Positions 1 to 64,000 of a stretch of DNA of 64,000 nucleotides are shown here, in pieces. The stretch lies in the IMG/VR virus record IMGVR_UViG_3300027971_000001; one strand, given 5' to 3'. Every line of letters starts with the position of its first letter. Within the stretch, counting starts at the first letter, position 1. A program made the position numbers and the translations under genes. The stretch comes from a virus. Taxonomy: Duplodnaviria; Caudoviricetes. Under the pieces are notes generated by a model. The model was not told the DNA's origin and did no database searches. It worked only from the letters and a program-made list of their open reading frames with translations.

Positions 1-1821
1 TGTCCGGTGCAGCGGGAAAGCTATTCTCTGGGTTCCATAACTTCACTAGAACTGGGAGAAAGCAAAATAGAATATGAGGAAAGCAATCTGTCTTCATTGG
101 CGGAGAAAAATTGGAAGCAATTCGTGGATTATAACATTCAAGACGTTAATCTTCTGGTTAAGCTAGAGGAAAAATTGCATTATTTGAGCATTCTTCGTTC
201 TCTTTCTCATGTAGGATTGACCAATCTTGAAACTGCCATGAGCACAATCAGTATTGTGGCGGGTGCAGTGGCTATTCAAGCCAAGAAAAACAAGAAAATT
301 ATACCCACCTTCCCACATAAAGAAGATGATGGAGTTACAATTGAAGGTGCATTTGTTAGTGAACCACAAAGAGGTTTTCATGATGCGGTTATCAGCTTTG
401 ATGCCAATTCACTCTATCCCAATTTGATTCGAACATGCAACATGAGTCCGGAAACAAAGGTGGGAAATCTTGAAAAACTAGACGACAAGACATTTTTACA
501 TCATGTAAATGGTAAAAAATATACGTTAACTGATGAAAAACTTAAAGTATTGATGGAAAAGGAAAATCTTGCTGTAACAAAGATAGGAACTTTGTTTAGT
601 CAAAAAGAAACAGGTCTTGTTCCTCAAATTATTGAAGAAAATTATAAAAAACGGGTGGATATAAAAAAGGAATTAAAGAAAATAAAGCGAGAACTGCTTA
701 ATTCTGAAAAAGATTCAGAAGATTATAAGGAAAAAAAGAAACGAGAATCCATCCTAAACAACAAACAATATGCCCTTAAGATTCTCATGAACAGTATCTA
801 TGGAGCATTTGCAAATAATTTCTTTTTTTTAAGTGATAGAGATGTGGCTAGAAGCATTACAGTCACAGGTCAAAGTGTAATCAAAAAAGGAAGTGAAATT
901 ATTGAAGAATTCTTTGTTAAAAATGGCATAGAAAAGGAATCATTAGAAAAGAACTCTCCAATGGTTTATGGAGATACGGATAGTTGTCACGTTTCAGTCA
1001 AACGGCTTCTTGAAAAAAATAATATAAAATTATTAAAGAAGGACAAAACTTTAAATTCCGACGCAGAAAAGGTTATTGAGAATCTAGAAAAATACATCAA
1101 TGAACAAATAACCTTTTGGGCTAAAAAGGAACTTAATAGCAATTCACCAAATCTGGAATTTAAACGGGAATCCATATGTGATGTGGCCATTTATATACAA
1201 AAGAAACGATATGTGCTTCATGTTATTGATGAAGAGGGTGTTCCTTGTGATAAAACAAAATATACAGGAATTGAAGTGGTTCGAAGCACCATGACCAAGC
1301 AAGTAAAAGAATTTAATAAAAAAATTATTGAAACCATGATACAAACTCGGGATCCATCTCAGACAAATATAATCCTAGAAAAGATTTATGAGGATTTTCA
1401 AACCAAAGATGAAAAAAATCTTTCATTTGTGGTGGGTATTAAGAATTATGAAAAGTATTCTGATTCATGTAATGAACTGATGACAGTAAAAGGAATGCCT
1501 GTACATGTTAAGGCAGCTTATTATTATAATTATTTTCTTAAAAAACAGTCTTTGTTAAAAAAACATGAAACCATAACAAGCGGAGACAAGATTCAATATT
1601 ATTATGTGCAACAACCAAATCAATTTGCCATTTCAGTTATGGCATTCAAAAATCGTCTTCCAGATGAAATCAAAGAATTGTTTCCCATGGACAAAGAAAA
1701 GCAATTTGAAAAGCTTGTTTTGGAAACAATGAGAAAAATTTTTGAACCGGTAGGATGGGAAATACGAGAACCAGGAAAAATGAACTATGCTAATCTTGAA
1801 TTACTTTTTTCTGACGAGTAA
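1..1821 (+). CDS. gp43: Family B DNA polymerase, C-terminal part (5' end lies upstream of the window)
   Basis: Motifs DANSLYPNLI (A), KILMNSIYG (B), YGDTDS (C), KKRY and KYTGIE. Frame is open from base 1, so the GTG at 7 is internal. Confidence 0.97.
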   Translation, partial: CPVQRESYSLGSITSLELGESKIEYEESNLSSLAEKNWKQFVDYNIQDVNLLVKLEEKLHYLSILRSLSHVGLTNLETAMSTISIVAGAVAIQAKKNKKIIPTFPHKEDDGVTIEGAFVSEPQRGFHDAVISFDANSLYPNLIRTCNMSPETKVGNLEKLDDKTFLHHVNGKKYTLTDEKLKVLMEKENLAVTKIGTLFSQKETGLVPQIIEENYKKRVDIKKELKKIKRELLNSEKDSEDYKEKKKRESILNNKQYALKILMNSIYGAFANNFFFLSDRDVARSITVTGQSVIKKGSEIIEEFFVKNGIEKESLEKNSPMVYGDTDSCHVSVKRLLEKNNIKLLKKDKTLNSDAEKVIENLEKYINEQITFWAKKELNSNSPNLEFKRESICDVAIYIQKKRYVLHVIDEEGVPCDKTKYTGIEVVRSTMTKQVKEFNKKIIETMIQTRDPSQTNIILEKIYEDFQTKDEKNLSFVVGIKNYEKYSDSCNELMTVKGMPVHVKAAYYYNYFLKKQSLLKKHETITSGDKIQYYYVQQPNQFAISVMAFKNRLPDEIKELFPMDKEKQFEKLVLETMRKIFEPVGWEIREPGKMNYANLELLFSDE

Positions 1822-2571
1822 TTGACTGGGTTTTGTTACATTTCTTCCTAATTTTTTACTAATAGCTTTGGACCAAGTTTTGTTTAAATTTTTCAATCTT
1901 GTTATTTCAGCTTTTAATTTGTAAGGATCTTGAGGAAGTTCTTCTGTAGATGGTTCAGCAGGAGTTTCATCTGCTACAGGTTCTGGAGTAGGAGCAACGG
2001 TTTCTTTTTTGGCATAAACATCACCATGAAGTTTTTGCTTTTCTTCAGGAGAAAGTTTTGCATATTCCGCAGGATTCATGGTTTTTAATTCAGGTTCAGC
2101 TTTGGCTTGTTCTACAGAATCAGCAGGCTTTGATGATGTTACAGGAGCCGGTGTTTCAGAAGGAGTTTCCTCTTTAGCAGGTGTATATAATGATGTTTGA
2201 CCATACAAAAGAGTTTCTAGTGCACCTTTTTCAGCATCTTCATATTTCTGAGCAGTATGATTAGTTTTGAAGTATTCCAAAGCTTTAGCTTTGTTTTCTT
2301 GCATGTTTGCATCTGCCCATGCACGACTGTTTAAGAACTTATTAAAGGTATCTACAGCTTTTTCTTTGTTTGTTTTGATATCGCCCTTCTTGGCAAATCG
2401 AGGATACCAAAAACGTGTCCACAAATCTTTATATGTTTCATATCTTTTTTTATCTTCACTTCTTTTAGGAATGCCTTTTAAGAAATCCATAATCCCTTCG
2501 TTAAGTGGTTTTCTTTCAACACTTTTCGCAAGAACATAGGCTTCAAATATTTTATGGCTTTCCAAGTGCAT
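1801..2571 (-). CDS. Hypothetical late protein with Pro/Glu/Ala-rich linker; candidate internal head protein
   Basis: Preferred start ATG 2571 (MHLESHKIFEAY), 5 nt behind ATTAAATA (2584-2577). Converges on and overlaps the polymerase end by 21 nt. Confidence 0.7.
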   Translation of the reverse strand: MHLESHKIFEAYVLAKSVERKPLNEGIMDFLKGIPKRSEDKKRYETYKDLWTRFWYPRFAKKGDIKTNKEKAVDTFNKFLNSRAWADANMQENKAKALEYFKTNHTAQKYEDAEKGALETLLYGQTSLYTPAKEETPSETPAPVTSSKPADSVEQAKAEPELKTMNPAEYAKLSPEEKQKLHGDVYAKKETVAPTPEPVADETPAEPSTEELPQDPYKLKAEITRLKNLNKTWSKAISKKLGRNVTKPSQLLVRKK

Positions 2572-2621
2572 ATTATTATTTAATATAGTTGCTTTTCTAA
2601 ATCGTATGATTAAATGGTGGT

Positions 2622-2969
2622 ATGAGTTCAATTCAACCATTCGTAGATCATGTAGGACGTACAATCATAGGCGAAGTTCTTGGCGAGGAGAACGGAAACC
2701 TAAAGGTAAAAAACCCCGCTATTCTGCTGGTTCAGCCGAATCAAGCCACTGGACAACTGAGCATCCAGACGATTCCCTTGTTTTTCAAGGAATTCATCAG
2801 CCCTGCTCTTCGTGAAACAGTTGGCACCTGGCTTTTCCCAAAGGATAAGCTGGTTTTGACCACTGACGTTCAATTAGAAGAGCGTATTATTGAGCAGTAC
2901 AAGCGTATTTTTACGTCTGCTCCTGTTGCTGATTCTAATCCTGAAGTAGTCAAGCTGTTCGAAGACTAA
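2622..2969 (+). CDS. Small beta-rich hypothetical protein directly upstream of uvsX
   Basis: 115 aa ORF; its stop TAA overlaps the uvsX ATG (TAATG), indicating translational coupling. Confidence 0.8.
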   Translation: MSSIQPFVDHVGRTIIGEVLGEENGNLKVKNPAILLVQPNQATGQLSIQTIPLFFKEFISPALRETVGTWLFPKDKLVLTTDVQLEERIIEQYKRIFTSAPVADSNPEVVKLFED

Positions 2970-4045
2970 TGAGTGATCTGGATAAAATTCTAGGTTGTCT
3001 GGATGATATCAATCCAGAAGCTGCTTTTCTATCAGATAACACTCTAAGCAACGTTGATACTTGGTATGATACTGGTTGTTATGCTCTAAACGCCATTATT
3101 AGCGGAAAAATCCGTGAAGGTGGTGTTCCAAAAGGACGAATCATCGTCTTTACAGGAGAATCACAAACAGGTAAAACACTTCTTATCAATAAAATCTTGG
3201 GTCTTGCTCAAAAACAAGGAATGTATCCTGTGATTTTTGATAGTGAGATGAGTGTTGATGCAGATAGCGGTAAAACCGTAGGACTTGATCCGGAAAAGAC
3301 CAAGTATTGCCCTGTTTATACTGTTGATGAAACCAAAAACCAGATATCTAAATTTTTGGATCAAGTTATTGAGAAAAAAGCTCAAGGCAAATTCATTATC
3401 AGCATAGACAGTCTCGGCAATCTTGCAGGTGCAAAAGAAGTTGCTGACATTGAAAAGGACAAATCTGTTGCAGATATGGGTCTTCGCGCCAAAAGCTTAA
3501 AGAGCATGTTGCGTATTTTGACTTATAAAGCAGCAAAAGCAGGTGTGACTGTTCTTTGCAGTAACCATACATATGCAGATCCTGCCAGCATGTATCCAAG
3601 TTTGGTTAAAAACCAAAGTGGAGGAAGTGGTCCTTTGTATATGAGCAGTGTCATCGTTCAATTGGCTCGCAGAAATGAAAAGCAAGATGATAAAAATGAA
3701 GAAGACAAAATGCTTCCCGAAGCAAAACAATATTCGGGTGTAACTCTTCGTGCCATGACAACCAAGAACAGGTTCTTACCACCTTTTCTGGAAGTTCCAA
3801 TTTATTTGAATTACAGAACAGGATTGGACAAATATAGTGGACTTTTGGAAATGGCAGTAAATCATGGAATTATTATCCAAAACGGACCAACCTATACTAA
3901 AGCAGACGGAACAAAATTAGGTTATGCAAAAAGTTTTAAAAATGATATATCTTTTTGGGAAGAGTATGTTATACCTAATCTCCAGGAGAAATTAAATGTC
4001 GCCTACAAATACGCAGACTCAGATACAGACGCAGCAAAAGAATGA
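2969..4045 (+). CDS. uvsX: RecA-like recombinase UvsX
   Basis: DTGCYALNAIISG, Walker A GESQTGKT, Walker B IISIDSLG, NHTY and SGG motifs. Confidence 0.95.
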   Translation: MSDLDKILGCLDDINPEAAFLSDNTLSNVDTWYDTGCYALNAIISGKIREGGVPKGRIIVFTGESQTGKTLLINKILGLAQKQGMYPVIFDSEMSVDADSGKTVGLDPEKTKYCPVYTVDETKNQISKFLDQVIEKKAQGKFIISIDSLGNLAGAKEVADIEKDKSVADMGLRAKSLKSMLRILTYKAAKAGVTVLCSNHTYADPASMYPSLVKNQSGGSGPLYMSSVIVQLARRNEKQDDKNEEDKMLPEAKQYSGVTLRAMTTKNRFLPPFLEVPIYLNYRTGLDKYSGLLEMAVNHGIIIQNGPTYTKADGTKLGYAKSFKNDISFWEEYVIPNLQEKLNVAYKYADSDTDAAKE

Positions 4046-4712
4046 AAAAATTCTTTTCATTAGTGCAACTCGTGGCGACAAATCAAACATATCGTTTCTA
4101 AAAAGTATCAGCAAAGTTTCGGGTGCTGAATACGAGATAATCGAAAATAACACCGAAAAACTTTCGGTAGTTTATAATCGTGCCATTGAAAAACACATGG
4201 ACGAATATGATATTATATGTTTTATTCATGATGATGTGTTTATTGATGATCTTCGTATTGCAAAAAAGCTGGAAAAAGCAGTTCGAGAAAACAATTATGA
4301 TGTGATTGGATTGGCTGGAGGAATCAATCCCATAATCAAATCTCCAGCACTTTGGCATCTGATGTGTGATCGACACAACTTAAGAGGTGCTGTAGCCCAT
4401 CCATTTGATAAAGGTAGTATTTTCATGACTAGCTTTGGAAATACGCCTTGTGAAGTTGATTTGATTGACAATTTGTTCATGGCGTTTAGAACCAAACTAT
4501 TCAAAATAAACAAAAATTTCCGTTTTGATGAAACCAATCCCTGTCATACACATTTCACGGATTTGGATATCAGTTTACAGGCTAAAAAGTATTCTTATAA
4601 AATTGGTATTTGGCCGATTTGGGTAATTCATGCAAGTCCCGGATTAAGGAACTATGAAGATATTGTTTTTCAGAATGGTCAAAAATGGTTTCTTGAAAAA
4701 TGGTCAAAATAA
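3996..4712 (+). CDS. GT-A fold glycosyltransferase (GT2-like, resembles Glyco_tranf_2_5)
   Basis: LSVVYNRAI, IICFIHDDVFI (DD motif), VIGLAG, DLIDNLFMAF, FDE, HFTDLDISLQ and VIHAS. Confidence 0.8.
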   Translation: MSPTNTQTQIQTQQKNEKILFISATRGDKSNISFLKSISKVSGAEYEIIENNTEKLSVVYNRAIEKHMDEYDIICFIHDDVFIDDLRIAKKLEKAVRENNYDVIGLAGGINPIIKSPALWHLMCDRHNLRGAVAHPFDKGSIFMTSFGNTPCEVDLIDNLFMAFRTKLFKINKNFRFDETNPCHTHFTDLDISLQAKKYSYKIGIWPIWVIHASPGLRNYEDIVFQNGQKWFLEKWSK

Positions 4713-6046
4713 ACAAAATCGATAACGATACATTCGAGACACTTATAATATACAAGTGTCTTATGGATGGTGCCTATTTGGGTACCATTGCAGAGTATTT
4801 AAAACCTGAATATTTTACCAATGAGGATATTAAAAATGTTATTGGCATTATAACTGATTTTTATCAAAAAAATAATGTTCCTCCAACCATAACCGAGATT
4901 AAAAATTATCTTATTAATGATAAGCTTAAACAATCATTAAAAAATATTGTAACAACGTTTGAAACAATTGATAAAAATCTTAATACAAAAGAACTATATG
5001 AAAACACTGAAAAGTTCCTAAAAGAAAAAGCGGTTATTAAAACCATGATCGATATCATGGAAAAGACTGAAAAAACTAGTGTTGATACAAATGAAATTTT
5101 AGAGAAATTCCAACAGGCATGCAGCATAAGTTTGACGCATGATTTGGGAATGGATTATTTTGAGGATATTGAAAAACTTGCAACGGAAATTACAAAGACA
5201 GAAAATTACATTTCTACCGGTTATAGATGGATAGATGAGAAACTTCAGGGTGGATTTTTACAAGAAGGAAAAGCCCTTTATGTTTTCAGCGGTCAAACCA
5301 ACGTTGGTAAGAGTATTGTTTTGGCCAATATTGCCAGTAATATTTGCGCACAAGGCAAAACCGTTTTGTTGATTAGTCTGGAAATGAGTGAAGTTGTATA
5401 TGCAAAACGGCTTTGTGGAAACTTTGCCAACATTCCAATCTTTTCCTTAAAGCATAAATTGGATGATTTAAGGGATGAAATTGCAAAATATAAAAGGGAA
5501 AATCCAAAATCCAAACTTGTGATCAAGGAATTTCCCCCTAGCACAATTAGTGTTGGTCAATTAAATGCATATATCAAGAAACTCATACAGAGTGGAATCA
5601 AACCAGATGCCATCATTGTGGATTATGTAAACCTTTTAACCACATCATTTGGAACCAATTCCTATGAAAGGGTCAAGCATATTACTGAAAATCTCCGAGC
5701 TGTAAGTTATATTTTTAATGTTCCTGTGATTACAGCAACCCAATTAAATCGAAGCGCCATGAATCAAAGCAATCCTCAATTAGAAACAGTGAGTGAAAGT
5801 CTCGGATTAGCCATGACTGCTGATTGTATTATTGGTTTGTGGCGGGAACCTGAAGATATAGAATTAGGTCGTATTAATATGAATATTCAGAAAAACCGTA
5901 TGGGTCCTGCTTTTGGTACTGCGACTTTTGCATTGGATCAAGCAACCATGCGAATTCGAGAAGAAGCAAAAATTGAAACAAATGATGCTATTTCCAGTAC
6001 AGAAAATACTTTGAATAATCTAGCAGTCAATGATTTGATGGAATGA
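4700..6046 (+). CDS. gp41: DnaB-like replicative helicase
   Basis: ISTGY, Walker A GQTNVGKS, ISLEMSE, IIVDYVNLL, ITATQLNRS, VSESLG and KNRMG. Confidence 0.95.
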   Translation: MVKINKIDNDTFETLIIYKCLMDGAYLGTIAEYLKPEYFTNEDIKNVIGIITDFYQKNNVPPTITEIKNYLINDKLKQSLKNIVTTFETIDKNLNTKELYENTEKFLKEKAVIKTMIDIMEKTEKTSVDTNEILEKFQQACSISLTHDLGMDYFEDIEKLATEITKTENYISTGYRWIDEKLQGGFLQEGKALYVFSGQTNVGKSIVLANIASNICAQGKTVLLISLEMSEVVYAKRLCGNFANIPIFSLKHKLDDLRDEIAKYKRENPKSKLVIKEFPPSTISVGQLNAYIKKLIQSGIKPDAIIVDYVNLLTTSFGTNSYERVKHITENLRAVSYIFNVPVITATQLNRSAMNQSNPQLETVSESLGLAMTADCIIGLWREPEDIELGRINMNIQKNRMGPAFGTATFALDQATMRIREEAKIETNDAISSTENTLNNLAVNDLME

Positions 6047-6894
6047 AAAAGACAGTCATTCTTTGTGATTTTGATTTGGATGGAGCAGGATGCTGTCTTG
6101 TAGCCAAATGGTCTTCACCTAATCAACAATATGATATTATACCTACAAATGAAGATGAATTGTCTCAACATTTAAAGAACAGCGATCCCAGAATTCCTTT
6201 GATTGTTTGTGATATGACATTTAATCAAAAACATGTGGATATAGCAGATAGACCGAATGTGCTTTTTGTTCATCATCATGATTTACCTGAACAGATAACT
6301 TCAAAAAATTGTAAGATAATTTCCAAGCAGGAAACATCCTGTACAAAATTATTTGCCGATCTTTTAAAAACACCATTATCGGATGAAAAGAAAAAATTGA
6401 TAGAGTATATTGATGATTACGACAGTTATAATTTAAAATATAAAAAATCTTTATTCCTAAACATGGTATTCTGGTCTTTTACAGGAAACAAATTGGAAAA
6501 ATTTATCACTGCTTTTGAGCAAGGAGATAGAGATTTTAACGATACAGAAAAAAATATGATACGGATTTATGCATCAAAAATGGTTGAAGCCGTTCAAAAT
6601 TCCGAACCACATGTTCTTAAAACAAAAAATTTTAATATAATAATTTTTTATGCTGATTTTGCAATAAATGAACTTTGTGCGGAATTTTGCAAAAAATATG
6701 ATTCTGATGCAGCCATAAGCATAAACAAAAATACACTTTCAGCTTGCATAAGAATCAATCGAAAGAAAGAAACCAATTTCGATTGTGGTGTTTTTGCAAA
6801 AATATTCATGGATGGACATGGATATAAAAACTTTGCTTCTGGTAAAATTATAGATAAATTTGTTGATTTATCAATCAAATTCACTAAGATCTGA
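6043..6894 (+). CDS. DHH-family phosphoesterase-like protein
   Basis: N-terminal CDFDLDGAG, CDMTF, VHHHD, IDDYD and C-terminal GHGYKNFASG (DHHA1-like). ATGA overlap with the helicase. Confidence 0.75.
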   Translation: MKKTVILCDFDLDGAGCCLVAKWSSPNQQYDIIPTNEDELSQHLKNSDPRIPLIVCDMTFNQKHVDIADRPNVLFVHHHDLPEQITSKNCKIISKQETSCTKLFADLLKTPLSDEKKKLIEYIDDYDSYNLKYKKSLFLNMVFWSFTGNKLEKFITAFEQGDRDFNDTEKNMIRIYASKMVEAVQNSEPHVLKTKNFNIIIFYADFAINELCAEFCKKYDSDAAISINKNTLSACIRINRKKETNFDCGVFAKIFMDGHGYKNFASGKIIDKFVDLSIKFTKI

Positions 6895-6895
6895 T

Positions 6896-7168
6896 ATGGA
6901 AAAGACTATTACAGATAAAGAGACCGAATATTACTTTCTTTGTTTCTGTAGTCTAATGTGTATTTTGGCAGAAAAGAAGCTGAATCTTCCCAATGTCTTC
7001 ATAGCATTTTTAAAAAATAAAAATTATCGCCAACTTTTCAAACAAATGTTGAATGTTGAAACTGATCATGAATGTGTTAAAATTTTTATAAATTTCGATC
7101 CAAATTTACACAAATCAAAATACATAACTAAGTTTTTAAATAAAAATAAAAAATTGAACCTTTCGTGA
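6896..7168 (+). CDS. Hypothetical protein (90 aa)
   Basis: ATG 6896 lies 1 nt after the DHH stop; GTGA overlap with the next gene. Confidence 0.7.
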   Translation: MEKTITDKETEYYFLCFCSLMCILAEKKLNLPNVFIAFLKNKNYRQLFKQMLNVETDHECVKIFINFDPNLHKSKYITKFLNKNKKLNLS

Positions 7169-7794
7169 AACACGATTTGTTGGATATTTACAATTCCTTT
7201 ATCAAGGCATATCGGACTGCAAATTCTGCACCATTCCGGTACAGAAAAACATATGAAACTCTTCCACAAGAGGTAAAAAACAAGGTTGAAAGAATCAAGC
7301 TGTTTTTTGATTCTTATGAAATAAATGTGGATAATTTTTTTGAAGCTCCTTATTTTTTATACAAGGACACAAAATATTTTGCGTTTGATTATTATCTTTC
7401 AAGAAAAGCGGTAAAAAGTTACAGTGATTTTGAAAAGGAAATATTAATGATGGGACCAGATCATATCCGCAATCTTGTTAAAATAAAAAATTCTGCATTG
7501 TTTTTAAAGAAGTTTTTAAAAATTGAAGGAATATCTTTTGCAGAATACCTAAACAATAAAAAAGAAAAAGTTCCTTCATTTGTGACACATTTAAAAAATA
7601 GAAATGTTTCAATTTATTTTTTGATGGGTTTAGAAGGTTTTGAAAAAGCTTTTTTTGCTTTTGATTCCAATCTTTTAAAATTCATAATACCAGACATTTA
7701 TGAAAATTATGAATTATATAATAAAAAGTTTCTTACTAGCCAAAATGCCAGAATTTTGGTAAAAAGTATTTTAAATAAAAAGATTCTGAGTTGA
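7165..7794 (+). CDS. Hypothetical helical protein; possible gp59-like helicase loader
   Basis: 209 aa, directly upstream of gp32 as gp59 is in T4. No diagnostic motif recognised. Confidence 0.45.
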   Translation: MKHDLLDIYNSFIKAYRTANSAPFRYRKTYETLPQEVKNKVERIKLFFDSYEINVDNFFEAPYFLYKDTKYFAFDYYLSRKAVKSYSDFEKEILMMGPDHIRNLVKIKNSALFLKKFLKIEGISFAEYLNNKKEKVPSFVTHLKNRNVSIYFLMGLEGFEKAFFAFDSNLLKFIIPDIYENYELYNKKFLTSQNARILVKSILNKKILS

Positions 7795-7817
7795 CATCTT
7801 AATTTGTATGTTAAGAT
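7791..7817 (+). promoter_or_regulatory. Sigma70-like promoter for gp32: TTGACA-15-TAAGAT with TG extension
   Basis: TTGACA 7791-7796, TAAGAT 7812-7817, ATG 6 nt later; inverted repeat ATCTTAA/TTAAGAT. Confidence 0.6.
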
Positions 7818-7823
7818 AAGTTC

Positions 7824-8702
7824 ATGAGTAAATTCACATCATCTATGTTTGAAACGCTGAAGGAATCCCTTACAAAGAAGGGTGAAAATAACAGCGGATT
7901 ATATAAAAATATTCTGAAACTGGAACCAGGAAACACATATAGTGTTCGTTTGATTCCTAATTTGAAGGATGCCAAAAAGACATTCTTTCATCATGTTCAA
8001 CATGGTTGGACAAGTTTCGCAACAGGTCAATATGTCAGTGCCCTTTCCCCGACTACATGGGGCGAAGTTGATCCTATTGGCCAAACTCGTTATAAGCTTC
8101 TTTATAAGAGCAATAATGATGCTGACAAGGTAAAGGGAGCAGAAATCAAGCGTACTGAAAGATGGCTTGCAAATGTTTTGGTTGTTGATGATCCTATTAA
8201 CAAAAGCAACAATGGGAAAGTAATGATTTTGAAGTTTGGCAAACAGCTTCATAAGATCGTTATGGATGCAATGTCCGGTGAAGAAAGTGAAGATTTTGGT
8301 GACAAAATTTTTGATCTTTCTGAAAAAGGTTGCAATCTAAAGATCAAAGTGGAAAAGCAGGGGGATTTCCCGAATTATAGTAGCAGTAGATTCACCTCTC
8401 CAAAAGAAATTGAAGGATTGGATGAAAAGGCTCAAGAAAAAATCTATGAAAGTGGTTTTGACTTGGAAAGTGTTTATCAAAAGAAAACACAAGATGAGCT
8501 TCAGAAACTTTTGGAAGAACATTTCTTCTGTAACGTTTCTGTAACTCCTCCTTCATCTAAAAAGGCGGTTGCTGCTGAAAAGAGCAGCGATCTTGTGGAG
8601 CAGAAAACACAGTTGAAATCCAGCATTGGTGGTAAAAAAGCCGATGATAAAGAGGAAGATTTGATCAAGGATCTTCTTGAAGGTCTGGAAACATCTGAAT
8701 GA
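7824..8702 (+). CDS. gp32: Single-stranded DNA-binding protein
   Basis: YSVRLIP, HHVQHGW, RWLANVLVVDDPINKSNNGKVMILKFGKQL, GCNLKIK, NYSSSRF and an acidic tail. Confidence 0.92.
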   Translation: MSKFTSSMFETLKESLTKKGENNSGLYKNILKLEPGNTYSVRLIPNLKDAKKTFFHHVQHGWTSFATGQYVSALSPTTWGEVDPIGQTRYKLLYKSNNDADKVKGAEIKRTERWLANVLVVDDPINKSNNGKVMILKFGKQLHKIVMDAMSGEESEDFGDKIFDLSEKGCNLKIKVEKQGDFPNYSSSRFTSPKEIEGLDEKAQEKIYESGFDLESVYQKKTQDELQKLLEEHFFCNVSVTPPSSKKAVAAEKSSDLVEQKTQLKSSIGGKKADDKEEDLIKDLLEGLETSE

Positions 8703-9142
8703 GCCACATTCAAGATCCACAAATAGCTAATATTGTTTATAATTTTTTGGGCAATACACTTGCTCAATTAAATGAAATAGACAAGCATAATGTAGGAGGA
8801 AGTAGTTTAAAGGCTTTAAAAACAGATCCTAAGAATGTTTTTAGGGTAAATTCTGATCAAGGCATGAGTTTATTGCCATCAGAACCTTCTAATTTAACTC
8901 CACCTGTAATTCAACAACCACAGGCACCAGTTATTCCTCAAGCTACAGTTCCGGCAGCTCCTGCTGTCAATGTAGTAAATGCAGGATTGAATGTTTCGGC
9001 ACCAGTTCCTGTTCAAGAAACAATTCAACAAGTTATCCATTTTACAAATGGACCCAAACTGATTCCTGAGTTTGATAAGATTATATCAGCTTTAACCAAT
9101 ATTAAGAATATATTAAATGAATCGGTTCACGATAGAAAATAA
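8699..9142 (+). CDS. Hypothetical protein with Pro/Gln/Val-rich central linker
   Basis: 147 aa ORF, ATGA overlap with gp32. Confidence 0.75.
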   Translation: MSHIQDPQIANIVYNFLGNTLAQLNEIDKHNVGGSSLKALKTDPKNVFRVNSDQGMSLLPSEPSNLTPPVIQQPQAPVIPQATVPAAPAVNVVNAGLNVSAPVPVQETIQQVIHFTNGPKLIPEFDKIISALTNIKNILNESVHDRK

Positions 9143-9851
9143 GAACAAATTCTGTCGATATTTTCTTGAACCGCTTCTGAAACTGAATCCGAAGTGTGTT
9201 CTTAAAATAGAACCAGACAAAGTTCAGGCAAAAAGCAGTTATCCGGATGGTTCACTTTTTTTGGAAGCATCATCCAGTATTGATACTGATATTAAAGATC
9301 AGAAAGAACTGGCATTTATTGATCTTTCTAGATTCATTAAGACTCTTGATTTTGTGCAAAAAGATGTGGTCAGTTTTAAACTGGATCAGAATTATCTTTC
9401 ATACAAGGACACAACAAATCATTTTACAATGCAAATGTATGATACCAAGGTTGTGCCAAAACCCCGTTTAAGTTTTGAAAAAATAAATGCCCTTCCTTTT
9501 AATTTGGATATTGTTTTAAATACTGATGTTTTTTTTGAAATAATTAAGGCGAGTGGAATATATCCAGATTTAAATAAATTATATTTTGTTTTTGCAAATA
9601 ATACCCTAAAGATTGAACTTTCCGACAAAACAAAAAATCAGTGTGATGGATTTACCCGTACTATTGAGAACATCGCATCTGTGGATGGTGGTTTGGATTT
9701 TATTCTTCCGCTGGAACCCTTAAGAATTATTTTGGCAAATAAGATGGAAAAATTACAATTTCGCTTCCATAAAGCAAGCAGCCTAGTAAATCTAATATAT
9801 GAAAATGATGGAATCAAAATGTCTTATGTCATACCATGCCTAATCAAATGA
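9117..9851 (+). CDS. gp45: Probable sliding clamp (gp45/PCNA-like)
   Basis: 244 aa with two similar alpha/beta halves typical of clamps (FIDLSRFIKTL; FFEIIKAS...LYFVF; C-terminal MSYVIP). Replication-cluster context. Confidence 0.65.
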   Translation: MNRFTIENKNKFCRYFLEPLLKLNPKCVLKIEPDKVQAKSSYPDGSLFLEASSSIDTDIKDQKELAFIDLSRFIKTLDFVQKDVVSFKLDQNYLSYKDTTNHFTMQMYDTKVVPKPRLSFEKINALPFNLDIVLNTDVFFEIIKASGIYPDLNKLYFVFANNTLKIELSDKTKNQCDGFTRTIENIASVDGGLDFILPLEPLRIILANKMEKLQFRFHKASSLVNLIYENDGIKMSYVIPCLIK

Positions 9852-10261
9852 ATACATCAAACAAAAAAAGAATAAGCAAAAACAAAGTTCGTACACCCAG
9901 TTATTTCATCAAGCGTCTCCGTGACAACGGATTCATTGTATGGAAACTGTTCCAGGAATATGCAAAAACAGATCCTCGTCTTTGGACCATCATTGTTGAT
10001 CCTTCTAACAGCAGTATTTTTATCACCTGTTATCAGAACAAGGATTTCAACGGAGATATCATGTTTGAAATAAATGATGGCGGAATTCGTTTCGTGAAGA
10101 ACTTCAGCCTGAGAACAGACAGCATTGAAAGTGTAATTCTTTTGCTTCTTGAAAAGAACATTGGCAATAATGCTAAAAATAGTAGATTTTTCAAAAAGAT
10201 GGTAAATAGTTCAAGTGAAAAGCCCTCGGAAGAAAAACAACAAGAACTCAACCTCGTCTAA
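9848..10261 (+). CDS. Hypothetical protein
   Basis: ATG 9848 gives an ATGA overlap with the clamp stop (alternative ATG 9836). Confidence 0.75.
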   Translation: MNTSNKKRISKNKVRTPSYFIKRLRDNGFIVWKLFQEYAKTDPRLWTIIVDPSNSSIFITCYQNKDFNGDIMFEINDGGIRFVKNFSLRTDSIESVILLLLEKNIGNNAKNSRFFKKMVNSSSEKPSEEKQQELNLV

Positions 10262-10577
10262 TTCTCTTTCTGCAAAACAGCCGACGAAATCAGTATCGGC
10301 AGAGAATATCGAAGGATTGATCAAAAGCACGTTGCACAATTATCTGCAACAAAAGATTAATTTAAAAACAGAAAGATCTGCTGATCTTACACATCTGGAC
10401 AGCATCATCAGCGAATATTTGGATTGTTTTATTATTATCGGATATGACATGGCAAATAGTCAGGTGAATTTTATCCATGCAAAAGATCAAAAAGATGCGG
10501 ATGCATTAAGCGCAGCAATCAATCGTTTCTTTTATCAGTCACAAAACAATATCAAACCAAAAAACAACGATGATTAA
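10215..10577 (+). CDS. Hypothetical protein
   Basis: 120 aa ORF in operon orientation; start uncertain. Confidence 0.7.
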   Translation: MKSPRKKNNKNSTSSNSLSAKQPTKSVSAENIEGLIKSTLHNYLQQKINLKTERSADLTHLDSIISEYLDCFIIIGYDMANSQVNFIHAKDQKDADALSAAINRFFYQSQNNIKPKNNDD

Positions 10578-11460
10578 TAATGCTCTTATCCTCGGAGGAG
10601 GATTTGTAGGAAAAAATATGGCAGCCAAACTGAAAAGTTTGGGTAATGTAAAAACCGTGGACATGGTTCGCCGGGAATTCTTAGATTATACACAACCAGA
10701 AAAACTCCGGGAATATCTGGAAAAAGGAAAGCCTGATTATTTGATCAATGCAGCAGGTTATACTGGATCACCAAACGTGGAAGGTTGTGAAACCAATTGG
10801 CAGGATTGTTATTTTTGGAATGTGGTTGTTCCTGTTCGTATTGCTAACATATGCAAAGAAATAGAAATCCCTTTTATTAATGTAGGAAGCGGATGCATTT
10901 ACGACAGCCAGGATAAAATTTACAGTGAATATGATATGCCTAATTTTGGAATTTTTAGCAATCGCAGCAGCTTTTACAGCAAAACCAAACATCTTTGTGA
11001 AGAAAAACTGGAAGATTATCCTGTTTACACCTTTCGTATTCGTATTCCTTACAATGACAGTTATGCAAGTAAAAACTATCTTTATAAACTTTTGAAATAT
11101 GACAATTTGATCAGCATGAAAAACAGTATCACCAGTATGAACCTTTTGAGTGAATTTACAGACTTCTTTATCAATTTGAAAGAAAAGCCCCGATATGGTG
11201 TTTATAATGTGGTGAATAATGATAGTATTCGAGGTGAAGACGTTATTCAATTGATGCGAGAAGAAGGGTTAGAAAACAAAAATTGGAAAATTCTAAGCTA
11301 TGAAGAGATGAACTTCAAAGTTAACCGAAGCAATTGCATGCTTTCGCCCATGAAAATTGAAAGTCTGGGTTATACGCCTAAAAATGTTATCGAGGATTTG
11401 AAGGAAAATATCAAAGGATTTAGTCATGCTGTCAAAGCTCTTCAAAAAGATAAGGTTTAA
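10570..11460 (+). CDS. SDR nucleotide-sugar epimerase/reductase, NRS/ER type (RmlD_sub_bind-like; rhamnose synthesis)
   Basis: GGGFVG, INAAGYTGSPNVEGCE (cf. TGxPNVDxCE of plant/giant-virus NRS/ER), GSGCIY, YSKTK and RIRIP. Confidence 0.85.
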   Translation: MINNALILGGGFVGKNMAAKLKSLGNVKTVDMVRREFLDYTQPEKLREYLEKGKPDYLINAAGYTGSPNVEGCETNWQDCYFWNVVVPVRIANICKEIEIPFINVGSGCIYDSQDKIYSEYDMPNFGIFSNRSSFYSKTKHLCEEKLEDYPVYTFRIRIPYNDSYASKNYLYKLLKYDNLISMKNSITSMNLLSEFTDFFINLKEKPRYGVYNVVNNDSIRGEDVIQLMREEGLENKNWKILSYEEMNFKVNRSNCMLSPMKIESLGYTPKNVIEDLKENIKGFSHAVKALQKDKV

Positions 11461-11701
11461 AACTTATAAAAAAGGTGCCTTTTTTGCAATATTAAAAGGC
11501 AAATATGCAGGTGAATTTTGGGTGGTTATAGACAGTGATGATAACGAATATCGTTTTTTGAGTTTGCCTAATCTTATTAAAAGAAATGCTCCTCTTGGAA
11601 AAGTTGATATTGGAATTAATGCTAAAATAATCGATTTTATTCAAAATCTTCCAAATAAGGTGTTTAAAGTTTGCGAATTACAGTATAAAAATATAAAATA
11701 A
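11426..11701 (+). CDS. Hypothetical protein (91 aa)
   Basis: ORF in operon orientation. Confidence 0.6.
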   Translation: MLSKLFKKIRFKTYKKGAFFAILKGKYAGEFWVVIDSDDNEYRFLSLPNLIKRNAPLGKVDIGINAKIIDFIQNLPNKVFKVCELQYKNIK

Positions 11702-11702
11702 T

Positions 11703-11710
11703 TATAAATA
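11703..11710 (+). promoter_or_regulatory. T4-type late promoter TATAAATA
   Basis: Exact T4 late consensus, 5 nt before ATG 11716. Confidence 0.75.
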
Positions 11711-11715
11711 ATAAT

Positions 11716-11901
11716 ATGATCAAAAACGTACCATTTGTGCAGCCCAAACCTCAAGTAAGTCCTATTTCAGGACAATTGACAAGACCTATTATTGTGGAAC
11801 GTCAAGTAGGCAAAAATGTTATGAAAGAAGCACAATGGATTGATCCTGCTTCTGGAACACTCTTTCTGCGCGGTATTGTGAGTGTAGAAGAGAAAAAATA
11901 A
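11716..11901 (+). CDS. Small hypothetical late protein (61 aa)
   Basis: Perfect TATAAATA at 11703-11710, 5 nt before the ATG. Confidence 0.75.
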   Translation: MIKNVPFVQPKPQVSPISGQLTRPIIVERQVGKNVMKEAQWIDPASGTLFLRGIVSVEEKK

Positions 11902-11910
11902 CCTTTTACC

Positions 11911-13269
11911 GTGAGTCGTGCAAGCATACTTGGAACATTGGGATTATCTGGATTTAACATCCAGGGAACAGTTCTTGTAAGCCGAGGAAGCACAGCCCAG
12001 CCAACATTCAGCGCGGCTCCAGTCACATCAGGTGTTTCTAATTTAAATTTTGACAGAAGCGGTCCTTTAACAAGAATAGCATCAAATGCCAGCACAGGCG
12101 TAGTTACACTTTCAGCAGTACCAAGCCTTACAGATCTTCAGGCAGCTGATTGGACTGATGGAAGTAACATATCAAACTGGGGTACATTGCAATCTTATCT
12201 GAGTGCAGTTGCTTATAGTAATCGAAACATTTCAGCCAGTGCTGTGACCATGCGCCTTTTTGGAACCACAAGGGGATATAGCGTTTCAATGCAAGTACAT
12301 CCCAATGGAAAAATATACATGTTTCCCGCAGATATCACACAAACCACACATGGTTATGTGATTGATCCTGAAGGTGAACGTATCATAACAACATTTTTTT
12401 ACACGAGTGGTGTAACAAGAGCAATGCTGGCACCCAATGGAAAATTCTACATGGGGGGTATATCTACTCGTCTTATTGTTCTGGATCCTAGCACCGATAC
12501 GGTTAATCAAACCATAAACACTTCACCAGTTACTTTCGGTTATCCGACCTTGGCCAGAAATGGTAAATTTTATGAAGCTGGATCTGCAATTATTGGAGTT
12601 TTTGATCCTGCAAATAATACAACCACAACTATTGCAGCACCAGCTTTTAATGCAAGTCTTAATGTTAATGGAAGCCAACTTGCTCCCAACGGAAAAATAT
12701 ACTATGCTCCTTATTTTGGCACAGTGTTTGCAGTAATTGATCCAGAAGCAGGAACAGGTGCAACTTATGGTTTTGCCGGAGGATTTTCATATGCTGGATT
12801 GCCTTCATTTAGCATGGTTTTCGAAGGAATGGTACTTGCTCCTAACGGGAAACTATATTGTATTCCTCATAATGTTCCCAGTACTAGTGGAGCTGTTACA
12901 GCAGGACCAATCGGAATTATAAATCCAGATGATAACACCACCACAACCATAGCAAGTTGGATAGGAAGTGGAACAAGCGGAGTAAATTGTCAAACTGCAT
13001 TTCTTGCTCCGAATGGAAAAATATATACAGCGCCCAATCAAGACACTTTTGTGGTTATTATAGATCCTGAAACAAATACCACTACAAAATTAATTGGAAA
13101 TACATTTGGATTTTCTTCTTTACAATCTCAAGGAGGTGTGATGCATCCGAATGGAAAAGCATTTTTTGTTCCTTATTATACTACAGCAATAGGAGTCATG
13201 TATTTCAATTTAAACAATAATTGGAATATAAATGTTTGTACCAATCCAATGTTTAACAAACAAATTTAA
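11911..13269 (+). CDS. Beta-propeller protein, paralog 1 (putative receptor-binding/fibre tip)
   Basis: Seven xPNGK/ARNGK blade-like repeats, each followed by IDP/LDP; N- and C-terminal motifs shared with paralogs 2 and 3. Confidence 0.75.
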   Translation: MSRASILGTLGLSGFNIQGTVLVSRGSTAQPTFSAAPVTSGVSNLNFDRSGPLTRIASNASTGVVTLSAVPSLTDLQAADWTDGSNISNWGTLQSYLSAVAYSNRNISASAVTMRLFGTTRGYSVSMQVHPNGKIYMFPADITQTTHGYVIDPEGERIITTFFYTSGVTRAMLAPNGKFYMGGISTRLIVLDPSTDTVNQTINTSPVTFGYPTLARNGKFYEAGSAIIGVFDPANNTTTTIAAPAFNASLNVNGSQLAPNGKIYYAPYFGTVFAVIDPEAGTGATYGFAGGFSYAGLPSFSMVFEGMVLAPNGKLYCIPHNVPSTSGAVTAGPIGIINPDDNTTTTIASWIGSGTSGVNCQTAFLAPNGKIYTAPNQDTFVVIIDPETNTTTKLIGNTFGFSSLQSQGGVMHPNGKAFFVPYYTTAIGVMYFNLNNNWNINVCTNPMFNKQI

Positions 13270-13281
13270 TAAATATATTAT

Positions 13282-13656
13282 ATGACAATTTACGTTGATT
13301 GCGGAACATATTACGAAACAGGCGATGCAGTGATTTGCCGCATGCGCAAAGATCAACCTTATTATCCTTTTAGTGGAGGTAGCATTACATGGGAACAATA
13401 TGTAAACCAACAAGTTGCACAAGGATTGGCTCAAGTTGTTCAACTAATCAATGATCCCACTCGTCTGGCCACTTACTGGAATGATGTAATCATCAAACGG
13501 AACGGTCTTCTTGTGGAAAGTGATTGGACACAGCTTCGCGACGTTTCCCTTGGTGATAATCCTGAATGGGTAAGTTATCGTCAGCAATTGCGTGATATTC
13601 CTCAGACATATGCCAGTGATCCTCGTTTGATTGTTTGGCCTGTTAAACCTAGCTAA
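13282..13656 (+). CDS. Tail fibre assembly chaperone (Phage_tail_APC-like)
   Basis: RNGLLVESDWTQLRD...WVSYRQQLRDIPQ...WPVKP is the characteristic signature; AATAAATA 6 nt upstream. Confidence 0.88.
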   Translation: MTIYVDCGTYYETGDAVICRMRKDQPYYPFSGGSITWEQYVNQQVAQGLAQVVQLINDPTRLATYWNDVIIKRNGLLVESDWTQLRDVSLGDNPEWVSYRQQLRDIPQTYASDPRLIVWPVKPS

Positions 13657-13711
13657 ATCATATATAAATTTTGATGTTTTTCGTTAAATAATATTATATT
13701 ATTTTAACGAT

Positions 13712-15064
13712 ATGAGCAACGCATATAATCTAAGTCTTTTAGCATCAAGAAACAATCTGGGAAATGCTGGGGTTGTCTTCATCAGTCAAGGAAATGATAT
13801 TGCTCCATCTTTGGGTCCGCTAAGTGCCGGTGTTTTGAGTTTAAGTGGAATAAACCAGCTTACCAGTCAAATAGGTGTAAACAAATCAACAGGGGTTGTT
13901 ACCATATCCGCAGAACCTCATTTGTGTGAATTGGGTGTGCCAGGATGGGATAAAGGACAGCACATAACACAATGGAGCACATTGCAAAAATATCTGAGTG
14001 CAACAGCCCTAACCAATAGTACTATTCCTGCAAGTGCTGCTTTTGTTGAATATTTCGGAACTGTACCAGGATTTGGTGGGGCTCAAAATTATGAAGGAGG
14101 TACTTTGGCTCCCAACGGAAAAATATATTGTTTTCCAGAAAATGCAACAACCGCCCTACTTATAGATCCTGTAACAAATACTATAACAACATTCGGAAGT
14201 TTTCCGGGAGGATCACTTAGTAATAAATTTCAAGGATCTGTTTTGGCTCCCAACGGAAAAATATATGGAATTCCTTGTGGTAATACTGCAGGAGGAGGTG
14301 GGGCTCAATCTGTGTTTTATTTTATAGATCCGTCCACAACAACAGTTTCAGCTTTTGCAACTGTCGCCAACATTGCAGGTACAAATGCATATCAGGGAGG
14401 AATTCTTCATCCAAATGGAAAAATTTATATGACTCCCGAAGCAGGATCAGTCGTTCATTATATCGATCCACAACTTAATACTGTTGTGGCTTTTGCAACA
14501 ATTTCCTTCAACAATTTTTATGCACTTTCAAAAGCAGCATTGGCTCCTAATGGAAAAATATATTTTGGAATAAACTCCGGAAGTGTGGGACGTATTTTGG
14601 ATCCAAGTACCAACACATTTGGAACATATGCTCCAGTAGGAGGATTTCCCGCAAATCTAGCTTCAAATGGTATTACTCTTGCACCTGATGGAAAATTATA
14701 TCTTACACCGAGCAACTCAATAGCGTATCTTGTGGATCCGGATAATGATTCAGTTACATCCTATGCAACTGGTCCGTCAATAACAGGAAACATAAGCACA
14801 TTCGGAGGAAAGCTTGCTCCGAATGGAAAAATATATTTTACATCTTGGGTGGGTACATATTTTGGAGTTTTGGATCCTGAAAATCTAACAGTCACAAGAT
14901 TGGGAACAGTTGCATCTGTTGCTTATCTTGATATGGTTGTTACCCCTAATGGTAAATTGGTTTTCATACCCGCAGCGGCAACAACAGTAACAGCTTATAA
15001 TCTTCTTTTAAACAATAATTGGAATATGAATATTTGTACTAATCCTTTGTTTAACACAAATTAA
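13712..15064 (+). CDS. Beta-propeller protein, paralog 2
   Basis: Repeated LAPNGKIY/HPNGKIY/APDGKLY blades; ends NNNWNMNICTNPLFN. Confidence 0.75.
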   Translation: MSNAYNLSLLASRNNLGNAGVVFISQGNDIAPSLGPLSAGVLSLSGINQLTSQIGVNKSTGVVTISAEPHLCELGVPGWDKGQHITQWSTLQKYLSATALTNSTIPASAAFVEYFGTVPGFGGAQNYEGGTLAPNGKIYCFPENATTALLIDPVTNTITTFGSFPGGSLSNKFQGSVLAPNGKIYGIPCGNTAGGGGAQSVFYFIDPSTTTVSAFATVANIAGTNAYQGGILHPNGKIYMTPEAGSVVHYIDPQLNTVVAFATISFNNFYALSKAALAPNGKIYFGINSGSVGRILDPSTNTFGTYAPVGGFPANLASNGITLAPDGKLYLTPSNSIAYLVDPDNDSVTSYATGPSITGNISTFGGKLAPNGKIYFTSWVGTYFGVLDPENLTVTRLGTVASVAYLDMVVTPNGKLVFIPAAATTVTAYNLLLNNNWNMNICTNPLFNTN

Positions 15065-15072
15065 ATAAAATC

Positions 15073-16389
15073 ATGAGTAATGCAACAAATCTGGCACTTT
15101 TGGGACTGAGCAGCTTCGGCAATGCCGGAAATGTTTTGACCAGCACCGGTGAAACCACTGCCCCAGCATTCAGTGCAAGCAGTGTGGGTGTACGAGAAAT
15201 CCGTGTTGTAAATCAGGTTCTTAGTCGATTGGGCGTTAATAGAAGCACAGGAAATGTTAGTGTCAGCGCTCTTCCTGATATCAGTGAAATTGCTGTTCCA
15301 AGCTGGCTGAACGGTGGTCACATCAGTGATTGGAGCACGTTGCAATATTATCTGAGTGCAGTTGCTGCTACGAATACAAGTCCGGCCAGCGCTGGTTTTG
15401 TTGAATATCTATCCGTTGTTCAAGAGTATAACAAAGGAATGGTTCTAGCACCTAACGGAAAAATGTACACAGCCCCTCATGGTGCAGGAGTAGGAACGAC
15501 ATATGGTTTGATAATTGATCCTTCCAGCAATACAATTTCTTCATATATAGCCACAATAGTAGCGTTGGGTAGTCTAACTACTGATGCATTTTATGGTTCA
15601 GTTTTAGCACCAAATGGAAAAATTTATTTTGTTCCAGACAGGGCAACTGTCGGTGCATTAGTCGATCCTTCAACTAATACAGTTTCAACTTTTGGAACTT
15701 TGCCAGCATTTGGTGCCGGAACAAATGCTTTTGGTTATGCAATTTCTGCTCCAAATGGAAAAATATATCTTATTCCTGAAAATTCAACTATAGGAAGAAC
15801 AATTGATCCAAACACAAATACATTTGGAACTTATCCAAGCAGCAATTGGTCAGGAGGTTTAAGTTATCATAGTACAGCAGCTCTTGCTCCTAATGGAAGA
15901 ATATATGTGTTTCCTAACATAAGTACACTTGTTGCTAAAATTGATCCAAGTAATGATTCAACCACAGTAATTTTATCAAATGTTAAAAACATTGCAGGAT
16001 CTGTTCTTGCTCCAAATGGAAATATATATTTGTTTCCAAATACTTCTTCTCAAAAAATTATAAAATTCGATCCTAATTCAGAAACAGTTTCAACTATTGC
16101 AGCAACAAATCCTAGTGGAGGTCCTGCATGTTTGCTTCCAAATGGAAAAATATTTTATGGAGGATACTCCAATACGTTAGCGGCAATTTTCGATCCATCC
16201 AATGAAACCATACAAACAATTTGTACAATAGGAGGTGTTCCTCCAACTTATGCTGGTTGGAATGTAGCACCAAATGGAAAAGTGTATGGATTGCCCTTTA
16301 GTACCAGTAATATTATATGTATTAATTTTTTAAACAAAAATAATTGGAATCTGAATGTTGCAACAAATCCAATGTTCAACAAAAACTGA
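15073..16389 (+). CDS. Beta-propeller protein, paralog 3
   Basis: Repeated LAPNGK blades; ends NNWNLNVATNPMFN; ATTAAATA 5 nt upstream. Confidence 0.75.
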   Translation: MSNATNLALLGLSSFGNAGNVLTSTGETTAPAFSASSVGVREIRVVNQVLSRLGVNRSTGNVSVSALPDISEIAVPSWLNGGHISDWSTLQYYLSAVAATNTSPASAGFVEYLSVVQEYNKGMVLAPNGKMYTAPHGAGVGTTYGLIIDPSSNTISSYIATIVALGSLTTDAFYGSVLAPNGKIYFVPDRATVGALVDPSTNTVSTFGTLPAFGAGTNAFGYAISAPNGKIYLIPENSTIGRTIDPNTNTFGTYPSSNWSGGLSYHSTAALAPNGRIYVFPNISTLVAKIDPSNDSTTVILSNVKNIAGSVLAPNGNIYLFPNTSSQKIIKFDPNSETVSTIAATNPSGGPACLLPNGKIFYGGYSNTLAAIFDPSNETIQTICTIGGVPPTYAGWNVAPNGKVYGLPFSTSNIICINFLNKNNWNLNVATNPMFNKN

Positions 16390-16518
16390 TTATTTTTTCT
16401 TTTTCCTGTCCCAACGAATCTGATCGTAATTTTCCCAAAACTTTTTGCTAATATTTCTTGGTTTATCCCCTTTGCCGTTTTGAACCGTGTTTAGTTTAGC
16501 GCTTTTTTCCTTACTCAT
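16390..16518 (-). CDS. Small basic protein (42 aa) with GKGDKPR motif; not in the ORF track
   Basis: Manual translation MSKEKSAKLNTVQNGKGDKPRNISKKFWENYDQIRWDRKKKK; start overlaps the end of the zinc-ribbon gene and the ORF fills the gap exactly. Confidence 0.7.
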   Translation of the reverse strand: MSKEKSAKLNTVQNGKGDKPRNISKKFWENYDQIRWDRKKKK

Positions 16519-16729
16519 AATCATCTAAATTTAAAAGATCCTCTTCCTCTGTCAACATAGCATCTGCTTTTTTGCTAATTGCCACAATACTGTCATCAAA
16601 TCGATAATTTCCACAAAAAACGCAAAAAGGACTTTCTTTAGCATTTACATTATCACAAGCTTCACATAATTTATAATAAAAAGGATGCTTCTTCACATCC
16701 TGAATCCACCGCTTTTGTTTGTTATTCAC
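16511..16729 (-). CDS. Zinc-ribbon protein (72 aa)
   Basis: CEAC-x9-CVFC; TATAAATA on the minus strand at 16748-16741. Confidence 0.75.
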   Translation of the reverse strand: MNNKQKRWIQDVKKHPFYYKLCEACDNVNAKESPFCVFCGNYRFDDSIVAISKKADAMLTEEEDLLNLDDYE

Positions 16730-16747
16730 GTTCTGTTAAATATTTAT

Positions 16748-16945
16748 ATGGGGAAAGATGATAAAATAGAGGCTGTTGTTACGCAAAAAATCACTGCTGA
16801 TTTTATTCTGAAAATATATGATAATTACAAAAAAGAAAAAAATGTCAAAAAGAAAAAAGAAATGTATGAAAAATTGCAATTATTATCAAAAAACCTTAAT
16901 CAATACTTAGTAGTGCCTAAAGATTATGATAAATATTACAACTAA
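16748..16945 (+). CDS. Hypothetical basic protein (65 aa)
   Basis: Preferred start ATG 16748 (MGKDDK), 5 nt after GTTAAATA. Confidence 0.65.
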   Translation: MGKDDKIEAVVTQKITADFILKIYDNYKKEKNVKKKKEMYEKLQLLSKNLNQYLVVPKDYDKYYN

Positions 16946-17196
16946 TGAATAAAAGACCCAGCAACGATAATGATATTAAAGGAATTTATGAAAGTGATGT
17001 ACGCAATACCGGCATCATGAGTGCGCCGGATGCAAGCAAAATAAATCCAGGAATTAACCGGGATAGTGGAGCTAGCCAGAACATTTACACACCAAATGAC
17101 TATCGGATCGGGGAAAATGAAGAAGGTGAGAAAGAAAGCAAGGTATTGGAAGCGTTGAAAAAAATTAAAGAGATTTTAAATAATCTTGATCTATGA
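16945..17196 (+). CDS. Hypothetical protein (83 aa)
   Basis: TAATG coupling upstream, ATGA coupling to the GH108 gene; GATAAATA at 16928-16935. Confidence 0.7.
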   Translation: MNKRPSNDNDIKGIYESDVRNTGIMSAPDASKINPGINRDSGASQNIYTPNDYRIGENEEGEKESKVLEALKKIKEILNNLDL

Positions 17197-17726
17197 ATGA
17201 AATAAAAATCTCGGAAAATAAAAGTCCGGAATTTGAAACAGCCATGAAGTTTGTGCGGGAAGCAGAAGGTGGTTATTATAACCATCCAAATGATCCTGGC
17301 GGTGAAACAATGTATGGTCTTACCAAACGGGATTATCCTCTTTTTGATATTAAAAATCTGACAAGGGAACAAGCAGATGAAGTATTTTGGCAAGATTATT
17401 GGCTGAAAAGCAATGCTTATCTGATACCTTATCCTGCATATATTAGCTTTTTTGATAGCGTTGTGAACACAGGCAGAACGCAGGCCAATAAATTCCTGCA
17501 ACGTGTGGTGGGTGCTACTGCAGACGGTATTGTTGGACCATATACCCGCAGTCTAATGAGCAAAAAAGATCCTGTTGATGTTGCATATGGCATAATTGAT
17601 CAACGGCAAACATTTTATAATAATTTGGCAGAAAATCGTCCAAAATTATCAGTATTCCTCAAAGGTTGGACCAATCGCAACAAGAATCTGCGCAATTATA
17701 TTCAAAATCTTTTGAAAAACGCTTGA
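17193..17726 (+). CDS. Glycoside hydrolase family 108 muramidase with PG-binding C-terminus (endolysin candidate)
   Basis: EAEGGYYNHPNDPGGETMYGLT (EGG motif), FDSVVNTG, LQRVVG...DGIVGP.T and FLKGWTNR. Confidence 0.92.
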   Translation: MNEIKISENKSPEFETAMKFVREAEGGYYNHPNDPGGETMYGLTKRDYPLFDIKNLTREQADEVFWQDYWLKSNAYLIPYPAYISFFDSVVNTGRTQANKFLQRVVGATADGIVGPYTRSLMSKKDPVDVAYGIIDQRQTFYNNLAENRPKLSVFLKGWTNRNKNLRNYIQNLLKNA

Positions 17727-17771
17727 GTTTTTTTATCAAAAGATAAATATTATTAACAAAACAAATACTAT

Positions 17772-17819
17772 TTTGTAAAGATTACCTTTACAAACTTTTT
17801 GACCTGTTATAATCAGGTC
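17772..17819 (+). promoter_or_regulatory. Two tandem inverted repeats overlapping a sigma70-like promoter TTTACA-15-TATAAT
   Basis: TTTGTAAAG/CTTTACAAA (17772-17794); GACCTG/CAGGTC (17801-17819) with TATAAT in the loop. Confidence 0.55.
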
Positions 17820-17827
17820 TCCTTATT

Positions 17828-18418
17828 ATGAAAAAAACCATCTTAGCCACAGCTTTAGCCCTGACCCTAGTAAACGGGTTTTCAGATATTTCAGTTCCGC
17901 CTAAAAAAGGTTTGCAACCAAATCTAACAAGCACTGAATTCAAAACATTCATGGGTGATGTCAGTAAACTTACCCGAAGCTATAGTAGTGGGGTTTGCGC
18001 CAAGTTCACAACTGCTCTTTTGGACAATCTTCATGAACGCAATGAAAAAGCTTTTCCTCAATTGGATCTTAGGGAAGGTGGGATTGTTAAAGGAAGAGCA
18101 GGTCGGCAAACATATCCAATCACCACATCCAGCAACGAGATAATTTACGCCAAAAACTATAAAACAGTGTTTCAAAGTCGTAAAGATTTTGAAAAAATCA
18201 CTCAAAATGATGTGTTAAACTTGCCTGAAAACACACTTGTTATTGCTGTATACCAACCAAAAAGTTCAGGCAGACCAGGTCACATAGAAGTTATTTTTAA
18301 AAGAAATAACAGGCTATATGCAGCATCAGATAAGCTTGACAAACCCATGTTTTTTTGCAATAAACTCTACAAACAAGTGGACTTCTATTATCCAATAAGA
18401 GAGGATAGGCAATCATGA
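17828..18418 (+). CDS. Signal-peptide protein with NlpC/P60-CHAP-like Cys/His motifs (putative amidase/peptidase)
   Basis: N-terminus MKKTILATALALTLVNG; SSGVCAKFTTAL (Cys) and GRPGHIEVI (His). Confidence 0.6.
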   Translation: MKKTILATALALTLVNGFSDISVPPKKGLQPNLTSTEFKTFMGDVSKLTRSYSSGVCAKFTTALLDNLHERNEKAFPQLDLREGGIVKGRAGRQTYPITTSSNEIIYAKNYKTVFQSRKDFEKITQNDVLNLPENTLVIAVYQPKSSGRPGHIEVIFKRNNRLYAASDKLDKPMFFCNKLYKQVDFYYPIREDRQS

Positions 18419-18900
18419 AAAAAATAGCATGTTTGATGATTATTGCCGGAATATTATATAATATTATTCAGCAAACCAAAGAAAAAGCCATAATCAATCC
18501 AGTTGATAATGTGATTTGTTCTGGAATGACTAAAATGGCTGATGATTTTGTAAAGAAATTGGTTGTTGAAAAGACTGTAAAGGTTCGATTAACAACATAT
18601 TGGGCAAAAGGTGGAGAAACTGATAAGGATAGCGCAAAAAAGCATAGCTATACAGGAGCCACATTAAAAGAAGGGGTGAGTGTTGCAGTCGATCCTCGTC
18701 TAATCCCCTTCTTTAAGCGTTTATACATACCAAATTTAGGGCTTAGAGTGGCTCATGATACAGGAACAGCAGTTAAGGATAAAAAGGCAAGTAAGGGTAA
18801 ATTGCCTGTTATAGACGTATTTTTTGAAAAAAAGAAGGATGCCATGGAATTTGCATACAATGGACCTAAAATAGTCACAGTTAGCATTTATAAATACTAA
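18415..18900 (+). CDS. 3D-domain (MltA-like) protein with N-terminal signal anchor
   Basis: VRLTTYW, VAVDPRLIPF, AHDTGTAVK and VIDVFF supply the three Asp; hydrophobic N-terminus IACLMIIAGILY. Confidence 0.85.
   Translation: MKKIACLMIIAGILYNIIQQTKEKAIINPVDNVICSGMTKMADDFVKKLVVEKTVKVRLTTYWAKGGETDKDSAKKHSYTGATLKEGVSVAVDPRLIPFFKRLYIPNLGLRVAHDTGTAVKDKKASKGKLPVIDVFFEKKKDAMEFAYNGPKIVTVSIYKY
18889..18896 (+). promoter_or_regulatory. T4-type late promoter TATAAATA
   Basis: Exact consensus, 5 nt before GTG 18902. Confidence 0.7.
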
Positions 18901-18901
18901 T

Positions 18902-19423
18902 GTGCGTTTTAACGAACTTATAAATGAAATAATAGGGGATTTACCCCCACCTCCTCCTGCAATAATTCAAAAAGCAGAAGCTGCCATCAAATATAGCGAT
19001 ATAGTAGCGGCTGCTCTTATCGGTGAAGCAGGTGGTGAAGGTGAAAAAGGAATGCAAGCTGTCATGAATGTAATCATGAACAGGGTAAAAGATGGTGATC
19101 CTTTCCGGGGTGCTGTGAATATTGTTTTAAAACCCAAACAGTTTAGTTTTTTTAACAAATACAATGATGGAACAGAAAAAATGGGAGATATTATAAGCAA
19201 AGCCACTAAACATCCTAATTGGGCCAAAGCAAAAGAGCTGGCCCTTGTTGGAATGCGGGGAAAACTACAAGATATTACAGACGGAGCTACACACTATCAC
19301 GTGACAAGCGGACCCAGCAAAGTGTCTCCTAAATGGAGCAATCCTAAATTTGGAGGAAAAAATCCCGAAGCTTCAGCGACCAACACGATTGGCCATCACA
19401 CGTTTTTTACGAACATTAAGTGA
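18902..19423 (+). CDS. SleB/Hydrolase_2-family cell wall hydrolase
   Basis: GEAGGEGEKGMQAVMNVIMNR, KQFSFFN, GATHYH and IGHHTFF; TATAAATA 5 nt upstream. Confidence 0.9.
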   Translation: MRFNELINEIIGDLPPPPPAIIQKAEAAIKYSDIVAAALIGEAGGEGEKGMQAVMNVIMNRVKDGDPFRGAVNIVLKPKQFSFFNKYNDGTEKMGDIISKATKHPNWAKAKELALVGMRGKLQDITDGATHYHVTSGPSKVSPKWSNPKFGGKNPEASATNTIGHHTFFTNIK

Positions 19424-19630
19424 TTTCTTTTTCTTTTTCTTAACAGGCAATTGAAAAACTATTTGAGCACTGCTTGTATTAAAACTATCGCCTTTGAATC
19501 CAGAAGGATGTGTGGCTGTTTTACCCCAATCAATATTTTTTCCATTATATGTTCCAGGAACTCTTGATTGAGGCGCAATGCTAAAATCTTCTGATAGCTT
19601 TTTAACAATACTATCAAAATTCTTTGTCAT
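19373..19630 (-). CDS. Hypothetical protein (85 aa)
   Basis: ATGA overlap with the tail-collar gene; N-terminus MTKNFDSIVKKLSE. Confidence 0.6.
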   Translation of the reverse strand: MTKNFDSIVKKLSEDFSIAPQSRVPGTYNGKNIDWGKTATHPSGFKGDSFNTSSAQIVFQLPVKKKKKKSLNVRKKRVMANRVGR

Positions 19631-20781
19631 GATGTGGCTTTGATCAGTTTGCGAACAACGGCGCTGGGCTGAATGGTATTGTGAGGTGTTGATGTTCCTG
19701 AACCAACAGTGCCTGTTGCATCAACAGCACCTTGAGAATATGTATAAGAATAATCTCCATTTGCATTTTGAATGGTCAGACCTCCTACAAATCCTGTTCC
19801 GTTTGGATTAAGAGAACCTGGTTCACGAAATTGAGCAGTAACATCAAATTCACATTTACCTTCTTGTTTGGTAAGAGTATGATTTTCTTCACCTCCTACG
19901 CTACCAACAGCATTGTTAATAGTTGCAGAACCTGTTCCACCCGCACCAATGGTTGTTCTGCGACGCAAATCAGGAAGATTAAAGGTTGTGCTGCCGTCTC
20001 CAGATCCCCAAGTCGTACCCAGAACATTGAACAAATCGACATATGTTGTTCGGGAAACTGCTGTACCATCACATTCCAGATAAGTGGCAGGAGGTGATCC
20101 TGCTCCTGCCCAATCTATAAGAGTTCCTATCGGATTGGTGGTAACAAGACCTGCCAAAAGAACTGCCAAATCTGTTGTGGTAAGATCCTGAACTTGACCG
20201 CTAGTATTCAATCGTCCTTTAATTGTGTTTGCTGGTGCGGCGACTAACATTGAATTGCTAACGCTATTACTATTAACAATCATTGCTTGATTACCATCAT
20301 AAGTCAGACTGTTACCCAATTTTGTTTTCAAAACTGTGTTGCTTCCTATACGCTCAAGACCAGCACCTATAGAAAGATTCGACAATTTTGTTGCAAGCAA
20401 TCCATTATCAGCCACCCTGACAACGTTTGCCACATTAATAAGAGTATTGTTATCTATAGTGAATTGGCTTCCAAAAGGAGCAAAGGCACTGACTTTGGCA
20501 AAATTTGTGCCTGTGAGCATATATGTCAGATTGGATACTGTATCAAAAACAAAATCACCACTGGCAGGAGCAAGATTGCTGCTGATGTTTGTGTTGTTTC
20601 CACCAAATGTTGCAAATCCAAGATTTTTGGTTCCTACTGGAACTCCACCATCAGATCCTGTTCCTATATAAAGACGACTGCTATCTGTACAATAGCCCGG
20701 TTCTCCTGGTTCTAATGTGATATTTTTTCGTTCAGTTTCCGTTCCTTGACGGAATATGATCTTTTTGATTTCAGCAGCCAT
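19627..20781 (-). CDS. Tail-collar-domain fibre protein with Mtd/hyaluronidase-type N-terminal domain
   Basis: IIFRQGT...LEPGEPGYCTDSSRLYIG; PIGTLIDWAG...YLECDG...LFNVLG...FNLPDLR; HNTIQP. Confidence 0.88.
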   Translation of the reverse strand: MAAEIKKIIFRQGTETERKNITLEPGEPGYCTDSSRLYIGTGSDGGVPVGTKNLGFATFGGNNTNISSNLAPASGDFVFDTVSNLTYMLTGTNFAKVSAFAPFGSQFTIDNNTLINVANVVRVADNGLLATKLSNLSIGAGLERIGSNTVLKTKLGNSLTYDGNQAMIVNSNSVSNSMLVAAPANTIKGRLNTSGQVQDLTTTDLAVLLAGLVTTNPIGTLIDWAGAGSPPATYLECDGTAVSRTTYVDLFNVLGTTWGSGDGSTTFNLPDLRRRTTIGAGGTGSATINNAVGSVGGEENHTLTKQEGKCEFDVTAQFREPGSLNPNGTGFVGGLTIQNANGDYSYTYSQGAVDATGTVGSGTSTPHNTIQPSAVVRKLIKATS

Positions 20782-20848
20782 TAGTAATATTTATTTAATA
20801 TATCAGTTTCTACAATTATTTTAAAAATATTTTGAATAAATAACTTAT

Positions 20849-21082
20849 ATGGCAACAAAAGCTTACTCTGTGGTTGTGGATGGTATGAACAGTCTTCGGG
20901 TATTTGATGCAAATACAGGCACCACTGTAAGGTCTTTAAAACTACAGGAATCTATCCATTCCAGCCCTGTGGTCGTTAATGACCGGGTAACAGTCATTGT
21001 GCAAAATTCAAGCGGAAAACGCAAAGGAATTATTTTTAAACTTCCCGGTCTTTCTCAAGTTTTTTCTTTCCCAGTGGCTTGA
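20849..21082 (+). CDS. Small beta-rich hypothetical late protein (77 aa)
   Basis: AATAAATA at 20835-20842, 6 nt before the ATG. Confidence 0.75.
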   Translation: MATKAYSVVVDGMNSLRVFDANTGTTVRSLKLQESIHSSPVVVNDRVTVIVQNSSGKRKGIIFKLPGLSQVFSFPVA

Positions 21083-21113
21083 AATTCTTTGTGTGTACCT
21101 TACGATACACACA
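21079..21113 (+). promoter_or_regulatory. Sigma70-like promoter TTGAAA-16-TACGAT
   Basis: ATG 6 nt after the -10; 8 bp inverted repeat TGTGTGTA/TACACACA (21090-21113). Confidence 0.55.
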
Positions 21114-21616
21114 TGATGAATCTAACATTTAGCGATACAGAAAAGCCAGCCGATCTGGAAAAGTTCCAAAAAATTACATATCCGACTTTCTTTTTCGGTT
21201 TTGCCATAAGAACCATGTATGATCAGAAAAGATTAAAAATTAAAAAAGAATATAACCCCAATTATATTGTTCACAAATATGGCAACAAAGCAGATGAAAT
21301 CATGTTTCTTTATGGAATGATTGCTCCTGTATCGAATGATGTGATGCCTTATATACTGCCATTACGGGCCAATCCTAACGTGAATCATGAGCAATATGAA
21401 GCAGTACTAAGACCTTTGGAAGTAGAATGCAGTGATTGTTATCTATTCTTAGCCAAGAATCTTTATCCTATCAATTCATTTTATACCCATAGATTCTTTA
21501 CAAAATCAAATTTTAAAAATATAAACAACTATTCAGAATTGCTTGATAGGGATCCAGAACTTCCGTTGCATCACACCATATCCCCGTTCCACCTGTTTTT
21601 ATTGACTAACTATTAA
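21113..21616 (+). CDS. Hypothetical protein
   Basis: Preferred start ATG 21113 (MMNLTF) behind the promoter above. Confidence 0.75.
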   Translation: MMNLTFSDTEKPADLEKFQKITYPTFFFGFAIRTMYDQKRLKIKKEYNPNYIVHKYGNKADEIMFLYGMIAPVSNDVMPYILPLRANPNVNHEQYEAVLRPLEVECSDCYLFLAKNLYPINSFYTHRFFTKSNFKNINNYSELLDRDPELPLHHTISPFHLFLLTNY

Positions 21617-23937
21617 CCACCAACAATCGGATCATTTGGTGGATTGCTGTCCTTGATGTTATAGGCATTGTTCTGCGGTGCAGCCACAACCCTGTCCGTA
21701 TTATTGCAAGCTTGAGCCACGTTACGAACATTCTTATTTTCTGGAAGCAGATTAAGAGGTATATTTTTAAATAAATGACTGTGACTATATGTAAACAAGC
21801 AATTTTCATCTGAAATATTGTTACAAGGAGTTTTACTCCAAACAATACCCCAACCATTACAAATACTTGCTCCAGGTTGCACATAACCAATAATTTTAGC
21901 ATCAATCGTATTAGTTTGACCATACACAAAACTCTTTTCAGTTTCCTGAATTTCTACAGGAGCAGTGATATGGTTGACTGTGAGTTCTCCTTCAATATGG
22001 GCACCTCCTCCTACTACTAAATTGCGACTAACACCCAAACTAGAATCTACCATTACCTGTTCATAATTACGTTGACGCAAAACCAGAATGTCACTGGTTA
22101 TAACTGTGCGGTTACCTCCATCAATATTCAATTCATATTGAGCACCTATATTCACTTGTTGTCCGGCCATGGTGGTTATGGTTCCACTCATTTCTATAGG
22201 TCCTAGGGTTTTTACGCTAATCCCTCCTGCACCCACTTGTAATGTATAACGATTACATGCATTAACTGTATAATTTCCACCAGGAAGATCATCAACATGT
22301 ACAGGTTCAATCAAAGGACTGGATTTTTGATTTTCAAATACGCCCAATTCACCCACTTGAACTTTATAATTATATATTTTTCCTTCTGTGTCGATACGAA
22401 TTGAACCAAAATCATTCATGACTTGACCAATCATATCAAATTTGTGTTTGGGTATTTCTGTAACCAAACTACCCCCAGTACCCAAACTTTCTTCAATTTT
22501 ACCCAATTCGACTATTTTTTCTTTATAAAGCTGTTCGAGTTTCTTTTTTTCTGGATTTTCCTCCCATTTACCATCCATGCTGCTTGGACTTAATTTTTGT
22601 CCTTTACAAACAGGACATTGATTAGGAGCAGGGAATGCAATAAGTTGACCATCTTGTTGTTTTCCTTTTGGATCAACTGTTTGATATTGATCTACACCAT
22701 TACTTCTGAATGTTACAACGGGAATAACTACTTGATTAAATTTGTTATTAACTGCGTAATATTTTCTATCTTTTGAACAAACAGGACAAGGTCCAGGGTT
22801 TCCTTTTTGTTTTTGATTGGTAGAACTTATCCTATTTGGATCACCGTCTTTTTTCTTGGTACGATCAATTTCAAACAATTGTTTAAGATCTGCTATAGGA
22901 TCCATCTGAGTCTTCCATTGTTGCTGATGTTGAGGATCCTGATTTCCTATTTTAAAATAATAATTACCTTTGACCACGATATCTAAATCACCCCCGACGT
23001 AAAGACTATTATTACCTTTTACAGTTGTGAATTTGTCGGCCAGAACCAATTGTTGATCATTTTTTACAGATAATCTACTTGTTGTTGCATTATTAAATTC
23101 CAAAAATGATCCTGAATAGTGTGTAAATTTTAAAACCTCTTTCAAATCTGTGTTTACAAATTCAATTGTTCCGCCTTTTTGAGACATGACCATTTTGTTT
23201 CTGTAAGTTTCAGCATCACTTTGCTGGACTTTCAATTCTGAATTATTTTTGTCCAGATTTTCATAAGCACCCGGATAATCTTCTGCCACTCCATAATCAT
23301 CCTGATATATTCCTTGCCAAGCTGCTTGACCAAAACTTACAGCCCAATAAACAGGACGCATGGGATTTCCATCATAAAAGAATACCCAAACATGTGCTCC
23401 CACATTAGGAACACTGAATAAACCTTTAGCCCTGTTACTGTAACAGCTGGGAACATATCCGTAAGAATTTGGATTTACGTGGGCAACATTATTGGCTGGT
23501 GCAGAATTGAATGCATCGCTTAATTTTACCGCTTTTCTTTCCAATACATTTCCTGGTTTTTCACCAATACCATCTGTATTTTGACTGAATTCTGTTGTTT
23601 GAAAATCCTTTTGAGGTTTGCAAGTATCAATAAAGCTACTGTCGCTTATCGAACCAAATTTTTCTGTTGCATTATATCTTCCGCTTGCTGCTCCTCCAAA
23701 CAAAGGCATGGCACAGTCCGACCAAGGAAGAATCTTTTTAAGATCGTCCAAAATATCATTTAAACTGCTGTTAAGATTTTGACCTATGAAATTAAATTCT
23801 TTATCTACTTTTACTTCATTCCATTTATTGTAAACAGTGGAAGTAACGTGAGGAACAAATATCTTGAGTCTTCCTCTTTGTTCTGGGTCATTGTTTTGTA
23901 CAACTATACCTAAATATTGACCATCATATCTTTTCAT
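21613..23937 (-). CDS. gp5: Baseplate central spike, gp5/VgrG-like, lacking a lysozyme domain
   Basis: OB-fold GIVVQNNDPEQRGRLKIFVP...VPNVGAHVWVFF.DGN; HYSGSFLE and V-x-G beta-helix repeats; C-terminal HSH. Confidence 0.85.
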   Translation of the reverse strand: MKRYDGQYLGIVVQNNDPEQRGRLKIFVPHVTSTVYNKWNEVKVDKEFNFIGQNLNSSLNDILDDLKKILPWSDCAMPLFGGAASGRYNATEKFGSISDSSFIDTCKPQKDFQTTEFSQNTDGIGEKPGNVLERKAVKLSDAFNSAPANNVAHVNPNSYGYVPSCYSNRAKGLFSVPNVGAHVWVFFYDGNPMRPVYWAVSFGQAAWQGIYQDDYGVAEDYPGAYENLDKNNSELKVQQSDAETYRNKMVMSQKGGTIEFVNTDLKEVLKFTHYSGSFLEFNNATTSRLSVKNDQQLVLADKFTTVKGNNSLYVGGDLDIVVKGNYYFKIGNQDPQHQQQWKTQMDPIADLKQLFEIDRTKKKDGDPNRISSTNQKQKGNPGPCPVCSKDRKYYAVNNKFNQVVIPVVTFRSNGVDQYQTVDPKGKQQDGQLIAFPAPNQCPVCKGQKLSPSSMDGKWEENPEKKKLEQLYKEKIVELGKIEESLGTGGSLVTEIPKHKFDMIGQVMNDFGSIRIDTEGKIYNYKVQVGELGVFENQKSSPLIEPVHVDDLPGGNYTVNACNRYTLQVGAGGISVKTLGPIEMSGTITTMAGQQVNIGAQYELNIDGGNRTVITSDILVLRQRNYEQVMVDSSLGVSRNLVVGGGAHIEGELTVNHITAPVEIQETEKSFVYGQTNTIDAKIIGYVQPGASICNGWGIVWSKTPCNNISDENCLFTYSHSHLFKNIPLNLLPENKNVRNVAQACNNTDRVVAAPQNNAYNIKDSNPPNDPIVGG

Positions 23938-23940
23938 ATA

Positions 23941-25731
23941 TTATGTATTTCCTGCTGCTTGTAGTAATTGTTGTGCGGATGGATTCTTAAACTGTTTGTA
24001 TCCGGATGGATAATATGCCACTTGCTTTCTTCCTTTTACAATTTCAACATTTTGTGCATAAACACCACTTTTAGGAGGTTGTACAGTTGCTGATTGTGTT
24101 TTTCCTCCTGCAAGAACATTTTTTTCAAAATTCAATCTTGATTGCTCCGTATCAAAATATATATCAACTGTTGCTGTTTTTACCTCTTGTGGTTCTTTAT
24201 TTTCATCTTTTAAACGAATAACGCTTCGCACACTATTAGTATTTCGTCTATTTTTACGAAATACGCCCTGACCTTCCCGATCCATATCCCGTCCACTTGT
24301 ATTTCCTTCAATTGTTGTAAAACTACCATCAGAATTAACTGTTTCAACGATTCCAGTATGGCTATAATTATAAGTTATAATATCTCCGGGTTGAAGTGGT
24401 TTTTCACCAGGCCGAAATATTTCAGCATTACCATTTCTTGCAAAATCTTCCATTCCGTATGCCCTCATGGTTGCTGGTGCAGGTGTGTTGGTTCCTGCAG
24501 TTGCTTGCTGTGTAACTGCACTAACAAAACCTGCACACCATGGTTGACCTTGTGAACCTCCTCCTGCAGAGAAAAATGGATTTAATTGTGACCCTGTATT
24601 ACTGCTTGCATTTTCTGTAACACCCAAATAACTTTGTGCAGCAGTCACAGTTCGAGCACCAACGGAGCTTCCATTCTTAAAGTCAGGATTACTTGGATAA
24701 TATGATTGTGATCCGTCTCCTTTTACAATTCCCCTTTGCCTTGCTGCTGTTTGTTTCACAACATCTGAACCGGTATCCATTGCCACACGAACTCCAATTG
24801 CCGGATTGTCAAAAACAATTTTACTTCCATATGGAATGATTGAAGGATCCACAGCACAGCTTTGACCTTCAACAAGATTTTTTTCTCCGGTTGAACTATC
24901 CTTTTTGGCAGTCCATTCATCTCCTCCTTTTCCTATGGCTTCTTTTGCACCGTATGTTGTTACCACTGCATTAATACGAAAATCATTAGGAGAAACGGCA
25001 TTTGGAACAACAGGTCCTGCTTTTACTTGTGTATTATCTCCTCCTGTTTTACTGGATGCATAACTTTGTGCATTTTGTTTGGTCTGATTGCTGATATTAG
25101 CCGCAGCTATAGATTCACTTCTTTGACGGAATTTAGTAAATGATTGTGTGTCTACTGACAAATCCCTTATTGTTTTTGGGGAAAGGTTTGAAGGAACACT
25201 GGTTTGTATGGAATTCAACAATGAACTTATGTTGGAAACATTCTGTATTCCTTGCAGATTGTTTGTGACCTGGCTTTTTGCAAAATTAAAATTGTTTGTG
25301 TTTATATTGGCAAATTGAGAAAATGTATTGGAAAAAATACTTTGAATATCAACTTCACCTCCGGCAAAATTAGGAATAGGGAAATTGTTTCCTAGATAAG
25401 ATTGGACAATACCCTGTAATTGATTGGTTATGTCCAATCCTTGTGTTACATTTTGTATGGTTTGATCTAATATTTGAGGTGATGGCAATTGTGGAAGAAA
25501 GTCAGTTATAGGAAGATAGTCTTTAATATTTCCAAATTGCATTCCAAAATTGCTCATATTGGAAAATTGAGGTGGCAATTGAACTGAACCGAATATTTGT
25601 TCTGGATTTAATTGGGAAAGTTGCTGCGAAATATCATCAAAAGATGGAACAGATATGATCTTTTTTAGCTGTTTAAGATTCATTTCCGGAGCTAATTTTG
25701 TTAATAATGCCGGTGGAATATCATCTGCCAT
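23941..25731 (-). CDS. Virion-associated lysin: Q/N/S-rich N-terminus, then a 3D domain interrupted by a CHAP domain
   Basis: VVTTYG, CAVDPSIIPYGSKI, AMDTG; then QPWCAGFVS, PGDIITYNYSHTGIVE, IEGNTS; then VDIYFD. Immediately upstream of gp5. Confidence 0.85.
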   Translation of the reverse strand: MADDIPPALLTKLAPEMNLKQLKKIISVPSFDDISQQLSQLNPEQIFGSVQLPPQFSNMSNFGMQFGNIKDYLPITDFLPQLPSPQILDQTIQNVTQGLDITNQLQGIVQSYLGNNFPIPNFAGGEVDIQSIFSNTFSQFANINTNNFNFAKSQVTNNLQGIQNVSNISSLLNSIQTSVPSNLSPKTIRDLSVDTQSFTKFRQRSESIAAANISNQTKQNAQSYASSKTGGDNTQVKAGPVVPNAVSPNDFRINAVVTTYGAKEAIGKGGDEWTAKKDSSTGEKNLVEGQSCAVDPSIIPYGSKIVFDNPAIGVRVAMDTGSDVVKQTAARQRGIVKGDGSQSYYPSNPDFKNGSSVGARTVTAAQSYLGVTENASSNTGSQLNPFFSAGGGSQGQPWCAGFVSAVTQQATAGTNTPAPATMRAYGMEDFARNGNAEIFRPGEKPLQPGDIITYNYSHTGIVETVNSDGSFTTIEGNTSGRDMDREGQGVFRKNRRNTNSVRSVIRLKDENKEPQEVKTATVDIYFDTEQSRLNFEKNVLAGGKTQSATVQPPKSGVYAQNVEIVKGRKQVAYYPSGYKQFKNPSAQQLLQAAGNT

Positions 25732-25770
25732 AGTATAAAATTATTTATGAAAGAAAATCTTTTTACAATG

Positions 25771-25804
25771 TTGAAAAACCCTTATCATTTAGTAACATAA
25801 ATGA
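25771..25804 (+). promoter_or_regulatory. Sigma70-like promoter TTGAAA-16-TAACAT
   Basis: TTG start 7 nt after the -10; inverted repeat TCATTT/AAATGA with the -10 in its 8-nt loop. Confidence 0.5.
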
Positions 25805-25805
25805 A

Positions 25806-26363
25806 TTGAAAATAGCATTTTCCGGACCTCAAGCATCAGGTAAAAGCACAGTTATCAAGCATTTGCTAGATAATTTTTTGAAAAAAGAGGAGTATTCTTT
25901 TATCAAAGGAGGAGCCAGAAAATTGAAAGATTGTGGTTTTGAAATAAATGAAAAAGGAACAGATTTGTCTCAAGTTCTGCTGTTTAATTCATATATTGAT
26001 GATTTATTGATTAAGCCAAAACAAACAATAACAAAGCATTACATTTATGATCGTTGGTTGTTGGATGGTCTTGTTTATTGTGATTGGTCTGTCAGCATAG
26101 GAAAAAACAGCCCATGGGTTTATGATTATGGTCAATTAATGCTCAAAATGATTCACAGTGAAATTGATATACTGTTTTATTGTGATACTGAAGGTGTTCC
26201 TGTTGAAAATGACAATTACAGGAACGTTGATGAAGAATATCGAACTGTCATTCGATCCATCTTTGAAAATTATCTAAAAGAACCGATTGTTAAATTTAAA
26301 AAAGTGGTGTATCTGACCGGCCCTTTGAAGGATAGAACATCAAAGGTACTTAACGAACTTTAG
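25806..26363 (+). CDS. P-loop nucleotide monophosphate kinase-like protein (AAA_28/thymidylate kinase-like)
   Basis: KIAFSGPQASGKST, IYDRWLLD, DILFY and D.YR. Confidence 0.8.
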   Translation: MKIAFSGPQASGKSTVIKHLLDNFLKKEEYSFIKGGARKLKDCGFEINEKGTDLSQVLLFNSYIDDLLIKPKQTITKHYIYDRWLLDGLVYCDWSVSIGKNSPWVYDYGQLMLKMIHSEIDILFYCDTEGVPVENDNYRNVDEEYRTVIRSIFENYLKEPIVKFKKVVYLTGPLKDRTSKVLNEL

Positions 26364-26770
26364 AGATAACCTAAAAGACTGAGACGGCGAATATTAGGTG
26401 AAACAGATTCAGCGCCATTATTTGTCAATGTTTGCAATGATGGAGCAGCAGTAGCAGTTGCTGCAGTGAAAAGAGAGCTTGTACGGTTTTTATATATGAT
26501 TGCAAATTGAACACCATTATAAGCACTGTCAACACGCAATCTAATGCTATCTTGACCAACAACACCAGAAGCAACAGTATTGGCAGATAATGTTACCAAA
26601 GTGTTTGTTAGGGCAACCGGAGGATTGTTAAATGCAACAGATTCGACATTTGATCCAACAATATGAAGTGCCACACCAGCAGCGCTCAAACTGTAATTGT
26701 TTGTAGCTGTCATGTCCGGGTTAAAATTGTCTGGATCCAAAACTTGATTAGGGAAACTTAGTATTGCCAT
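26360..26770 (-). CDS. Hypothetical late/virion protein (136 aa, Ala/Thr/Val-rich)
   Basis: AATAAATA 6 nt upstream; beta-rich composition. Confidence 0.7.
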   Translation of the reverse strand: MAILSFPNQVLDPDNFNPDMTATNNYSLSAAGVALHIVGSNVESVAFNNPPVALTNTLVTLSANTVASGVVGQDSIRLRVDSAYNGVQFAIIYKNRTSSLFTAATATAAPSLQTLTNNGAESVSPNIRRLSLLGYL

Positions 26771-26802
26771 ATAATATATTTATTCTTTTTTTAATATTTT
26801 TT

Positions 26803-27015
26803 TTAATATAATCCTATTTTAGTTTTTACAACATCCCAAAGAAAAGTAGCTACTGCAGAAACAGTTATAGCACCACCAATAATTTTAGTTTTAAATTTTT
26901 CAACAGTTGTTAAACGATCATGGTGATCATCAATTTTATTGATAATATGATCAATTTTTGTTTCCATGCGGACAACCCGTTCTCGCACATCCATGATATC
27001 GTCTTGATAAGGCAT
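26803..27015 (-). CDS. XhlA-like small membrane protein (coiled coil plus C-terminal TM); holin candidate
   Basis: ERVVRMETKIDHI...RLTTVEK followed by hydrophobic IIGGAITVSAVATFLW. Confidence 0.6.
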   Translation of the reverse strand: MPYQDDIMDVRERVVRMETKIDHIINKIDDHHDRLTTVEKFKTKIIGGAITVSAVATFLWDVVKTKIGLY

Positions 27016-27039
27016 AATAAAGTTTTAAATATTTATTAT

Positions 27040-27336
27040 TTAAGGTGTTGGAATTGTTAAAATTTTAGGTAAAAACTTAAAATTTGAAGGATCCAACTCT
27101 TTCATTCTTTCCAATTTAGGATTTATCATTTTTTCCCAAACACGTTTAGTTATTTCGTATCTCTTTTGTAATATATCTTTCTTTTCTTCTTGGTCAATTA
27201 GTATATTTTCTTCTATTTTCTGTGTATTAATTATATAATTATTAAAATCATTTATTAGAGCTGTAAGTTGATCAAATTCCTGTTCACCACTATAAGGAAT
27301 GTTGAATTCTTTTAAAAATACCTTCTTTAGCTGCAT
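27040..27336 (-). CDS. Hypothetical late protein (98 aa)
   Basis: TATAAATA at 27350-27343, 6 nt before the ATG. Confidence 0.75.
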   Translation of the reverse strand: MQLKKVFLKEFNIPYSGEQEFDQLTALINDFNNYIINTQKIEENILIDQEEKKDILQKRYEITKRVWEKMINPKLERMKELDPSNFKFLPKILTIPTP

Positions 27337-27342
27337 ATTATA

Positions 27343-27350
27343 TATTTATA
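27343..27350 (-). promoter_or_regulatory. T4-type late promoter TATAAATA
   Basis: Abuts the gp23 terminator; 6 nt before ATG 27336. Confidence 0.75.
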
Positions 27351-27387
27351 AAAAAAGAGGGGGATCTTTCGATCCCCCCCTCTTTTT
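27351..27387 (-). terminator. Intrinsic terminator after gp23
   Basis: Minus strand GGGGGATC-GAAA-GATCCCCC followed by TCTTTTTTT; a smaller CACGG/CCGTG stem lies at 27395-27410. Confidence 0.88.
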
Positions 27388-27447
27388 AAAACTTCACGGG
27401 ACGTACCGTGTGAAAAATTTTCTTTTACATGCCAGGATCTACTTTTT

Positions 27448-28941
27448 TTAGAAGTAGACGCTCTGTGTGGCAGGTGTGAACGGCTGACCCAGACCAACGA
27501 CAATAATGACGTGGTAGTACAGGTTAGCCCCGAAGATATTATCCACAACGCCGTAACGAGTCATCAATCCAACGCGAGGCGAGAAGTCGTTAGGACCAAT
27601 CGTTCTCTGGACGAGGACTGGGATGTACGGGCAATAGATGATACCTGTGTCGTAATACTCCGGACCCTTGTACCCGAGTAGTGCATACTCGAGGCGGGTG
27701 CTACGCTGCGGGTTAGTGAGAGTTCCCGGATATGCTCCGAGGTTCTCAGCCTGCGCGTCTGTGCGTGTATCACGATACACATTAAACCGACCACCGAGAT
27801 TTCCAACCTTGGAAACGCCAACAGGTTGAGTGTTGACATTGCCTTGGACGGGAACCCACTGGAATTCAGGAAGCATTTCCAATATGGCGCAAACGCGAGG
27901 TGTTGCAACAATGAAGTTGGCAGCACCACGACGGTTACGAACCGCAATGCGGTTAGCTTCGATGATTAGTCTCTGGTAGAAGTCACGATTACGTTCAACT
28001 AGCCAGCGACCATCAGCGGAAGCGGGAGACCATACGGAATATCCTGATCCGAAGCCAGCATTGAGGGCAACCTGAATCATACGAATGATCATCTCACGGT
28101 CAATTTCTGCCTGTAGCTCATAGCTCATAGCATTTGTCAACTCGGTGTCGATGTCGATACCATTCATATTCTTCAAGTCTTGTTCAAGCTCTACGGACCA
28201 GCGAGCAGCAAGCCTACGGGTTCCTGCTTCGACTGCAGTTTTCTCGAAAGAAACTTCAATCTGAGGAATCTTACCGGTAAGTTCGAAGTTACCCAGGATC
28301 TGAGCAACACCCTGATCGGTGCCGAGCATTGTGAATTGATCATAATACGGCTGCGAAGGGGATGCGCCAGAGAGCTGAGAAGACGAAGTACCAGTATAAC
28401 GGGTGTCAAGGAGTTGATATCCAAGTTCAGCACCGTTAGAAGGATTGGCAGGTGTTATGGCGGCATTTGCGTTAGTTCCGCTACCGTCAACGCCAGAATT
28501 ACCCAATTGTTTATTGAGGTACTTATAGCGAAGAGCGAAAGCAAGACCGACGGGACCACTCATAGGTTGAACACCTACTATCTCGTTGGTGATTAGTTCG
28601 GGGAATGTACGACGAATCATCGGGATCAGAATCTTGGGCAGACGTGCATCTCCCTTAGCATAGTCGTCACCAGCGGTGATCTTGCCAGGGGGATTGAACG
28701 AAGCTCCAATAGATGTACCTGAACCGAAAACACCACCGCTAGCGGCAGTGTTATCTTCATTAACCATGCACCATTGCTCTTGGTTTTCCAAAAGCATGGC
28801 GGTGTTGAGACGTGTGTGATCGTCTTCGATAGCCCGGACAGAATCCGAGGTATAATCGAGGACGGGTGCCCACTTCTCTAGAAGGGTTTTAGCGCGACTC
28901 TGATTGATGTAACTCGTGGGAGGAGCGATACGCTTACTCAT
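27448..28941 (-). CDS. gp23: Major capsid protein
   Basis: LLEKWAPVL, ILIPMIRRTFPELITNEIVGVQPMSGPVGLAFALRY, RRLAARWSVELEQDLK and YCPYIP; SD AAGGAG upstream. Confidence 0.98.
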   Translation of the reverse strand: MSKRIAPPTSYINQSRAKTLLEKWAPVLDYTSDSVRAIEDDHTRLNTAMLLENQEQWCMVNEDNTAASGGVFGSGTSIGASFNPPGKITAGDDYAKGDARLPKILIPMIRRTFPELITNEIVGVQPMSGPVGLAFALRYKYLNKQLGNSGVDGSGTNANAAITPANPSNGAELGYQLLDTRYTGTSSSQLSGASPSQPYYDQFTMLGTDQGVAQILGNFELTGKIPQIEVSFEKTAVEAGTRRLAARWSVELEQDLKNMNGIDIDTELTNAMSYELQAEIDREMIIRMIQVALNAGFGSGYSVWSPASADGRWLVERNRDFYQRLIIEANRIAVRNRRGAANFIVATPRVCAILEMLPEFQWVPVQGNVNTQPVGVSKVGNLGGRFNVYRDTRTDAQAENLGAYPGTLTNPQRSTRLEYALLGYKGPEYYDTGIIYCPYIPVLVQRTIGPNDFSPRVGLMTRYGVVDNIFGANLYYHVIIVVGLGQPFTPATQSVYF

Positions 28942-28974
28942 TTTATTACATTCTCCTTTATAAAATATCGACCA

Positions 28975-28990
28975 GTAGCAAATTTGCTAC
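28975..28990. other. Perfect 16-bp palindrome GTAGCAAATTTGCTAC in the gp23 leader
   Basis: Read directly; the minus-strand RNA stem extends by G-U pairs. Confidence 0.7.
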
Positions 28991-29019
28991 CAAATAATCT
29001 CAGGTATAAACCTCAGAAA

Positions 29020-29895
29020 TCACCAGCGACCAAGTTCGTTGAGATAGCTGTTTGTCGATTCGTTAGCTTCAGAAGCAGGCTTTTCAGCAGCTTCTTCTAC
29101 TACGACACGATCAACAGTTTCAGTTTGCTCAACGGCTTCGTCGCGTATGTTTGAAAGACGCTCCTCTTCAGTATTATTAAAGAGTTTAAGAGTGTAATCA
29201 TAGTTCTCATTAATGAACTCAACATCTTTGTTACCCAGAAGCTTCGCGATATATTTCTTCTTGTTTTCAGGAAGATCACGAGTTTTCTGTTCTAGTAACA
29301 GAGAGGCTTTCGCCTGATTGAGTTCTTTTTCAAGAACTACACTGCGCTCTTTTGCGCTTTCAAGCTCTTTACGAGCTTCATCTAATTGTTTCTTTCCGTC
29401 CATTACTGCTTCACGAATGCTTTCTTGGGCAGTCGCTGCATCAACGGCGAGAAGATTGCGGACCTTGCCGAGAACGTCAACAGCACGACGATTAGTCACT
29501 GCTTTTTTGATGTCTTCTGCAGGTACAACTTCATCAAGATAAGCTTCCAAATAGGTGCTAATATCATTGATGGTTTCGGATTTGAAAGATTTAGCTTCGT
29601 TAGAAAGTGCAGACTGATATTTTTCTACGATAGACTTGAGTTTATCTGAATGATTTTCATCGATAGCAGATACAACCTTGTTTAGTTTAGAAACGTGATC
29701 TTTATCGATTGCTTCAACGAGGGATTCTAGCTTTTTGCTATGATCTTCGTCTTGTTCGACAAGAGCTTTTTCAACGTGAATCTTGACTTTTTCATTCACG
29801 CTAGCTTCAAAAGCTTGCTGAATTTCATTCAAGGTTTGTTCCGAAAGAATATCCTTTGTGGCTTCTTTTAGTACATCTACAACGTTTTTGCTCAT
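29020..29895 (-). CDS. gp22: Prohead core scaffold protein
   Basis: Long acidic coiled coil, IQQAFEASVNEKV, STYLEAYLDEVV, C-terminal YLNEL; directly upstream of gp23. Confidence 0.9.
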   Translation of the reverse strand: MSKNVVDVLKEATKDILSEQTLNEIQQAFEASVNEKVKIHVEKALVEQDEDHSKKLESLVEAIDKDHVSKLNKVVSAIDENHSDKLKSIVEKYQSALSNEAKSFKSETINDISTYLEAYLDEVVPAEDIKKAVTNRRAVDVLGKVRNLLAVDAATAQESIREAVMDGKKQLDEARKELESAKERSVVLEKELNQAKASLLLEQKTRDLPENKKKYIAKLLGNKDVEFINENYDYTLKLFNNTEEERLSNIRDEAVEQTETVDRVVVEEAAEKPASEANESTNSYLNELGRW

Positions 29896-29935
29896 AAAAT
29901 TATTTATTTATTTCCTCGTTATTTTTTTGATTTTT

Positions 29936-30085
29936 TTACTTTTTTAAATCCTTAACAGCGTTCTGTATACGATTTTGCAATTTAATATCCATAACAGCTT
30001 GAAGGGATTTTTTGGCACTAGAATAATCTTTTTCAGTAAGACACTTCAGAAAATTGTTAATCAAAGATTTTTGTTTAATGTCCAT
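29936..30085 (-). CDS. Small prohead core protein, gp67-like (49 aa); not in the ORF track
   Basis: Manual translation MDIKQKSLINNFLKCLTEKDYSSAKKSLQAVMDIKLQNRIQNAVKDLKK; GCTAAATA 9 nt upstream; fills the gp21-gp22 gap. Confidence 0.6.
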   Translation of the reverse strand: MDIKQKSLINNFLKCLTEKDYSSAKKSLQAVMDIKLQNRIQNAVKDLKK

Positions 30086-30097
30086 GTGTTTTTATAT

Positions 30098-30778
30098 TTA
30101 GCTCTTTGCACTCAATTTTCTAAAGAAAAGAACAACTTGTTCTTTCAAAAATGCTTCAACATCAGTACGAGGAAGGTTGAAAAGGGCAGATGTAAAGCTG
30201 TCATATATCTCTTCATAATGACCACTTTCTTTCAAAACAAACTGTTTACTTTCCAAAATACCATCAACAAAAGCTTTGGGGAACGACGGATCAGCAACAC
30301 AATCAATTGCAACCAAACGAAGATCGGAAACCTTGTTTATTCCGTTTGATCCTTCGCTAAGTTTTCCTAGAGCACGGCTGCTCATTCCTACCTTTACTCC
30401 GTCCTGTATCAAACTCTTAACAATCATTCCCATAGGAGTGCTGAGAACTTTGCTTTTACCGTAAAAAACATTTCCATCCTGACGAAGTTCAGTAACCATG
30501 TGACAAACACGTTCCAAATTAACTTCAGGAGTTTGAGGATGATTCAATTCACCCATGCTACGGTGATTCTTGATCATTTCATTTGTGTAACGACCAACTT
30601 CTTTGGTCATTTCTTCAAGATTGTAGATTCGACGATTACGATTGGCTTGTTCTGCCATCATGTAAGGACCTTTGATATAAAGAGTGGCCGGTTGGTTGGG
30701 ATTTTTTTCTTCCAACACGTATTCGAAATCATCATTAGATGCGGGACGTTCTACAATAAGTTTTAAACCATCATTCAT
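30098..30778 (-). CDS. gp21: Prohead protease
   Basis: YIKGPYMMAEQANRNRRIY, GELNHP, VCHMVTEL, GVKVGMSSRALG and DCVADPS. Confidence 0.96.
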   Translation of the reverse strand: MNDGLKLIVERPASNDDFEYVLEEKNPNQPATLYIKGPYMMAEQANRNRRIYNLEEMTKEVGRYTNEMIKNHRSMGELNHPQTPEVNLERVCHMVTELRQDGNVFYGKSKVLSTPMGMIVKSLIQDGVKVGMSSRALGKLSEGSNGINKVSDLRLVAIDCVADPSFPKAFVDGILESKQFVLKESGHYEEIYDSFTSALFNLPRTDVEAFLKEQVVLFFRKLSAKS

Positions 30779-30787
30779 GGATATAAT

Positions 30788-30795
30788 TATTTATA
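30788..30795 (-). promoter_or_regulatory. T4-type late promoter TATAAATA (gp21)
   Basis: 9 nt before ATG 30778. Confidence 0.75.
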
Positions 30796-30803
30796 TAAAT
30801 TAT

Positions 30804-31277
30804 CTATTTTTTCGAGTTATTTATTTTTAAATCTTTCTCTGTGAGGATAATGAACTCCGTATCATGGCTTTTTGCCCATTTTTTAGCAGCTTCCCATTTT
30901 GAACAATTTGTTATGTAAGTCATTTGTTCATAGAGAATTGTGGCTTTTCTGCATCTACTATTTTCAAAATTAGGTTTTCTGGTTTGTTTTTCAGGTTTTA
31001 TTTCAACAAGATATTTTTTATAAATTTCTCCTTCTTTTATTACCATATTTAAATCCACATGATACAACCTAGTGGTTTTGGCAAACGGATGAAAGTAAGG
31101 AATTTTTATGCTTTCACTGGCCCAGCGGGAAACATTCGGATTATCATCACAAAAACGAAAAAATTTCAGCTCATATGATGAACGATACAAGATTGGTTTT
31201 TTTCCGACATATTTTTTTTCGTTTTTAGGAACAAAAATTCCTTGAATGAATTTGCTGTTTTTTTGTAAAGGTATCAT
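30804..31277 (-). CDS. gp4: Head completion protein (TnsA-like fold)
   Basis: YRSSYELKFFRFCD.NPNV..WASE.I.IPY, YHVD, LVEIKP and KWEAA. Confidence 0.9.
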   Translation of the reverse strand: MIPLQKNSKFIQGIFVPKNEKKYVGKKPILYRSSYELKFFRFCDDNPNVSRWASESIKIPYFHPFAKTTRLYHVDLNMVIKEGEIYKKYLVEIKPEKQTRKPNFENSRCRKATILYEQMTYITNCSKWEAAKKWAKSHDTEFIILTEKDLKINNSKK

Positions 31278-31293
31278 TCAGGATATTTTTAAA

Positions 31294-32310
31294 TTATCCT
31301 ACCAACATTTGAACAGGGCTTGCATCACCCAAACCCGGAGCAGAACCTTCGTAAAGTCTCTTTTCCAAAGCTTCTTTTTCACGCAATCCTTGTTGCAACA
31401 TATCGTTATAATTCAACTGTCCACCTCCGAAAAGATTTACAGCTGTATACTTTCCACGAACATGACCAATGGATATTTTTGTAAGAGCCAATGAATACTG
31501 TTGAACCCATTGTTCTTGGATTAGTTGTTGAACAGGACGTTCCACATAACAATTAATGATACCATAAAATCTAGATCCAGATCCAGGTGTACGGGGTGGC
31601 GGAAACATCTGAAGATACTGTGTACGTTCATCAAATTTTACAGAACGAGGTATGCTCAATAGCTTATCACGATTTTTTAACCAATCTTTCAAAATATACC
31701 AACTGATAAGATCAAAACCATAATTTCCCATTGAATAACTGAAATAAGTTTGCTGGGCCAATGTTTGTTCAATTGTGAAAAGAGTGTTTACTCCATCAGA
31801 TGAACCTTCCTCAAAATATCTCAAATCAATAACCTTCCTGTATGTTTGAATCAAATAATCATAACTATTCATAATAGACAATTGGTCGGGGAGATTCCCT
31901 TTTGGATCTGCTTCAGATACTTGAAACGCCAAAGGATTTGTTGGATCACCAATTACCATGCTACCTATATTATACATGCTATTGATGCTGGTGTTGCGAA
32001 TATCGTAACGGAAATTAAAATCTGGAGTTAAACTGAACAATGTATCTAAACGAACACCCTTTCCGTCTTCATAAAGATCGCTGTCAAAAACAAGATATTC
32101 ATCGGTATAACCGGCAAATTTGCTGAACATTTCCACAGCAATTGCAATGTTCTCATAAAGTTGATCCTGATGTATTTCGACATTAACAAGTGGAGCACCT
32201 AATTGTCTGCTTATTCGAATACCAAGATCATTGAATGCTTGAATACGACTGTTTAAATTAGTACTATAAAATGTACTGACGTTTTGTGTTACTGTGCAAC
32301 TCAGGCTCAT
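31294..32310 (-). CDS. gp13: Neck protein
   Basis: RQLGAPLVNVEIHQDQL, WVQQYSLALTKISIG..RGKY..VNLFGGGQLN. Confidence 0.88.
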   Translation of the reverse strand: MSLSCTVTQNVSTFYSTNLNSRIQAFNDLGIRISRQLGAPLVNVEIHQDQLYENIAIAVEMFSKFAGYTDEYLVFDSDLYEDGKGVRLDTLFSLTPDFNFRYDIRNTSINSMYNIGSMVIGDPTNPLAFQVSEADPKGNLPDQLSIMNSYDYLIQTYRKVIDLRYFEEGSSDGVNTLFTIEQTLAQQTYFSYSMGNYGFDLISWYILKDWLKNRDKLLSIPRSVKFDERTQYLQMFPPPRTPGSGSRFYGIINCYVERPVQQLIQEQWVQQYSLALTKISIGHVRGKYTAVNLFGGGQLNYNDMLQQGLREKEALEKRLYEGSAPGLGDASPVQMLVG

Positions 32311-32311
32311 A

Positions 32312-32935
32312 TTAATTGTTACTGGTTATGGAAACCATAATGGTGGATTTATCTGCTGTTAGTCCTGTAAACATTACATAAAGGGCATTTACACGTTCAT
32401 GAAGGGCTGATACAGCGGCTTGTATGGATGAATAATTTAAATCTAAAGCCTGTATTCTTTGTTGATAATAGATATTAGGAGAAAGAATTGCACCAAATCC
32501 TACTGATGAAAGTACGGAAAGATAATTTCCACTGTTTCCAACAAGATTGTTATATGCTTCGCTCCAATAAGAACTGTTAACATTTGTAGTTGTATAAACG
32601 GATGACCAGCTTCCTGAAAGAATATTGACAGTCAAATATGTGCTTTGCCAATTGGAACTGAAACTTCGAACATGTGTATAAACGCTTTCCCATCTGGAAC
32701 TGTTTCCATAAACAGTGGTATAAACACTAACCCAATAACCACTGTTTGCCTGAAGAGTAACATAACCACTATACCAGTTTTCACTGGTACCTTGATCTTG
32801 TGTATAAATTATACCTTGAAATTTAGAAGACGGTCCAGCAATAGGATCGGTACCACTTTCCAAAATTCCCGGAGTGGGATTTGTATGGTGGGTGGATCGA
32901 TGAAGTTTTCCGTGAAAAGGATAATTGCCAGCCAT
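32312..32935 (-). CDS. Late protein with 14-residue Trp/Tyr coiled-coil repeats (fibre stalk-like)
   Basis: About 7 tandem NS(G/S)xWxS(V/T)Y(T/L)xV units; TATAAATA 5 nt upstream. Confidence 0.75.
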   Translation of the reverse strand: MAGNYPFHGKLHRSTHHTNPTPGILESGTDPIAGPSSKFQGIIYTQDQGTSENWYSGYVTLQANSGYWVSVYTTVYGNSSRWESVYTHVRSFSSNWQSTYLTVNILSGSWSSVYTTTNVNSSYWSEAYNNLVGNSGNYLSVLSSVGFGAILSPNIYYQQRIQALDLNYSSIQAAVSALHERVNALYVMFTGLTADKSTIMVSITSNN

Positions 32936-32940
32936 ATATT

Positions 32941-32948
32941 TATTTATA
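32941..32948 (-). promoter_or_regulatory. T4-type late promoter TATAAATA
   Basis: 5 nt before ATG 32935. Confidence 0.75.
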
Positions 32949-32950
32949 AA

Positions 32951-34711
32951 TTAATTGCATATTATACTGATTATAAATGCGCCGTCTCCTACTCCTTGCA
33001 TATCTGAACCAGCTTTAATTGTAATAATATTACATTCAGTCCGGAATAGCGGTATGGGGAAAGGAGTATCCCCTTGAATAACATTCAGAATTCCTAATTG
33101 TTGTAAATATAATTTATATAAACATCTGTTAATAGTGTCACTTTGATAATTTTCATTATTTCCTATAAAATTATTGCAATCAACATTTAAAGAAGGATCA
33201 GTCAAAACACCATCATCAATATAGATATTTTTTATAAATTTATAACTTTCATAAATATCCTGATTTGTCATCTGAATGTTTACGGCTGAAAGCGGCAAAT
33301 ATGGATCCAAATCAAATTTGAATCTCTGACGGGATTGATTCAAAAGAACATAATTATTGTTTATAAGTTTGCTTATGCTTTTGTTGAATGTAAGACTTTG
33401 TGAATATTCTTCATTTTTTATGTGTATTTGATCTTTTGAAAAAATATCAAAATCATAAGAATAAAGCATGTTATTGGTCGCATTAGGTTCAAGAAACCTG
33501 AAAAACTCGCCTGCCGAAAGGTTGGTTCCAATTGTTGTTTTTGAAAAAAGAAAAATGCTATCTCTATCTTCGTCCAAATACAAATCCAAAGCTTGCAAGC
33601 TATAATTTCGAATATTGTCTTTAGACAAATCAAATTTTCCAATCTTTGTTGTTGGACGGGAAAAATATTTTTTATAAAGAGATTTGTTTGTGAGAATATA
33701 AAAAATATTAGTATTATCTTTACTAAACAAATATTTTATTGAATATTCTCCGGTTTTTGTTTCTTCGGAAAAATCTACAACTTTGTATGAAGAATCAGAA
33801 ACATTTAGAATTATGATTTTATTTTCTTTGGCCAATAAAAATATATCGGTTATTCCTGTAAACTGATTTTTATGAAGTTTGATATCAACAATCGTATACA
33901 AAGAAAATAGATTTTTTAATATTAAAGAATATCTCCAATTCAATTGGTCGTCAAAAAACTTCAAACAAGAATTTCCGCTGTCCATTACAACTAGAGTTGA
34001 AAGATAAAGATCAGCAGCATAAGGTGTGTTGAATTCATTGTTGTCATATCGACCACCTTGACCACCTATGATTTTCTTCAAATATCGTTTATTGAATTTT
34101 ACATTTTCTCCTCCTATGAAACCTTCAACGTCATATAAAAGAACTTGGTTATTAACCGAATCTACCACGTAAAGATCATTTCCATTAAGAACCAAATCCG
34201 TTATGTTTCCATTTTTTAACTGTGTTTTTTCATCTATATAAATGCTTGAAAGAATAATATTAAATGAAGAATATTCTGTATCAAATTTTGTAAAAAATAA
34301 AGTTTGACCTTGAGATGCAATCAAAACAATGTTTTGACCATCTGTTGTTGGGGAAACAACAAAATCCTTAATATCATCTAATCCAGATAATCCTATTCCT
34401 GTTTGAAAGTTTCTGGCACTAGTATTTGGAACGGAAGTGGAATTCCATGTGGCTTTGGTTTTTCCTGAAATAACACCTAACCAAGATGTGTATGAATATG
34501 GAATTTGATTTGTTAAAATTTTTGTTCGAGAGTACAGATACAAAAGATTTTCATACAAATAATTAAAACGGATATTAATAGCCCCTGCAACGCTAAGTTC
34601 ATTGACAGGTATTTGAATTTTATCAAATACATACGGAAGAGAAATAAAATCTCCTACAACCCGATCAAAAATAAGATTTTCTTTTTGGAAAGATGAGTTT
34701 ATGGCTATCAT
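32951..34711 (-). CDS. Virion protein with NHL/beta-propeller-like repeats
   Basis: DLYVVDSVNNQVLLYD, FNTPYAAD, LVVMDSGNSCLKFFD; start 34711 gives an ATGA overlap. Confidence 0.7.
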   Translation of the reverse strand: MIAINSSFQKENLIFDRVVGDFISLPYVFDKIQIPVNELSVAGAINIRFNYLYENLLYLYSRTKILTNQIPYSYTSWLGVISGKTKATWNSTSVPNTSARNFQTGIGLSGLDDIKDFVVSPTTDGQNIVLIASQGQTLFFTKFDTEYSSFNIILSSIYIDEKTQLKNGNITDLVLNGNDLYVVDSVNNQVLLYDVEGFIGGENVKFNKRYLKKIIGGQGGRYDNNEFNTPYAADLYLSTLVVMDSGNSCLKFFDDQLNWRYSLILKNLFSLYTIVDIKLHKNQFTGITDIFLLAKENKIIILNVSDSSYKVVDFSEETKTGEYSIKYLFSKDNTNIFYILTNKSLYKKYFSRPTTKIGKFDLSKDNIRNYSLQALDLYLDEDRDSIFLFSKTTIGTNLSAGEFFRFLEPNATNNMLYSYDFDIFSKDQIHIKNEEYSQSLTFNKSISKLINNNYVLLNQSRQRFKFDLDPYLPLSAVNIQMTNQDIYESYKFIKNIYIDDGVLTDPSLNVDCNNFIGNNENYQSDTINRCLYKLYLQQLGILNVIQGDTPFPIPLFRTECNIITIKAGSDMQGVGDGAFIISIICN

Positions 34712-37700
34712 ATGTTTTCTCTCCAAACAATATTTTTAATTTGCGTCAAATAAGGAAAATTATTTAATATAATACTATTCAATTGTTTCTGTATGTATGC
34801 TTTTGCATTAGGATCTGTTATTTTTGAATTATTTATAGAAATATCAACAGCAGGAGACTTGTGGTAAGGAATCCTTTGTCTAAAAAATTTCTCAATTGTA
34901 TCTGTATAATTTCTATTTTCTGCCGGAAGATTCAACATTAAAGGTTGAATATTTTTGGAATATTTCTGAAGAAGGCGTATGGAATAATAATCTAAAGCTT
35001 TTGTAAAGAAAAATACATCCTTTATTTCAAGATTTTTTATTGTGAAAGCGTCACTTATTTTTAATTTCTCATATAAATTAATTCCAGCAAAATATTGTGT
35101 TGCTCCATAAGTGAATGGTTCACTTATGATTTGGCTTAAAGCATACTTTCCTTGATCAAAAGTTTTTGAATCAACAATTTGTCCGTCTACAAACAAAATA
35201 CAATTACCGTTAACAGAATCCAAAGTAAGAGCGAATTCATGATTTCCAAATTTTAGCTGGGAAGCATCAAATTTAAGATTCAATTCTTCCGGATTTTCAG
35301 AAGGATAAATGTTGGGAAGATTAATACGAACCGAAATTGTGTTTTTAGGATAATTCACATCTAAAATTTCATGATTGTAAAGAGAATTTGTGATAGGAGA
35401 TAACAAACATCCAGACAAAGCATAATTAAATGCTATAGGATTTTCATTAACTTGAAATGTTTTTGTATTAATTGAAGCTATCGTGTTTGTGGAAGAACAA
35501 ACGGCATAAATTGTTGTTGTATTTTCTCCTTTGATATATGATGACCCAAAATCACTAGCAACTACATTTTGTGCACTTGAAGGTAAACTGAAGGTTGTAA
35601 TGACAAATCCACCTGAATTGTGTACATAACATGTGGATTTATTATCAAAAATAAAGAAATTTTGATTATCATCTATTGTAAATGTCATAATATTTCCACT
35701 TGTGTTATAAAAACGTGTTTCAATATTATTAGTGCTTACATTCCATTCGAGAATTTCACCGTTTGATTTATAAAAAATTCTTACACCTTCACGAATCTCT
35801 GCATCAGTTCCATCTATAATATAGACTCCAGAACCTATCCGCTTTATGGATTGTGCGCTTACCATTGGAGTTGTTGAATAAAAACGAGTAAAATTGTTGT
35901 AACCTAATTCTTCAGTTCTTCGATTATATGAAACAAAATCTCCTTTAGGTGAAACAAGGAAAAATGTATATGTTTCATCAGAGAAATTGGAAATTGTAGA
36001 TGATAAAGGATTATATTGGGTGCTATCAAAAATTGTATTTTGTGAGTTTATTTGAAACAATTCACCAGTTTTATCCAACACAAAATAATCATCCAAACTT
36101 TCCAATTGAACAATATTAATTAGTGGATTATTAAATGTAATACTATCAATAAAACCAAATTCTTGATTGTAAATATACAATTTATTATCACTTATGATTC
36201 TAATAAATGGTGTAACGGATCTATCCGAATAAATTCCAAAACCTCTGTTTTTATAATTACCTATAATTTCATGGCCAAAAGGATTGTCGAAACTTTTGCT
36301 TGCTAAAGTAAACAAGAACGAAAAGCAATTATCAAATGATTTGCTATTAATCGTTTCATTAATTCCGTATTGACTTCCTGAAAATTTGTACACTCCATTT
36401 TCAGAAGCCAAAATAGTTCCATTTGTTTGTAAATATTGATCAATACCATTGAATAAAATGCTAGAATTATTTTTGTTTATGTATTCATCAATATCGTTTT
36501 TACCTATTCGGTAATAAGCATAAAGACAATATGGTTCAAAAGTCATTTGACTTTTTATATCAAAAATTTCCGTGGGTGTTGTTGCTTCGTTTGTTATACA
36601 ATCGTAATAGCTTTCATAACTGAAAACATCATTTGCTGAAAAAGCTGTTTGTCTGGTTGTTTTGTTAGGGAGAAAATATCTGTCATACCAAATTGGTCTT
36701 GTGGTAGGATCACAAGAACCGCTCAACCAAGAACAAAGCCACGTTCCATTAACTTCTCCGCGAGGATTTCCAAAGTTTGAAGTATCTTTGTAGTTTGAAA
36801 GTTTTTTCCATATTTTATCGGAGAACTCAGGTGTATCTGAATAAATTGCTCCGGATTCAGCTAATGATGAATCGTTTATATTAATAAAATTATATTCACC
36901 CATGTCTAAAGGGGTATGGAAATAACTTATTTTTCCAGGGGCAAACAGATATTCATTTATTTTACTCAAATAATTTTGAGAAAATTTTAAATTTCCTTTT
37001 TCTTGAAATGATCCAGTATTTAAAGAAACATAATTTCGCACTTGCTTATTTTCCGATACAAAAACATTTTCTGATTTTGGAGTAAGAGGATTTTTTTCTG
37101 TAAAGAAATTGTATGGTATTTCTGCAGAAGTTATGTTATTGAATTCAGAATGAAAAACAATTTGATTTTTAGTATTTTCGGATTTTGAACAATCAACATT
37201 AAGATTGTTTGTATCAAATTCTTTTGTGTATGAATACCAAAAAGAGGATAATGTAGAAATCAAATTAAATTTTATTGGAAGAATATTAAAAGTATTATCT
37301 ACTGTAAACTGAATATCACTTCCGCTAAGAGGTAAAAAAGTAAGAGATGATGATGATCGTGTTAATGTATAGACATTATTATTTTTTCTGTAAAAAAATG
37401 TTATACAGTTATTAATGTTATCAAAAATATATTCAAAAGCCTGTTGATAGAGACTGTTTGAATTGAATATGTCACTTGAGCCAGAAAGAAGATAAACATT
37501 ATTGTTTAAAAAGTTTAAATTTAGATAATATTTATTATTATAATATTCATGAGAAATTCTGCACAAATTGTTGGGAAGAAAATCTATTTCAAAATAGTAA
37601 TTAGGATTTTTTCCTCCAAAAAAATTATTTGTGGTAATATCCAAATAATTTGATGAAACTGTAGGATTGATAGACCAATATCTTTGAGATGATTCTTTTA

Positions 37701-37980
37701 TTGCATCTATACCGTTGCTTATGTATGTTACAAACCCATTTCCTTTTTGTGCTGGATTCATCAAAGAAAATGATTCTTCAAATTTAATTGAAGATGTCAA
37801 AACCATATTGGAATAATTGTTATTTTTTTGATCGTATGATTTTGAAAAAAATTCAGGAAAAGCAAAATTCATGCATGAATCACTGAAGATCTTTTGTTGA
37901 ACTGTGTCCAAATCCCTGTCTTGAACATAGGAAACTCCCATGTTCGACCAATTATTTTTATCAAAAACTCTGACAGGCAT
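34708..37980 (-). CDS. Large virion protein (about 1090 aa) with propeller and LamG-like segments
   Basis: HEFALTLDSVNGNCILFVDGQ is LamG-like; start 37980 lies 5 nt after AATAAATA. Confidence 0.7.
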   Translation of the reverse strand: MPVRVFDKNNWSNMGVSYVQDRDLDTVQQKIFSDSCMNFAFPEFFSKSYDQKNNNYSNMVLTSSIKFEESFSLMNPAQKGNGFVTYISNGIDAIKESSQRYWSINPTVSSNYLDITTNNFFGGKNPNYYFEIDFLPNNLCRISHEYYNNKYYLNLNFLNNNVYLLSGSSDIFNSNSLYQQAFEYIFDNINNCITFFYRKNNNVYTLTRSSSSLTFLPLSGSDIQFTVDNTFNILPIKFNLISTLSSFWYSYTKEFDTNNLNVDCSKSENTKNQIVFHSEFNNITSAEIPYNFFTEKNPLTPKSENVFVSENKQVRNYVSLNTGSFQEKGNLKFSQNYLSKINEYLFAPGKISYFHTPLDMGEYNFININDSSLAESGAIYSDTPEFSDKIWKKLSNYKDTSNFGNPRGEVNGTWLCSWLSGSCDPTTRPIWYDRYFLPNKTTRQTAFSANDVFSYESYYDCITNEATTPTEIFDIKSQMTFEPYCLYAYYRIGKNDIDEYINKNNSSILFNGIDQYLQTNGTILASENGVYKFSGSQYGINETINSKSFDNCFSFLFTLASKSFDNPFGHEIIGNYKNRGFGIYSDRSVTPFIRIISDNKLYIYNQEFGFIDSITFNNPLINIVQLESLDDYFVLDKTGELFQINSQNTIFDSTQYNPLSSTISNFSDETYTFFLVSPKGDFVSYNRRTEELGYNNFTRFYSTTPMVSAQSIKRIGSGVYIIDGTDAEIREGVRIFYKSNGEILEWNVSTNNIETRFYNTSGNIMTFTIDDNQNFFIFDNKSTCYVHNSGGFVITTFSLPSSAQNVVASDFGSSYIKGENTTTIYAVCSSTNTIASINTKTFQVNENPIAFNYALSGCLLSPITNSLYNHEILDVNYPKNTISVRINLPNIYPSENPEELNLKFDASQLKFGNHEFALTLDSVNGNCILFVDGQIVDSKTFDQGKYALSQIISEPFTYGATQYFAGINLYEKLKISDAFTIKNLEIKDVFFFTKALDYYSIRLLQKYSKNIQPLMLNLPAENRNYTDTIEKFFRQRIPYHKSPAVDISINNSKITDPNAKAYIQKQLNSIILNNFPYLTQIKNIVWRENI

Positions 37981-37991
37981 AAAATTATTTA

Positions 37992-38876
37992 TTAATATAT
38001 CGGGGCAACACAACTAATTGGAACCAAATAAGTTGAGTTGAATACATCAACTCCTATCATTATATCATTGTTTACAATTGTTATAAGGGCACAATATGCG
38101 GTTAATGGAGGTATATTTGGATATATTGGCTGAGTTGTTAAAGCAGGAACAATTGTAATTGCAAATTGAAGAGGTGGAAGTTCGGGGCGCACAATAACAG
38201 GAGGAATAAACAAATAATCACCTGTTCCCAAAACACCATAATTAATATCCAAAAGTTGTGAACCTTGCAAAGTTAGTAGATAATTTCTGTTATCATCCAA
38301 TAACTGATAATTCAAAATTTTATAATCTAAAATAGGATTGATTATGCTGGGTTGTGTTGCACTTAAATGAACAACAAATACATCCACATAAAAGTTTTCC
38401 CGATAACAGCTGATTATTGCTGTATGGGCAGTGATGAAATCTTCCCCGGTTTCATAAATTCCTGTAATCGAATCTAGTGTAGTAGAACTAGGATTTGTTA
38501 AATCTATGAATTTTTCAACATATTGATTGTTAATATCCGCTGTTATTTTTTGTATTTTATATAATGTTTGATCTACACCAGATAACGAAAATGTTATTTG
38601 AACAGGTGCTGTGAACAAAAATTCATCCTGTTCGTATCTGTGTATCACAATATTTTCAGATGCCGAAAATGTTGAAGTGTTTGTATAAGCAGATAATGGT
38701 AATGCAGAAAGCGATGGAAGTGCACTCAATGAACGGAAAGTTCCAGAACAAAGAACATTAGTATATGTAAAATTATATCCAAATATCGGATCACGATAAA
38801 CATAACCGTCAATTGTGCCGTAACTGACAAAATTTTCTCCCGCCGTCAAATAAATTGTTCCTGTGTTATATTTCAT
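37992..38876 (-). CDS. Hypothetical virion protein
   Basis: 294 aa beta-rich ORF in the structural block, with a Pro-rich linker and Cys-bracketed C-terminal module. Confidence 0.7.
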   Translation of the reverse strand: MKYNTGTIYLTAGENFVSYGTIDGYVYRDPIFGYNFTYTNVLCSGTFRSLSALPSLSALPLSAYTNTSTFSASENIVIHRYEQDEFLFTAPVQITFSLSGVDQTLYKIQKITADINNQYVEKFIDLTNPSSTTLDSITGIYETGEDFITAHTAIISCYRENFYVDVFVVHLSATQPSIINPILDYKILNYQLLDDNRNYLLTLQGSQLLDINYGVLGTGDYLFIPPVIVRPELPPLQFAITIVPALTTQPIYPNIPPLTAYCALITIVNNDIMIGVDVFNSTYLVPISCVAPIY

Positions 38877-38877
38877 T

Positions 38878-40797
38878 TTATATTCCTGTTAATGGACATA
38901 CCAAAGGACTTAAGATATCCAAACCATTGATTGAATATAATGGTATGCTGCTATCTACAATTTCTACTAATGCACAATATGAACTCAAAGGAACAACCGG
39001 AGGTTTCGGACATTGGATTGTCAAAACATATCCACTTAAATCTATTTTCTTCAAGAAAGAAACTGGCAATGGATTCAACAATTGTATGACACAAGGAGGA
39101 ACAACAGGTGCAGGAACATATGCAGGATCGCAATTTAAATTATAAACAGATATTCCATTTGTTGATCGTGCAGCCAGAATTTTACCTTTAATATCCATGT
39201 TAGATCCCAAACGAACATTAGGAGTTAGTGATATGGGTGGATATGTTTTTAACAATAATAAAGATTCATTAGATTCTGAATAGTCATAAATATCGATTAA
39301 TCCAGCATTTGAATTGAGCGAAACTGTATTTCCAGGACGGCTAATGCCTAATGTTGTGTCACTGATTGAAATGGCAGAACCATATTTTGCATCAGGATTA
39401 TCTCCTGCAGAAAGCTGAATGGAATATGACCATACGTTTGTGGTTTGATTTTTTGTAAAAACAAAAACAGCACCGTCAGAACTATATAAACAACCTTTAT
39501 AAGGGGCACTTATTGCGGCAAAATAATCACCCATTGCGATTGAATAACCAAATCCTTCAGAAGAATTTGATATGCCGGAAAGATAAAACACACTGCTATA
39601 ATTTCCTAAACCATCTTTTTCAAATATTTGTGCAGATCCATCGATATAAGATATGATACCTTGATTGTTTTTAAATTTAATATTTGTTGGAATTGAAGAA
39701 AGGGTTGTAATTGATGAATAGTAATTCCAATCGTAGTTGTTTCTTTTGTATATTTCTACAGATGAAAGAGTGGAAAGAAATACATAGTCATTGTCTATGC
39801 TTCCATGAAATCCAAATCCAGAAACATTATTTGAATATACAGTATATTCTTTTACAACATTTCTTCCTAAATTTCTATAAATGTCAATAGAATTATTGAG
39901 TGTGTTTCTTACAAGCAATTTATCATTTGAATTATCCAGGAAGTTTTCAATAATTGAAGCATCATAATTTATTGTTTGACGCTCATCATAAGGAGCGGTG
40001 CTTGAAGTGGTAAGAATATAATCATTAAAAGACTTGTTTCCTGATTTTTCAGAAAATAAATTATTAGAACCTAAAAACAATTTTGAAGTTTGACCAACAC
40101 TAAACACATTTGTTCGTATAAATTGCAAACAGGTGGATAAGGTTGCATCTAAAATATTGTCCACATTCTGTTCAAATCCGTAGCAATCAAATTCTTTAAT
40201 TTTAAAAACTGTTGTATCATCCGGAGAAATAAAATTACAGGCTATTCGATATGAAGTTTGTTTTCTTTTATCCAGATAGGTTTGAGCCAATGTTACAAAA
40301 TTATCTGGGGAAATCATTTTTTGAACTTTAACCAAACGGCCATGTTCTGTTAAAACAACACGAATTGTTGTATAAATTGCATTATTTTCAGTTGTATAAT
40401 TTTGACCCAATACAATATTGGAGAATGATGAAAGATTTTCAGTATAAGTTAAAAGAGGATAGTCATCAAATTCTGGACCCCTAATAGCTATTGTATTTGG
40501 ATTGTTTTTATAATCACCATCATTTCTTCCGTCACCTTTTTTGGAAAATTCTCCTGTAACGTCTAATCCAATACCTATATATGCACCTTTTAAACCCTCA
40601 TATCCTGTATATGGCGAATAACCTAATGATCCATTTATTCCCCCTCCATATGGTGAAGACAAAGAATCTTCATAAAATGCAATCGATATTCCTCCTGAAC
40701 AGGACGATACTGGATTAAAAATAGAAAAGGTCAACGATGTCGCAATATCATGGCGACTATCGAATGATTTTTCGTTATATATCCTATTGAATTGCAT
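38878..40797 (-). CDS. Virion protein: L-type lectin-like domain plus FG-GAP-like propeller
   Basis: GGISIAFY...GGGINGSLGY...IGIGLDVTGEFS...NTIAIRG; GFGYSIAM...ISAPY...GAVFVF and KYGSAISIS repeats. Confidence 0.7.
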   Translation of the reverse strand: MQFNRIYNEKSFDSRHDIATSLTFSIFNPVSSCSGGISIAFYEDSLSSPYGGGINGSLGYSPYTGYEGLKGAYIGIGLDVTGEFSKKGDGRNDGDYKNNPNTIAIRGPEFDDYPLLTYTENLSSFSNIVLGQNYTTENNAIYTTIRVVLTEHGRLVKVQKMISPDNFVTLAQTYLDKRKQTSYRIACNFISPDDTTVFKIKEFDCYGFEQNVDNILDATLSTCLQFIRTNVFSVGQTSKLFLGSNNLFSEKSGNKSFNDYILTTSSTAPYDERQTINYDASIIENFLDNSNDKLLVRNTLNNSIDIYRNLGRNVVKEYTVYSNNVSGFGFHGSIDNDYVFLSTLSSVEIYKRNNYDWNYYSSITTLSSIPTNIKFKNNQGIISYIDGSAQIFEKDGLGNYSSVFYLSGISNSSEGFGYSIAMGDYFAAISAPYKGCLYSSDGAVFVFTKNQTTNVWSYSIQLSAGDNPDAKYGSAISISDTTLGISRPGNTVSLNSNAGLIDIYDYSESNESLLLLKTYPPISLTPNVRLGSNMDIKGKILAARSTNGISVYNLNCDPAYVPAPVVPPCVIQLLNPLPVSFLKKIDLSGYVLTIQCPKPPVVPLSSYCALVEIVDSSIPLYSINGLDILSPLVCPLTGI

Positions 40798-40826
40798 ATA
40801 AATTATTTAATTGTAAATTTCCTTTG

Positions 40827-43601
40827 TCATCTTGGATCTATGTAAATCACATGTTGTCCACTGGCAACATAGGTTATTGAGAAGATATTGATCCCATCTT
40901 GGGCTGTAATAGAGTCATTAATTGTTGTAAAATAATGTTGATTTGATCCGGAGAAGTCATAAACCAGAGTTCCGTATACATCTCTTAAGTTTAATTTTGT
41001 ATTACCTGCAGAAATAGTGAATATATTTGTGATTGTAGAATCACAAACAATAAATGAAGAAACAGTGCTGCTTACTGTCAATGGCTGAGATGCTGCATAA
41101 TAATAGTTAAAAAACTCAGAAGAAGATGATGAACAAACCAAACTGTTAAAATCTTTTTGATTGGCAACGATTGATGAAGATAGTGATATATGTCTGACAG
41201 TTTGTTCTTTTATTCTATCATTATAATTTCTATCATAAATGAATCCACAAGGTTTAAATGATAAGAAATTATCTAGAGCCAGAGTATTAAAAGATCTTTT
41301 AAATTTGTAATTGTTAAGAATTGGTATGCCATTTTTATTGTAACTTTTTACCAATATACCCATTACCTGAGATTCATGACTAATGTTCATCAAACTTCTG
41401 TCATTCAATGAAAGATTGAAGTTTTCCGAACTTAAATTAACAATAAAAGAGCTTAAGCTTTGAATGTTTTCAATTATTGGATAAATTTTTGTAAAATTTA
41501 AACTTTGAATATTTGCTGCAAAAACTTTTGGATAAACTATTTTTTTGCTTGTGGATGAATTTTCCTGAAACAATGTTAAAAATGATAGAAATATATTATT
41601 ACTTTCATCATCATACCAAAAATTTGAATAATTTTCTATGTTAGAATCTGTATTATATTTCTTAAAGTATGTGTTTTTTGTATAAAAACCATTAAATGTG
41701 TTTGTGTCAAAATCAAAATTAATTTTGTCTAATACAATATAATTGGATGTTTCCAAAACAATTGTATTAAAAATCAATTCCATATCTATGATGGAATTTT
41801 CAAGTTCGTTTCTGACTATTGTTGGATATTTTATGAAAATTCCACTTAGAGCAGAACTTAAAGGTAAAACTTTCGTATCATCGTAGGATCTTACAAAAAC
41901 TTGTCCGGGTTGGAAATTCTGTTTCGCATAAAGAGAACATAACGAAGATGTGTTAGTGTCATACAATGATGTTGCTGATGGAAAACGAACATATGTTGAA
42001 ACTGCAGAATAACTATTTGTTAATGAATTTTTAAATAATCCATAATGATTACCAAAAATATCAGTTTTATATTTTGTTAGTATTCCTTTATTATAAAGAA
42101 GATATTTTTTTCTTTCATCCAATGGATAATAATCATCACCAGAGAATTCAAAAACGTCTCTGTTTCTCCAAATAATATTATCATTCCAAAAATCTTGATA
42201 GTCTGTTACTCTAGAAACGCCTTCATCACTATCTTCAGATATTTCAGTTTTTCCTGTATAAGCAAAGAATTTGTGAATTTTTGGTTCGGAATATATTTTT
42301 CCAAATGCATAATCATTAGACCAATCATAACGATTCCATTGCAAATCAACTTGATAATCTATTCCGCTTAATGTTTGATCGGATAGTGACAATCCAGAAG
42401 CGTTTGAGCCAACTTCAGGATCTGGAATTAAAATAACTTCTCCTGCAGACAAAAATCTAGAAAATGAATATTCTTTTTTATATGTGTTCCAGAATAAAAT
42501 TCCTAGATTATCTTTTGTGAAAAAGTTACCAAGATATTTTTCACGTTGAGCATATGTAATTTCAGGTGTATGTGCGACTGTTGGAAATCTTCTGTTTAAA
42601 ATATTTTGATATGGATATGTGGGAATCAATACATAACTGCTCAAAGGACTGAGAAGATATTGCCCTGATAATCCGACGAGTTTATTTCCCAAATTTCTTT
42701 CATACAATTTTTTATATTCATAAACATTTGTATTGGTCGGATCAGAATTATTATCATAATTTTGAAAGTCTCTAGAATCCAAATAAGAATAATTTGTTGT
42801 AGAAAGATTGAAATTTACAGTAAAATTAGTCAATCCCAGTTCTTTTAAAAAGAAAGGATATGATTCAATCGCTTCGATAATAGCAGCGTTAAGATTAAAA
42901 ATAGAAGTATCATCCACCAATGTGGAGTCTAAATTGAAAAATTCTTTTCGTTCAGGGTCTTGAACATCATAGGATTCATACTTAGATCCTGGTTCAATAT
43001 CAAAATAATACTGTTGTGTGTCATATGCATCATTGATTTGCACGTGAAAATCAGAAAGAACGGATGAAAGAGCAGGCAAACGAACACCAGTGGGTTCAAA
43101 ATCATTGTTTTGAAGTATGGAAACAATTGCTTTTTTAATTAATGTTTCAATTCCAAAATCACTTCCACGCAGATTTGATTGAATAACACCAGTGGTTAAT
43201 GTATCTCTTTTTTGTGCATAATATTGGCATATTTTTTTGATTTTTTTGGTAAAGAAAGGAATTGCAATATCTAAAGATTGATTATCATCAAAATTAATAT
43301 TAGATAAAAATCTTTTTTCGTCGGGAGTTGTATATTTTAAGCTTATTTCTTTTAATAAATTTATATATTGTAAACGGACAAAAGAAGTTTTATCAGATCT
43401 TGAAACATTATAATAATCAAACCATTCGTTTAGATATTTGTTATAAGATGAAATGTAACTGGCAGTATCTGTGCTTGAAATTTTTAGATTTTTAAGCCAA
43501 TCTATTAAACTATATGCTTGAGAAAAATCTCCTGGAACATCAGTATTGTCAGGATTTAATACTGAGTTGTATGGGATATAATTTTGTAAATTTGTCTCCA
43601 T
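40827..43601 (-). CDS. Large virion/baseplate-associated protein (924 aa)
   Basis: Long ORF co-oriented between the baseplate wedge genes and lectin proteins. Confidence 0.7.
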   Translation of the reverse strand: METNLQNYIPYNSVLNPDNTDVPGDFSQAYSLIDWLKNLKISSTDTASYISSYNKYLNEWFDYYNVSRSDKTSFVRLQYINLLKEISLKYTTPDEKRFLSNINFDDNQSLDIAIPFFTKKIKKICQYYAQKRDTLTTGVIQSNLRGSDFGIETLIKKAIVSILQNNDFEPTGVRLPALSSVLSDFHVQINDAYDTQQYYFDIEPGSKYESYDVQDPERKEFFNLDSTLVDDTSIFNLNAAIIEAIESYPFFLKELGLTNFTVNFNLSTTNYSYLDSRDFQNYDNNSDPTNTNVYEYKKLYERNLGNKLVGLSGQYLLSPLSSYVLIPTYPYQNILNRRFPTVAHTPEITYAQREKYLGNFFTKDNLGILFWNTYKKEYSFSRFLSAGEVILIPDPEVGSNASGLSLSDQTLSGIDYQVDLQWNRYDWSNDYAFGKIYSEPKIHKFFAYTGKTEISEDSDEGVSRVTDYQDFWNDNIIWRNRDVFEFSGDDYYPLDERKKYLLYNKGILTKYKTDIFGNHYGLFKNSLTNSYSAVSTYVRFPSATSLYDTNTSSLCSLYAKQNFQPGQVFVRSYDDTKVLPLSSALSGIFIKYPTIVRNELENSIIDMELIFNTIVLETSNYIVLDKINFDFDTNTFNGFYTKNTYFKKYNTDSNIENYSNFWYDDESNNIFLSFLTLFQENSSTSKKIVYPKVFAANIQSLNFTKIYPIIENIQSLSSFIVNLSSENFNLSLNDRSLMNISHESQVMGILVKSYNKNGIPILNNYKFKRSFNTLALDNFLSFKPCGFIYDRNYNDRIKEQTVRHISLSSSIVANQKDFNSLVCSSSSSEFFNYYYAASQPLTVSSTVSSFIVCDSTITNIFTISAGNTKLNLRDVYGTLVYDFSGSNQHYFTTINDSITAQDGINIFSITYVASGQHVIYIDPR

Positions 43602-43605
43602 AAAA

Positions 43606-46600
43606 TTAATTACCCGAACTTAGCAGTCCTAATCCTAATGATAATTGATAATTTATAAGATTATCTGCTATATTATTTGTATCAAACCAATCAGAATATG
43701 TGCTGATTGTTTGAGAAACTGTTGTTTTTTCACTATCCCAATCAATTAAATTATTATAAAATAAATTATTATTACCTTCATTATATTCAAAAACATCATA
43801 ATAACGTGAAACTTCAATTCCTCCGGTAACATCATCACCCAGAACAAGTGGCCATCCCCATGAAGTATTCACATCACTAAGATGAACAACCTGTGTTGAA
43901 CCGGATAAAAATCCATTTTGGGAAACACCATAATTTGTCAATATGCCATCAGAATAAACTTCACCGAATTTTTCATATAAAACAACTTTACCAGATGTAG
44001 GAACAGTTGAAGTGCTCCAGCTTAATTGTTTTCCAAGATTTTTTCCATAGTTAGGATTGGAAATGGTTTGTTTTTTGTCATAATTTGAATCAAAAAGATT
44101 TGGAGAACCTCTGAAGTAAGAAAGTTTCGTTCCAAGCAAATTAACTAATCTTTGCATATCTGGAGGAAATGGAAAATTATAATTTTGTAAATCCACACCT
44201 ATGAGTGATTCCATGCTTTGTAATGCTTCTAGTTCATTTGCATCCAAATCTGCATTATTTGAAACAAAGTTTGCTATTTTTTCATAGATTCTTTTACCCA
44301 AAGAATTTATAGCACTGTTTTTATTACCAACTATGGGCCCTAAAAATTGATCGAAAAGAACATTTTTGTTTAAAAGAGATTCTTGAAGCACGTATGATTT
44401 GATATTTCCTATAGCATCAAAATTTTCATTTATTTTAGCTAAACCATATCCACCACTAACAGGGTAAATGTTAAACGTGTTGCTTTGACCAGTAACTGTT
44501 CTTGTTCTTGTATTATAATAATATTTGTTTATCCACCGCATTCCTGTCCAATCACCATAAGCCCTTAAATTAGAAGGATCGACATCATCAGTGTTAATTC
44601 TGTTTACATCCACTGTGTTTAAAACTGTAAAAGAATTCAAAGGATACAAATACACACGTCGATCAAAATTATGAACAACCCACAGAATATTTTCAGTATC
44701 ACAAGCAATTGCATTTATACTTTGATATTCTGTTGTAAGATTTGTTCCACTTCCAACAGAAAATGTAGTGGTATCAGTTCCTGTTTTTACACGTAAAATA
44801 TCTTGTTTATTATAAGAAGCATATATATTCTGATCTTTATCAACAGCTAATGGTCCCAAACCGCTATAACCACTTAAAGGATAATTTTCCGAAAGATTAC
44901 CGGAATTGGATTCATATTTATAAAGAAAATCATTACGGTTGGTAATACTTGAATTGTTATTCAAATATGTCATCACAGTCATATAGAGATTATTATCTCG
45001 ATCTATTAACAATTGTTGCGGGCTGAATAATGTTGGGTATTCTTTTGCCCCTAAAAAGTTTCCATTTGGATCGTATTTGATTAGATATCCTTTTAAAGGA
45101 TTTGAATATGCTACCCAAATATTACTATCTAAATCTGTTTCAATGCATGATGGTAAAATAGTAGATTCATCAGCATAAATGCCACTCAAAGGACCGAAAC
45201 CGTAATTTAAAAATGATTCTATGGTAATTCCAGAAAATGCATCTATAGGTTCTCCACTAAATGAATGTAAAATTGAAAAATCAACATTAGGATATGTTGG
45301 ATAAGCTTCAGCATCAATATAACCTGTATCCCTTTGAATTCTTAAGCAAGAACCAGCTGTATATAATGTTACCCAAGCATTTGCCTGTCCGTCTAATGCG
45401 ATAGAAGAAGGTGTTGCACCTGAAAGAGATCCTTGGAAATTTTGATATATGACATTTCCATCTGGGTAAATTCTGGGTGCATTAGATAGATCTATATCAA
45501 AAATAATCTGCCCATTTTTCTTTAATTTTAAGATTCTATCCCGATCAGAATCTGCAAACCAAACAGCATCATCTTCAGAAGGACTTACTGCTATTGCAAA
45601 AGGATTTTTGAGGATTCCTGCAAAAACTGTAGGAGACGATTTTGTACCTGTTAATTGAAGAGAAATAGTTTCCTTACATGCATCATATTCCCTGAATTTA
45701 TTATATCTATAAATATTGGATGCAATATCTGCATTTGATGTTATTGAAATAGAATAAGAATCCAAACCTTGTCCCAACCAAGCATAAGGTGAATCTTTGG
45801 CAAAATATGCAGGATCATAAATTTTTACAGATGCAGTTAATGCCACATTTTCAACCGCATAAGGACTGTTCAAATAACCGGCATAAAATCCACCTGTTCG
45901 ATTTATATTTTTTATATTATTATTTTTGTAAAAATGTATTCCATCAATTACTTTTTGGGAACATACTGAAATTAAATCACATGTTAAATCAAAATAATCT
46001 GTGGATCTGTTAAAATTTAAAAGAGGGTATTGTTTGGTAGTATAATTTTGATTGTCTTTTAACTTAATGAAAAATGAAATTGGGTAATTTTGCCATTTTA
46101 TTTTATTAATATAAAATGATTCATCTGTATAGCCTTCTCCGTCAATTCCATTTGATGTAATGCTTAATGTTTGTGCTGGATTATATCTGATTTTAACTGG
46201 TGTTACGAGTGATGAATAATTTATATAAGGAAGTTTTGAAAAATTTTCTGTATAATTTGAATTTGGAATTTCATTTCTGGAAGGAAATAATGAGAGATCC
46301 AATGAGGCATAAAGAAAAATAGGCGTTTCAGATGTTAGATTTTTAGGATATTGATCAACATAGTAAATGGTTGTTGTTCCACTTGTTCCTGCCAACATCG
46401 ATCCTTCATATGGATATGATGATTCAACTATTTGATTGTTGGATATATAAACATAGATTGGATCAGCAGTTGTTACAGCTGAACTTAAGATGCCAAATCG
46501 GTTTCCAACTTTTTCAACAAAAAAGAAATAAGATTGTAAATGTGCCCATGGATCTTTTACATAATTTTCAAGTTGAAGATAATCCGATTTGCTTCCGCTT

Positions 46601-47052
46601 GCATAAAAATTAATTGTATATCCTGTGGCAGAGACGGTGGGAAGTGATTGCCAAGAATTATATCGTACTATTTCAATAGGATCAGAAACCTGTCCACTGT
46701 TATATGAAGCTATTTTTTCATCATTCAAATAATTAGAATGAATAAAGTCACCTACATAATTAACCGCAGTTACTTGAAAGGTTCGACATGCTTGAACTGT
46801 GTTTCCTGCACTAGTATATCCATAAAATGTGACATCATATACACCGGGCCATGTATAAGAGTGATTTGTACTTAAACTTGTGGAAATTGTCCCGTCCCCA
46901 AAATTCCAAAGACCCTTTTGATCGCTTAAGGAAAGATTATTTGAAGATAGCGATGCAACAAAAGTAAATGGGGTGACATCAAGAGTATAGGTGCTTAATG
47001 ACTCCAAACCTGTGAAGTTTGTTACACTTATGTTTATATAGGTGCATGTCAT
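43606..47052 (-). CDS. Baseplate wedge-associated protein (gp7 position) with PKD domain and beta-propeller
   Basis: WNFGDGTIS...HSYTWPGVYDVTF (PKD); repeated IALDGQANAWV / IETDLDSNIWV / LAVDKDQNIY blades; follows gp6. Confidence 0.7.
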   Translation of the reverse strand: MTCTYINISVTNFTGLESLSTYTLDVTPFTFVASLSSNNLSLSDQKGLWNFGDGTISTSLSTNHSYTWPGVYDVTFYGYTSAGNTVQACRTFQVTAVNYVGDFIHSNYLNDEKIASYNSGQVSDPIEIVRYNSWQSLPTVSATGYTINFYASGSKSDYLQLENYVKDPWAHLQSYFFFVEKVGNRFGILSSAVTTADPIYVYISNNQIVESSYPYEGSMLAGTSGTTTIYYVDQYPKNLTSETPIFLYASLDLSLFPSRNEIPNSNYTENFSKLPYINYSSLVTPVKIRYNPAQTLSITSNGIDGEGYTDESFYINKIKWQNYPISFFIKLKDNQNYTTKQYPLLNFNRSTDYFDLTCDLISVCSQKVIDGIHFYKNNNIKNINRTGGFYAGYLNSPYAVENVALTASVKIYDPAYFAKDSPYAWLGQGLDSYSISITSNADIASNIYRYNKFREYDACKETISLQLTGTKSSPTVFAGILKNPFAIAVSPSEDDAVWFADSDRDRILKLKKNGQIIFDIDLSNAPRIYPDGNVIYQNFQGSLSGATPSSIALDGQANAWVTLYTAGSCLRIQRDTGYIDAEAYPTYPNVDFSILHSFSGEPIDAFSGITIESFLNYGFGPLSGIYADESTILPSCIETDLDSNIWVAYSNPLKGYLIKYDPNGNFLGAKEYPTLFSPQQLLIDRDNNLYMTVMTYLNNNSSITNRNDFLYKYESNSGNLSENYPLSGYSGLGPLAVDKDQNIYASYNKQDILRVKTGTDTTTFSVGSGTNLTTEYQSINAIACDTENILWVVHNFDRRVYLYPLNSFTVLNTVDVNRINTDDVDPSNLRAYGDWTGMRWINKYYYNTRTRTVTGQSNTFNIYPVSGGYGLAKINENFDAIGNIKSYVLQESLLNKNVLFDQFLGPIVGNKNSAINSLGKRIYEKIANFVSNNADLDANELEALQSMESLIGVDLQNYNFPFPPDMQRLVNLLGTKLSYFRGSPNLFDSNYDKKQTISNPNYGKNLGKQLSWSTSTVPTSGKVVLYEKFGEVYSDGILTNYGVSQNGFLSGSTQVVHLSDVNTSWGWPLVLGDDVTGGIEVSRYYDVFEYNEGNNNLFYNNLIDWDSEKTTVSQTISTYSDWFDTNNIADNLINYQLSLGLGLLSSGN

Positions 47053-47060
47053 ATGCCATG

Positions 47061-48899
47061 TTATACTGTCTCAACGACAACTTCTATTCTTTCCAGGAAA
47101 TTATCCCTGTCGTAAAGATAAGGAAATTGGAAATAATCCATATTTAAATTCTGTGTAGAAACATTAATATCTTCTTTGTCATATACACTATTCCAATAAA
47201 GAATGCTTATTCCATCAGCTTGTAGGACTCGACCATCATCAGTCACACGTTTTGTATAGAAATTTTTAACTCCAGTAACTTCTGAAATAGAATTGTTTAG
47301 CTTAGTTAAATCTACTGTTTGTTGTAATTTAATATTGTTCGAATCAAAATAATTTTGGAATATCTTTGCCACCACACTTTTGATTTCATCGTCATTTGTT
47401 CGTGAATCCATTCTTTTAACTATTACCAATTTGGTTTGTTTATAAATTTCCTTATCAAGAATTTCAACAGGTAGAGAAATTCCCAAATTAAAAGCCATAT
47501 AAACTGGATCACTATAAATAACTTCTGAAGAAGTTAATTTGATTGGATCGACATAAGATTCAATATATTGTTTTTGTGAATCTGTGACAAAATTATTGTT
47601 TACTTTTATTGAATTGCTCTTTTGTAATTTTGGAACCATATAACAATATACATTGTTAAAATTACATGTATCTGCAAATGTTACCTGATTATACAAAACT
47701 CGACTTTCCAATGAAGGATATTTTAATCCAATATTATACAAATATTTCATATGCCCATTCAAATAATCCTTATTATTCACAACTTGAACATCATGAATAA
47801 TATTTTTGAAGGTGTTTGAGATATAACTTTTAAAATCTGATGCAGTTATGAGACGATATTGACGTTTGAATGTATTTGGAGCATTATCCCTTATATTATC
47901 AACAGTTTCAGGTTCGCCAAATATTGTGGATGGATCTGTATTTGAAAATGAAATAAACCCAAACTGGGTTGTTGTCATGTAATTAATATTTTCATTTTTG
48001 GTATCATTTGTTACATCAGCATAATTCAAACTGCTGTAAGGAAACAAACTGTTACCATTCAATGCACCAACACCTATTTCTCCAGGTGTGCCATCGCTTT
48101 TCAAATAATAAATCAAGACTTCATCGCCACTATTGAGTTTTTTTCCTGTGACATCATTACCAAATTTTATTTCATAACGTCCATTTTCATTAAACCGAAG
48201 TTCATAAACTTTATCTTGATTTTCATTCAAGAATAAATTAGGCACCTGTGTCCAAAGAGACCATTTTTGACTAACCTTATCTTTTACATAAACATTCATG
48301 GTGAAGTGATCCACAAAAGGAGGATTTCCATCCTGATCAACCAAAACAACTCGTACCAATTCATATGGCTCACCAATTGCCGTATATATTGGATATTCAA
48401 CAAATCTTCCTTGGTAAAGAAGGTTATTTTTAGCTAATTGTTCGAGGGATACTCCTCTTGTTTCTGTTTTGGTAAAAGTAACATCCTCTTTGAATCCGTA
48501 ATGAATTCCGTTAACAATAAAATATGAATATCGAGGAATTGTATATGTTCCTATTGGTAAACTTTCACTTGCATTTGCTTGAAACGAAAGAACGCTTGTT
48601 TGATATCCTATCGGTTTATAATCGATAAGCTTAACAATACGATTCATGTTCTCATAAAGTTGTGCTTGAGTGAAAAGACTTTCGGATGATGTTTTGTTCA
48701 GATAAAACAACAGAACATGATAGCTATATGCAATAACATCCAAAAAGCTGTTAAAATTACTGCCTTCAAAAATTTGATCAGTAAACACACCTCCTCGGTT
48801 TAATTGATCTAACATCAAGCTTTTTAATGTTTGAGCATCAAATGCAGCATATGCATTTTGCTGCAATGGAAAATCTGTTTTTGAAATTTCGTTTGCCAT
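47061..48899 (-). CDS. gp6: Baseplate wedge protein
   Basis: FEGSNFNSFLDVIAY, FTQAQLYENM, FGNDVTGKK, GEPETVDNIR.NAP...QYRLITASDF. Confidence 0.9.
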   Translation of the reverse strand: MANEISKTDFPLQQNAYAAFDAQTLKSLMLDQLNRGGVFTDQIFEGSNFNSFLDVIAYSYHVLLFYLNKTSSESLFTQAQLYENMNRIVKLIDYKPIGYQTSVLSFQANASESLPIGTYTIPRYSYFIVNGIHYGFKEDVTFTKTETRGVSLEQLAKNNLLYQGRFVEYPIYTAIGEPYELVRVVLVDQDGNPPFVDHFTMNVYVKDKVSQKWSLWTQVPNLFLNENQDKVYELRFNENGRYEIKFGNDVTGKKLNSGDEVLIYYLKSDGTPGEIGVGALNGNSLFPYSSLNYADVTNDTKNENINYMTTTQFGFISFSNTDPSTIFGEPETVDNIRDNAPNTFKRQYRLITASDFKSYISNTFKNIIHDVQVVNNKDYLNGHMKYLYNIGLKYPSLESRVLYNQVTFADTCNFNNVYCYMVPKLQKSNSIKVNNNFVTDSQKQYIESYVDPIKLTSSEVIYSDPVYMAFNLGISLPVEILDKEIYKQTKLVIVKRMDSRTNDDEIKSVVAKIFQNYFDSNNIKLQQTVDLTKLNNSISEVTGVKNFYTKRVTDDGRVLQADGISILYWNSVYDKEDINVSTQNLNMDYFQFPYLYDRDNFLERIEVVVETV

Positions 48900-48901
48900 A
48901 A

Positions 48902-49375
48902 TTAGATAAAGTAAAATCCGCTATCTTTTAAAACGCCTTTAATATTTACGTTTGAAAGATTAAGAGATGGTACATTGATCCTCATGTTTATTGTGTACTG
49001 ACTTTGATCGTAATCTACGTTCACATTTATATTTAAAATAGAAACTCGTGGTTCAAACAATTCTGTTCCTTCAAAAATAACTTTTCCTATCAATCTGGCA
49101 TTTGCTTCACTTAAATTTGTAAAAACAAATTGCATGAGATTTAAGCCATAAATGGGGTTAAGAATCTTTTGTCCTGGAAGGGTTGTAAAAAGGTTAAAAA
49201 GACTGTTTTTTATTGCATCCAAATCATAATCTGCCTTTAAATCCTTGATTTCCAGCTTTTTGGACAATTCCGTCCCACGGGTATAATTTTGTTCTAAATC
49301 AAACCGAATATCCTTATAAATGTGATCATCTATTTTGGGTGGTTGCTGTAAAAATGAAAGGTTAATAGATGCCAT
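48902..49375 (-). CDS. gp25: Baseplate wedge subunit
   Basis: YKDIRFD, DLDAIKNSLFNLFTTLPGQKILNPIYG and FEPRV. Confidence 0.9.
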   Translation of the reverse strand: MASINLSFLQQPPKIDDHIYKDIRFDLEQNYTRGTELSKKLEIKDLKADYDLDAIKNSLFNLFTTLPGQKILNPIYGLNLMQFVFTNLSEANARLIGKVIFEGTELFEPRVSILNINVNVDYDQSQYTINMRINVPSLNLSNVNIKGVLKDSGFYFI

Positions 49376-49423
49376 ATTTTATAAATATTTAATATAAAAG
49401 TTTGTTTTTAAGGATAAATATTC

Positions 49424-50035
49424 ATGATGAGAAAATTTACAAGTTTATACGAGTCATTCATTAGCCGATATACCCGTGGTGGATTCCTTACCGGGGATAT
49501 TGTTAAATTTAAAGAAGGTGCTTTGAAAAATGAATGGTTCAAAAAACAAGGTTCTTCCATCGTTGAAAAGGCAAAACAGTTTGCTGATAGCGGTCTGCAC
49601 ATGCGTGTAAGCTCTGTAAAAACCCTTCGCCCCAGCAGTCAGCCTGGATTTGTTGAAGGAAATAACGCAGATGACTTTTATTGTGATGTTACACTCGAAT
49701 TAGCTCCTGGATGTTATAAAGATTTCATGACTCTTCCTGCCGGAATTCTTGAATATAAAGATTATTATCCGAATCTTCCTGAAGTACCTGAAGGTTTGAA
49801 AAGGGATAATAATATCAATATCAAACCCAAAGAACTTGAAGAAGAAAAAGCCACAGCAGCTGCTATTCTCAACCCCACCTATCAAACATCTCAGACAGAT
49901 CGGGGCGATGGTAAAAATTCACCTTCCGAAATTGAATTAAAGAATACAAACGTAAAGATACCTTCCAAACCTGCTGAAGGTAGTAAGAATCCTAGTGTGG
50001 CTTCTTATACCTACGATTATCTTCCTAAGAGCTAA
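49424..50035 (+). CDS. Hypothetical late protein
   Basis: GATAAATA at 49413-49420 just upstream; N-terminus MMRKFTSLYESF. Confidence 0.75.
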   Translation: MMRKFTSLYESFISRYTRGGFLTGDIVKFKEGALKNEWFKKQGSSIVEKAKQFADSGLHMRVSSVKTLRPSSQPGFVEGNNADDFYCDVTLELAPGCYKDFMTLPAGILEYKDYYPNLPEVPEGLKRDNNINIKPKELEEEKATAAAILNPTYQTSQTDRGDGKNSPSEIELKNTNVKIPSKPAEGSKNPSVASYTYDYLPKS

Positions 50036-50960
50036 TAATATCCTGTAGTTTACAAACGCAGGAAGAAAAGTTTATTTCCTGATCCAATACCTGTTTACTC
50101 CTATACAGCGTTTCTGATAGTTCTAAAAAGCATTTCTTTTTCTTTACAATATCCATATCAGAATAGAAAATAACTTCGCATATTTTTTTGGTCAGACCAT
50201 AATAATCAGAATCAAAGTTCTTTTCATTTTCTATAATATATTTTCTTACTGTCACAAAATCTTCTTTTGATAGTTTATTGAGCAATCCGGATGCAACACT
50301 TTCAAGATTTTGTACATTATCATTCAAATTAAAAGATAAATCCAAAGATGCTTGAAGTTCAAATACAATTTTACGAATATCTGGATAAAACGCTTTTACT
50401 TTTTTTGTAAGAATATCTTTGTTTTTATCATTTATTTCTATCTTTTCATTTTTTAAAATATTAAGACATCTTTCCAAACATGTTTTAACAGGAGGATTGG
50501 AAATGTTTATTTCATAAACCCGGCTACGAATAGGATCAATTACTCTGTTAATATCATTACAAGTAAAAATGAAGCGGTTGGTTTCGGAATACTCTTCCAA
50601 CATGTTTCTCAAAGCTCGCATGGCATCTGCTGTAAACCCGTCAAACTCATCCAATATAACCACCTGAATAGACCCGTTACTGGGCATAAGTTGCAGGAAA
50701 TTTTTAATTTCATCCCGTACAGTATCGATTCCTCGGGTATCTGATGCATTAATATACAAATAATCGCAACCTAGTTCTTTGACTATGATTTTTGCCAATG
50801 AAGTTTTGCCCATCCCTTGTTTTCCATAAAGCAAAAGATGCGTGATTGTTTTCTTTTGTAAGCAATTTTTTATGAATTCCCTAGTTTTATCATCCAAAAC
50901 GATTTCTTCCAAATTTTGTGGCCGATATTTTTCCACCCATAGATTATTTGCAATATTCAT
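50025..50960 (-). CDS. gp44: Clamp loader AAA+ subunit (RFC-like)
   Basis: LWVEKYRP, GKQGMGKTS, INASD, ILDEFD, LRNMLEE and IRSR. Confidence 0.95.
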   Translation of the reverse strand: MNIANNLWVEKYRPQNLEEIVLDDKTREFIKNCLQKKTITHLLLYGKQGMGKTSLAKIIVKELGCDYLYINASDTRGIDTVRDEIKNFLQLMPSNGSIQVVILDEFDGFTADAMRALRNMLEEYSETNRFIFTCNDINRVIDPIRSRVYEINISNPPVKTCLERCLNILKNEKIEINDKNKDILTKKVKAFYPDIRKIVFELQASLDLSFNLNDNVQNLESVASGLLNKLSKEDFVTVRKYIIENEKNFDSDYYGLTKKICEVIFYSDMDIVKKKKCFLELSETLYRSKQVLDQEINFSSCVCKLQDIISS

Positions 50961-50977
50961 ATTAGTTGTAAATATAT

Positions 50978-51005
50978 ATGTTATGGATCAAAAAGTCGAA
51001 GTCAA
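50978..51005 (-). promoter_or_regulatory. Sigma70-like promoter TTGACT-16-TAACAT for gp44
   Basis: Read on the minus strand; ATG 17 nt after the -10. Confidence 0.55.
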
Positions 51006-51468
51006 GAATTTATTAGACCAGTTGAAGGATGTACAGGCATTGTCTGAATCGCCCAGACAACCCGAAATTAAACTGGAAAAAGACCAAGTTGAGGATTTTG
51101 TAATCCAGCAATCGTCTCGTTTGATAAAGGAAACAAATGAACTCATACTTTCAATGAAGGATTATATAGCCCACAGTCCTGAAAGCAAGGAAATACTAGC
51201 AATTTCTGAACTAATTAAAGCAAGTACAGCAGCAATAGACACTTTAAATAAAATTAATTTGAGTGAAAAGAAAAATCAAAATGCCAAAGAAATCAAAAAA
51301 ATGGATATTGAATCTAAAAAGGAACTTAAAAATACTGAAAATGAAAGTCGCATGACTTTTACACGGGAAGAAATTCTGAAACAATTGATGCAATCTTCTG
51401 TTTCAATTGAGAGTGTTACTGTTGATGCTAAGAAATCGGAACCGTATCCAAAGCTCGCCGGTTCGTAA
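50983..51468 (+). CDS. Possible terminase small subunit (gp16-like)
   Basis: Helical, with SKEILAISELIKASTAAIDTLNK and TREEILKQL resembling gp16 segments; TGTAAATA 8 nt before ATG 50983. Confidence 0.45.
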   Translation: MDQKVEVKNLLDQLKDVQALSESPRQPEIKLEKDQVEDFVIQQSSRLIKETNELILSMKDYIAHSPESKEILAISELIKASTAAIDTLNKINLSEKKNQNAKEIKKMDIESKKELKNTENESRMTFTREEILKQLMQSSVSIESVTVDAKKSEPYPKLAGS

Positions 51469-52282
51469 ATGATGTCAAAATATCTGCGGCACGGCTTTTG
51501 AGTTGTGTTTGATACTGAACTTGTCCTTCCACTAATGTTGTTACGATTGTTGGTGGTACGACTTGAACATTTGTGGATTGGCTGTTTGGATTGTAATTTG
51601 AATAAAATTCATTTACTCTGAAGAAATCTGAAAATTCTTGTCGCAATTTTTGCGTAACATCATTTATACTTTTCATCATTCTTTGATAATGGTTATAATC
51701 AGGAATCATATTTTGTCCGTGTGATAAAGTATTTTCAGAAACTTTTTCTTGAAGATTAAATGATGAGTAACGGAAAAGACTATTAGAAGATTTTGAAAAG
51801 CTGGAGTTAACAATTTTGGCATTGTTACTGAGAGTATTTTCCATACCAGCACCATATAATGCAGGAACAGGAAGATTTTCCATATCTCGATCAGAAACCA
51901 ATTGAGTCGATGAATTCGTATAATTGCTCATTCGTGCCAATGATCCAACACAATCTGATGGATTTCTATTAATTGTGGCATTTGGTCCCATTTCTAATCT
52001 TACTTGGTCTTGTACTTCAGAATATGTTGTTTTGTATTGCTTCAACCAATGAACAACAAAATCTGTTTTAAGACTTTTTAAATCAAGATTTTTAAAAAAG
52101 TCTGTTTTTGCTTTTATCGGATCGTTTGCATAATCTGTTTTCAACCACTCTAGATGAACATCCAATTCTTTAGGAAGATTACCAATATAATCCAAATAAT
52201 TTGATGCAGACTTGTAAAAATCTTTTTTAAAAAAAAGATTAACTGATACCATTTCTGGATCTATTGTTTTAATATTATTCAT
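51428..52282 (-). CDS. Hypothetical baseplate-region protein
   Basis: ATGA-coupled to the hub gene. Confidence 0.7.
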   Translation of the reverse strand: MNNIKTIDPEMVSVNLFFKKDFYKSASNYLDYIGNLPKELDVHLEWLKTDYANDPIKAKTDFFKNLDLKSLKTDFVVHWLKQYKTTYSEVQDQVRLEMGPNATINRNPSDCVGSLARMSNYTNSSTQLVSDRDMENLPVPALYGAGMENTLSNNAKIVNSSFSKSSNSLFRYSSFNLQEKVSENTLSHGQNMIPDYNHYQRMMKSINDVTQKLRQEFSDFFRVNEFYSNYNPNSQSTNVQVVPPTIVTTLVEGQVQYQTQLKSRAADILTSFTNRRALDTVPIS

Positions 52283-53889
52283 GATACTTTACTGGTAAAT
52301 TTCGGATCTTTATAATTATAAGTTTTCACTGCAAAAATTTCATTGTAATATTTTTGATCCATGAACACATGTTCAACCCGAATGACCAAATATATACCCA
52401 AATTTTTATCATCGAAATAATTATCTGGTACACTGTTATGTCTTTGTATGCTTATGAATTGTCCCGCTTGACGACTTGTAACACCTTTAGTTCTGAATTT
52501 TATACAATTATTTAAAAATAATGAAGAACGCAATATGGCATTACGACCAAAAGAATATCTTTGAGTTTGACTTTCGCTGCTGATAGTGAAAATATTTTGT
52601 ATATTTTGTTGTTTGAGACGATATTGATTATTTGCAAGATTTGATGCGGGTGGTTTTCCACCAGATCCTTTTAAATTCTTAACATAATTGTTAATATAGG
52701 TTTGTTGTGCTGATTCAATATCATTGTTCGAAAAGTCTATACGGAATGTGTTTGTGCTGAAATTATGACTATGTACGGGATGTGAAACAATCTTTTCTTG
52801 AGTATCCTTTCCTGAAATGTTGGTAAATTCATATTGATTTAATATACTGGAATCATTAAAAGTCATCATGTTTCCGGCAAAATCTGGAACTCTGGATTGA
52901 ACTGTGGAGGTTGTAGAATCGTCCATAGGCATGCCAAGGAAAAAACTTTCGAGCAGGGAGGGTCCAGCCGATTCACTTAAACCAAATTGAGATAAAGAAG
53001 GAGAATTTATGAATGCGGAACTGAACAAATCTTTAAAACTTTGCAATTTCCATTCTTCAGTATATCTTTCCAATCGCAAATAACAGTTGTCATAATCAGA
53101 TTCAGACGAACTTACATGATAATCCAACAGATAATTCAAATCATCTATTGCTTTATATTGTGCAGGACTGCTATAAAATAATGTGCTTCCTCCAACATCC
53201 CATTTTCTAGAAATTTTAGGATTATATCCTTCTTCTGCATTAAAAACCTTTTTGATAAGATTTTGAATCGCAGTTCCTGTCGGTATTCCCCTATCCTGAT
53301 TTGACAATTTAATAACTTCTTTGTTATCAAGATAATCGGATGTTGAAAAATATGCCTGTTTTTCATTCATTATTTGATAAGTCACATCATGAAAATAAAG
53401 CTTTTTATATTTTTCATTTAAAGTATTTCCCCGAATATCTTCAGAATTATAAATTGAAAAGGTAAAACGCATATTAAAAACAATTTTATCTTTTTCATTC
53501 ATTTCACCTTTTTTAATTGTTCCAGGTTTAATTTCTGGCATGATATCAACAATTAGAAAATCCCTTGCATCACCTCTATAACGATATCCTTTGCCTACTG
53601 TTCCATTTAATGTTCCATCAACTAATGATGGAGTTTGAGAATAGCCTGGTTGCAGTGAATTTAATGATTCAATAACATCGAATTTATTATCGTAAATTAA
53701 ATAACCTTCCTGATAGAAATTGCTGATATCGTCTTCAATATACAAAGTTTTGATTGCAGATTGTTTGATGCGCACCACATCATAATCAGGATTAAACAAT
53801 AAAATGTTATAATAATATAAAATATCATTGATCTGAACAACCTGATCATTATAATTTTGAAGGTTGCTAATCGGGGCGGGCAAACTCAT
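52279..53889 (-). CDS. Probable baseplate hub protein (gp27-like)
   Basis: Follows gp53; C-terminal RQAGQFISI...GIYLVIRVEHVF resembles hub beta-barrels. Confidence 0.6.
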   Translation of the reverse strand: MSLPAPISNLQNYNDQVVQINDILYYYNILLFNPDYDVVRIKQSAIKTLYIEDDISNFYQEGYLIYDNKFDVIESLNSLQPGYSQTPSLVDGTLNGTVGKGYRYRGDARDFLIVDIMPEIKPGTIKKGEMNEKDKIVFNMRFTFSIYNSEDIRGNTLNEKYKKLYFHDVTYQIMNEKQAYFSTSDYLDNKEVIKLSNQDRGIPTGTAIQNLIKKVFNAEEGYNPKISRKWDVGGSTLFYSSPAQYKAIDDLNYLLDYHVSSSESDYDNCYLRLERYTEEWKLQSFKDLFSSAFINSPSLSQFGLSESAGPSLLESFFLGMPMDDSTTSTVQSRVPDFAGNMMTFNDSSILNQYEFTNISGKDTQEKIVSHPVHSHNFSTNTFRIDFSNNDIESAQQTYINNYVKNLKGSGGKPPASNLANNQYRLKQQNIQNIFTISSESQTQRYSFGRNAILRSSLFLNNCIKFRTKGVTSRQAGQFISIQRHNSVPDNYFDDKNLGIYLVIRVEHVFMDQKYYNEIFAVKTYNYKDPKFTSKVS

Positions 53890-54257
53890 AAGTTAATATT
53901 TTTTTGTATTATATTTAAGACTGTTGCCAAATAATTTTTTCTAATAACTTTAAGTTCAGCTCCAGGTTCAACAAATTTTATAGGATTGTTTATTTTATTT
54001 ACAAGACATATGAACCACCACAAGTCTATTGTTCCATATTGTTCATAACTTATGGTTGTCCACGGTATTTTTCGGTTTAATTTTATTATATAATAAAATT
54101 GTTGATCAATATTGTCTGGAACAATAATATTATTCAAAATATTATAAAAATAAATAGAATTCGGATCTTTATACAATTTAAAAATATTTTCATACCGTGT
54201 TGAATCCAAAGGAAACAAATCCGGGATATCATTTTGTTGTTTTCCAAAATCTATCAT
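53886..54257 (-). CDS. gp53: Baseplate wedge LysM-like protein
   Basis: WTTISYEQYGTIDLWWFICLVNKINNP...GAELKV. Confidence 0.85.
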   Translation of the reverse strand: MIDFGKQQNDIPDLFPLDSTRYENIFKLYKDPNSIYFYNILNNIIVPDNIDQQFYYIIKLNRKIPWTTISYEQYGTIDLWWFICLVNKINNPIKFVEPGAELKVIRKNYLATVLNIIQKNINL

Positions 54258-54259
54258 AA

Positions 54260-55492
54260 TTATATTCCTCCTGTGGTAGTTACACTTACAGGATCTGCAT
54301 TTAATGATGTGTAAAGGAAATTACGAGTTTCAGAAACCAATCCTTTAAGTGTGATTTGTATGCTATAACCATCTGGAATAATTGTATTAACACTGTTTTG
54401 ACCTTGACCCAGACTGCTTTCATCCTTGAATGTTATATTCATTGGACGGCGAGATCCCTGGAATTGAACTTCCAATCTGCTCACATAAGCATATGGCATA
54501 TATTTTATACCTGGAAGTGAAACTTCATAAATTACAGGCGGTTCAATCAAATCTCGTGTAAAACGAATAGGACGGTTTTGATAAACCATAAGATATATGA
54601 ATTGCCAATTTCTTACTACATCCTCATAAGTGGCATGACCAGTATTCAAAAGAGGAAATTGGATGGTAACCTCATCTCCGCTATCTTGGAATTGATAAAA
54701 TTTAGGTTTTTCAATATATGTTCCTGGTTCCATTATATTGATTGCTCCGGCCATACTTTCAGCCAATGCCCGACTTCCTGCTACAAGTTCTGATGCTCCT
54801 CCTGCAAATATACCCTCTCCTATACCTCCTACATTTGCATCACCAAAGTCATTTGAAACACCATTTTGATAATCTTCAAAATAAGGAAGAACGTATTCCC
54901 ATCCTGTAGGTTCTGTAATATATAAACCTTCATAAACACGCAACACATTTCGAGAACCTTGATTTTGAGGAAGACTAAAAAGACCATCACCTCCTAAGAA
55001 ATTATTGAATTTTTCTTTAGCTCCACCTATTAATGAACCGAGTTTGTCTATCGTACTTCCGGTAGGTCCAGATTGAAGAAAATTCTGAACTTTTTGAAGC
55101 TGTTCGCTCAATTGACCTTGTGTAACAGTATCCAAAGATCGTCCTGCCCTTTGCAACAATCCAGTTTTATCAAACAAACCTACAGTCATTGAGTTATAAG
55201 CCGCTTGAGCAATAAGTGCATTCGTTTTTAGACGTTTTTCACTTAAAGCAATATAAGGAACTTCTTCTCGCTTGGTTAAAGGGGTATGAGTCCAATATAA
55301 ACCATTTATAACATCAACAAGAAATTTATCACCTATTCGAAGACGTTGTGAGGATCCTTGTGCAATCGAAGATCCTACAGAATAACCAGCTCCTACCAAA
55401 ACAGGAGGAGCTGAATCGCCAGTAACATCCCTTCCTTCAAAATTGATGGGATTGTCTGCAAATTTCCAAATATCTCCTACAAAATCTGACAT
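54260..55492 (-). CDS. Baseplate-tube junction protein (gp48-like)
   Basis: Between tape measure and gp53; EVTIQFPL, PPVIYEV.LPG, YVSRLEV and ITLK. Confidence 0.55.
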   Translation of the reverse strand: MSDFVGDIWKFADNPINFEGRDVTGDSAPPVLVGAGYSVGSSIAQGSSQRLRIGDKFLVDVINGLYWTHTPLTKREEVPYIALSEKRLKTNALIAQAAYNSMTVGLFDKTGLLQRAGRSLDTVTQGQLSEQLQKVQNFLQSGPTGSTIDKLGSLIGGAKEKFNNFLGGDGLFSLPQNQGSRNVLRVYEGLYITEPTGWEYVLPYFEDYQNGVSNDFGDANVGGIGEGIFAGGASELVAGSRALAESMAGAINIMEPGTYIEKPKFYQFQDSGDEVTIQFPLLNTGHATYEDVVRNWQFIYLMVYQNRPIRFTRDLIEPPVIYEVSLPGIKYMPYAYVSRLEVQFQGSRRPMNITFKDESSLGQGQNSVNTIIPDGYSIQITLKGLVSETRNFLYTSLNADPVSVTTTGGI

Positions 55493-55494
55493 AA

Positions 55495-57381
55495 TTAATT
55501 ACCTCTGTATCCTTTTCTCAAATCAAAAACTGAAGTTGATTGGGGAAAACTGTTTTGTGTGCTTTGGTTGATAACATTATTGACAACATTCTTTCCGTTT
55601 GCCAATTGTTCCATCAACATATCAAATTTTTGATTTAATGTTTTGAATTCACGCAATTGATCTACTGCTATCTTGTTGTTAACAGTATTTGTTTTATTGA
55701 GATTGCCCATTTGATCACCAAACATTGAAAAAGCTTCAGACGGATTGTTTTCAATTTTAGATACTAAATTTTCAAAATTAAACCCATTTGTTTTATTTAA
55801 ATTATTCATTTCATCGGTGAACACTGAAAAAGGTTTTGATAAATCATTTAAATTTCTATTAGCCATATTTGTTTCTGAAGAAACATCAAATATAGGCGTT
55901 GTAGCAACTGCAGGTGTAGGCATTTCTGTTATTTGTGATTCTGATGCTATGGCTTTTAATTCCTCACCTACTTTTTTCATGAAAGGAATCTGGGATATTT
56001 TGTCAGCCAAAGACTTTATACCATCCCAAATCATGACAAAAAAGTTCTTTATATAACCAAAGAATTTTGATGCCAATGATGCTATTTCTTTCATTAACGG
56101 TGCAATATATTCAAAGGTTTTTTTAAGAATATTAAACGCACCGACAACAGGACCGCCTAAAAGATTTAATATTGGAGTTATGTATGGACCAAATTTTTCC
56201 CCTATAGCTTTAAAAAGATTTATAATAGGATCAAAAATATTTCCTATTCTTTTTGCGATAGCTGTGTAAAATTTTCCTAAATCAAATCTATCAAAGAAAT
56301 CACTAATTTTCTTTCCCAGATCTTTATCAAACCAACCTATAATCCAACCAACTATTTTTCCGGGTATGGAAATGATTACAGATGAAAGTTGATTTCCTAT
56401 TTGTGACAATCCTTGTAACCATTTTCCTTCCCGAAACGGCTTAAATATCTCTTCTATCCGATCCCTGATAGTTTCAAACTTAAAAAGATCCAAACCAAAA
56501 ATTTCAAAGAAATCAAAAAAGTTTAACAATCCTTTTGTAAGACCTGTAACTACTTTTTGAAGAAATGATTTGTCTTTAAGCTTAGGATCATTAAATGCTT
56601 CAACCAATCCAACAATAACTTCAAAAAGAGCCAAAACAGGTCCTAAAATTTTACCAACCAACCTTCCTATTTTGGATCCAACTTGAAAAACTTTAAATGC
56701 TATTCTTATATAATCTTCAAACAATCTAAAAAAGGTCGGAAATGCTTTCATCATAAGCAAAGGACCTTTTCCACCTTCAACTATTTTGAAAACTCTTCCT
56801 ATAGTTTCAAACAATTTAGCTATAGGTTTAATAACCTTTTCTTTTAAAGCATCTTCAATAAATTTTACAAATTTTGTTTCACGTATAGGTTTTAACAATT
56901 CAAGAATTTTAAGTTTTATAGCAGAAAAAATTTCTTTTATGAATTTTCCTAATTTGGTTTCACTTAAAAATAATTTTAATCCTTTTAACATCTTTACTAT
57001 TTCTGCAATAGCTCCGGATACAATACCAGCTAAAAGTGCAAGTGCACCTAAAAGTGCTTTTATCCACTTATTAGATTTTTCTTCAATTTTTGCCAATGTA
57101 GGTGAAAGAACAAGATCTTTAATTTCTTTTTGTTTAAATTCAGGTCTTCCCACTTTTTCTTCACCTTTGGGAAATACAATATCTTTGATTGATTTGGCAA
57201 GAATTTTCGACATTGTTTCCCACCGACGTTTTTCAGTAGTTGAAAGAGTAGAAGACAATTTATCGTCCTCATTTACTATAGTATCCCCCTTTTCATCCCC
57301 CTTCTTTCTGTCAAAAGAAGCCAATTTATCTACTGTTTGGGATAAGGTTTTTAAGAGATTGATTGTCTCTTCATTAGTCAT
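55495..57381 (-). CDS. Tape-measure-like protein (gp29 position)
   Basis: 628 aa amphipathic helical repeats with hydrophobic stretches; AATAAATA 6 nt upstream. Confidence 0.6.
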   Translation of the reverse strand: MTNEETINLLKTLSQTVDKLASFDRKKGDEKGDTIVNEDDKLSSTLSTTEKRRWETMSKILAKSIKDIVFPKGEEKVGRPEFKQKEIKDLVLSPTLAKIEEKSNKWIKALLGALALLAGIVSGAIAEIVKMLKGLKLFLSETKLGKFIKEIFSAIKLKILELLKPIRETKFVKFIEDALKEKVIKPIAKLFETIGRVFKIVEGGKGPLLMMKAFPTFFRLFEDYIRIAFKVFQVGSKIGRLVGKILGPVLALFEVIVGLVEAFNDPKLKDKSFLQKVVTGLTKGLLNFFDFFEIFGLDLFKFETIRDRIEEIFKPFREGKWLQGLSQIGNQLSSVIISIPGKIVGWIIGWFDKDLGKKISDFFDRFDLGKFYTAIAKRIGNIFDPIINLFKAIGEKFGPYITPILNLLGGPVVGAFNILKKTFEYIAPLMKEIASLASKFFGYIKNFFVMIWDGIKSLADKISQIPFMKKVGEELKAIASESQITEMPTPAVATTPIFDVSSETNMANRNLNDLSKPFSVFTDEMNNLNKTNGFNFENLVSKIENNPSEAFSMFGDQMGNLNKTNTVNNKIAVDQLREFKTLNQKFDMLMEQLANGKNVVNNVINQSTQNSFPQSTSVFDLRKGYRGN

Positions 57382-57408
57382 CCAAAATATTTATTAAAAA
57401 ATATCTTT

Positions 57409-58185
57409 TTAGACGTTAGAGAAGAAACTTGTATCTAGGTTCAAATCAACAGTTTGCTCACCTATTTTCTGGCTGGTTATATTATTTTCCAAATTCTTGA
57501 TATTTGCAATAAATCCGAGTATCTTTTGAACCAAAGAAGCCGTTAAACTTTCAACTGTCTTTATATTTTGAGCCACTGTTTGACTTTTAAGATCAATAAC
57601 AATCGGTTCTTTTTCTGTTAGTTCTATACTGGTTATATACTTGGCAATTTCCAGTATATAAATTTCACTAAGAAGCTTTTGAATCTTTGAATCATTTTCA
57701 AATTCTGCAGAACGATACTTCAGATAGGAATCCAAAGTCTTATTCTCATATTCAATTGTTGGTACCGAACAGTTAACTGTAATAGGACCTTGAGAAAAAG
57801 TTTCATTATATTTTACTTCAATATTTTTATCAAAATTATCCAATATGGTTTGAAGATTTACCTCGATATTTTGACCATCCTTTTCAATCTTTTGATTAGG
57901 ACCAAAAGAATGAACACGCAATGCCAATACAATCAATGCCCGGTCACTAACAAGCATGTTTTTATCCTCACCATTATCCAAAAGAATGCTGTTTACTGCT
58001 TTAGGATACAAGAAAGCTGCCTTAGAACCTGATGCAGCAGCTTCAATCAGATCCTTTTGTTGCTTGGCAGTAAGCGGTGTGAACTTGCGAGTTTCTTTTT
58101 TGCTCAATACAAGACAATCCACCTTGTCTGAATTGGAATACTCTTTTAATTTACTTAAAACTTTATCTAAATTGACTTCTGCCAT
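57409..58185 (-). CDS. gp26-like baseplate hub assembly protein
   Basis: RKFTPLTAKQQKDLI, DRALIVLALRVHSFG and C-terminal LDTSFF; preferred start MAEVNL. Confidence 0.65.
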   Translation of the reverse strand: MAEVNLDKVLSKLKEYSNSDKVDCLVLSKKETRKFTPLTAKQQKDLIEAAASGSKAAFLYPKAVNSILLDNGEDKNMLVSDRALIVLALRVHSFGPNQKIEKDGQNIEVNLQTILDNFDKNIEVKYNETFSQGPITVNCSVPTIEYENKTLDSYLKYRSAEFENDSKIQKLLSEIYILEIAKYITSIELTEKEPIVIDLKSQTVAQNIKTVESLTASLVQKILGFIANIKNLENNITSQKIGEQTVDLNLDTSFFSNV

Positions 58186-58213
58186 AAAATTAATTAGCAA
58201 TCAAGCCTGTTTT

Positions 58214-59059
58214 TCAAGGGCTATTCTTTTTTTGCATCTCTTCTATTGTTTGTAATTCCTTTTTGTAAAGATTAAGATGCAATTCTGCTTCATTAATTGA
58301 CATATTTTGTAAATCGGATAGAGAAAAACGCAGTCTTCTTATCAAAATATACTCCAATTCATATATATTCATCAAATCATAGTTGAAAATGGCCAAAAGA
58401 TATTGAATTACAGACTCATTATATGGATTTAATGTTATATTTTTAAAATCTTTTATTTCAATATCTTCAAAAAGCTTAATTTGATCTAATAATTTTATTA
58501 TTTTTTGATTATATTTTAATATTTCACCGGAAAATGATGCATCCAACATGCTTAATATGTTTTGTTTATCGGAACTTTTTATATTTTTAAAATCTATTTG
58601 TTCATGATCCACCCTAAGATACTTTATATTACGAGAAATTACATCGAAATCCTCGTCAGATATCAAATTATAAGGAAGATCCACACAAAGTTCTATATTT
58701 TTATTATAAAAACATTCTTCTTGGCACTCTTTGATTGTACCGGAATAGTTTAGGATGCGATTTATACGATGTTTGTATGTTACAGGCTGATCTTTTTCAT
58801 TTTTTCCTGACAAAGTTATGGTATCACCATATGAATATGATCTTAATTGGCATAAAATAGCCAACATATCGATGATATTAAACCTTTTTTCGCCCTGAGA
58901 ATTGGCTTCTATGATGCTTTCCATGCATTTTGAAAACCCCAACACATCATTATTCTGTATGTATTTGCTGATGGTTTTGCTTGTGGAAAAGTCTATTTCC
59001 CGGAAATATTCGTATTTTCCAGTTGAAGGTATGAGCACCTTACAAAGAAAATTTTTCAT
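58214..59059 (-). CDS. Second gp26-like protein with gp51-like C-terminus
   Basis: DMLAILCQLRSYSYGDTI; terminal IYELEYILIRRLRFSLSDLQNMSINEAELHLNLY. Confidence 0.55.
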   Translation of the reverse strand: MKNFLCKVLIPSTGKYEYFREIDFSTSKTISKYIQNNDVLGFSKCMESIIEANSQGEKRFNIIDMLAILCQLRSYSYGDTITLSGKNEKDQPVTYKHRINRILNYSGTIKECQEECFYNKNIELCVDLPYNLISDEDFDVISRNIKYLRVDHEQIDFKNIKSSDKQNILSMLDASFSGEILKYNQKIIKLLDQIKLFEDIEIKDFKNITLNPYNESVIQYLLAIFNYDLMNIYELEYILIRRLRFSLSDLQNMSINEAELHLNLYKKELQTIEEMQKKNSP

Positions 59060-59062
59060 AGA

Positions 59063-59977
59063 TTAAAAGAAACCTTGGAAATTCGTAGGCAGATTGGCAG
59101 ATGTAAAGCTATTTCCATTTTGGAAAGGTGAAACATTCGGAATTGTTCCAGTACTGATTCGATTAATGATGTTTGGAAGCGGAATATACAGATTGGAATG
59201 CACAGTATAATTGGTATAAGTCCAATATGTGGCATATTTCTCATATTCAGTATCAGGAGAATAGGTTAAACTTTGGTCAACAAGTCCGGTTGGAACACAA
59301 TTATAGAATGTCCAAACTTTACGAGGTATTTGACTGACTTTTTGATAAGAACGTGTGTATTGAAGAATTGTTACAGTACATTTTATGTTGCGTATATCGT
59401 TATCACCACCAGGACGTGCCACAAAACCATAATGACTGGCCAATATTACCCATGGACGAATGACCATGTCCATAAAAGATGTGTTTGTTTCTCGAAATTC
59501 AATAACAAGAGGCAACCCAGAATACCCTGTTCGGTCACCAGCAATAAGACCTGGAACAAATCCTCGATTATTTTTGATTGCTAGATTCTGAACATCATAT
59601 TTTTCATTAGGAATATTAACTCCTTGAGCAAAAAGACAGCCCACCACCTTTTGGTAAAAGTAACTTGTTAATATTCCTTTTGGTTGAGAAACGTCCCAAC
59701 CTTTTTTGTCTCCGCCTACATATTCAAGATTTTGAATAATGTCGGATGAAATAGCCCTTGGATATGTATCTATCAAAACAACCCATTGACTGTTTAAAGG
59801 AATTGAACTGAACCAACTCTCCATTTGTGTCAGGAAATATTCCTGTGCACTGATAAGGGGAACACCTGGTATATTGAAACCGAAAAGACTGCTTACTTGT
59901 GGAGCAAAAAGAGGATTTGTGCCAGTGGCCAAACCACGAATATTACTTCCTAAACTGCGTATAGCATCTGTTACTGG
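59063..59977 (-). CDS. Tail-tube-like baseplate junction protein (gp54-like); start uncertain
   Basis: LVIEFRET, IRPW and WTFYNCVP resemble tube-fold proteins. Frame is open upstream of the TTG at 59932 to a TAA near 60007, with no ATG. Confidence 0.6.
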   Translation of the reverse strand, partial: PVTDAIRSLGSNIRGLATGTNPLFAPQVSSLFGFNIPGVPLISAQEYFLTQMESWFSSIPLNSQWVVLIDTYPRAISSDIIQNLEYVGGDKKGWDVSQPKGILTSYFYQKVVGCLFAQGVNIPNEKYDVQNLAIKNNRGFVPGLIAGDRTGYSGLPLVIEFRETNTSFMDMVIRPWVILASHYGFVARPGGDNDIRNIKCTVTILQYTRSYQKVSQIPRKVWTFYNCVPTGLVDQSLTYSPDTEYEKYATYWTYTNYTVHSNLYIPLPNIINRISTGTIPNVSPFQNGNSFTSANLPTNFQGFF

Positions 59978-59995
59978 ATTATTGATATGATTATC

Positions 59996-60016
59996 CTCCT
60001 CTAATATTTAGAGGAG
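59996..60016 (-). promoter_or_regulatory. 9-bp hairpin containing TAAATA and sequestering a GGAG(G) SD-like sequence
   Basis: CTCCTCTAA-TAT-TTAGAGGAG; the minus strand reads CTCCTCTAAATATTAGAGGAGG. Confidence 0.7.
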
Positions 60017-60020
60017 TATA

Positions 60021-60572
60021 TTAACTTTGATAGGTTCTGCGGAAATATTGATAAGCAACAGTGACTGTGAATGTTACGAATTCACCACCATTGGTAATAT
60101 CATATTCCAGAGGTCCAACATTACGAGGAGAAACACCGACCAACTGATATTGCGAAACGCGATTCAATTGGTTGTCTAATTGAACCAAATCAATGACGGC
60201 TGTTTGCTTGGCGGCAAAATAGTTACCAGTGCTTGTGACATCATCAAAAACATCTCGTGTCCAATCTTCAAACTTTTGACGAAGATTGCTCTTTTGATCG
60301 CAATAAAATTCCATTGCATAAGCTTCGGAGCCAGGATATTTTGCACTACCAGGAATATGGAAATCCAATCCCATGTAAGGAACTGTTACTTCAGTGATTT
60401 CACGGGCAGGAAGTGAAGCGGTACGAACATAAACCAAATCATCTTCGTTCCAAACTTGGCTGCTTGAGTCACCCGCATTAATATTAATAACACGGAAATT
60501 AAATTTACGTGAAAAATCACGTTCAGTTACTATACGGTAAAAATTCTGAATTGTTTGTTGTGTGGCTGCCAT
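60021..60572 (-). CDS. gp19: Tail tube protein
   Basis: RTASLPAREITEVTVPYMG...IPG, FEDW, VDLVQLD, GPLEYD and FTVTVAYQYF. Confidence 0.9.
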   Translation of the reverse strand: MAATQQTIQNFYRIVTERDFSRKFNFRVININAGDSSSQVWNEDDLVYVRTASLPAREITEVTVPYMGLDFHIPGSAKYPGSEAYAMEFYCDQKSNLRQKFEDWTRDVFDDVTSTGNYFAAKQTAVIDLVQLDNQLNRVSQYQLVGVSPRNVGPLEYDITNGGEFVTFTVTVAYQYFRRTYQS

Positions 60573-60582
60573 ATATTATTAT

Positions 60583-60981
60583 TTATTCTAAAGTTAACAA
60601 ATACTTTAATTTATTTAGTTCTGCAACGATTTCTTCTACAATATTTTGTGCATCGGTGTCATTTGCATTTAAGATTGGACATTCTTTATTTGTTAAAATT
60701 CCTATATATTGATTTATTTTTGCCAAAATATTGTCATTAGAATATGGCTCTATAGTCAAATTTATGGGTTTATACTCGTAACTACGATAACGACCTAGTA
60801 AAGCTTCCACCAATTTATCAAAAGCTTTTGCTAAATCTTTTCCTATTTTATCAAACGCTTCGTGTTGGGCAAAGCTAAAAGTTTGCCAATGAAACAACTT
60901 TAACTGGGCACTGCATTCCAAAGCAAGAGTTATAATATATGAAGGATCGTAACTTTGTTGGATTTTAATTACTTTTATCAC
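60583..60981 (-). CDS. Ferritin-like four-helix protein (Dps-related, DUF5856-like)
   Basis: QLKLFHWQTFSFAQHEAFD...DKLVEALLGRY...EEIVAELNKLKYLLTL; GTG start 5 nt after TATAAATA. Confidence 0.8.
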   Translation of the reverse strand: MIKVIKIQQSYDPSYIITLALECSAQLKLFHWQTFSFAQHEAFDKIGKDLAKAFDKLVEALLGRYRSYEYKPINLTIEPYSNDNILAKINQYIGILTNKECPILNANDTDAQNIVEEIVAELNKLKYLLTLE

Positions 60982-60986
60982 GTTTA

Positions 60987-60994
60987 TATTTATA
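60987..60994 (-). promoter_or_regulatory. T4-type late promoter TATAAATA
   Basis: Abuts the gp18 terminator; 5 nt before GTG 60981. Confidence 0.75.
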
Positions 60995-60997
60995 ACA

Positions 60998-61028
60998 AAA
61001 CACCCCTCTTTCAATAAGAGGGGTGTTT
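60998..61028 (-). terminator. Intrinsic terminator after gp18
   Basis: 13-bp stem AAACACCCCTCTT/AAGAGGGGTGTTT with 5-nt loop, followed by TTGTT on the minus strand. Confidence 0.85.
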
Positions 61029-61048
61029 CATAATTTTATATATTATTA

Positions 61049-63412
61049 TTAGGATACCAATTCTTGGAAGTCCTGACCAGTTCGTGTGGCATAGAAGTTA
61101 ACCAAGATGAATTCTGCGGCACGTACAGGTTTGATGTAGATGTCCACAACCAGTTCATTTTGGTCGATCACATCAGGTGTATTGTTTCTTTCGTCGCATA
61201 TGATCAGATAGTCATATACACCTTGTGTGTTCTTGGCCAATTCGAATATCGGTGTAAGAACGTTTATTACTTGCGTTCTTGTGAACAGTGTATTCGGTTC
61301 GAACAAGAAGAACTTGATGGTATTCCTTGTCGCGACTTCCAGATACAAGAACAACCGGCGTACATTGATACGATCAAATGCGCTTGGTTTCTTTAACAAG
61401 GTCTTTTGACCGAAGATTACAAATCCTTCAGCAGGGAAGAATGCAACCGGATTCAAATTAACCTTATACAATTGATCACGATGTTTTTGTGTGGGATAGA
61501 TCGGAAGATCATTCACACCAAGCAATACGCCCCGAGTAAATCCGGCAGGAGCGAACCAAGGTTGGAAGTTATCGTCAGTATTTGCCATTGCAGCACCTGC
61601 AAATCCTGAGAAAGGAACCCATGTTTGCTTGCCTAGACCATCATCAAATACCCTAGGGAATGTGGCATATGTACATGCATAGCTTGTGTTCAGCAAGCTG
61701 TACAAGTGACGTAATGGCCAGTAAATGTGTTGATTAAAGTTCTTTGATGGATCATCAATAACTTTGCTATTTTCACCTTGAACAAAGATGTTACGGAGAG
61801 GATCTGCAATGAATAGATGATCTTTGCGAACATTCTGGGCAAAGTTTGTGAATACGCTTGCCACAGTATTGTAATTTTCGCGAATATCAAGAGCATTTCC
61901 ATTAAGACCTTCGTTATTAGTAATGAAGAATCCAGTCATATCAAGAGGAATAGTGTCATCGAACACGTCTGCACCGCTAAGAACATTCAGATTGTAACGG
62001 GCAGCTGAGAATATTGTTCCAAGACCACCTTCCAATGACAATGAAAGATTGTAAAGATCAGGATTTTCAAGCAATGTGAACACACGTTCCAGCTTTGTTG
62101 GAACGTTTCCGATTAATTTGGCAGTTGCAACTGTTGTATCGAAAGCACCGAAGCTATAAAGAGCGTCAATGCGACGAAGAGGACTTGCTACATTGTTGGC
62201 CAACCAACCCACAACTGCACTAGGAGCACCCACACGTGTTTCATATGTTGCATTTGTGTCAACAAATCCATCACTATTCAAAGGATTAGCCAGATTCGGA
62301 TTCAACATACGAACCTTCTTGTTGGGATTTCCTGCACTATTCAACCATGTTTGTGTATTACGATTGCTGATAAAAGGATTGATCAACAATGAAAGATTGG
62401 GACTATCATCTTCAACCGATCCTATAAAGAATGTTTGGGCTGGACCGCCGTTTTCGCTATTGATTTGACGGAAATAATCAAATGAACCCACATAACTTTC
62501 AGACAATAGATAATCTAAACTGATAACATCAGGGGCAAACACGCTTTGGCGGAGTTTGAACACACCAAGGATGATTGTATCATCAAACTGGCGTGTGCTG
62601 ATATCAAAAGTAGGAATATTTTCCATTACTTCACTAACACTGTTTCCAAGACCAAACTGTGTTGCGCTTAATGGGAAGTTCAAACGAGTACGAGGAACAT
62701 TCAGGAAGTTGTATGTGGATCCAGCTTTGGAATCAACACTGCGAACTTGACTGATACCATCGAATTGTGTGGCAGGATTCAAATTAGTGTTATCAATCGC
62801 TCCTACATAATATCCTTCATATTTTTGATTGATGCTGGTTTGAGCTTTGTTAAGAACAATCATTCCGGCATTGGCCAATTGTGTAAGTTTGCTGGCGCCT
62901 GTGCTGGTGAAGCTGAATTGTGTTGGTACATTTTTCCAACTTGAGAATGCATCACCATTAAGAATGCTTTGATATTCAGTTGCATTCAATTCAATCTGTG
63001 TGGGTTGACCGAAGAAATATGTGTTTGCACCAGAAAGACCAGTACCACCTGTGGCAGCAGTTCCTTCATATGCTCCATTATAACTGGTTACAGGATAAAC
63101 AAGAGCAGAGTAAGAATCTGTGAAACCTGCACCGCTTCCGCTACCATATGGCATACGGCTGACAAGCACTTCTGCTTGGCTTTGGAACATTGCTTTAACA
63201 GTGTGATAAAAATAACGTTCAGCCGCATTGGTGGGCTTGCCATAAATTTGTTCAAATTCGCTAAGACTTGAAGGTTGGATAATTTCATCCAAAGGACCTT
63301 GAGGTGCATAACCAGGTATTAAAACCGTTGTGGGAACATTAATTACTGGACGTAATGAAAGATCTATTTCGTTAATTTCAACACCAGGACTCTGAATTGT
63401 ACGCTTAGGCAT
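61049..63412 (-). CDS. gp18: Tail sheath protein
   Basis: SPGVEINEIDLS, WFAPAGFTRG, NPVAFFP.EG..IFGQKTL....SAFDRINVRRLF, FEPNT and IKPVRAAEFI. Confidence 0.97.
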   Translation of the reverse strand: MPKRTIQSPGVEINEIDLSLRPVINVPTTVLIPGYAPQGPLDEIIQPSSLSEFEQIYGKPTNAAERYFYHTVKAMFQSQAEVLVSRMPYGSGSGAGFTDSYSALVYPVTSYNGAYEGTAATGGTGLSGANTYFFGQPTQIELNATEYQSILNGDAFSSWKNVPTQFSFTSTGASKLTQLANAGMIVLNKAQTSINQKYEGYYVGAIDNTNLNPATQFDGISQVRSVDSKAGSTYNFLNVPRTRLNFPLSATQFGLGNSVSEVMENIPTFDISTRQFDDTIILGVFKLRQSVFAPDVISLDYLLSESYVGSFDYFRQINSENGGPAQTFFIGSVEDDSPNLSLLINPFISNRNTQTWLNSAGNPNKKVRMLNPNLANPLNSDGFVDTNATYETRVGAPSAVVGWLANNVASPLRRIDALYSFGAFDTTVATAKLIGNVPTKLERVFTLLENPDLYNLSLSLEGGLGTIFSAARYNLNVLSGADVFDDTIPLDMTGFFITNNEGLNGNALDIRENYNTVASVFTNFAQNVRKDHLFIADPLRNIFVQGENSKVIDDPSKNFNQHIYWPLRHLYSLLNTSYACTYATFPRVFDDGLGKQTWVPFSGFAGAAMANTDDNFQPWFAPAGFTRGVLLGVNDLPIYPTQKHRDQLYKVNLNPVAFFPAEGFVIFGQKTLLKKPSAFDRINVRRLFLYLEVATRNTIKFFLFEPNTLFTRTQVINVLTPIFELAKNTQGVYDYLIICDERNNTPDVIDQNELVVDIYIKPVRAAEFILVNFYATRTGQDFQELVS

Positions 63413-63418
63413 ATAAAT

Positions 63419-63426
63419 TATTTATA
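63419..63426 (-). promoter_or_regulatory. T4-type late promoter TATAAATA (gp18)
   Basis: 6 nt before ATG 63412. Confidence 0.75.
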
Positions 63427-63453
63427 TTTTTTGAGAATATTTTTTTCCTTTAT

Positions 63454-64000
63454 TTAGATCAAAGTAGCCTGAAACTGAAAGAAACTAAAGGTAAACGTAC
63501 TTTCGGCTTCACTGCTATCCCTATAATTGTAATTAATACCACCCAGTTCAACAGGTACTGCCCCTGAGTATTCAAACTTTATTTTGTTATTATTATATTC
63601 ATCCAAACCATAAACTGTTATGGTTGTACTATAATCGTTTAATTTAGGATCATCATTAGGGTTTCTAGCATTAGGAATACTAGCTTTATTGTCGTTAAGT
63701 GCTTTAAGCCAACTATATACAAACCAATAATTATTGTATAAATTATCCACTGTAAAATTAACTGCAACATTTCCATAGCTTGGACGGGCATAACTGGTCA
63801 CTTTCATGACTTGACCGGCATATTTGGTTTCCACTTCAGGAACACTCATTGTAGGAACCACAATTCCATAAACAGAAAATTGAAAACTTTCCAAATTAAC
63901 TTCACCATTATTTCGGGTATATTGATTCAAATAAGGACGCAAAATATTAGGAGGATTTACCACCATTATAAATTTGTCGCGACGTGTCTTGTTGAGCATC
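63454..64000 (-). CDS. Tail-tube-fold completion protein (gp3-like); start may lie outside the window
   Basis: VNFTVDNLYNNYWFVYSWL, KFEYSGAVPVELGGINYN and FTFSF; upstream of gp18. Confidence 0.65.
   Translation of the reverse strand, partial: MLNKTRRDKFIMVVNPPNILRPYLNQYTRNNGEVNLESFQFSVYGIVVPTMSVPEVETKYAGQVMKVTSYARPSYGNVAVNFTVDNLYNNYWFVYSWLKALNDNKASIPNARNPNDDPKLNDYSTTITVYGLDEYNNNKIKFEYSGAVPVELGGINYNYRDSSEAESTFTFSFFQFQATLI

What the first reader, a model, noticed from the sequence alone, without database searches (positions are those of the whole stretch)
2571..63426. Gene-by-gene leaderless late transcription: TAAATA sits 5-10 nt before more than 20 start codons
Seen (start codon, gap in nt after an nnTAAATA box): 2571(5), 11716(5), 13282(6), 15073(5), 16748(5), 16945(9), 18902(5), 20781(6), 20849(6), 25731(10), 26770(6), 27336(6), 29895(5), 30085(9), 30778(9), 32935(5), 37980(5), 40797(6), 49375(10), 50983(8), 57381(6), 60572(7), 60981(5), 63412(6). 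None has a Shine-Dalgarno between box and start. Established: T4 gp55 promoters are TATAAATA with initiation about 5-7 nt downstream. Inference: transcription starts on or beside the AUG, so most late mRNAs are leaderless and nearly every gene has its own promoter, unlike SD-led T4 operons. The upstream stop TAA is sometimes part of the box (13267, 15062). This points to a host with efficient leaderless initiation.
Basis: partly seen in the sequence, partly recalled or inferred. Interest (0 to 1): 0.8.

Follow-up and report, generated by a model that had tools for sequence, protein, structure and literature searches.

The report
Late promoters fused to start codons
In this uncultured freshwater T4-like phage the short late-promoter box TAAATA sits so close to about 28 start codons that the messenger RNAs should begin at or next to the AUG, an expression style not described for T4-type phages in the papers I could search and still unproven by RNA mapping.

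Summary
All 24 listed sites are real, and I found four more. TAAATA ends 3-11 nt before 28 of 65 gene starts, against 2.3±1.5 in shuffles. Elsewhere the hexamer is depleted, on both strands inside genes.

The boxes head free-standing virion and lysis genes and are nearly absent from the replication block. Two of them directly abut strong terminators.

The modal spacing is 5-6 nt. T4 geometry places the box at -13 to -6, so N5 puts +1 on the A of ATG. T4 and cyanophage S-SM1 keep the box 12-50 nt upstream.

The pattern holds across the clade: 47 related loci and two complete relatives, all five large relatives encoding gp55. In the two complete relatives, sigma70-type promoters also sit 6-8 nt before ATGs. 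A translation signal would not explain that.

Pelagibacter phage HTVC008M shows N5 at 11 annotated starts.

Caveats:
- No transcription start was mapped.
- The claim that nearly every gene has its own promoter is overstated (28 of 65).
- The capsid gene uses a Shine-Dalgarno leader.
- The host is unknown.

This scan has noted the same geometry on other DNA: 82 notes in at least 51 genomes.

The parts
2571..2582 (-). TAAATA (2577-2582), N5, ATG 2571; unknown 256-aa gene antisense to the replication block
10203..10217 (+). TAAATA, N6, GTG 10215; the only box inside the replication block, and the start is uncertain
11705..11718 (+). TATAAATA, N5, ATG 11716; small unknown gene
13270..13284 (+). 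TAAATA, N6, ATG 13282; tail-fibre assembly gene
15062..15075 (+). TAAATA, N5, ATG 15073; the TAA of the box is the stop codon of the upstream gene; fibre-like gene
16737..16750 (+). Palindromic TAAATATTTA; + arm, N5, ATG 16748; the - arm faces GTG 16729 (gap 11, doubtful)
16930..16947 (+). TAAATA, N9, ATG 16945
17177..17195 (+). TAAATA, N10, ATG 17193; endolysin
18891..18904 (+). TATAAATA, N5, GTG 18902; endolysin-like gene
20779..20797 (-). Two overlapping boxes, N6 and N10, ATG 20781; tail-collar fibre gene; divergent partner of 20849
20837..20851 (+). TAAATA, N6, ATG 20849; divergent partner of 20781 across a 67-nt spacer
25729..25747 (-). TAAATA, N10, ATG 25731; CHAP/3D lysin gene
26768..26782 (-). 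TAAATA, N6, ATG 26770; all 8 orthologues found in relatives carry GAATAAATA at N5-6
27334..27388 (-). Strong terminator hairpin (27349-27388, dG -27.8) whose T-tract runs into TATAAATA, N6, ATG 27336
   Evidence: capsid-mRNA contigs end at 27379-27398
29893..29910 (-). Two overlapping boxes, N5 and N9, ATG 29895; gp22 scaffold gene
30083..30100 (-). TAAATA, N9, ATG 30085; 49-aa gene
30776..30793 (-). TATAAATA, N9, ATG 30778; gp21 prohead protease; 23 of 34 distinct orthologue upstreams carry a box at 4-12 nt, mode 5
32933..32946 (-). TATAAATA, N5, ATG 32935
37978..37991 (-). TAAATA, N5, ATG 37980; roughly 1090-aa virion-region gene
40795..40809 (-). TAAATA, N6, ATG 40797
49373..49391 (-). Palindromic TAAATATTTA; - arm, N10, ATG 49375; baseplate wedge gene
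49415..49429 (+). TAAATA, N6, ATG 49427 (or N3 to ATG 49424); divergent partner of 49375
50969..50985 (+). TAAATA, N8, ATG 50983
57379..57393 (-). TAAATA, N6, ATG 57381; tape-measure-like gene
60570..60585 (-). TAAATA, N7, ATG 60572; gp19 tail tube gene
60979..61031 (-). Terminator hairpin (60995-61031, dG -22.4) directly followed by TATAAATA, N5, GTG 60981
63410..63424 (-). TATAAATA, N6, ATG 63412; gp18 tail sheath gene
7791..7826 (+). Sigma70-type promoter TTGACA-N15-(TGt)TAAGAT, N6, ATG 7824; gp32 SSB gene, predicted leaderless early/middle gene
28939..28990 (-). Exception: the major capsid gene (ATG 28941) has no box; it has a hairpin, then GGTCGA, then AAGGAG about 11-12 nt before the ATG, an arrangement seen in most of 75 relatives
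13685..13714 (+). Box with a T4-like distance (N21) before ATG 13712; similar cases at 27015 (N14/N21), 53889 (N22) and 7165 (N22)

Best explanation
TAAATA, with extended consensus [A/T]-A-TAAATA, is the -10-type late promoter of this T4-like phage. A gp55-type phage sigma most likely reads it. It has no -35 element.

In this clade the box sits 5-6 nt, less often 7-10 nt, before the start codon of the first gene of each late transcription unit. With T4 geometry (box at -13 to -6), RNA polymerase then initiates on the A of the AUG or 1-5 nt before it. The first cistron would therefore be leaderless or nearly so, and would be translated without a Shine-Dalgarno sequence. In known systems that happens through 70S/IF2-dependent initiation on a 5'-terminal AUG.

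Genes further down a unit mostly abut or overlap the preceding gene. Their translation by coupling is inferred. A few use an SD, above all the major capsid gene.

What is shown: the motif, its spacing, its gene class, its depletion on both strands, its adjacency to terminators, its presence across the clade, and gp55 in relatives. What is inferred: the start site itself and the mode of translation.
For: Enrichment and sharp spacing:
- 28 of 65 starts carry the box against 2.3±1.5 in shuffles.
- 35% of all copies lie before long-ORF ATGs, against 2-12% for the composition-matched permutations.

The spacing equals the T4 box-to-+1 distance. The T4 review places the first box base at -13, so the 8-bp box spans -13 to -6 (PMC2988020). 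TAAATA-N5-ATG then puts +1 on the A.

Clade-wide conservation:
- 47 loci with MCP identity of 70-78% give gap counts of 126 at 5 nt, 49 at 6 nt and 27 at 7 nt.
- Complete relatives G002 and G003 peak at 4-6 nt and at 5 nt.
- Orthologue footprints show the box kept while the flanks diverge.

The signal acts at the DNA level. Inside genes TAAATA is depleted on the sense strand (20 against 52±8) and on the antisense strand (15 against 54±8). G002 gives 113 against 179 and 141 against 229.

The boxes mark transcription-unit starts:
- 24 of 37 free-standing genes have one, against 4 of 28 abutting genes (p=5e-5).
- Two strong terminators run straight into boxes.
- Divergent gene pairs 48-67 nt apart each have their own box.

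Gene class fits a late programme. The replication block has 1 box in 14 genes and the rest of the window 27 in 51 (p=0.002). The box genes include sheath, tube, protease, scaffold, baseplate, fibre and lysin genes.

The machinery is present. gp55 homologues occur in all five large relatives (E about 1e-16 to 1e-17; phrog_234). A gp45-like clamp occurs in G002.

The logo matches T4: A at -12 in 65-72% of sites, and a spacer almost free of G.

The contrast is clear. T4 and S-SM1 boxes lie 12-50 nt before the ATG, and in T4 an SD lies between.

There is independent support. In relatives an unrelated promoter class, TTGACW-N16-18-TATAAT, also sits 6-8 nt before ATGs, which is the sigma70 -10-to-+1 distance. 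The counts are 10 of 14 sites at exactly 6 nt in G002 and 10 of 12 at 6-8 nt in G003.

Precedents exist: phiYS40 leaderless middle/late mRNAs (PMC3594737) and a -10 element adjacent to ORFs in Deinococcus-Thermus (PMC12340547).
Against: - No 5' end was mapped. The metatranscriptome data are assembled contigs at depth of about 4 for box genes. The listed contigs stop 13-26 nt inside three box genes and none is shown crossing a box. That is only weakly consistent with the model.
- Many boxes lie in 8-15 nt spacers with no terminator before them. The same genes must therefore also lie internally on read-through transcripts, where an SD-less internal start has to be used. An RNA-level role for the A/U-rich box is not excluded.
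- Eight to nine sites have gaps of 9-10 nt, which would give 4-5 nt leaders.
- Four box starts are GTG, which is poor for leaderless initiation in E. coli.
- gp33 was not detected. gp45 was found in one relative only.
- The window's own genome is not held, so gp55 is shown only in relatives.
- The start-site spacing of this clade's gp55 is assumed to equal that of T4.
Confidence: 0.68

Rival explanations
1. The box is mainly an RNA-level translation signal. It would be an A/U-rich, SD-independent ribosome landing site at a fixed distance from the AUG, suited to an SD-poor host, and not a promoter.
For: - The phage is SD-poor overall: 17% of starts have an SD-like word, against 71% in T4.
- Many boxes lie in very short spacers inside apparent operons, where internal initiation is needed.
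- Scan notes report TAAATA-N4/5-ATG in phages with no recognisable gp55. I did not check those notes.
Against: - The antisense strand of genes is as depleted as the sense strand. An RNA signal would not cause that.
- Replication genes lack the box.
- Boxes follow terminators and fill divergent spacers.
- Some boxes sit 21-22 nt away, as in T4.
- The motif is the T4 gp55 box, and gp55 is present in relatives.
- In relatives full sigma70 promoters, -35 included, occupy the same position before ATGs.
Confidence: 0.1
2. The boxes are late promoters, but the mRNAs are not truly leaderless. Either the polymerase starts 1-5 nt before the AUG and these mini-leaders are translated by an ordinary SD-independent 30S route, or some annotated starts are wrong and the real start codon lies further downstream.
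For: - Gaps of 6-10 nt make up about half of the window's sites.
- Four starts are GTG.
- Start codons were assigned from ORFs only.
Against: - Across the clade the mode is exactly N5: 126 of 246 distinct sites.
- Homology reaches close to the N-termini for gp21 and gp19.
- For gene 18902 the next in-frame ATG would cut into the endolysin homology.
- HTVC008M's N5 sites coincide with annotated starts.
Confidence: 0.14
3. The pattern is a by-product of composition: AT-rich gene starts, plus TAA stop codons of upstream genes that happen to lie before ATGs.
For: - Upstream regions are AT-rich.
- In one case (15073) the TAA of the box is the upstream stop codon. At 13282 the stop lies directly beside the box.
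Against: - Shuffles of the same upstream stretches give 2.3 sites against 28 observed.
- Fourteen composition-matched permutations, several containing TAA, show no such peak.
- At N5 the TAA is out of frame with the ATG.
- Boxes also occur after terminators and between divergent genes.
Confidence: 0.01

Closest known systems
Phage T4 late promoters (TATAAATA at -13 to -6, read by gp55 with gp33 and the gp45 clamp)
   Same: - Same core box, with A at -12 and A/T at -13.
- No conserved -35 element.
- AT-rich, G-free segment after the box.
- Heads virion and lysis genes on either strand.
- gp55 is encoded by relatives.

   Different: - In T4 (73-123 kb) the boxes lie 12-50 nt before the ATG, mostly about 24-28 nt, with an SD between. 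71% of T4 starts have an SD-like word.
- Here the mode is 5-6 nt, with no room for an SD.
- gp33 was not detected.

T4-like cyanophage S-SM1 (Kyanoviridae), which has an SD-poor host
   Same: - Nearest cultured relatives by capsid protein, about 33% identity.
- SD-poor: 20% of starts.
- NATAAATA-type boxes, with gp55 and gp33 annotated.

   Different: - Before real gene starts its boxes lie 19-53 nt upstream. None of its 50 called gene starts has a box within 3-11 nt.
- An SD-poor host alone therefore does not produce the fused geometry.

Pelagibacter phage HTVC008M (cultured pelagimyophage)
   Same: - TAAATA-N5-ATG occurs at 11 annotated gene starts in the first 100 kb.
- It encodes gp55.
- GC content is similar, at 34%.

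   Different: - The geometry is mixed. Other late genes keep 18-36 nt leaders with GGAG.
- The sigma70-type promoters lie mostly 11-14 nt or 25-36 nt before the ATG, not 6 nt.
- Capsid identity is only about 30%.
- The pelagimyophage paper reports that late-promoter prediction was unsuccessful (PMC7029224).

Thermus phage phiYS40 and Deinococcus-Thermus genes with a -10 element adjacent to the ORF
   Same: Promoter -10 element a few bp before the start codon, giving leaderless mRNAs. In phiYS40 this holds for most middle and late transcripts (PMC3594737; PMC12340547).
   Different: - The phage lineage is unrelated, and the promoters there are read by the host sigma.
- Here the element is the gp55-type box of a T4-like phage.
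- phiYS40 is reported to shift host IF2 and IF3 levels. Nothing comparable was examined here.

Membership tests
T4-type late transcription system (gp55/gp33/gp45) | 8-bp TATAAATA-like box with no conserved -35 element | tested here: met
   Logo of 26 window sites and 246 distinct sites in relatives: TAAATA preceded by A (65-72%) and by A/T (about 80%). There is no -35 word, only an A-rich tract near -29 to -27.
T4-type late transcription system (gp55/gp33/gp45) | AT-rich segment immediately downstream of the box | tested here: met
   The first four spacer positions hold 0-4% G in both sets and 0-11% C. This agrees with the T4 review.
T4-type late transcription system (gp55/gp33/gp45) | Phage encodes a gp55 late sigma | tested here: inconclusive
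   Found in all five large relatives (E 1e-16 to 1e-17; phrog_234 at 1.9e-24). The window's own genome is not held, and gp55 is not in the window.
T4-type late transcription system (gp55/gp33/gp45) | gp45 sliding clamp and gp33 co-activator are encoded | tested here: inconclusive
   A gp45-like clamp is present in G002 (phrog_223, E 5.6e-13) and was not detected in four other relatives. phrog_254 (gp33) matched nothing, and its control rang nowhere. The gp44 clamp loader is in the window.
T4-type late transcription system (gp55/gp33/gp45) | Boxes head late (virion, lysis) genes, not replication genes | tested here: met
   1 of 14 replication-block starts has a box, against 27 of 51 elsewhere (p=0.002).
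T4-type late transcription system (gp55/gp33/gp45) | Transcription starts about 6 nt after the box, late in infection and dependent on replication | not testable with these tools
   Only assembled metatranscriptome contigs were available.
Leaderless mRNA | Promoter -10 element 5-7 nt before the start codon | tested here: met
   15 of 26 proximal ATG sites in the window are at 5-6 nt. The clade mode is 5 nt.
Leaderless mRNA | No Shine-Dalgarno sequence before the start | tested here: met
   No SD-like word lies between box and start.
Leaderless mRNA | Primary 5' end of the mRNA at the start codon | not testable with these tools
   The listed contigs stop 13-26 nt inside three box genes, and none is shown crossing a box. 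Depth is about 4 and contigs cannot show transcript ends.
Leaderless mRNA | 5'-terminal AUG as the start codon | tested here: inconclusive
   24 of 28 box starts are ATG and 4 are GTG (10215, 16729, 18902, 60981).
SD-led T4 late operons | Leader of about 15-40 nt with an SD 5-10 nt before the start | tested here: not met
   17% of window starts have an SD-like word, against 71% in T4. Only about 5 boxes lie at T4-like distances. The capsid gene is the clear SD-led exception.

The most novel reading that the evidence does not exclude
A widespread clade of freshwater T4-like phages, and in part the cultured pelagimyophage HTVC008M, runs nearly its whole programme on leaderless mRNAs. Both the sigma70-type early promoters and the gp55-type late promoters are fused to start codons, so that +1 is the A of the AUG. 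A Shine-Dalgarno leader is kept only for a few top-expressed genes such as the capsid gene. This would mean either that their uncultured hosts translate 5'-terminal AUGs efficiently, or that the phage retunes initiation.
Probability: 0.5. Interest if true: 0.75.

Novelty: new variant of a known kind. Interest (0 to 1): 0.62.

Why it matters
T4 is the textbook model for phage late transcription, and its late mRNAs carry SD leaders.

A large environmental branch of the same family appears to fuse its promoters to start codons. If that holds, three things follow:
- It gives a simple and precise rule for calling gene starts and transcription units in these abundant uncultured phages. A published attempt to predict late promoters in pelagimyophages failed (PMC7029224).
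- It predicts that their hosts, or the infected cell, handle leaderless mRNAs well. That is a testable clue to host identity and to translation in streamlined freshwater and marine bacteria.
- It offers a natural set of minimal 11-nt promoter and start-codon cassettes.

HTVC008M shows the same N5 geometry and is cultured, so the prediction can be tested directly.

Tried and rejected
- **Own genome.** It is not held. The nearest record, G001, is a 10-kb fragment without the capsid gene. I therefore sought gp55, gp33 and gp45 in relatives only.
- **gp33 and gp45 by tblastn.** Queries from S-SM1 (gp33, gp45) and HTVC008M (gp45) found nothing. Profile searches found gp45 in G002 only, and gp33 nowhere, with a silent control.
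- **Metatranscriptomes.** Six RNA runs hold the phage, but only as assembled contigs. Only the capsid mRNA is deep.
- **Literature.** I searched for leaderless mRNAs in T4-like phages, cyanophages and pelagiphages. No description of this geometry turned up. The Syn9 TSS study and the phiYS40 primary paper are not held.
- **Host identity.** G002 and G003 carry no psbA, psbD, hli or S21. The sigma70-type TTGACW/TATAAT promoters argue against a Bacteroidota-type host promoter, though another reader notes a phage-encoded RpoD-like sigma that I did not check. I did not resolve the host.
- **Composition artefact.** Considered and rejected.
- **Sigma70-type promoters in the structural loci.** None was found before gene starts there, as expected for late regions.


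Full report
**What the window is.** It is part of an uncultured freshwater T4-like myovirus of about 31-39% GC.
- Virion genes: gp23-type major capsid protein (27448-28941, minus strand; Pfam Gp23, E 1e-88), tail sheath (61049-63412), tail tube, prohead protease gp21, scaffold and baseplate wedge genes.
- A tape-measure-like gene and several lysins are also present.
- Replication genes: family-B DNA polymerase, UvsX/RecA, a gp41-like helicase, gp32 SSB and the gp44 clamp loader.
- These assignments rest.
- The closest cultured phages by capsid protein are cyanophages, at only about 33% identity.
- The window's own assembly is not held.
- IMG/VR holds many relatives with capsid identity of 70-78%. 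Two are complete records, G002 (229.7 kb) and G003 (217.4 kb).

**The observation.**
I found four more: 10215, 17193, 49427 and a doubtful one at 16729.
- TAAATA is not simply common in an AT-rich genome. It has 74 copies against 111±11 expected, and it is the rarest of the 15 permutations of A4T2.
- 35% of its copies lie 3-11 nt before an ATG that opens a long ORF. The other permutations give 2-12%.
- 28 of 65 gene starts have a box ending 3-11 nt upstream. Shuffles of the same 40-nt upstream stretches give 2.3±1.5, with a maximum of 9 in 5000.
- Only 1 box ends at 12-20 nt and 4 end at 21-29 nt.
- The gap histogram peaks at 5 nt (7 sites) and 6 nt (8 sites), with a second group at 9-10 nt (8 sites).

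**Is it a DNA signal or an RNA signal?** Five lines point to a promoter.
- Inside genes, TAAATA is depleted relative to codon-shuffled controls on the sense strand (20 against 52±8) and equally on the antisense strand (15 against 54±8). G002 gives 113 against 179 and 141 against 229. A translation signal would not be selected against on the antisense strand. A promoter would.
- The boxes go with transcription-unit starts. 24 of 37 genes that follow a spacer of at least 8 nt or a divergent gene have a proximal box. Only 4 of 28 genes that abut or overlap the preceding gene have one (p=5e-5).
- Two strong intrinsic terminators run straight into a box. One lies before 27336 (dG -27.8) and one before 60981 (dG -22.4). 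In four lake metatranscriptomes the abundant capsid mRNA contigs end at 27379-27398, at the first of these hairpins.
- Divergent gene pairs separated by only 48-67 nt each have their own box next to their ATG. Examples are 20781/20849 and 49375/49427.
- The replication block has 1 box in 14 starts, against 27 in 51 elsewhere (p=0.002).

**Which promoter, and where would transcription start?**
- The extended logo is [A/T]-A-TAAATA, followed by a spacer almost free of G. This matches the T4 late promoter and its AT-rich downstream segment.
- The T4 review places the first box base at -13, so the 8-bp box spans -13 to -6 (PMC2988020).
- TAAATA-N5-ATG therefore puts +1 exactly on the A of the ATG, and N6 puts it one base before.
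- gp55 homologues are present in all five large relatives (phrog_234). A gp45-like clamp is present in G002. gp33 was not detected, which is inconclusive for so small a protein.

**Comparison with known T4-like phages.** I applied the same ORF-based measure to each.
- In T4 (73-123 kb) the boxes lie 12-50 nt before ATGs, mostly about 24-28 nt, with GGAG or AGGA between. 71% of T4 starts have an SD-like word.
- In cyanophage S-SM1 the boxes lie 19-53 nt before real gene starts, although its host is SD-poor.
- In the window 17% of starts have an SD-like word, and in G002 15%.
- The fused geometry is therefore not a general property of T4-like phages or of SD-poor hosts.

**Clade-wide conservation.**
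- In 47 related loci (708 kb) the gap histogram peaks sharply: 126 sites at 5 nt, 49 at 6 nt and 27 at 7 nt.
- G002 has 66 proximal boxes, peaking at 4-6 nt. G003 has 36 at 5 nt and 13 at 6 nt.
- 23 of 34 distinct gp21 orthologue upstreams carry the box at 4-12 nt, with a mode of 5, while the flanks diverge. All 8 orthologues of gene 26770 carry it at 5-6 nt.
- Most gp22 orthologues lack the box. Promoter positions therefore turn over between relatives, but the spacing is kept wherever a box is present.

**An independent argument from a second promoter class.**
- In G002 and G003, canonical sigma70-type promoters (TTGACW-N16-18-[TC]A[TAC]AAT) also abut start codons. In G002, 10 of 14 sites lie exactly 6 nt before a long-ORF ATG. 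In G003, 10 of 12 lie at 6-8 nt.
- Six nucleotides after the -10 hexamer is the standard sigma70 distance to +1, which is established knowledge.
- The window has one such case, before gp32: TTGACA-N15-(TGt)TAAGAT-N6-ATG 7824.
- Two unrelated promoter types are thus each placed at their own characteristic distance, so that +1 falls on the AUG. That is hard to explain except by leaderless expression.
- It also extends the idea beyond the late genes.

**Limits.**
- No start site was mapped. The RNA data are assembled contigs, and box genes have a depth of about 4. The listed contigs stop 13-26 nt inside three box genes (26770, 29895, 30778), and none is shown crossing a box. This is only weakly consistent with the model.
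- Many boxes lie in spacers of 8-15 nt with no terminator. These genes are therefore probably also internal on longer transcripts, where an SD-less internal start must work. A second, RNA-level role of the A/U-rich box cannot be excluded.
- Gaps of 9-10 nt imply 4-5 nt leaders. Four starts are GTG.
- The claim that nearly every gene has its own promoter is too strong: 28 of 65 genes have a box.
- The major capsid gene is a clear exception. It has no box. It has a hairpin, GGTCGA and AAGGAG about 11-12 nt before its ATG, an arrangement seen in most of 75 relatives.
- The host is unknown. G002 and G003 carry no cyanophage photosynthesis genes.

**Comparison with the literature.**
- Leaderless middle and late mRNAs are documented for Thermus phage phiYS40 (PMC3594737).
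- A -10 element adjacent to the ORF is an accepted signature of leaderless genes in Deinococcus-Thermus (PMC12340547).
- phiKZ has no leaderless transcripts (PMC8244752).
- My searches found no paper describing this geometry in T4-like phages.
- The pelagimyophage study states that late-promoter prediction was unsuccessful (PMC7029224). The Melnitz study lists late promoters without comment on spacing (PMC9004378).
- The cultured pelagimyophage HTVC008M has TAAATA-N5-ATG at 11 annotated starts within its first 100 kb, alongside SD-led late genes. It is the closest cultured system and the obvious place for the experiment.

**Earlier notes of this scan.** Other first-stage notes on this genome report the same pattern in neighbouring windows. 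82 notes in at least 51 other genomes report TAAATA-N4-6-ATG. These are unchecked leads, but they suggest the geometry is common in environmental phages.

**Verdict.** I class it as a new variant of known kinds, combining the T4-type late promoter with leaderless mRNA. Interest is 0.62.

Noticed in passing
window 28942-29020 (-); loci L001-L080 upstream of the capsid gene: The major capsid gene has a conserved leader instead of a box: a short hairpin, then GGTCGA(C), then AAGGAG about 10-12 nt before the ATG. Most of 75 relatives share it. RNA contigs from two runs end at 29002/29003, just upstream of this element. In two other runs the deep contig runs on to about 29370-29440, inside the scaffold gene. 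It may be a processing site or a different promoter type.
   Followed up: partly
G002 (L088-L099) and G003 (L103-L113), e.g. G002 219-229 kb minus strand: Sigma70-type promoters TTGACW-N16-18-TATAAT lie 6 nt before the ATG of small early-region ORFs. Many of these ORFs begin ATGATG.
   Followed up: partly
relatives L006-L080, N5 sites; window 20781, 20849, 25731, 26770, 32935, 49375, 60572: Genes behind TAAATA-N5 very often have alanine (GCN) as the second codon: 57 of 125 in relatives. Seven of the 28 box genes in the window do too, at various gaps. I did not compare this with genes that lack a box.
   Followed up: no
window 16737-16746, 27026-27035, 49382-49391: Palindromic TAAATATTTA places a box on both strands at once. 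At 16737-16746 and 49382-49391 it lies between divergent genes, which suggests compact bidirectional promoters.
   Followed up: no
window 11911-13269 and 13712-15064, with their downstream spacers: Two fibre-like genes end in near-identical 3' sequences. Each is followed by a box-led gene (13282, 15073). They look like a duplicated fibre-plus-downstream-gene cassette.
   Followed up: no
L101/L102 (Pelagibacter phage HTVC008M, NC_020484): TAAATA(G)-N5-ATG occurs at 11 annotated starts. Its sigma70-type promoters carry an extended -10 (TGTGATATAAT or TGATAGGAT) mostly 11-14 nt before the ATG, which implies leaders of about 5 nt.
   Followed up: partly
window 59932-60016 (-): The tube-like gene 59063-59932 has only a TTG start in its ORF, an 88-nt spacer, and a TAAATA at 60005-60010. 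Another reader proposes a hairpin-occluded SD and an ATC start here. I did not examine it.
   Followed up: no

Follow-up and report, generated by a model that had tools for sequence, protein, structure and literature searches.

Candidate RNA hairpins at two of five sigma70-type promoter modules of an uncultured T4-like freshwater phage

Two of the sigma70-type promoters of an uncultured freshwater phage overlap inverted repeats which, judged by comparison with relatives, most likely represent RNA hairpins under selection, clearly so in the case of the repeat at positions 21090-21113 and less cleanly in the case of that at 17801-17819. The phage is distantly T4-like, and the 64,000-nt stretch of its DNA that was analyzed, here called the window, contains the T4-like marker genes gp43, gp41, gp32, gp23, and gp44. 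We consider it about an even bet (probability roughly 0.5) that the two hairpins represent a "promoter inside a hairpin" device of the kind found at e, soc, and I-TevI of T4, in which the promoter is of the sigma70 type and the mRNA, at 21090, would be leaderless. This reading suits 21090 better than 17801.

Five promoter modules with short spacers

An earlier note on this DNA had proposed that its sigma70-like promoters have short spacers of 15 or 16 nt and share an inverted repeat around the -10 box. The four inverted repeats it listed are all present at the positions it gave, and its hexamers and spacer lengths (15, 15, 16, 16, and 16 nt) were confirmed at all five sites:

7791..7826, + strand: promoter module of gp32; -35 TTGACA (7791-7796), 15-nt spacer, -10 TAAGAT (7812-7817), ATG 7824; inverted repeat ATCTTAA-8-TTAAGAT (7796-7817; arms 7796-7802 and 7811-7817)
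17801..17819, + strand: inverted repeat GACCTG-7-CAGGTC at the promoter TTTACA-15-TATAAT (17801 site)
21079..21115, + strand: promoter module with embedded hairpin; -35 TTGAAA (21079-21084), 16-nt spacer, -10 TACGAT (21101-21106), ATG 21113; inverted repeat TGTGTGTA-8-TACACACA (21090-21113; stem arms 21090-21097 and 21106-21113)
25771..25808, + strand: promoter module of a thymidylate-kinase-like gene; TTGAAA-16-TAACAT-7-TTG, start 25806; weak inverted repeat TCATTT(A)-6/8-(T)AAATGA (25785-25804; arms 25785-25791 and 25798-25804)
50958..51005, - strand: promoter of gp44 (clamp loader); TTGACT-16-TAACAT, ATG 17 nt downstream; no inverted repeat

All five pairs of hexamers are of the sigma70 type (-35 near TTGACA, -10 TANNNT). 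At three sites the start codon follows the -10 box by 6 or 7 nt, as the note had stated (ATG 7824, 6 nt; ATG 21113, 6 nt; TTG 25806, 7 nt), and a Shine-Dalgarno sequence is absent at all three. With the -10 box this close to the start codon, these three mRNAs would begin at or next to it, i.e., they would be leaderless. The distance is 14 nt for the gene starting at 17828 and 17 nt for that starting at 50960.

The five sites look like genuine promoters of the sigma70 type because both hexamers and the spacer length are conserved in relatives at every one of them. The -35-like boxes are nearly invariant, the -10 boxes change at internal positions only, and the spacers differ in sequence while their length is constant; the distance separating the -10 box from the start codon is fixed or nearly so. 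In the alignment of the gp32 module, comprising relatives with a gp32 72-81% identical, TTGAC and TATGTTAAGATAA are invariant and the variable spacer is free of indels; the -10 box of this promoter is TG-extended. At the gp44 promoter, 13 relatives keep CTTGACTT and TCCATAnCATATATATTTA with a variable spacer, and at the 25771 module the TTG start is conserved together with the hexamers and the spacer length.

Within the window, the loose pattern TTGA...TANNNT...ATG was not enriched (4 observed versus 3.8 expected), and a generic sigma70 scan gave 77 matches versus 74 expected. What supports the promoters is thus conservation, together with enrichment in relatives, where the promoter pattern was found 22 times, versus 2 for a reversed-pattern control. 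The spacers of 24 gene-start modules were 15 nt long in 11 cases, 16 nt in 11, and 17 nt in 2, compared to 19, 17, and 13 cases, respectively, among the controls, and none of the 13 best modules had a 17-nt spacer. Given a usual sigma70 spacer of 17 ± 1 nt, 16 nt lies inside and 15 nt outside this range. Both the short spacers and the leaderless geometry proposed earlier hold up and are conserved in relatives. The modules are extremely compact, and in 7 of the 24 the -35 box contains the stop codon of the gene before it. A second promoter class, with a conserved 17-nt spacer, was seen in the early region (L119).

Conservation and loss of the inverted repeats

At the gp32 module, where the TGA stop of the upstream gene falls inside the -35 box, the repeat is lineage specific. 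Its right arm, which is the -10 box, is fixed, whereas the left arm decays in relatives to ATATAAA, AACGGTA, or TTATAAT; no change compensating for this decay was found in relatives, and the hairpin is lost in all of them. The 25771 module sits in a divergent intergenic region, and its stem has a mixed fate in relatives: some lineages keep it (L060), others retain 4-5 A/T-rich pairs, and L033, L063, and L066 have lost it. Most probably, the repeats at 7796 and 25785 arose by chance or are specific to the lineage.

The stem at 21090 is kept in 10 of 10 distinct relatives in six versions, including TGCTTGTA/TACAAGCA, ATGTGTAT/ATACACAT, and GAGATCTATC/GATAGGTTTC. Its 3′ arm ends on the A of ATG 21113, and in all relatives the stem reaches to within ~2 nt of the ATG or into it. 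Four pairs have undergone compensatory changes on both sides, and the covariation score of 0.261, compared to 0.153 in shuffles, was reached by none of 500 shuffles. TTGAAA and TAC(G/C)AT persist even where the stem sequence differs. In relative L066 the stem holds only with two G.U pairs, which are C.A mismatches on the other strand, and the folding energy is -12.6 kcal/mol for the sense strand versus -5.8 kcal/mol for the antisense strand. In most lineages, however, the antisense strand folds equally well or better (mean of -10.9 versus -9.5 kcal/mol), so the argument for the RNA strand at this site rests on L066. The -35 box contains the TGA stop of an upstream late gene (20849-21082), and a late promoter lies directly upstream:

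20836..20851, + strand: ATAAATA-N6-ATG, late promoter for the 77-aa gene that immediately precedes the 21090 site

This late promoter is conserved in all relatives examined and is the likely source of transcripts reading through into the 21090 site.

The 17801 site is more complex, as the 101-nt gap upstream of gene 17828 contains two hairpins and a late motif:

17743..17749, + strand: late-promoter-type motif ATAAATA
17772..17794, + strand: hairpin 1, TTTGTAAAG-ATTAC-CTTTACAAA; the 3′ arm holds the -35-like TTTACA (17787-17792)
17801..17819, + strand: hairpin 2, GACCTG-TTATAAT-CAGGTC; the -10 TATAAT (17808-17813) lies in the loop

Every relative, even the most distant (L129), has kept the ATAAATA motif, which here stands 58 nt upstream of the 17801 site and 78 nt before ATG 17828; in front of many late genes it is found 4-8 nt from the ATG (14 matches versus 4.3 expected). 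All 10 distinct close relatives have hairpin 1, but with both arms almost invariant, covariation is uninformative either way. Hairpin 2 is kept in four stem versions, namely GACCTG/CAGGTC, GATCTG/CAGATC, GACCC/GGGTC, and the wholly different AGCCGT/ACGGCT of L129; as the register differs from lineage to lineage, column-wise covariation is weak. In the window this stem stops 8 nt short of ATG 17828; the distance is 5-8 nt in close relatives and 14 nt in L129. In L129 another 4-bp stem (GGCT/AGCC) replaces hairpin 1, and stems persist at this site whereas the -35 and -10 hexamers do not, which suggests that the hairpins may belong to a late 5′ untranslated region (UTR) rather than to the promoter.

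Predicted RNA folds had energies of -8.9 kcal/mol (z = -4.3) at 17801, -9.3 kcal/mol (z = -3.3) at 21090, -5.9 kcal/mol (z = -1.2) at 7796, and -4.8 kcal/mol (z = -3.0) at 25785, and there was no fold at 51005 (-0.1 kcal/mol). Among ~65 gene-upstream regions of the window, the 17801 site ranks first by fold strength; the 21090 site was ranked from a mis-called start in that list, and its own fold is of similar strength.

The proposal that the promoters generally share an inverted repeat around the -10 box was not supported, as two of the four repeats are lost in relatives, and the loop length described as nearly constant ranges in relatives from ~4 to 8 nt at the 21090 site and from ~3 to 10 nt at the 17801 site. 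When 24 independent promoter modules were compared with 49 nongenic matches to the same pattern, folding energy did not significantly separate the two sets (p = 0.08), and strong hairpins were about three times more common at the modules (8/24 versus 5/49; p = 0.02); taken as a whole, the result of this test is at best marginal. On this comparative evidence, the inverted repeat is no part of the promoter definition here. For annotation this means that an inverted repeat over the -10 box is not a promoter signature in this phage, two of four having failed the comparison with relatives.

Possible functions of the two kept hairpins

The best-supported reading is one of two that the earlier note had offered for the repeats, a stem that masks the start codon only on read-through transcripts; it now applies only to 21090 and, less cleanly, to 17801. 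Transcripts from upstream late promoters would read through and carry both arms of the stem, which would then fold over the sequence that immediately precedes the start codon. The stem would reach the A of the AUG at 21090 and, with no Shine-Dalgarno sequence present, would close the internal start. Transcripts from the embedded promoter would start on the 3′ side of the left arm, in the case of 21090 at the AUG itself; devoid of this arm, they could not form the stem and would be translated. Conservation, compensatory changes, and geometry can be seen in the sequences themselves; the transcription start sites, the occurrence of read-through, the timing, and the effect on translation are what we infer from them.

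The geometry agrees with masking, as the -10 box lies in the loop or the 3′ arm of both kept hairpins, matching a transcription start 3′ of the left arm. The context fits as well, since both hairpins lie behind late transcription, that is, behind a late promoter at 21090 and behind late genes and the ATAAATA motif at 17801. Read-through is not to be expected at the 25785 repeat, situated as it is between divergent genes, and that its stem is not consistently kept also fits the model. Other observations are harder to reconcile with masking. The stem at 17801 stops short of the ATG and does not cover it, and the conserved ATAAATA motif upstream would yield a stem-carrying transcript, which is odd if the stems only silence. 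Moreover, an internal AUG lacking a Shine-Dalgarno sequence might be poorly used even when free of a stem, and the gp32 and gp44 promoters also lie behind genes on the same strand but have no conserved stem.

It is rather unlikely, in our judgment, that the two hairpins are boundary elements of RNA metabolism and not translational masks, acting either as 3′-end protectors or weak terminators of upstream late transcripts or as stabilizing or processing structures of late 5′ UTRs, and overlapping promoters only because intergenic gaps of ~30 nt must hold everything. The stop codons inside -35 boxes are in line with such crowding, and the conserved ATAAATA motif implies a late transcript with both stems of the 17801 site. 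A lenient terminator scan does pick 17801-17819 with its T-rich tail, and the GC-rich stem of L129 is followed by TCTTATT and stands without promoter hexamers, but the tail is not conserved (ACCCACTT in L062, CAGCCAC in L069, and TCCTC in L071), and the 21090 site has no T tract in any lineage. Neither site combines a GC-rich stem with a conserved U tract, as an intrinsic (Rho-independent) terminator does. The clear terminator after gp23, by contrast, has a canonical long GC stem and seven T, from which the host polymerase appears to use ordinary terminators. Also against this reading, all six versions of the 21090 stem end at the start codon or within ~2 nt of it.

Action of the repeats in DNA, either as an extruded cruciform or hairpin switch like that of phage N4 or as operators for dimeric regulators overlapping the -10 box, is highly unlikely. 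The repeats bracket the -10 box, the arms are perfect Watson-Crick complements in most lineages, as a DNA structure or a symmetric operator requires, and the antisense strand folds equally well in most sequences of the 21090 site; yet cruciforms form poorly from 5-8 bp stems with 4-10 nt loops, and in DNA the two G.U pairs of L066 would be mismatched. Neither the palindrome at 21090 nor that at 17801 has a second copy in the window, and the arms change completely between close relatives, so that the regulator of an operator would have to coevolve at every site. The early promoters of phage N4 are DNA hairpins of conserved sequence, with 5-7 bp stems and 3-nt loops, that are extruded under supercoiling, and they need the giant virion RNA polymerase. 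Similar to these, the sites described here have a short inverted repeat at the promoter; unlike them, they have loops of 6-8 nt in the window and ~3-10 nt in relatives, arms unrelated between sites, one stem that needs G.U pairs, and ordinary -35 and -10 hexamers. The N4 combination of stem length, loop length, and conserved sequence is not found here, and the extrusion suggested by the earlier note is unsupported given the variable loops, the G.U pairs of L066, and the lack or decay of the repeat at three of the five promoters.

Least probable of all is that the four repeats are without exception functionless products of A/T-rich intergenic sequence picked after the fact: 224 perfect repeats (arms of 6 nt or more, loops of 5-10 nt) occur in the window, 148 being expected even in shuffles, and the weak fold at 7796, the lack of conservation at 7796 and 25785, and the p value of 0.08 in the module test agree with chance, which remains the likely answer for these two repeats. 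For 17801 and 21090, however, it is refuted by the covariation; different stems filling the same place at each, and folds among the strongest upstream of genes in the window, also speak against it.

Relation to known systems

In T4, promoters inside inhibitory hairpins are found at e (lysozyme), soc, 49, and I-TevI/II/III, and a further case is mobE of Aeh1 (PMC3014915, PMC2988022). As in these cases, a stem-loop lies over the translation start region in a T4-type phage, the promoter is placed so that its own transcript would not carry the 5′ arm, and the longer transcripts of the upstream unit would carry both arms and be silent. Selection for a stem-loop over the start region is indicated here by the four compensatory pairs at 21090 and the four stem versions at 17801. 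The temporal order is reversed: here the embedded promoter is of the sigma70 type and the read-through would be late, whereas in T4 a late embedded promoter is combined with early or middle read-through. There is also no Shine-Dalgarno sequence to hide, the free transcript at 21090 would be leaderless with the stem abutting the AUG, the 17801 stem stops 8 nt short of the AUG, and the present device is a prediction from sequence.

An HNH-type homing endonuclease gene offers a further example. This gene (L115:11142), from the same phage lineage, lies behind a late promoter and has the module TTGATT-15-TAAAAT-7-GTG, with a stem around the -10 box that includes part of the start codon; it is an unrelated parallel to the embedded-promoter hairpins.

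Leaderless-mRNA promoters of Actinobacteria and Deinococcus-Thermus have a TANNNT -10 box 6-7 nt before the start codon (PMC3160421, PMC12340547). The three sites with this distance and no Shine-Dalgarno sequence resemble them, and the ATAAATA motif 4-8 nt before the ATG of the phage's late genes is akin to this architecture. In contrast to the bacterial promoters, they have a clear -35 box at 15-16 nt, one start codon is TTG, and the predicted design would be phage-wide in a T4-like phage.

If masking holds, the T-even examples understate both the age and the flexibility of the start-hiding hairpin device of T4, which would then function with sigma70-type promoters and leaderless mRNAs as well, and with the temporal order reversed. 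The compact, conserved modules are clean targets for 5′-end mapping in lake metatranscriptomes and suit reporter tests of leaderless translation and structure-gated initiation. A tentative possibility is that the clade builds its non-late genes as 30-nt modules, consisting of a stop codon in the -35 box, a 15-16 nt spacer, the -10 box, 6 nt, and the start codon, which would give leaderless mRNAs, with a hairpin around the -10 box closing, on late read-through transcripts, those starts that lie behind late genes. If so, this would be a systematic device of temporal insulation, the mirror image of that of T4, and RNA structure, rather than Shine-Dalgarno pairing, would control internal starts in this host.

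Phage of origin and its short-spacer promoters

The window (64 kb, 30-39% G+C) encodes the following T4-type core proteins: family B DNA polymerase, DnaB-like helicase, gp32, gp23 major capsid protein, gp44 clamp-loader subunit, tail-fibre proteins and a gp5-like hub. Identity of its capsid protein to cyanophage counterparts does not exceed 34%, a megablast search of positions 7000-27000 against phage records gave no match, and neither tRNA genes nor Rfam families were found in the 64-kb window. The source is an uncultured, distant T4-like phage, and related contigs, some of 140-205 kb, were taken from IMG/VR and JGI metagenomes. A sigma70 region-4 domain was not found in the four related fragments searched.

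An earlier note had described five sigma70-like promoters with spacers of 15 or 16 nt, four of them with an inverted repeat around the -10 hexamer. The four repeats, the hexamers and the spacers were all recovered where the note had placed them, as was a start codon 6-7 nt past the -10 at three sites:

7796, gp32 gene: start at 7824, 6 nt past the -10
17801: start at 17828, 14 nt past the -10
21090: start at 21113, 6 nt past the -10
25785, thymidylate-kinase-like gene: start at 25806, 7 nt past the -10
51005, minus strand, gp44 gene: start at 50960, 17 nt past the -10

The start at 25806 is a TTG that lies 7 nt past the -10 in all relatives; from the nearby ATG at 25801, only one more codon precedes a stop. 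As an apparently leaderless start, UUG would be an unusual choice.

Consensus matching was uninformative on whether such promoters are real, because a generic scan of the window gave 77 sites versus 74 expected and the leaderless pattern 4 matches versus 3.8 expected; conservation has to decide. Among relatives whose gp32 is 72-81% identical, TTGAC and TATGTTAAGATAA of the gp32 promoter are invariant, and the spacer varies at 11 of 15 positions with zero indels. The other four sites also show such a conserved-hexamer footprint. The pattern TTGA-N17/18-TANNNT-N5-7-ATG occurred 22 times in three related contigs, compared to twice for the reversed control. We then collected all TTGNNN-N15-17-TANNNT-N5-7-ATG/GTG matches in the window and ~0.5 Mb of related sequence and divided them into 24 independent clusters that open an ORF of 50 or more codons close to an upstream stop and 49 clusters opening nothing. 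Spacers of 15, 16 and 17 nt were found in 11, 11 and 2 of the gene-opening modules versus 19, 17 and 13 of the non-genic matches, and none of the 13 best modules had a 17-nt spacer. Footprints, reversed control and spacer counts together show that short spacer and leaderless geometry are real, conserved properties.

In seven of the 24 modules, but in none of the 49 non-genic matches, the -35 TTGAnn includes the TGA stop of the preceding gene, reducing the whole intergenic gap to a single 30-nt promoter:

7792-7794 and 21080-21082, window: TGA stop within the -35
44245-44279 (minus strand), 71348 and 72127, related contig G002 (L094-L097): TGA stop within the -35

A sixth module, TTGATT-16-TAAGAT-5-ATG (6863-6898), is nested in the last part of gene 6043-6894, is conserved in G002 and points to ATG 6896, not TTG 6860, as the real start of the gene that follows. 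The 3'-terminal part of the ORF preceding gp32 contains, at 7760-7786, an A/T-rich block of 27 nt (TAAAAA.TATTTTAAATAAAAAGATT) that lies 5 nt before the gp32 -35 and is almost invariant in nucleotides, with one substitution in one relative, at the same 72-81% gp32 identity. Its possible roles are an UP-element-like part of the promoter or an operator in gp32 mRNA.

Is the inverted repeat a promoter signature?

The proposal that what unites these promoters is structure rather than sequence did not hold. RNA folds at 7796, 17801, 21090 and 25785 reached -5.9 (z -1.2), -8.9 (z -4.3), -9.3 (z -3.3) and -4.8 (z -3.0) kcal/mol, respectively, and the site at 51005 showed neither a fold nor an inverted repeat. 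At 7796, the invariant -10 itself forms the right arm. The left arm has become ATATAAA, ATCTAAA, AACGGTA or TTATAAT in relatives, and every relative has lost the hairpin. The stem at 25785 is weak and A/T-rich; several lineages keep 4-5 pairs of it, and three relatives (L033, L063, L066) have lost it. Compensatory changes, which the note had suggested looking for, were found at 21090 and, with two that keep the 25785 stem, in relative L060, but not at 7796.

In the module test, mean folding energy was -4.3 kcal/mol for gene-opening modules and -3.0 kcal/mol for non-genic matches (Mann-Whitney p=0.08), and hairpins of -6 kcal/mol or better occurred in 8/24 modules versus 5/49 controls (Fisher p=0.02). 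Module hairpins vary in geometry, with the stem over the -35, spacer or -10 and loops of 3-9 nt. On these energy and frequency tests, a hairpin is present above chance frequency in a minority of modules and is not a signature of the class.

By walking along contigs to ~45 kb past the window's end we reached the early region, ~40 kb past that end (contig L119). It contains eight copies of a second promoter class (L119:100-8550, plus strand), in which TTGACA is followed by a conserved spacer, TTT(G/T)TGAAATAATT, and, after 17 nt, by a weak -10, TAGAAn, with ATG 6-7 nt on in most copies. Here the 17-nt spacer sequence itself (TTGACATTTGTGAAATAATT...) is conserved, which is the opposite of structure without sequence. 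No covarying repeat was found at these promoters, and this other class therefore does not enlarge the test set.

Stems at 21090 and 17801

At 21090, a stem is kept in 10/10 distinct sequences and extends on its 3' side to the ATG or to within ~2 nt of it. Six versions occur:

TGTGTGTA/TACACACA
TGCTTGTA/TACAAGCA
ATGTGTAT/ATACACAT
ATGTGTA/TACACAT
ATGC..ACC/GGT.GCAT, bulged
GAGATCTATC/GATAGGTTTC

In a MAFFT alignment, four of eight pairs changed on both sides; the observed covariation was reached in 0/500 shuffles, and sliding the partner columns destroyed the pairing. These data mark the stem as a selected structure. All the stem replacements leave the hexamers TTGAAA and TAC(G/C)AT in place, so that two constraints, the promoter and the stem, are superimposed here.

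At 17801, GACCTG/CAGGTC is replaced by GATCTG/CAGATC in two sequences, by GACCC/GGGTC in five distinct sequences of two lineages, and by AGCCGT/ACGGCT in L129, the most distant relative and the one new sequence that protein alignments yielded for this site (none for 21090). A column-wise covariation test was weak because of register shifts. A second hairpin (17772-17794) is nearly invariant and contains the -35-like TTTACA. The replacements indicate that this stem is also selected, but it is messier than that at 21090. The hairpins lie between the first two genes of a region in which several cell-wall hydrolase genes are clustered (17193-19423), in this order:

GH108 lysozyme with PG-binding domain
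196-aa protein with signal-peptide-like N-terminus
L-Ala-D-Glu peptidase-like protein, followed by endolysin-like protein

In L129, the -35 and -10 hexamers are missing but both stems remain; these hairpins may therefore be a weak terminator or elements of 5'-UTR stability. A scan listed the 17801 stem as terminator-like, but the T-rich tail behind it is not kept in relatives. A canonical intrinsic terminator follows gp23 (27349-27380, minus strand; GGGGGGATC-GAAA-GATCCCCC and seven T), with a late promoter directly after it, showing that ordinary terminators are used in this phage system.

One clue to whether the stems act as RNA is strand asymmetry. The 21090 stem of L066 needs two G.U pairs and folds at -12.6 kcal/mol in sense versus -5.8 in antisense, which points to sense-strand RNA in this one lineage. 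As proof, such a preference is only partly usable, since sense is favoured only in L066 and L068 and antisense folds as well or better in the other relatives at this site; the sense advantage of other promoter hairpins was left unused because these had been chosen by sense-strand energy. Repeated operators were rejected, as each palindrome occurs once in the window, near matches are at or below chance, and relatives have entirely different arms. A reading of the 21090 stem as coding sequence that begins at TTG 21089 was rejected, since this stretch has stops or frame shifts in relatives. Cruciform or N4-like extrusion, one of two mechanisms suggested earlier, is not supported: short stems with loops of 4-10 nt form cruciforms poorly, and nothing here resembles N4 hairpin promoters.

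Proposed start-codon masking on late read-through transcripts

In most late genes, the late-promoter-type motif ATAAATA precedes the ATG by 4-8 nt (14 matches versus 4.3 expected, 0/100 shuffles); late transcripts would be leaderless too. The motif occurs as follows:

11704-63425, both strands: (T)ATAAATA before late-gene ATGs, without Shine-Dalgarno sequence
11704, 13269, 20779, 20836, 26768, 27334, 32933, 60570, 63410, both strands: examples

The 77-aa gene directly upstream of 21090 has a late promoter in every relative and its TGA stop inside the -35, so late transcripts should run into gene 21113. On such a transcript the stem would lie against the AUG of gene 21113, which has no Shine-Dalgarno sequence, whereas the transcript of the embedded promoter is predicted to begin at the AUG and to lack the stem. 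An HNH endonuclease gene ~27 kb past the window's end (L115:11142) has TTGATT-15-TAAAAT-7-GTG behind a late promoter and a stem that includes part of the start codon; by its layout it repeats the 21090 design.

Masking of the start on read-through transcripts, the other mechanism suggested earlier, best explains two of the sites, 21090 and 17801. The site at 25785 lies in a divergent gap where read-through is not expected, the genes before gp32 belong to the same class as gp32, and neither promoter has a kept stem. We give masking a probability of about one half, higher at 21090 and lower at 17801, because we infer its transcript-level steps and because the 17801 stem falls short of the AUG and persists in L129 where the promoter hexamers do not. 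In addition, a conserved ATAAATA 58 nt upstream of that stem would produce a deliberate stem-bearing late transcript, a weak point for masking.

A long A/T-rich hairpin (CGTTAAATAATA-TTA-TATTATTTTAACG, 13681-13711, -7.3 kcal/mol) ends 2 nt before ATG 13712 and contains the late-promoter-like TAAATAATA; it may be another promoter-in-hairpin case. The arrangement proposed for 21090 is known from T4 e, soc, 49 and I-TevI and from Aeh1 mobE (PMC3014915, PMC2988022), but the temporal classes are reversed here. As read from sequence, the present case varies a regulatory device known from T4 in a new way and belongs to a conserved architecture of leaderless promoters with short spacers.

Follow-up and report, generated by a model that had tools for sequence, protein, structure and literature searches.

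What does an uncultured freshwater T4-like phage do with three tandem propeller-protein genes and a single tail-fibre chaperone gene? In the 64,000-nt stretch of DNA analysed here (the window), the cassette lies on the + strand and contains the open reading frames proposed by the first-pass annotation: propeller protein 1 (452 aa, GTG start; 11911-13269), a 124-aa chaperone (13282-13656), propeller protein 2 (450 aa; 13712-15064) and propeller protein 3 (438 aa; 15073-16389). No further propeller-gene copies were found in the window. The co-oriented gene string opens with a 61-aa ORF of unassigned function (11716-11901, + strand), which is kept in the relative L003 and had no match in a PHROG search. 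Five nt before its ATG is TATAAATA (11703-11710, + strand), a T4-type late-promoter-like motif. This motif also occurs 5-11 nt before the start of the sheath gene (motif at 63419-63426) and of other structural genes; its count over the whole window (13 vs 8.4 expected) is by itself not significant. The cassette sits in a + strand block with replication and lysis genes, outside the main tail module. It had been described as far from the other tail genes and opposite to them in strand. The strand is indeed opposite, but the distance was overstated: a tail-collar/fibre-like gene (19627-20781, - strand) is found 3.2 kb downstream of the cassette, and a gp5-like hub gene 5.2 kb downstream.

Each paralogue consists of an N-terminal adaptor of ~105 aa, a seven-bladed beta-propeller and a conserved tail of 15-17 aa, and the three proteins can be aligned over their full length (38-41% identity). 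All three carry W(G/S)TLQxYLSA near residues 90-100, have seven blades of the form xPNG(K/R/N) or xPDGK that recur every ~45 aa, and end in NNWNxNxxTNP(M/L)FN. In protein 1, the adaptor (N1) reaches to ~12245 and the core covers ~12246-13212, followed by the conserved C-tail. In protein 2, the adaptor (N2) covers 13712-~14050 and includes a neck helix (residues 88-104), while the propeller spans residues 109-432 (14036-15007; from an AF2 model and its fold matches) and the C-tail 15008-15064. Protein 3 has its adaptor (N3) at 15073-~15405, its core at ~15406-16327 and its C-tail from ~16330. Two 12-mers mark the core boundaries, both on the + strand. TATCTGAGTGCA, the YLSA 12-mer, has three exact matches in the window (0.01 expected by chance), at 12196-12207 and 13991-14002, where it forms part of the left joint blocks of copies 1 and 2, and at 15349-15360 in copy 3. 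AATAATTGGAAT, the NNWN 12-mer, also has three (0.18 expected), starting at 13216 in copy 1 and covering 15014-15025 (the right joint block of copy 2) and 16339-16350 (copy 3).

Beyond these 12-mers, the DNA at the core boundaries is not near-identical as had been claimed; the surrounding blocks extend over 45 nt at 69-82% and 70 nt at 71-73% identity. Similarly, the reported pattern of conserved ends and divergent cores holds among the paralogues for the last 21 aa (62-67%), but the N part contrasts only weakly with the core (39-51% aa and 50-59% nt identity, vs 35-41% aa and 48-53% nt). Nor is there a common docking scaffold. N1, N2 and N3 are 38-51% identical to one another and 84-100% identical to their own orthologues, making them three distinct adaptor types, each tied to its own array position.

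That the cores are swapped at the conserved blocks, as the first-pass annotation suggested, is strongly supported by the mosaicism of related phages, which clearly do not carry fixed orthologous copies. In relatives L003-L010, the flanks are 88-98% identical at the nucleotide level, and similarity to the window vanishes from just past the YLSA block to just before NNWN. Identity drops to ~50% over 14040-15000 and 15420-16320, and in L007 also over 12245-13255. The copy 2 core is replaced between ~14049-14139 and 15003-15034, with identity returning 4-11 nt upstream of the NNWN 12-mer; in copy 3, it returns at 16327-16334. A metagenomic check (run X4) gave the same picture, as contigs matching the conserved parts enter unlike sequence at 14132/14137, 14994 and 16314. 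The copy 1 core belongs to a single type in eight of nine relatives (84-97% aa identity), while L007 replaces it, with identity stopping at 12245 and returning at 13255. Copy 1 appears to be the stable head, and copies 2 and 3 the fast-changing ones.

The same core type can also turn up at a different array position or on a different adaptor type, with identity as high as 98%. The core type of copy 3 is found at position 2 of L003, on an N2-type adaptor (85% nt, 78% aa), and the position-1 core of L007 matches the position-2 core of L008 at 88%. Across the wider family, cores are less than 50% identical in 126 of the 150 pairs whose adaptors are at least 85% identical, and in 47 pairs cores at least 70% identical (several at 96-98%) sit on adaptors less than 60% identical. 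The 74 family members form 12 adaptor clusters vs 32 core clusters, and 11 of the 15 multi-member core clusters occur on at least two adaptor types. These comparisons show that the propeller domain is replaced as a unit in the phage population: one adaptor type carries many unrelated cores, and a given core type occurs on several adaptor types and array positions. The swapped unit coincides with the predicted propeller domain (residues 109-432). It is joined on the left between the neck helix and the first propeller strand, and on the right at the NNWN block; in recent exchanges, the switch point falls between YLSA and the following PASA.

The relatives are all metagenomic contigs, short-read assemblies in which linkage past read length depends on assembly. 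The mosaic pattern could therefore be an assembly artefact, with the conserved adaptors (340 nt at 95-100% identity) letting assemblers jump between co-occurring strains, or the cores could have diverged fast by point mutation under positive selection. We consider this pair of explanations close to refuted. Strain switching by an assembler cannot create an adaptor-core junction that is absent from the reads, and adaptor-type-specific sequence lies within 30-60 nt of the joint. The paralogues share no exact repeat longer than ~12-27 nt, identical arrangements come from independent samples, assemblies and assemblers (L001/L002, L063/L064), and the window's own N2-core2 junction is also present in L006 at 98.4% identity, all of which makes an artefact unlikely. 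Divergence, in turn, cannot account for cores with 96-98% identity whose adaptors share 38-52%, nor for the copy 3 core at position 2 of L003.

Two dedicated diversification systems were also considered and rejected. A diversity-generating retroelement target does not fit, as 11800-16500 contains no long near-identical repeat (the longest being the 45-70 nt blocks at 69-82%) and the variation consists of whole unrelated domains rather than A-directed point changes. An invertible-segment switch (Mu Gin / P1 Cin type, or a shufflon) was discarded because the genes are all complete and co-oriented, and the sole inverted repeats are imperfect and 16-21 nt long. UvsX recombination, put forward by the first-pass annotation, would be a candidate route for the swaps. 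Co-infecting relatives can exchange cores via long orthologous flanks, whereas paralogous positions must rely on short imperfect homology, with only ~12 nt of exact homology between them.

The swapped domain itself is a seven-bladed beta-propeller, as indicated by the seven repeats in each protein, the AF2 model of copy 2 and its fold matches. The model has a pLDDT of 80-95 over residues 109-432, with ~28 strands there and a helix at 88-104. Over residues 1-73 the pLDDT is below 50, and on its own as a single chain the adaptor is predicted to lack structure. A profile search in the PDB returned NHL, Kelch and PQQ propellers, and among viral structures the best match is a Hokovirus fibre protein with collagen repeats. 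The same fold is seen in the bacterial propellers Lp49 (3bws), YncE (3vgz) and the YVTN S-layer protein (1l0q), and in virginiamycin B lyase (Vgb; 2z2n, 2qc5). The best solved match is Vgb 2z2n, which aligns with model residues 109-432 over 291 of 293 residues (Z 28.8, rmsd 2.5 A; Foldseek E 1e-15). Membership in the Vgb enzyme family was rejected on sequence grounds, as none of the three proteins matches Pfam Vgb_lyase and identity to Vgb is 13-16%. The phage family further differs from Vgb in its added adaptor, neck and C-tail. In an alignment of 67 homologues, no His, Glu, Arg or Lys is invariant or at least 90% conserved; the conserved columns are blade-repeat residues only (P, N, G, Y, D).

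The chaperone gene between copies 1 and 2 is Phage_tail_APC-like (PF16778), as had been noted; its Pfam match has an E-value of 2.8e-16 and scores 59.5 bits against a cut-off of 26.6. It also matches the PHROG tail fibre assembly family phrog_4912 (E 1e-15), is 78-100% identical in ten related loci, and keeps the C-terminal motif SDWTQ...YRQxLRDIPQ...VWP. We take P2 gpG, Mu U and lambda Tfa to be chaperones of this Phage_tail_APC type. The position directly after a putative fibre-head gene is the usual arrangement for such genes. Here, however, one chaperone is encoded alongside three (or six) heads with unrelated cores, and a propeller would be an unusual client fold for the class.

Do these proteins then belong to the virion? 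The short forms, including all three window genes and their adaptor, match no tail-protein family in PHROG, Pfam or PDB. Long-form paralogues of ~650 aa share residues 40-450 and add an N-extension, which matches the PHROG tail fiber protein family phrog_38058 (E 1e-9); in L001, the same N-extension bears a non-propeller head with its own chaperone. Two homologues (P0092 and P0097) begin with BppU_N, a baseplate protein domain, and the structural module of the cultured cyanophage Cr-LKS4 encodes a 1130-aa protein whose C-terminus is the homologous propeller. We infer receptor binding and a virion location from context: the chaperone, the long-form N-extension, the BppU_N fusions, the late-promoter-like motif and the lack of conserved catalytic residues.

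The cassette could instead encode soluble proteins that are not part of the virion. These might be enzymes that act on some host metabolite or envelope polymer, or they might bind host proteins, for example defence factors; an arms race would have diversified them, with domain exchange supplying new specificities. The resemblance to Vgb would fit this, as would the name 'streptogramin lyase' given to several homologues by JGI, the missing tail-family matches of the short forms, and the neighbourhood: replication, sugar-nucleotide and wall-hydrolase genes here, glycosyltransferases and an AAA ATPase in other lineages. We nevertheless think it unlikely, given that catalytic-type residues are not conserved among the homologues, that every array has a tail-fibre assembly chaperone embedded in it, and that long forms and some homologues carry tail-fibre-like or BppU_N parts. 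An N-terminus that is poorly modelled as a single chain and followed by a neck helix is also typical of docking or oligomerising proteins.

We favour the view that the cassette probably encodes three exchangeable-head adhesins of the virion. The N-terminal adaptor, specific to the array position and ending in the neck helix that carries WSTLQxYLSA, would anchor the protein to the tail, the baseplate or another fibre. The ~325-aa propeller would be the ligand-binding head, binding host surface glycans or proteins, and the Tfa-like chaperone may aid its folding or assembly, with the invariant C-tail NNWNxNxxTNPxFN as a candidate handle. The phage would be retargeted as its heads are swapped through homologous recombination with co-infecting relatives or, less often, among the tandem paralogues. 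Some observations sit uneasily with adhesins, namely the missing tail-family matches of the short forms and the adaptor, the location outside the main tail module and an enzyme as the closest solved fold.

Instead of being receptor-binding proteins that trigger infection, the propellers might be Hoc- or fibritin-like decorations on the virion's head, neck or whiskers, which raise encounter rates by binding environmental or cell-surface glycans. This would suit a phage whose large tail-fibre and baseplate module (32-49 kb) and tail-collar-type gene both lie apart from the cassette, and C-terminal module swapping is described for T4-type fibritin (PMC3797505). We regard decoration as quite improbable, since the chaperone family and the domains that relatives carry (BppU_N and tail-fibre) favour the tail over the head, and nothing sets decoration apart from a tail location.

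If the propellers are adhesins, their logic is closest to that of T-even gp38, and the cassette may be a new form of modular adhesin exchange. The distal tail-fibre locus of T-even phages is described as encoding a modular adhesin, which attaches through its N-terminal domain and owes its specificity to a C-terminal one (Trojet et al., 2011; PMC3157838). Its variable parts are framed by short conserved motifs, among them a small one at the extreme C-terminus, and recombination at these joints swaps specificity (PMC3157838; Tetart, Desplats and Krisch, 1998, J Mol Biol 282:543, cited therein). The cassette shares with gp38 the T4 superfamily, the modular plan and the use of conserved motifs as joints, with swaps found among close relatives. 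However, gp38 has a core of glycine-rich motifs with hypervariable loops, whereas here a whole seven-bladed propeller is swapped as a unit. The putative adhesins are also three (or six) tandem paralogues with position-specific adaptors, lie outside the tail-fibre operon and have no sequence similarity to gp38.

Propellers have been reported in phage virions. Gp45 of Staphylococcus phage phi11 is attached to the baseplate and, like our proteins, continues from an N-terminal part (a stem) into a beta-propeller, the presumed site of sugar binding; the same account mentions PRD1 P2 alongside it, and places the seven-bladed C-terminal propeller of PhiKZ gp131 (PDB 4GBF) at the baseplate periphery, with its function given as unconfirmed (PMC4901313). 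Gp45 differs in its five blades, triple-helical stem and C-terminal tower domains and has no detectable sequence relation to our family, and that account describes neither cassette exchange nor a paralogue array for phi11. 4GBF was absent among the fold matches listed for our model. The arrays themselves resemble those of phages with several receptor-binding proteins. In CBA120 (tailspikes) and Klebsiella phages (depolymerase sets), receptor-binding protein genes lie side by side, with conserved N-terminal docking parts and horizontally exchanged distal domains. Those heads are mostly beta-helix depolymerases with known virion positions, whereas ours are propellers encoded in threes, and their virion location is inferred.

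In abundant uncultured freshwater T4-like phages, host range depends on proteins nobody can yet name, and this family is a clearly delimited candidate: an adaptor, a plug-in head and a constant tail. Natural recombinants map the joints to within ~10 residues, with at least 32 head types on 12 adaptor types. Such joints could template domain swapping in laboratory phages, expressed heads could serve as probes to fish out hosts, and head turnover in lake time series could read out phage-host arms races.

The number of genes per array is also striking. Complete arrays (W, L003, L005, L009, L001, L012 and L063, representing about three independent lineages only) always hold three propeller genes, or six, as three long and three short forms. 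Conceivably, the functional unit is a triplet, in which the paralogues co-assemble via adaptors and neck helices into a heterotrimeric stalk bearing three different propellers. We consider this very doubtful. It would nonetheless explain both the arrays of three and why the three adaptor types stay distinct across lineages. Such a heteromeric fibre with mixed heads would be unusual: a combinatorial, tri-specific adhesin, in which a single core swap alters one third of the specificity.

The window derives from an uncultured T4-like myovirus of ~33% G+C, and almost all public sequencing runs containing the stretch are freshwater metagenomes. It encodes a gp23-type capsid protein, a family B polymerase, UvsX/RecA and a gp41-type helicase, as well as a tail sheath, a gp5-like hub and a baseplate wedge protein. 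Four co-oriented genes occupy 11911-16389 on the plus strand: propeller copy 1 (11911-13269, 452 aa, GTG start), a chaperone gene (13282-13656, 124 aa), copy 2 (13712-15064, 450 aa) and copy 3 (15073-16389, 438 aa). The gene between copies 1 and 2, first annotated as Phage_tail_APC-like, clearly matches both that Pfam family (E 2.8e-16) and the PHROG tail fibre assembly family (E 1e-15). The cassette had also been described as far from the tail genes and opposite to them in strand. The strand is indeed opposite, but the cassette is not distant from every tail gene, since a tail-collar/fibre-type gene (19627-20781, minus strand, 384 aa, PHROG tail-collar/fibre matches) and the gp5-like gene (21613-23937, opposite strand to the cassette) are both near. 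The former is the closest tail-type gene, and its orthologue in the related locus L003 carries the Pfam domains Collar and Mtd_N, the latter being known from the N-terminus of the protein targeted by the Bordetella phage DGR. Further away, a tail-module protein of ~1147-1148 aa (43606-47052, minus strand) contains PKD domains, together with a stretch whose weak resemblance to Vgb_lyase stays below threshold; a profile search found no relation between it and the cassette propellers.

The three propeller proteins can be aligned end to end at 38-41% identity and share the motifs originally reported for them: W(G/S)TLQxYLSA near residue 95, seven xPNGK-type repeats spaced by ~45 residues and the terminal NNWNxNxxTNP(M/L)FN. 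Each of the two boundary 12-mers is found in the window exactly three times, with one site in each propeller gene, which is far above chance; together with the motifs common to all copies, this shows that the observation is real. The description of conserved ends around divergent cores is accurate among the paralogues for the last 21 residues (62-67% identical), the only clearly better conserved part, but the N-terminal 100 columns barely exceed the core (39-51% vs 35-41% in amino acids, 50-59% vs 48-53% in DNA). Similarly, DNA at the core boundaries is identical at the 12-mers but not beyond them; the conserved DNA around them extends over 45 nt at 69-82% and 70 nt at 71-73%, with no exact repeat between paralogues longer than ~12-27 nt.

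The exchange of cores becomes visible when relatives are compared. A chaperone search in IMG/VR and homologue look-ups gathered ten close loci and several more distant ones. The flanks of the close relatives are 88-98% identical to the window in nucleotides, and identity remains high across copy 1, the chaperone gene and the adaptor of copy 2 (the ~105-aa N-terminal part). It drops to ~50%, the level of alignment noise, from 14049-14139 to 15003-15034, is back at 84-98% from the last part of copy 2 through the 8-nt spacer and the copy 3 adaptor until 15393-15405, and drops a second time in copy 3 before recovering at 16327-16334. The copy 1 core has likewise been replaced in L007 (limits 12245 and 13255). 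For L003 and L009, it is the copy 1 adaptor that has diverged (window 11940-12240, 51-73% nt), while its core is 83-95% identical; the left joint, at the YLSA block, therefore works both ways, and adaptors are exchangeable too. In a module-by-module matrix, each array position has its own conserved adaptor type (identities in the closest set of 95-100% for the first, 87-97% for the second and 84-95% for the third), and the cores separate into many unrelated types. These types also change position: position 2 of L003 holds the copy 3 core type of the window (85% nt, 78% aa), the position 1 core of L007 resembles the position 2 core of L008 (88%), and the position 2 core of L004 resembles those at position 3 in L003 and position 1 in L001 (71-79%). 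In one independent sample (sequencing run X4), contigs matching conserved parts continue into unlike sequence at 14132/14137, 14994 and 16314; this mapping drew on low-depth contigs only, and uncovered parts have no evidential value in it.

We extended the comparison to 74 short-form proteins (~450 aa, as in the window). Of the 150 pairs whose adaptors share 85% identity or more, 126 had cores less than 50% identical, and 47 pairs combined cores at least 70% identical with adaptors below 60%; in the extreme pairs, cores 96-98% identical sit on adaptors only 38-52% identical. Clustering gave 12 adaptor types and 32 core types, with 16 core types among the 20 proteins carrying the second-position adaptor type and only 3 among the 13 carrying the first. 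At least two adaptor types occur under 11/15 multi-member core clusters. In recent exchanges, the left switch lies between YLSA and the following PASA, and the right switch at or after NNWN. The mosaicism expected from the first-pass annotation, with core breakpoints in the conserved blocks, was therefore found: identity collapses bounded by the YLSA and NNWN joints, and cores on varied adaptors. At the level of sequence comparison, the swapping of cores is confirmed and its joints are mapped.

Such a mosaic could in principle be an artefact of metagenome assembly, or reflect point-mutational divergence of the cores, but we consider this very improbable. Strain switching by an assembler within the conserved 340-nt adaptors is conceivable, yet it could not invent an adaptor-core junction. 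Adaptor-type-specific sequence lies 30-60 nt or less from the joint, and the paralogues share no exact repeat above ~12-27 nt. The same arrangements also come from independent assemblies (L001 and L002; L063 and L064), and the window's own junction between the second adaptor and its core is present in L006 at 98.4% identity. Near-identical cores on different adaptors are beyond the reach of point mutation.

Core swapping by UvsX recombination between homologous flanks had been proposed from the window alone. Co-infecting relatives would share an orthologous adaptor on the left and, on the right, the C-terminal tail together with the adaptor of the following gene; these hundreds of bases at 90-100% identity should easily suffice for UvsX-type recombination by the phage, whose UvsX gene lies at 2969-4045. 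Transfer of a core to a different position or onto a different adaptor type would require crossing-over in the short, imperfect paralogue blocks. Singer et al. reportedly found in 1982 that efficient T4 recombination requires ~50 bp of homology. Cross-position moves would therefore be expected only seldom, with selection spreading those that occur. A requirement that chimeras fold would be enough on its own to gather surviving joints at the domain boundary; thus, their clustering is no proof of a recombination hot spot. The Leu codon of YLSA is CTG in 20 of 25 genes against a background of 12%, and third-position conservation in this block across nine adaptor lineages (0.67-1.0) is slightly above that of neighbouring codons, while the NNWN-block codons are simply the common ones. 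This codon uniformity of the 12-mers may be a modest signal of selection on DNA, but does not prove a recombination site. The anatomy of the cassette rules out both a DGR as the source of variation and an invertible-segment switch.

The exchanged segment (in copy 2, approximately residues 106-434) has the same extent as the propeller domain of the structural model and takes in the first strand, which closes the ring. AlphaFold2 modelling of copy 2 with 67 homologues gave pLDDT <50 for residues 1-73, a helix at residues 88-104 that contains YLSA, and a propeller over residues 109-432 (pLDDT ~80-95), followed by a short C-terminal tail. Exhaustive structural comparison gave virginiamycin B lyase as the top match (2z2n, Z 28.8, rmsd 2.5 Å over 291 residues, model residues 109-432), followed by the bacterial seven-bladed propellers Lp49, YncE and the YVTN S-layer propeller. 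The best match among predicted viral structures is a Hokovirus collagen-repeat protein (E 1e-29), and very long phage proteins come next. Only blade-repeat residues (P, N, G, Y, D) are invariant or nearly so in the 67-sequence alignment, which contains no conserved His, Glu, Arg or Lys; an active site common to the propellers hence seems unlikely, and the variable surfaces would be the functional part. The adaptor has no PDB match by sequence and no Pfam match, and its family is tiny (43 representatives among 1.8 billion proteins, nearly all on propellers). Assignments to T4_gp9_10_N (0.86) and Phage_fiber_rpt (0.84) were rejected, with protein-atlas scores under the counting level and no confirmation by Pfam; adaptor segments also gave weak profile matches to surface proteins with aRib repeats (P0138, P0140), which seem to reflect no more than similar short motifs. 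The first 65-70 adaptor residues are shared by two metagenomic proteins (P0132 and P0137): one has 250 aa and a C-terminus that is not a propeller, the other is a propeller built from a different repeat (LLPDGRVF) and lacking the YLSA neck. The extreme N-terminus may therefore form a docking module in its own right.

It is plausible that the propeller proteins are virion adhesins, and we infer that this is probably their role, most likely as accessory tail or baseplate fibres. Every array contains a tail-fibre assembly chaperone, and TATAAATA, the T4 late-promoter consensus, precedes the propeller gene string as it does the sheath and other structural genes. Long-form paralogues of ~650 aa share residues 40-450 and add an N-extension of ~240-270 aa that matches a PHROG tail-fibre family (E 1e-9). 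The same extension (55% identity) carries an unrelated, non-propeller head in a 456-aa protein of L001 (6964-8331), whose gene is followed by its own Phage_tail_APC chaperone. Some homologues open with a BppU_N baseplate domain, and in the cultured cyanophage Cr-LKS4 a homologous propeller ends a 1130-aa protein in a structural gene block (its neighbour genes gave no Pfam matches). The N-terminus, which lacks structure when modelled as a single chain and leads into a neck helix, resembles docking or oligomerising stalks, no catalytic residues are conserved among the 67 homologues, and extreme modular turnover is the pattern of host-recognition proteins. Against adhesins, the window's three proteins and the adaptor lack tail-family matches in PHROG, PDB and Pfam, the cassette lies outside the tail module, and the adaptor family is small, with its 43 representatives. 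Weighing both sides, we consider a non-structural function unlikely, and a decoration of the head or neck somewhat less likely still. A complex prediction for the chaperone and copy 2 residues 76-450 (score 0.19, mark 0.32) is neutral on binding. Nucleotide searches of cultured phages gave no match, and protein searches only two Cylindrospermopsis phages, through the propeller part alone.

Complete arrays contain either three propeller genes (the window, 11911-16389; L001, 8739-12600; L003, L005 and L009) or three long and three short ones (L012, 1921-12296; L063, 7948-18280), a regularity resting on approximately three independent lineages. The chaperone gene comes after gene 1 in the window clade, after gene 3 in L001, and after the second long gene in L012 and L063. 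Across lineages, the three adaptor types remain separate. The threes and distinct adaptors would agree with a heterotrimeric stalk bearing three unlike heads, an arrangement we regard as quite improbable.

The evolutionary logic of the cassette is that of the T-even distal tail-fibre/gp38 locus, where an N-terminal attachment domain and a specificity domain are joined at conserved motifs that serve as swap joints (PMC3157838 and a 1998 paper cited there). Propeller-bearing receptor-binding proteins are known but few, namely the five-bladed phi11 Gp45, PRD1 P2 and PhiKZ gp131C (seven blades, function unconfirmed) (PMC4901313). Unlike in these systems, an entire seven-bladed propeller is the exchange unit, the C-terminal tail is constant, adaptors are position-specific and genes form tandem arrays, in a family limited to uncultured freshwater phages.

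In the window, TATAAATA is found just 5-11 nt ahead of a start codon at 11703-11710 and 18889-18896, and on the minus strand at 16741-16748, 30788-30795, 32941-32948 and 63419-63426. The genes behind it include the sheath, two structural genes, a SleB-like hydrolase and the ORF opening the propeller operon. Should these sites act as promoters, their transcripts would be nearly leaderless; alternatively, the motif may belong to the translation start region. A lake metatranscriptome (X24) yielded two short contigs, too little to claim transcription and conceivably DNA carry-over, which match perfectly at 13445-13616, in the chaperone gene, and at 16406-16541, just downstream of copy 3.
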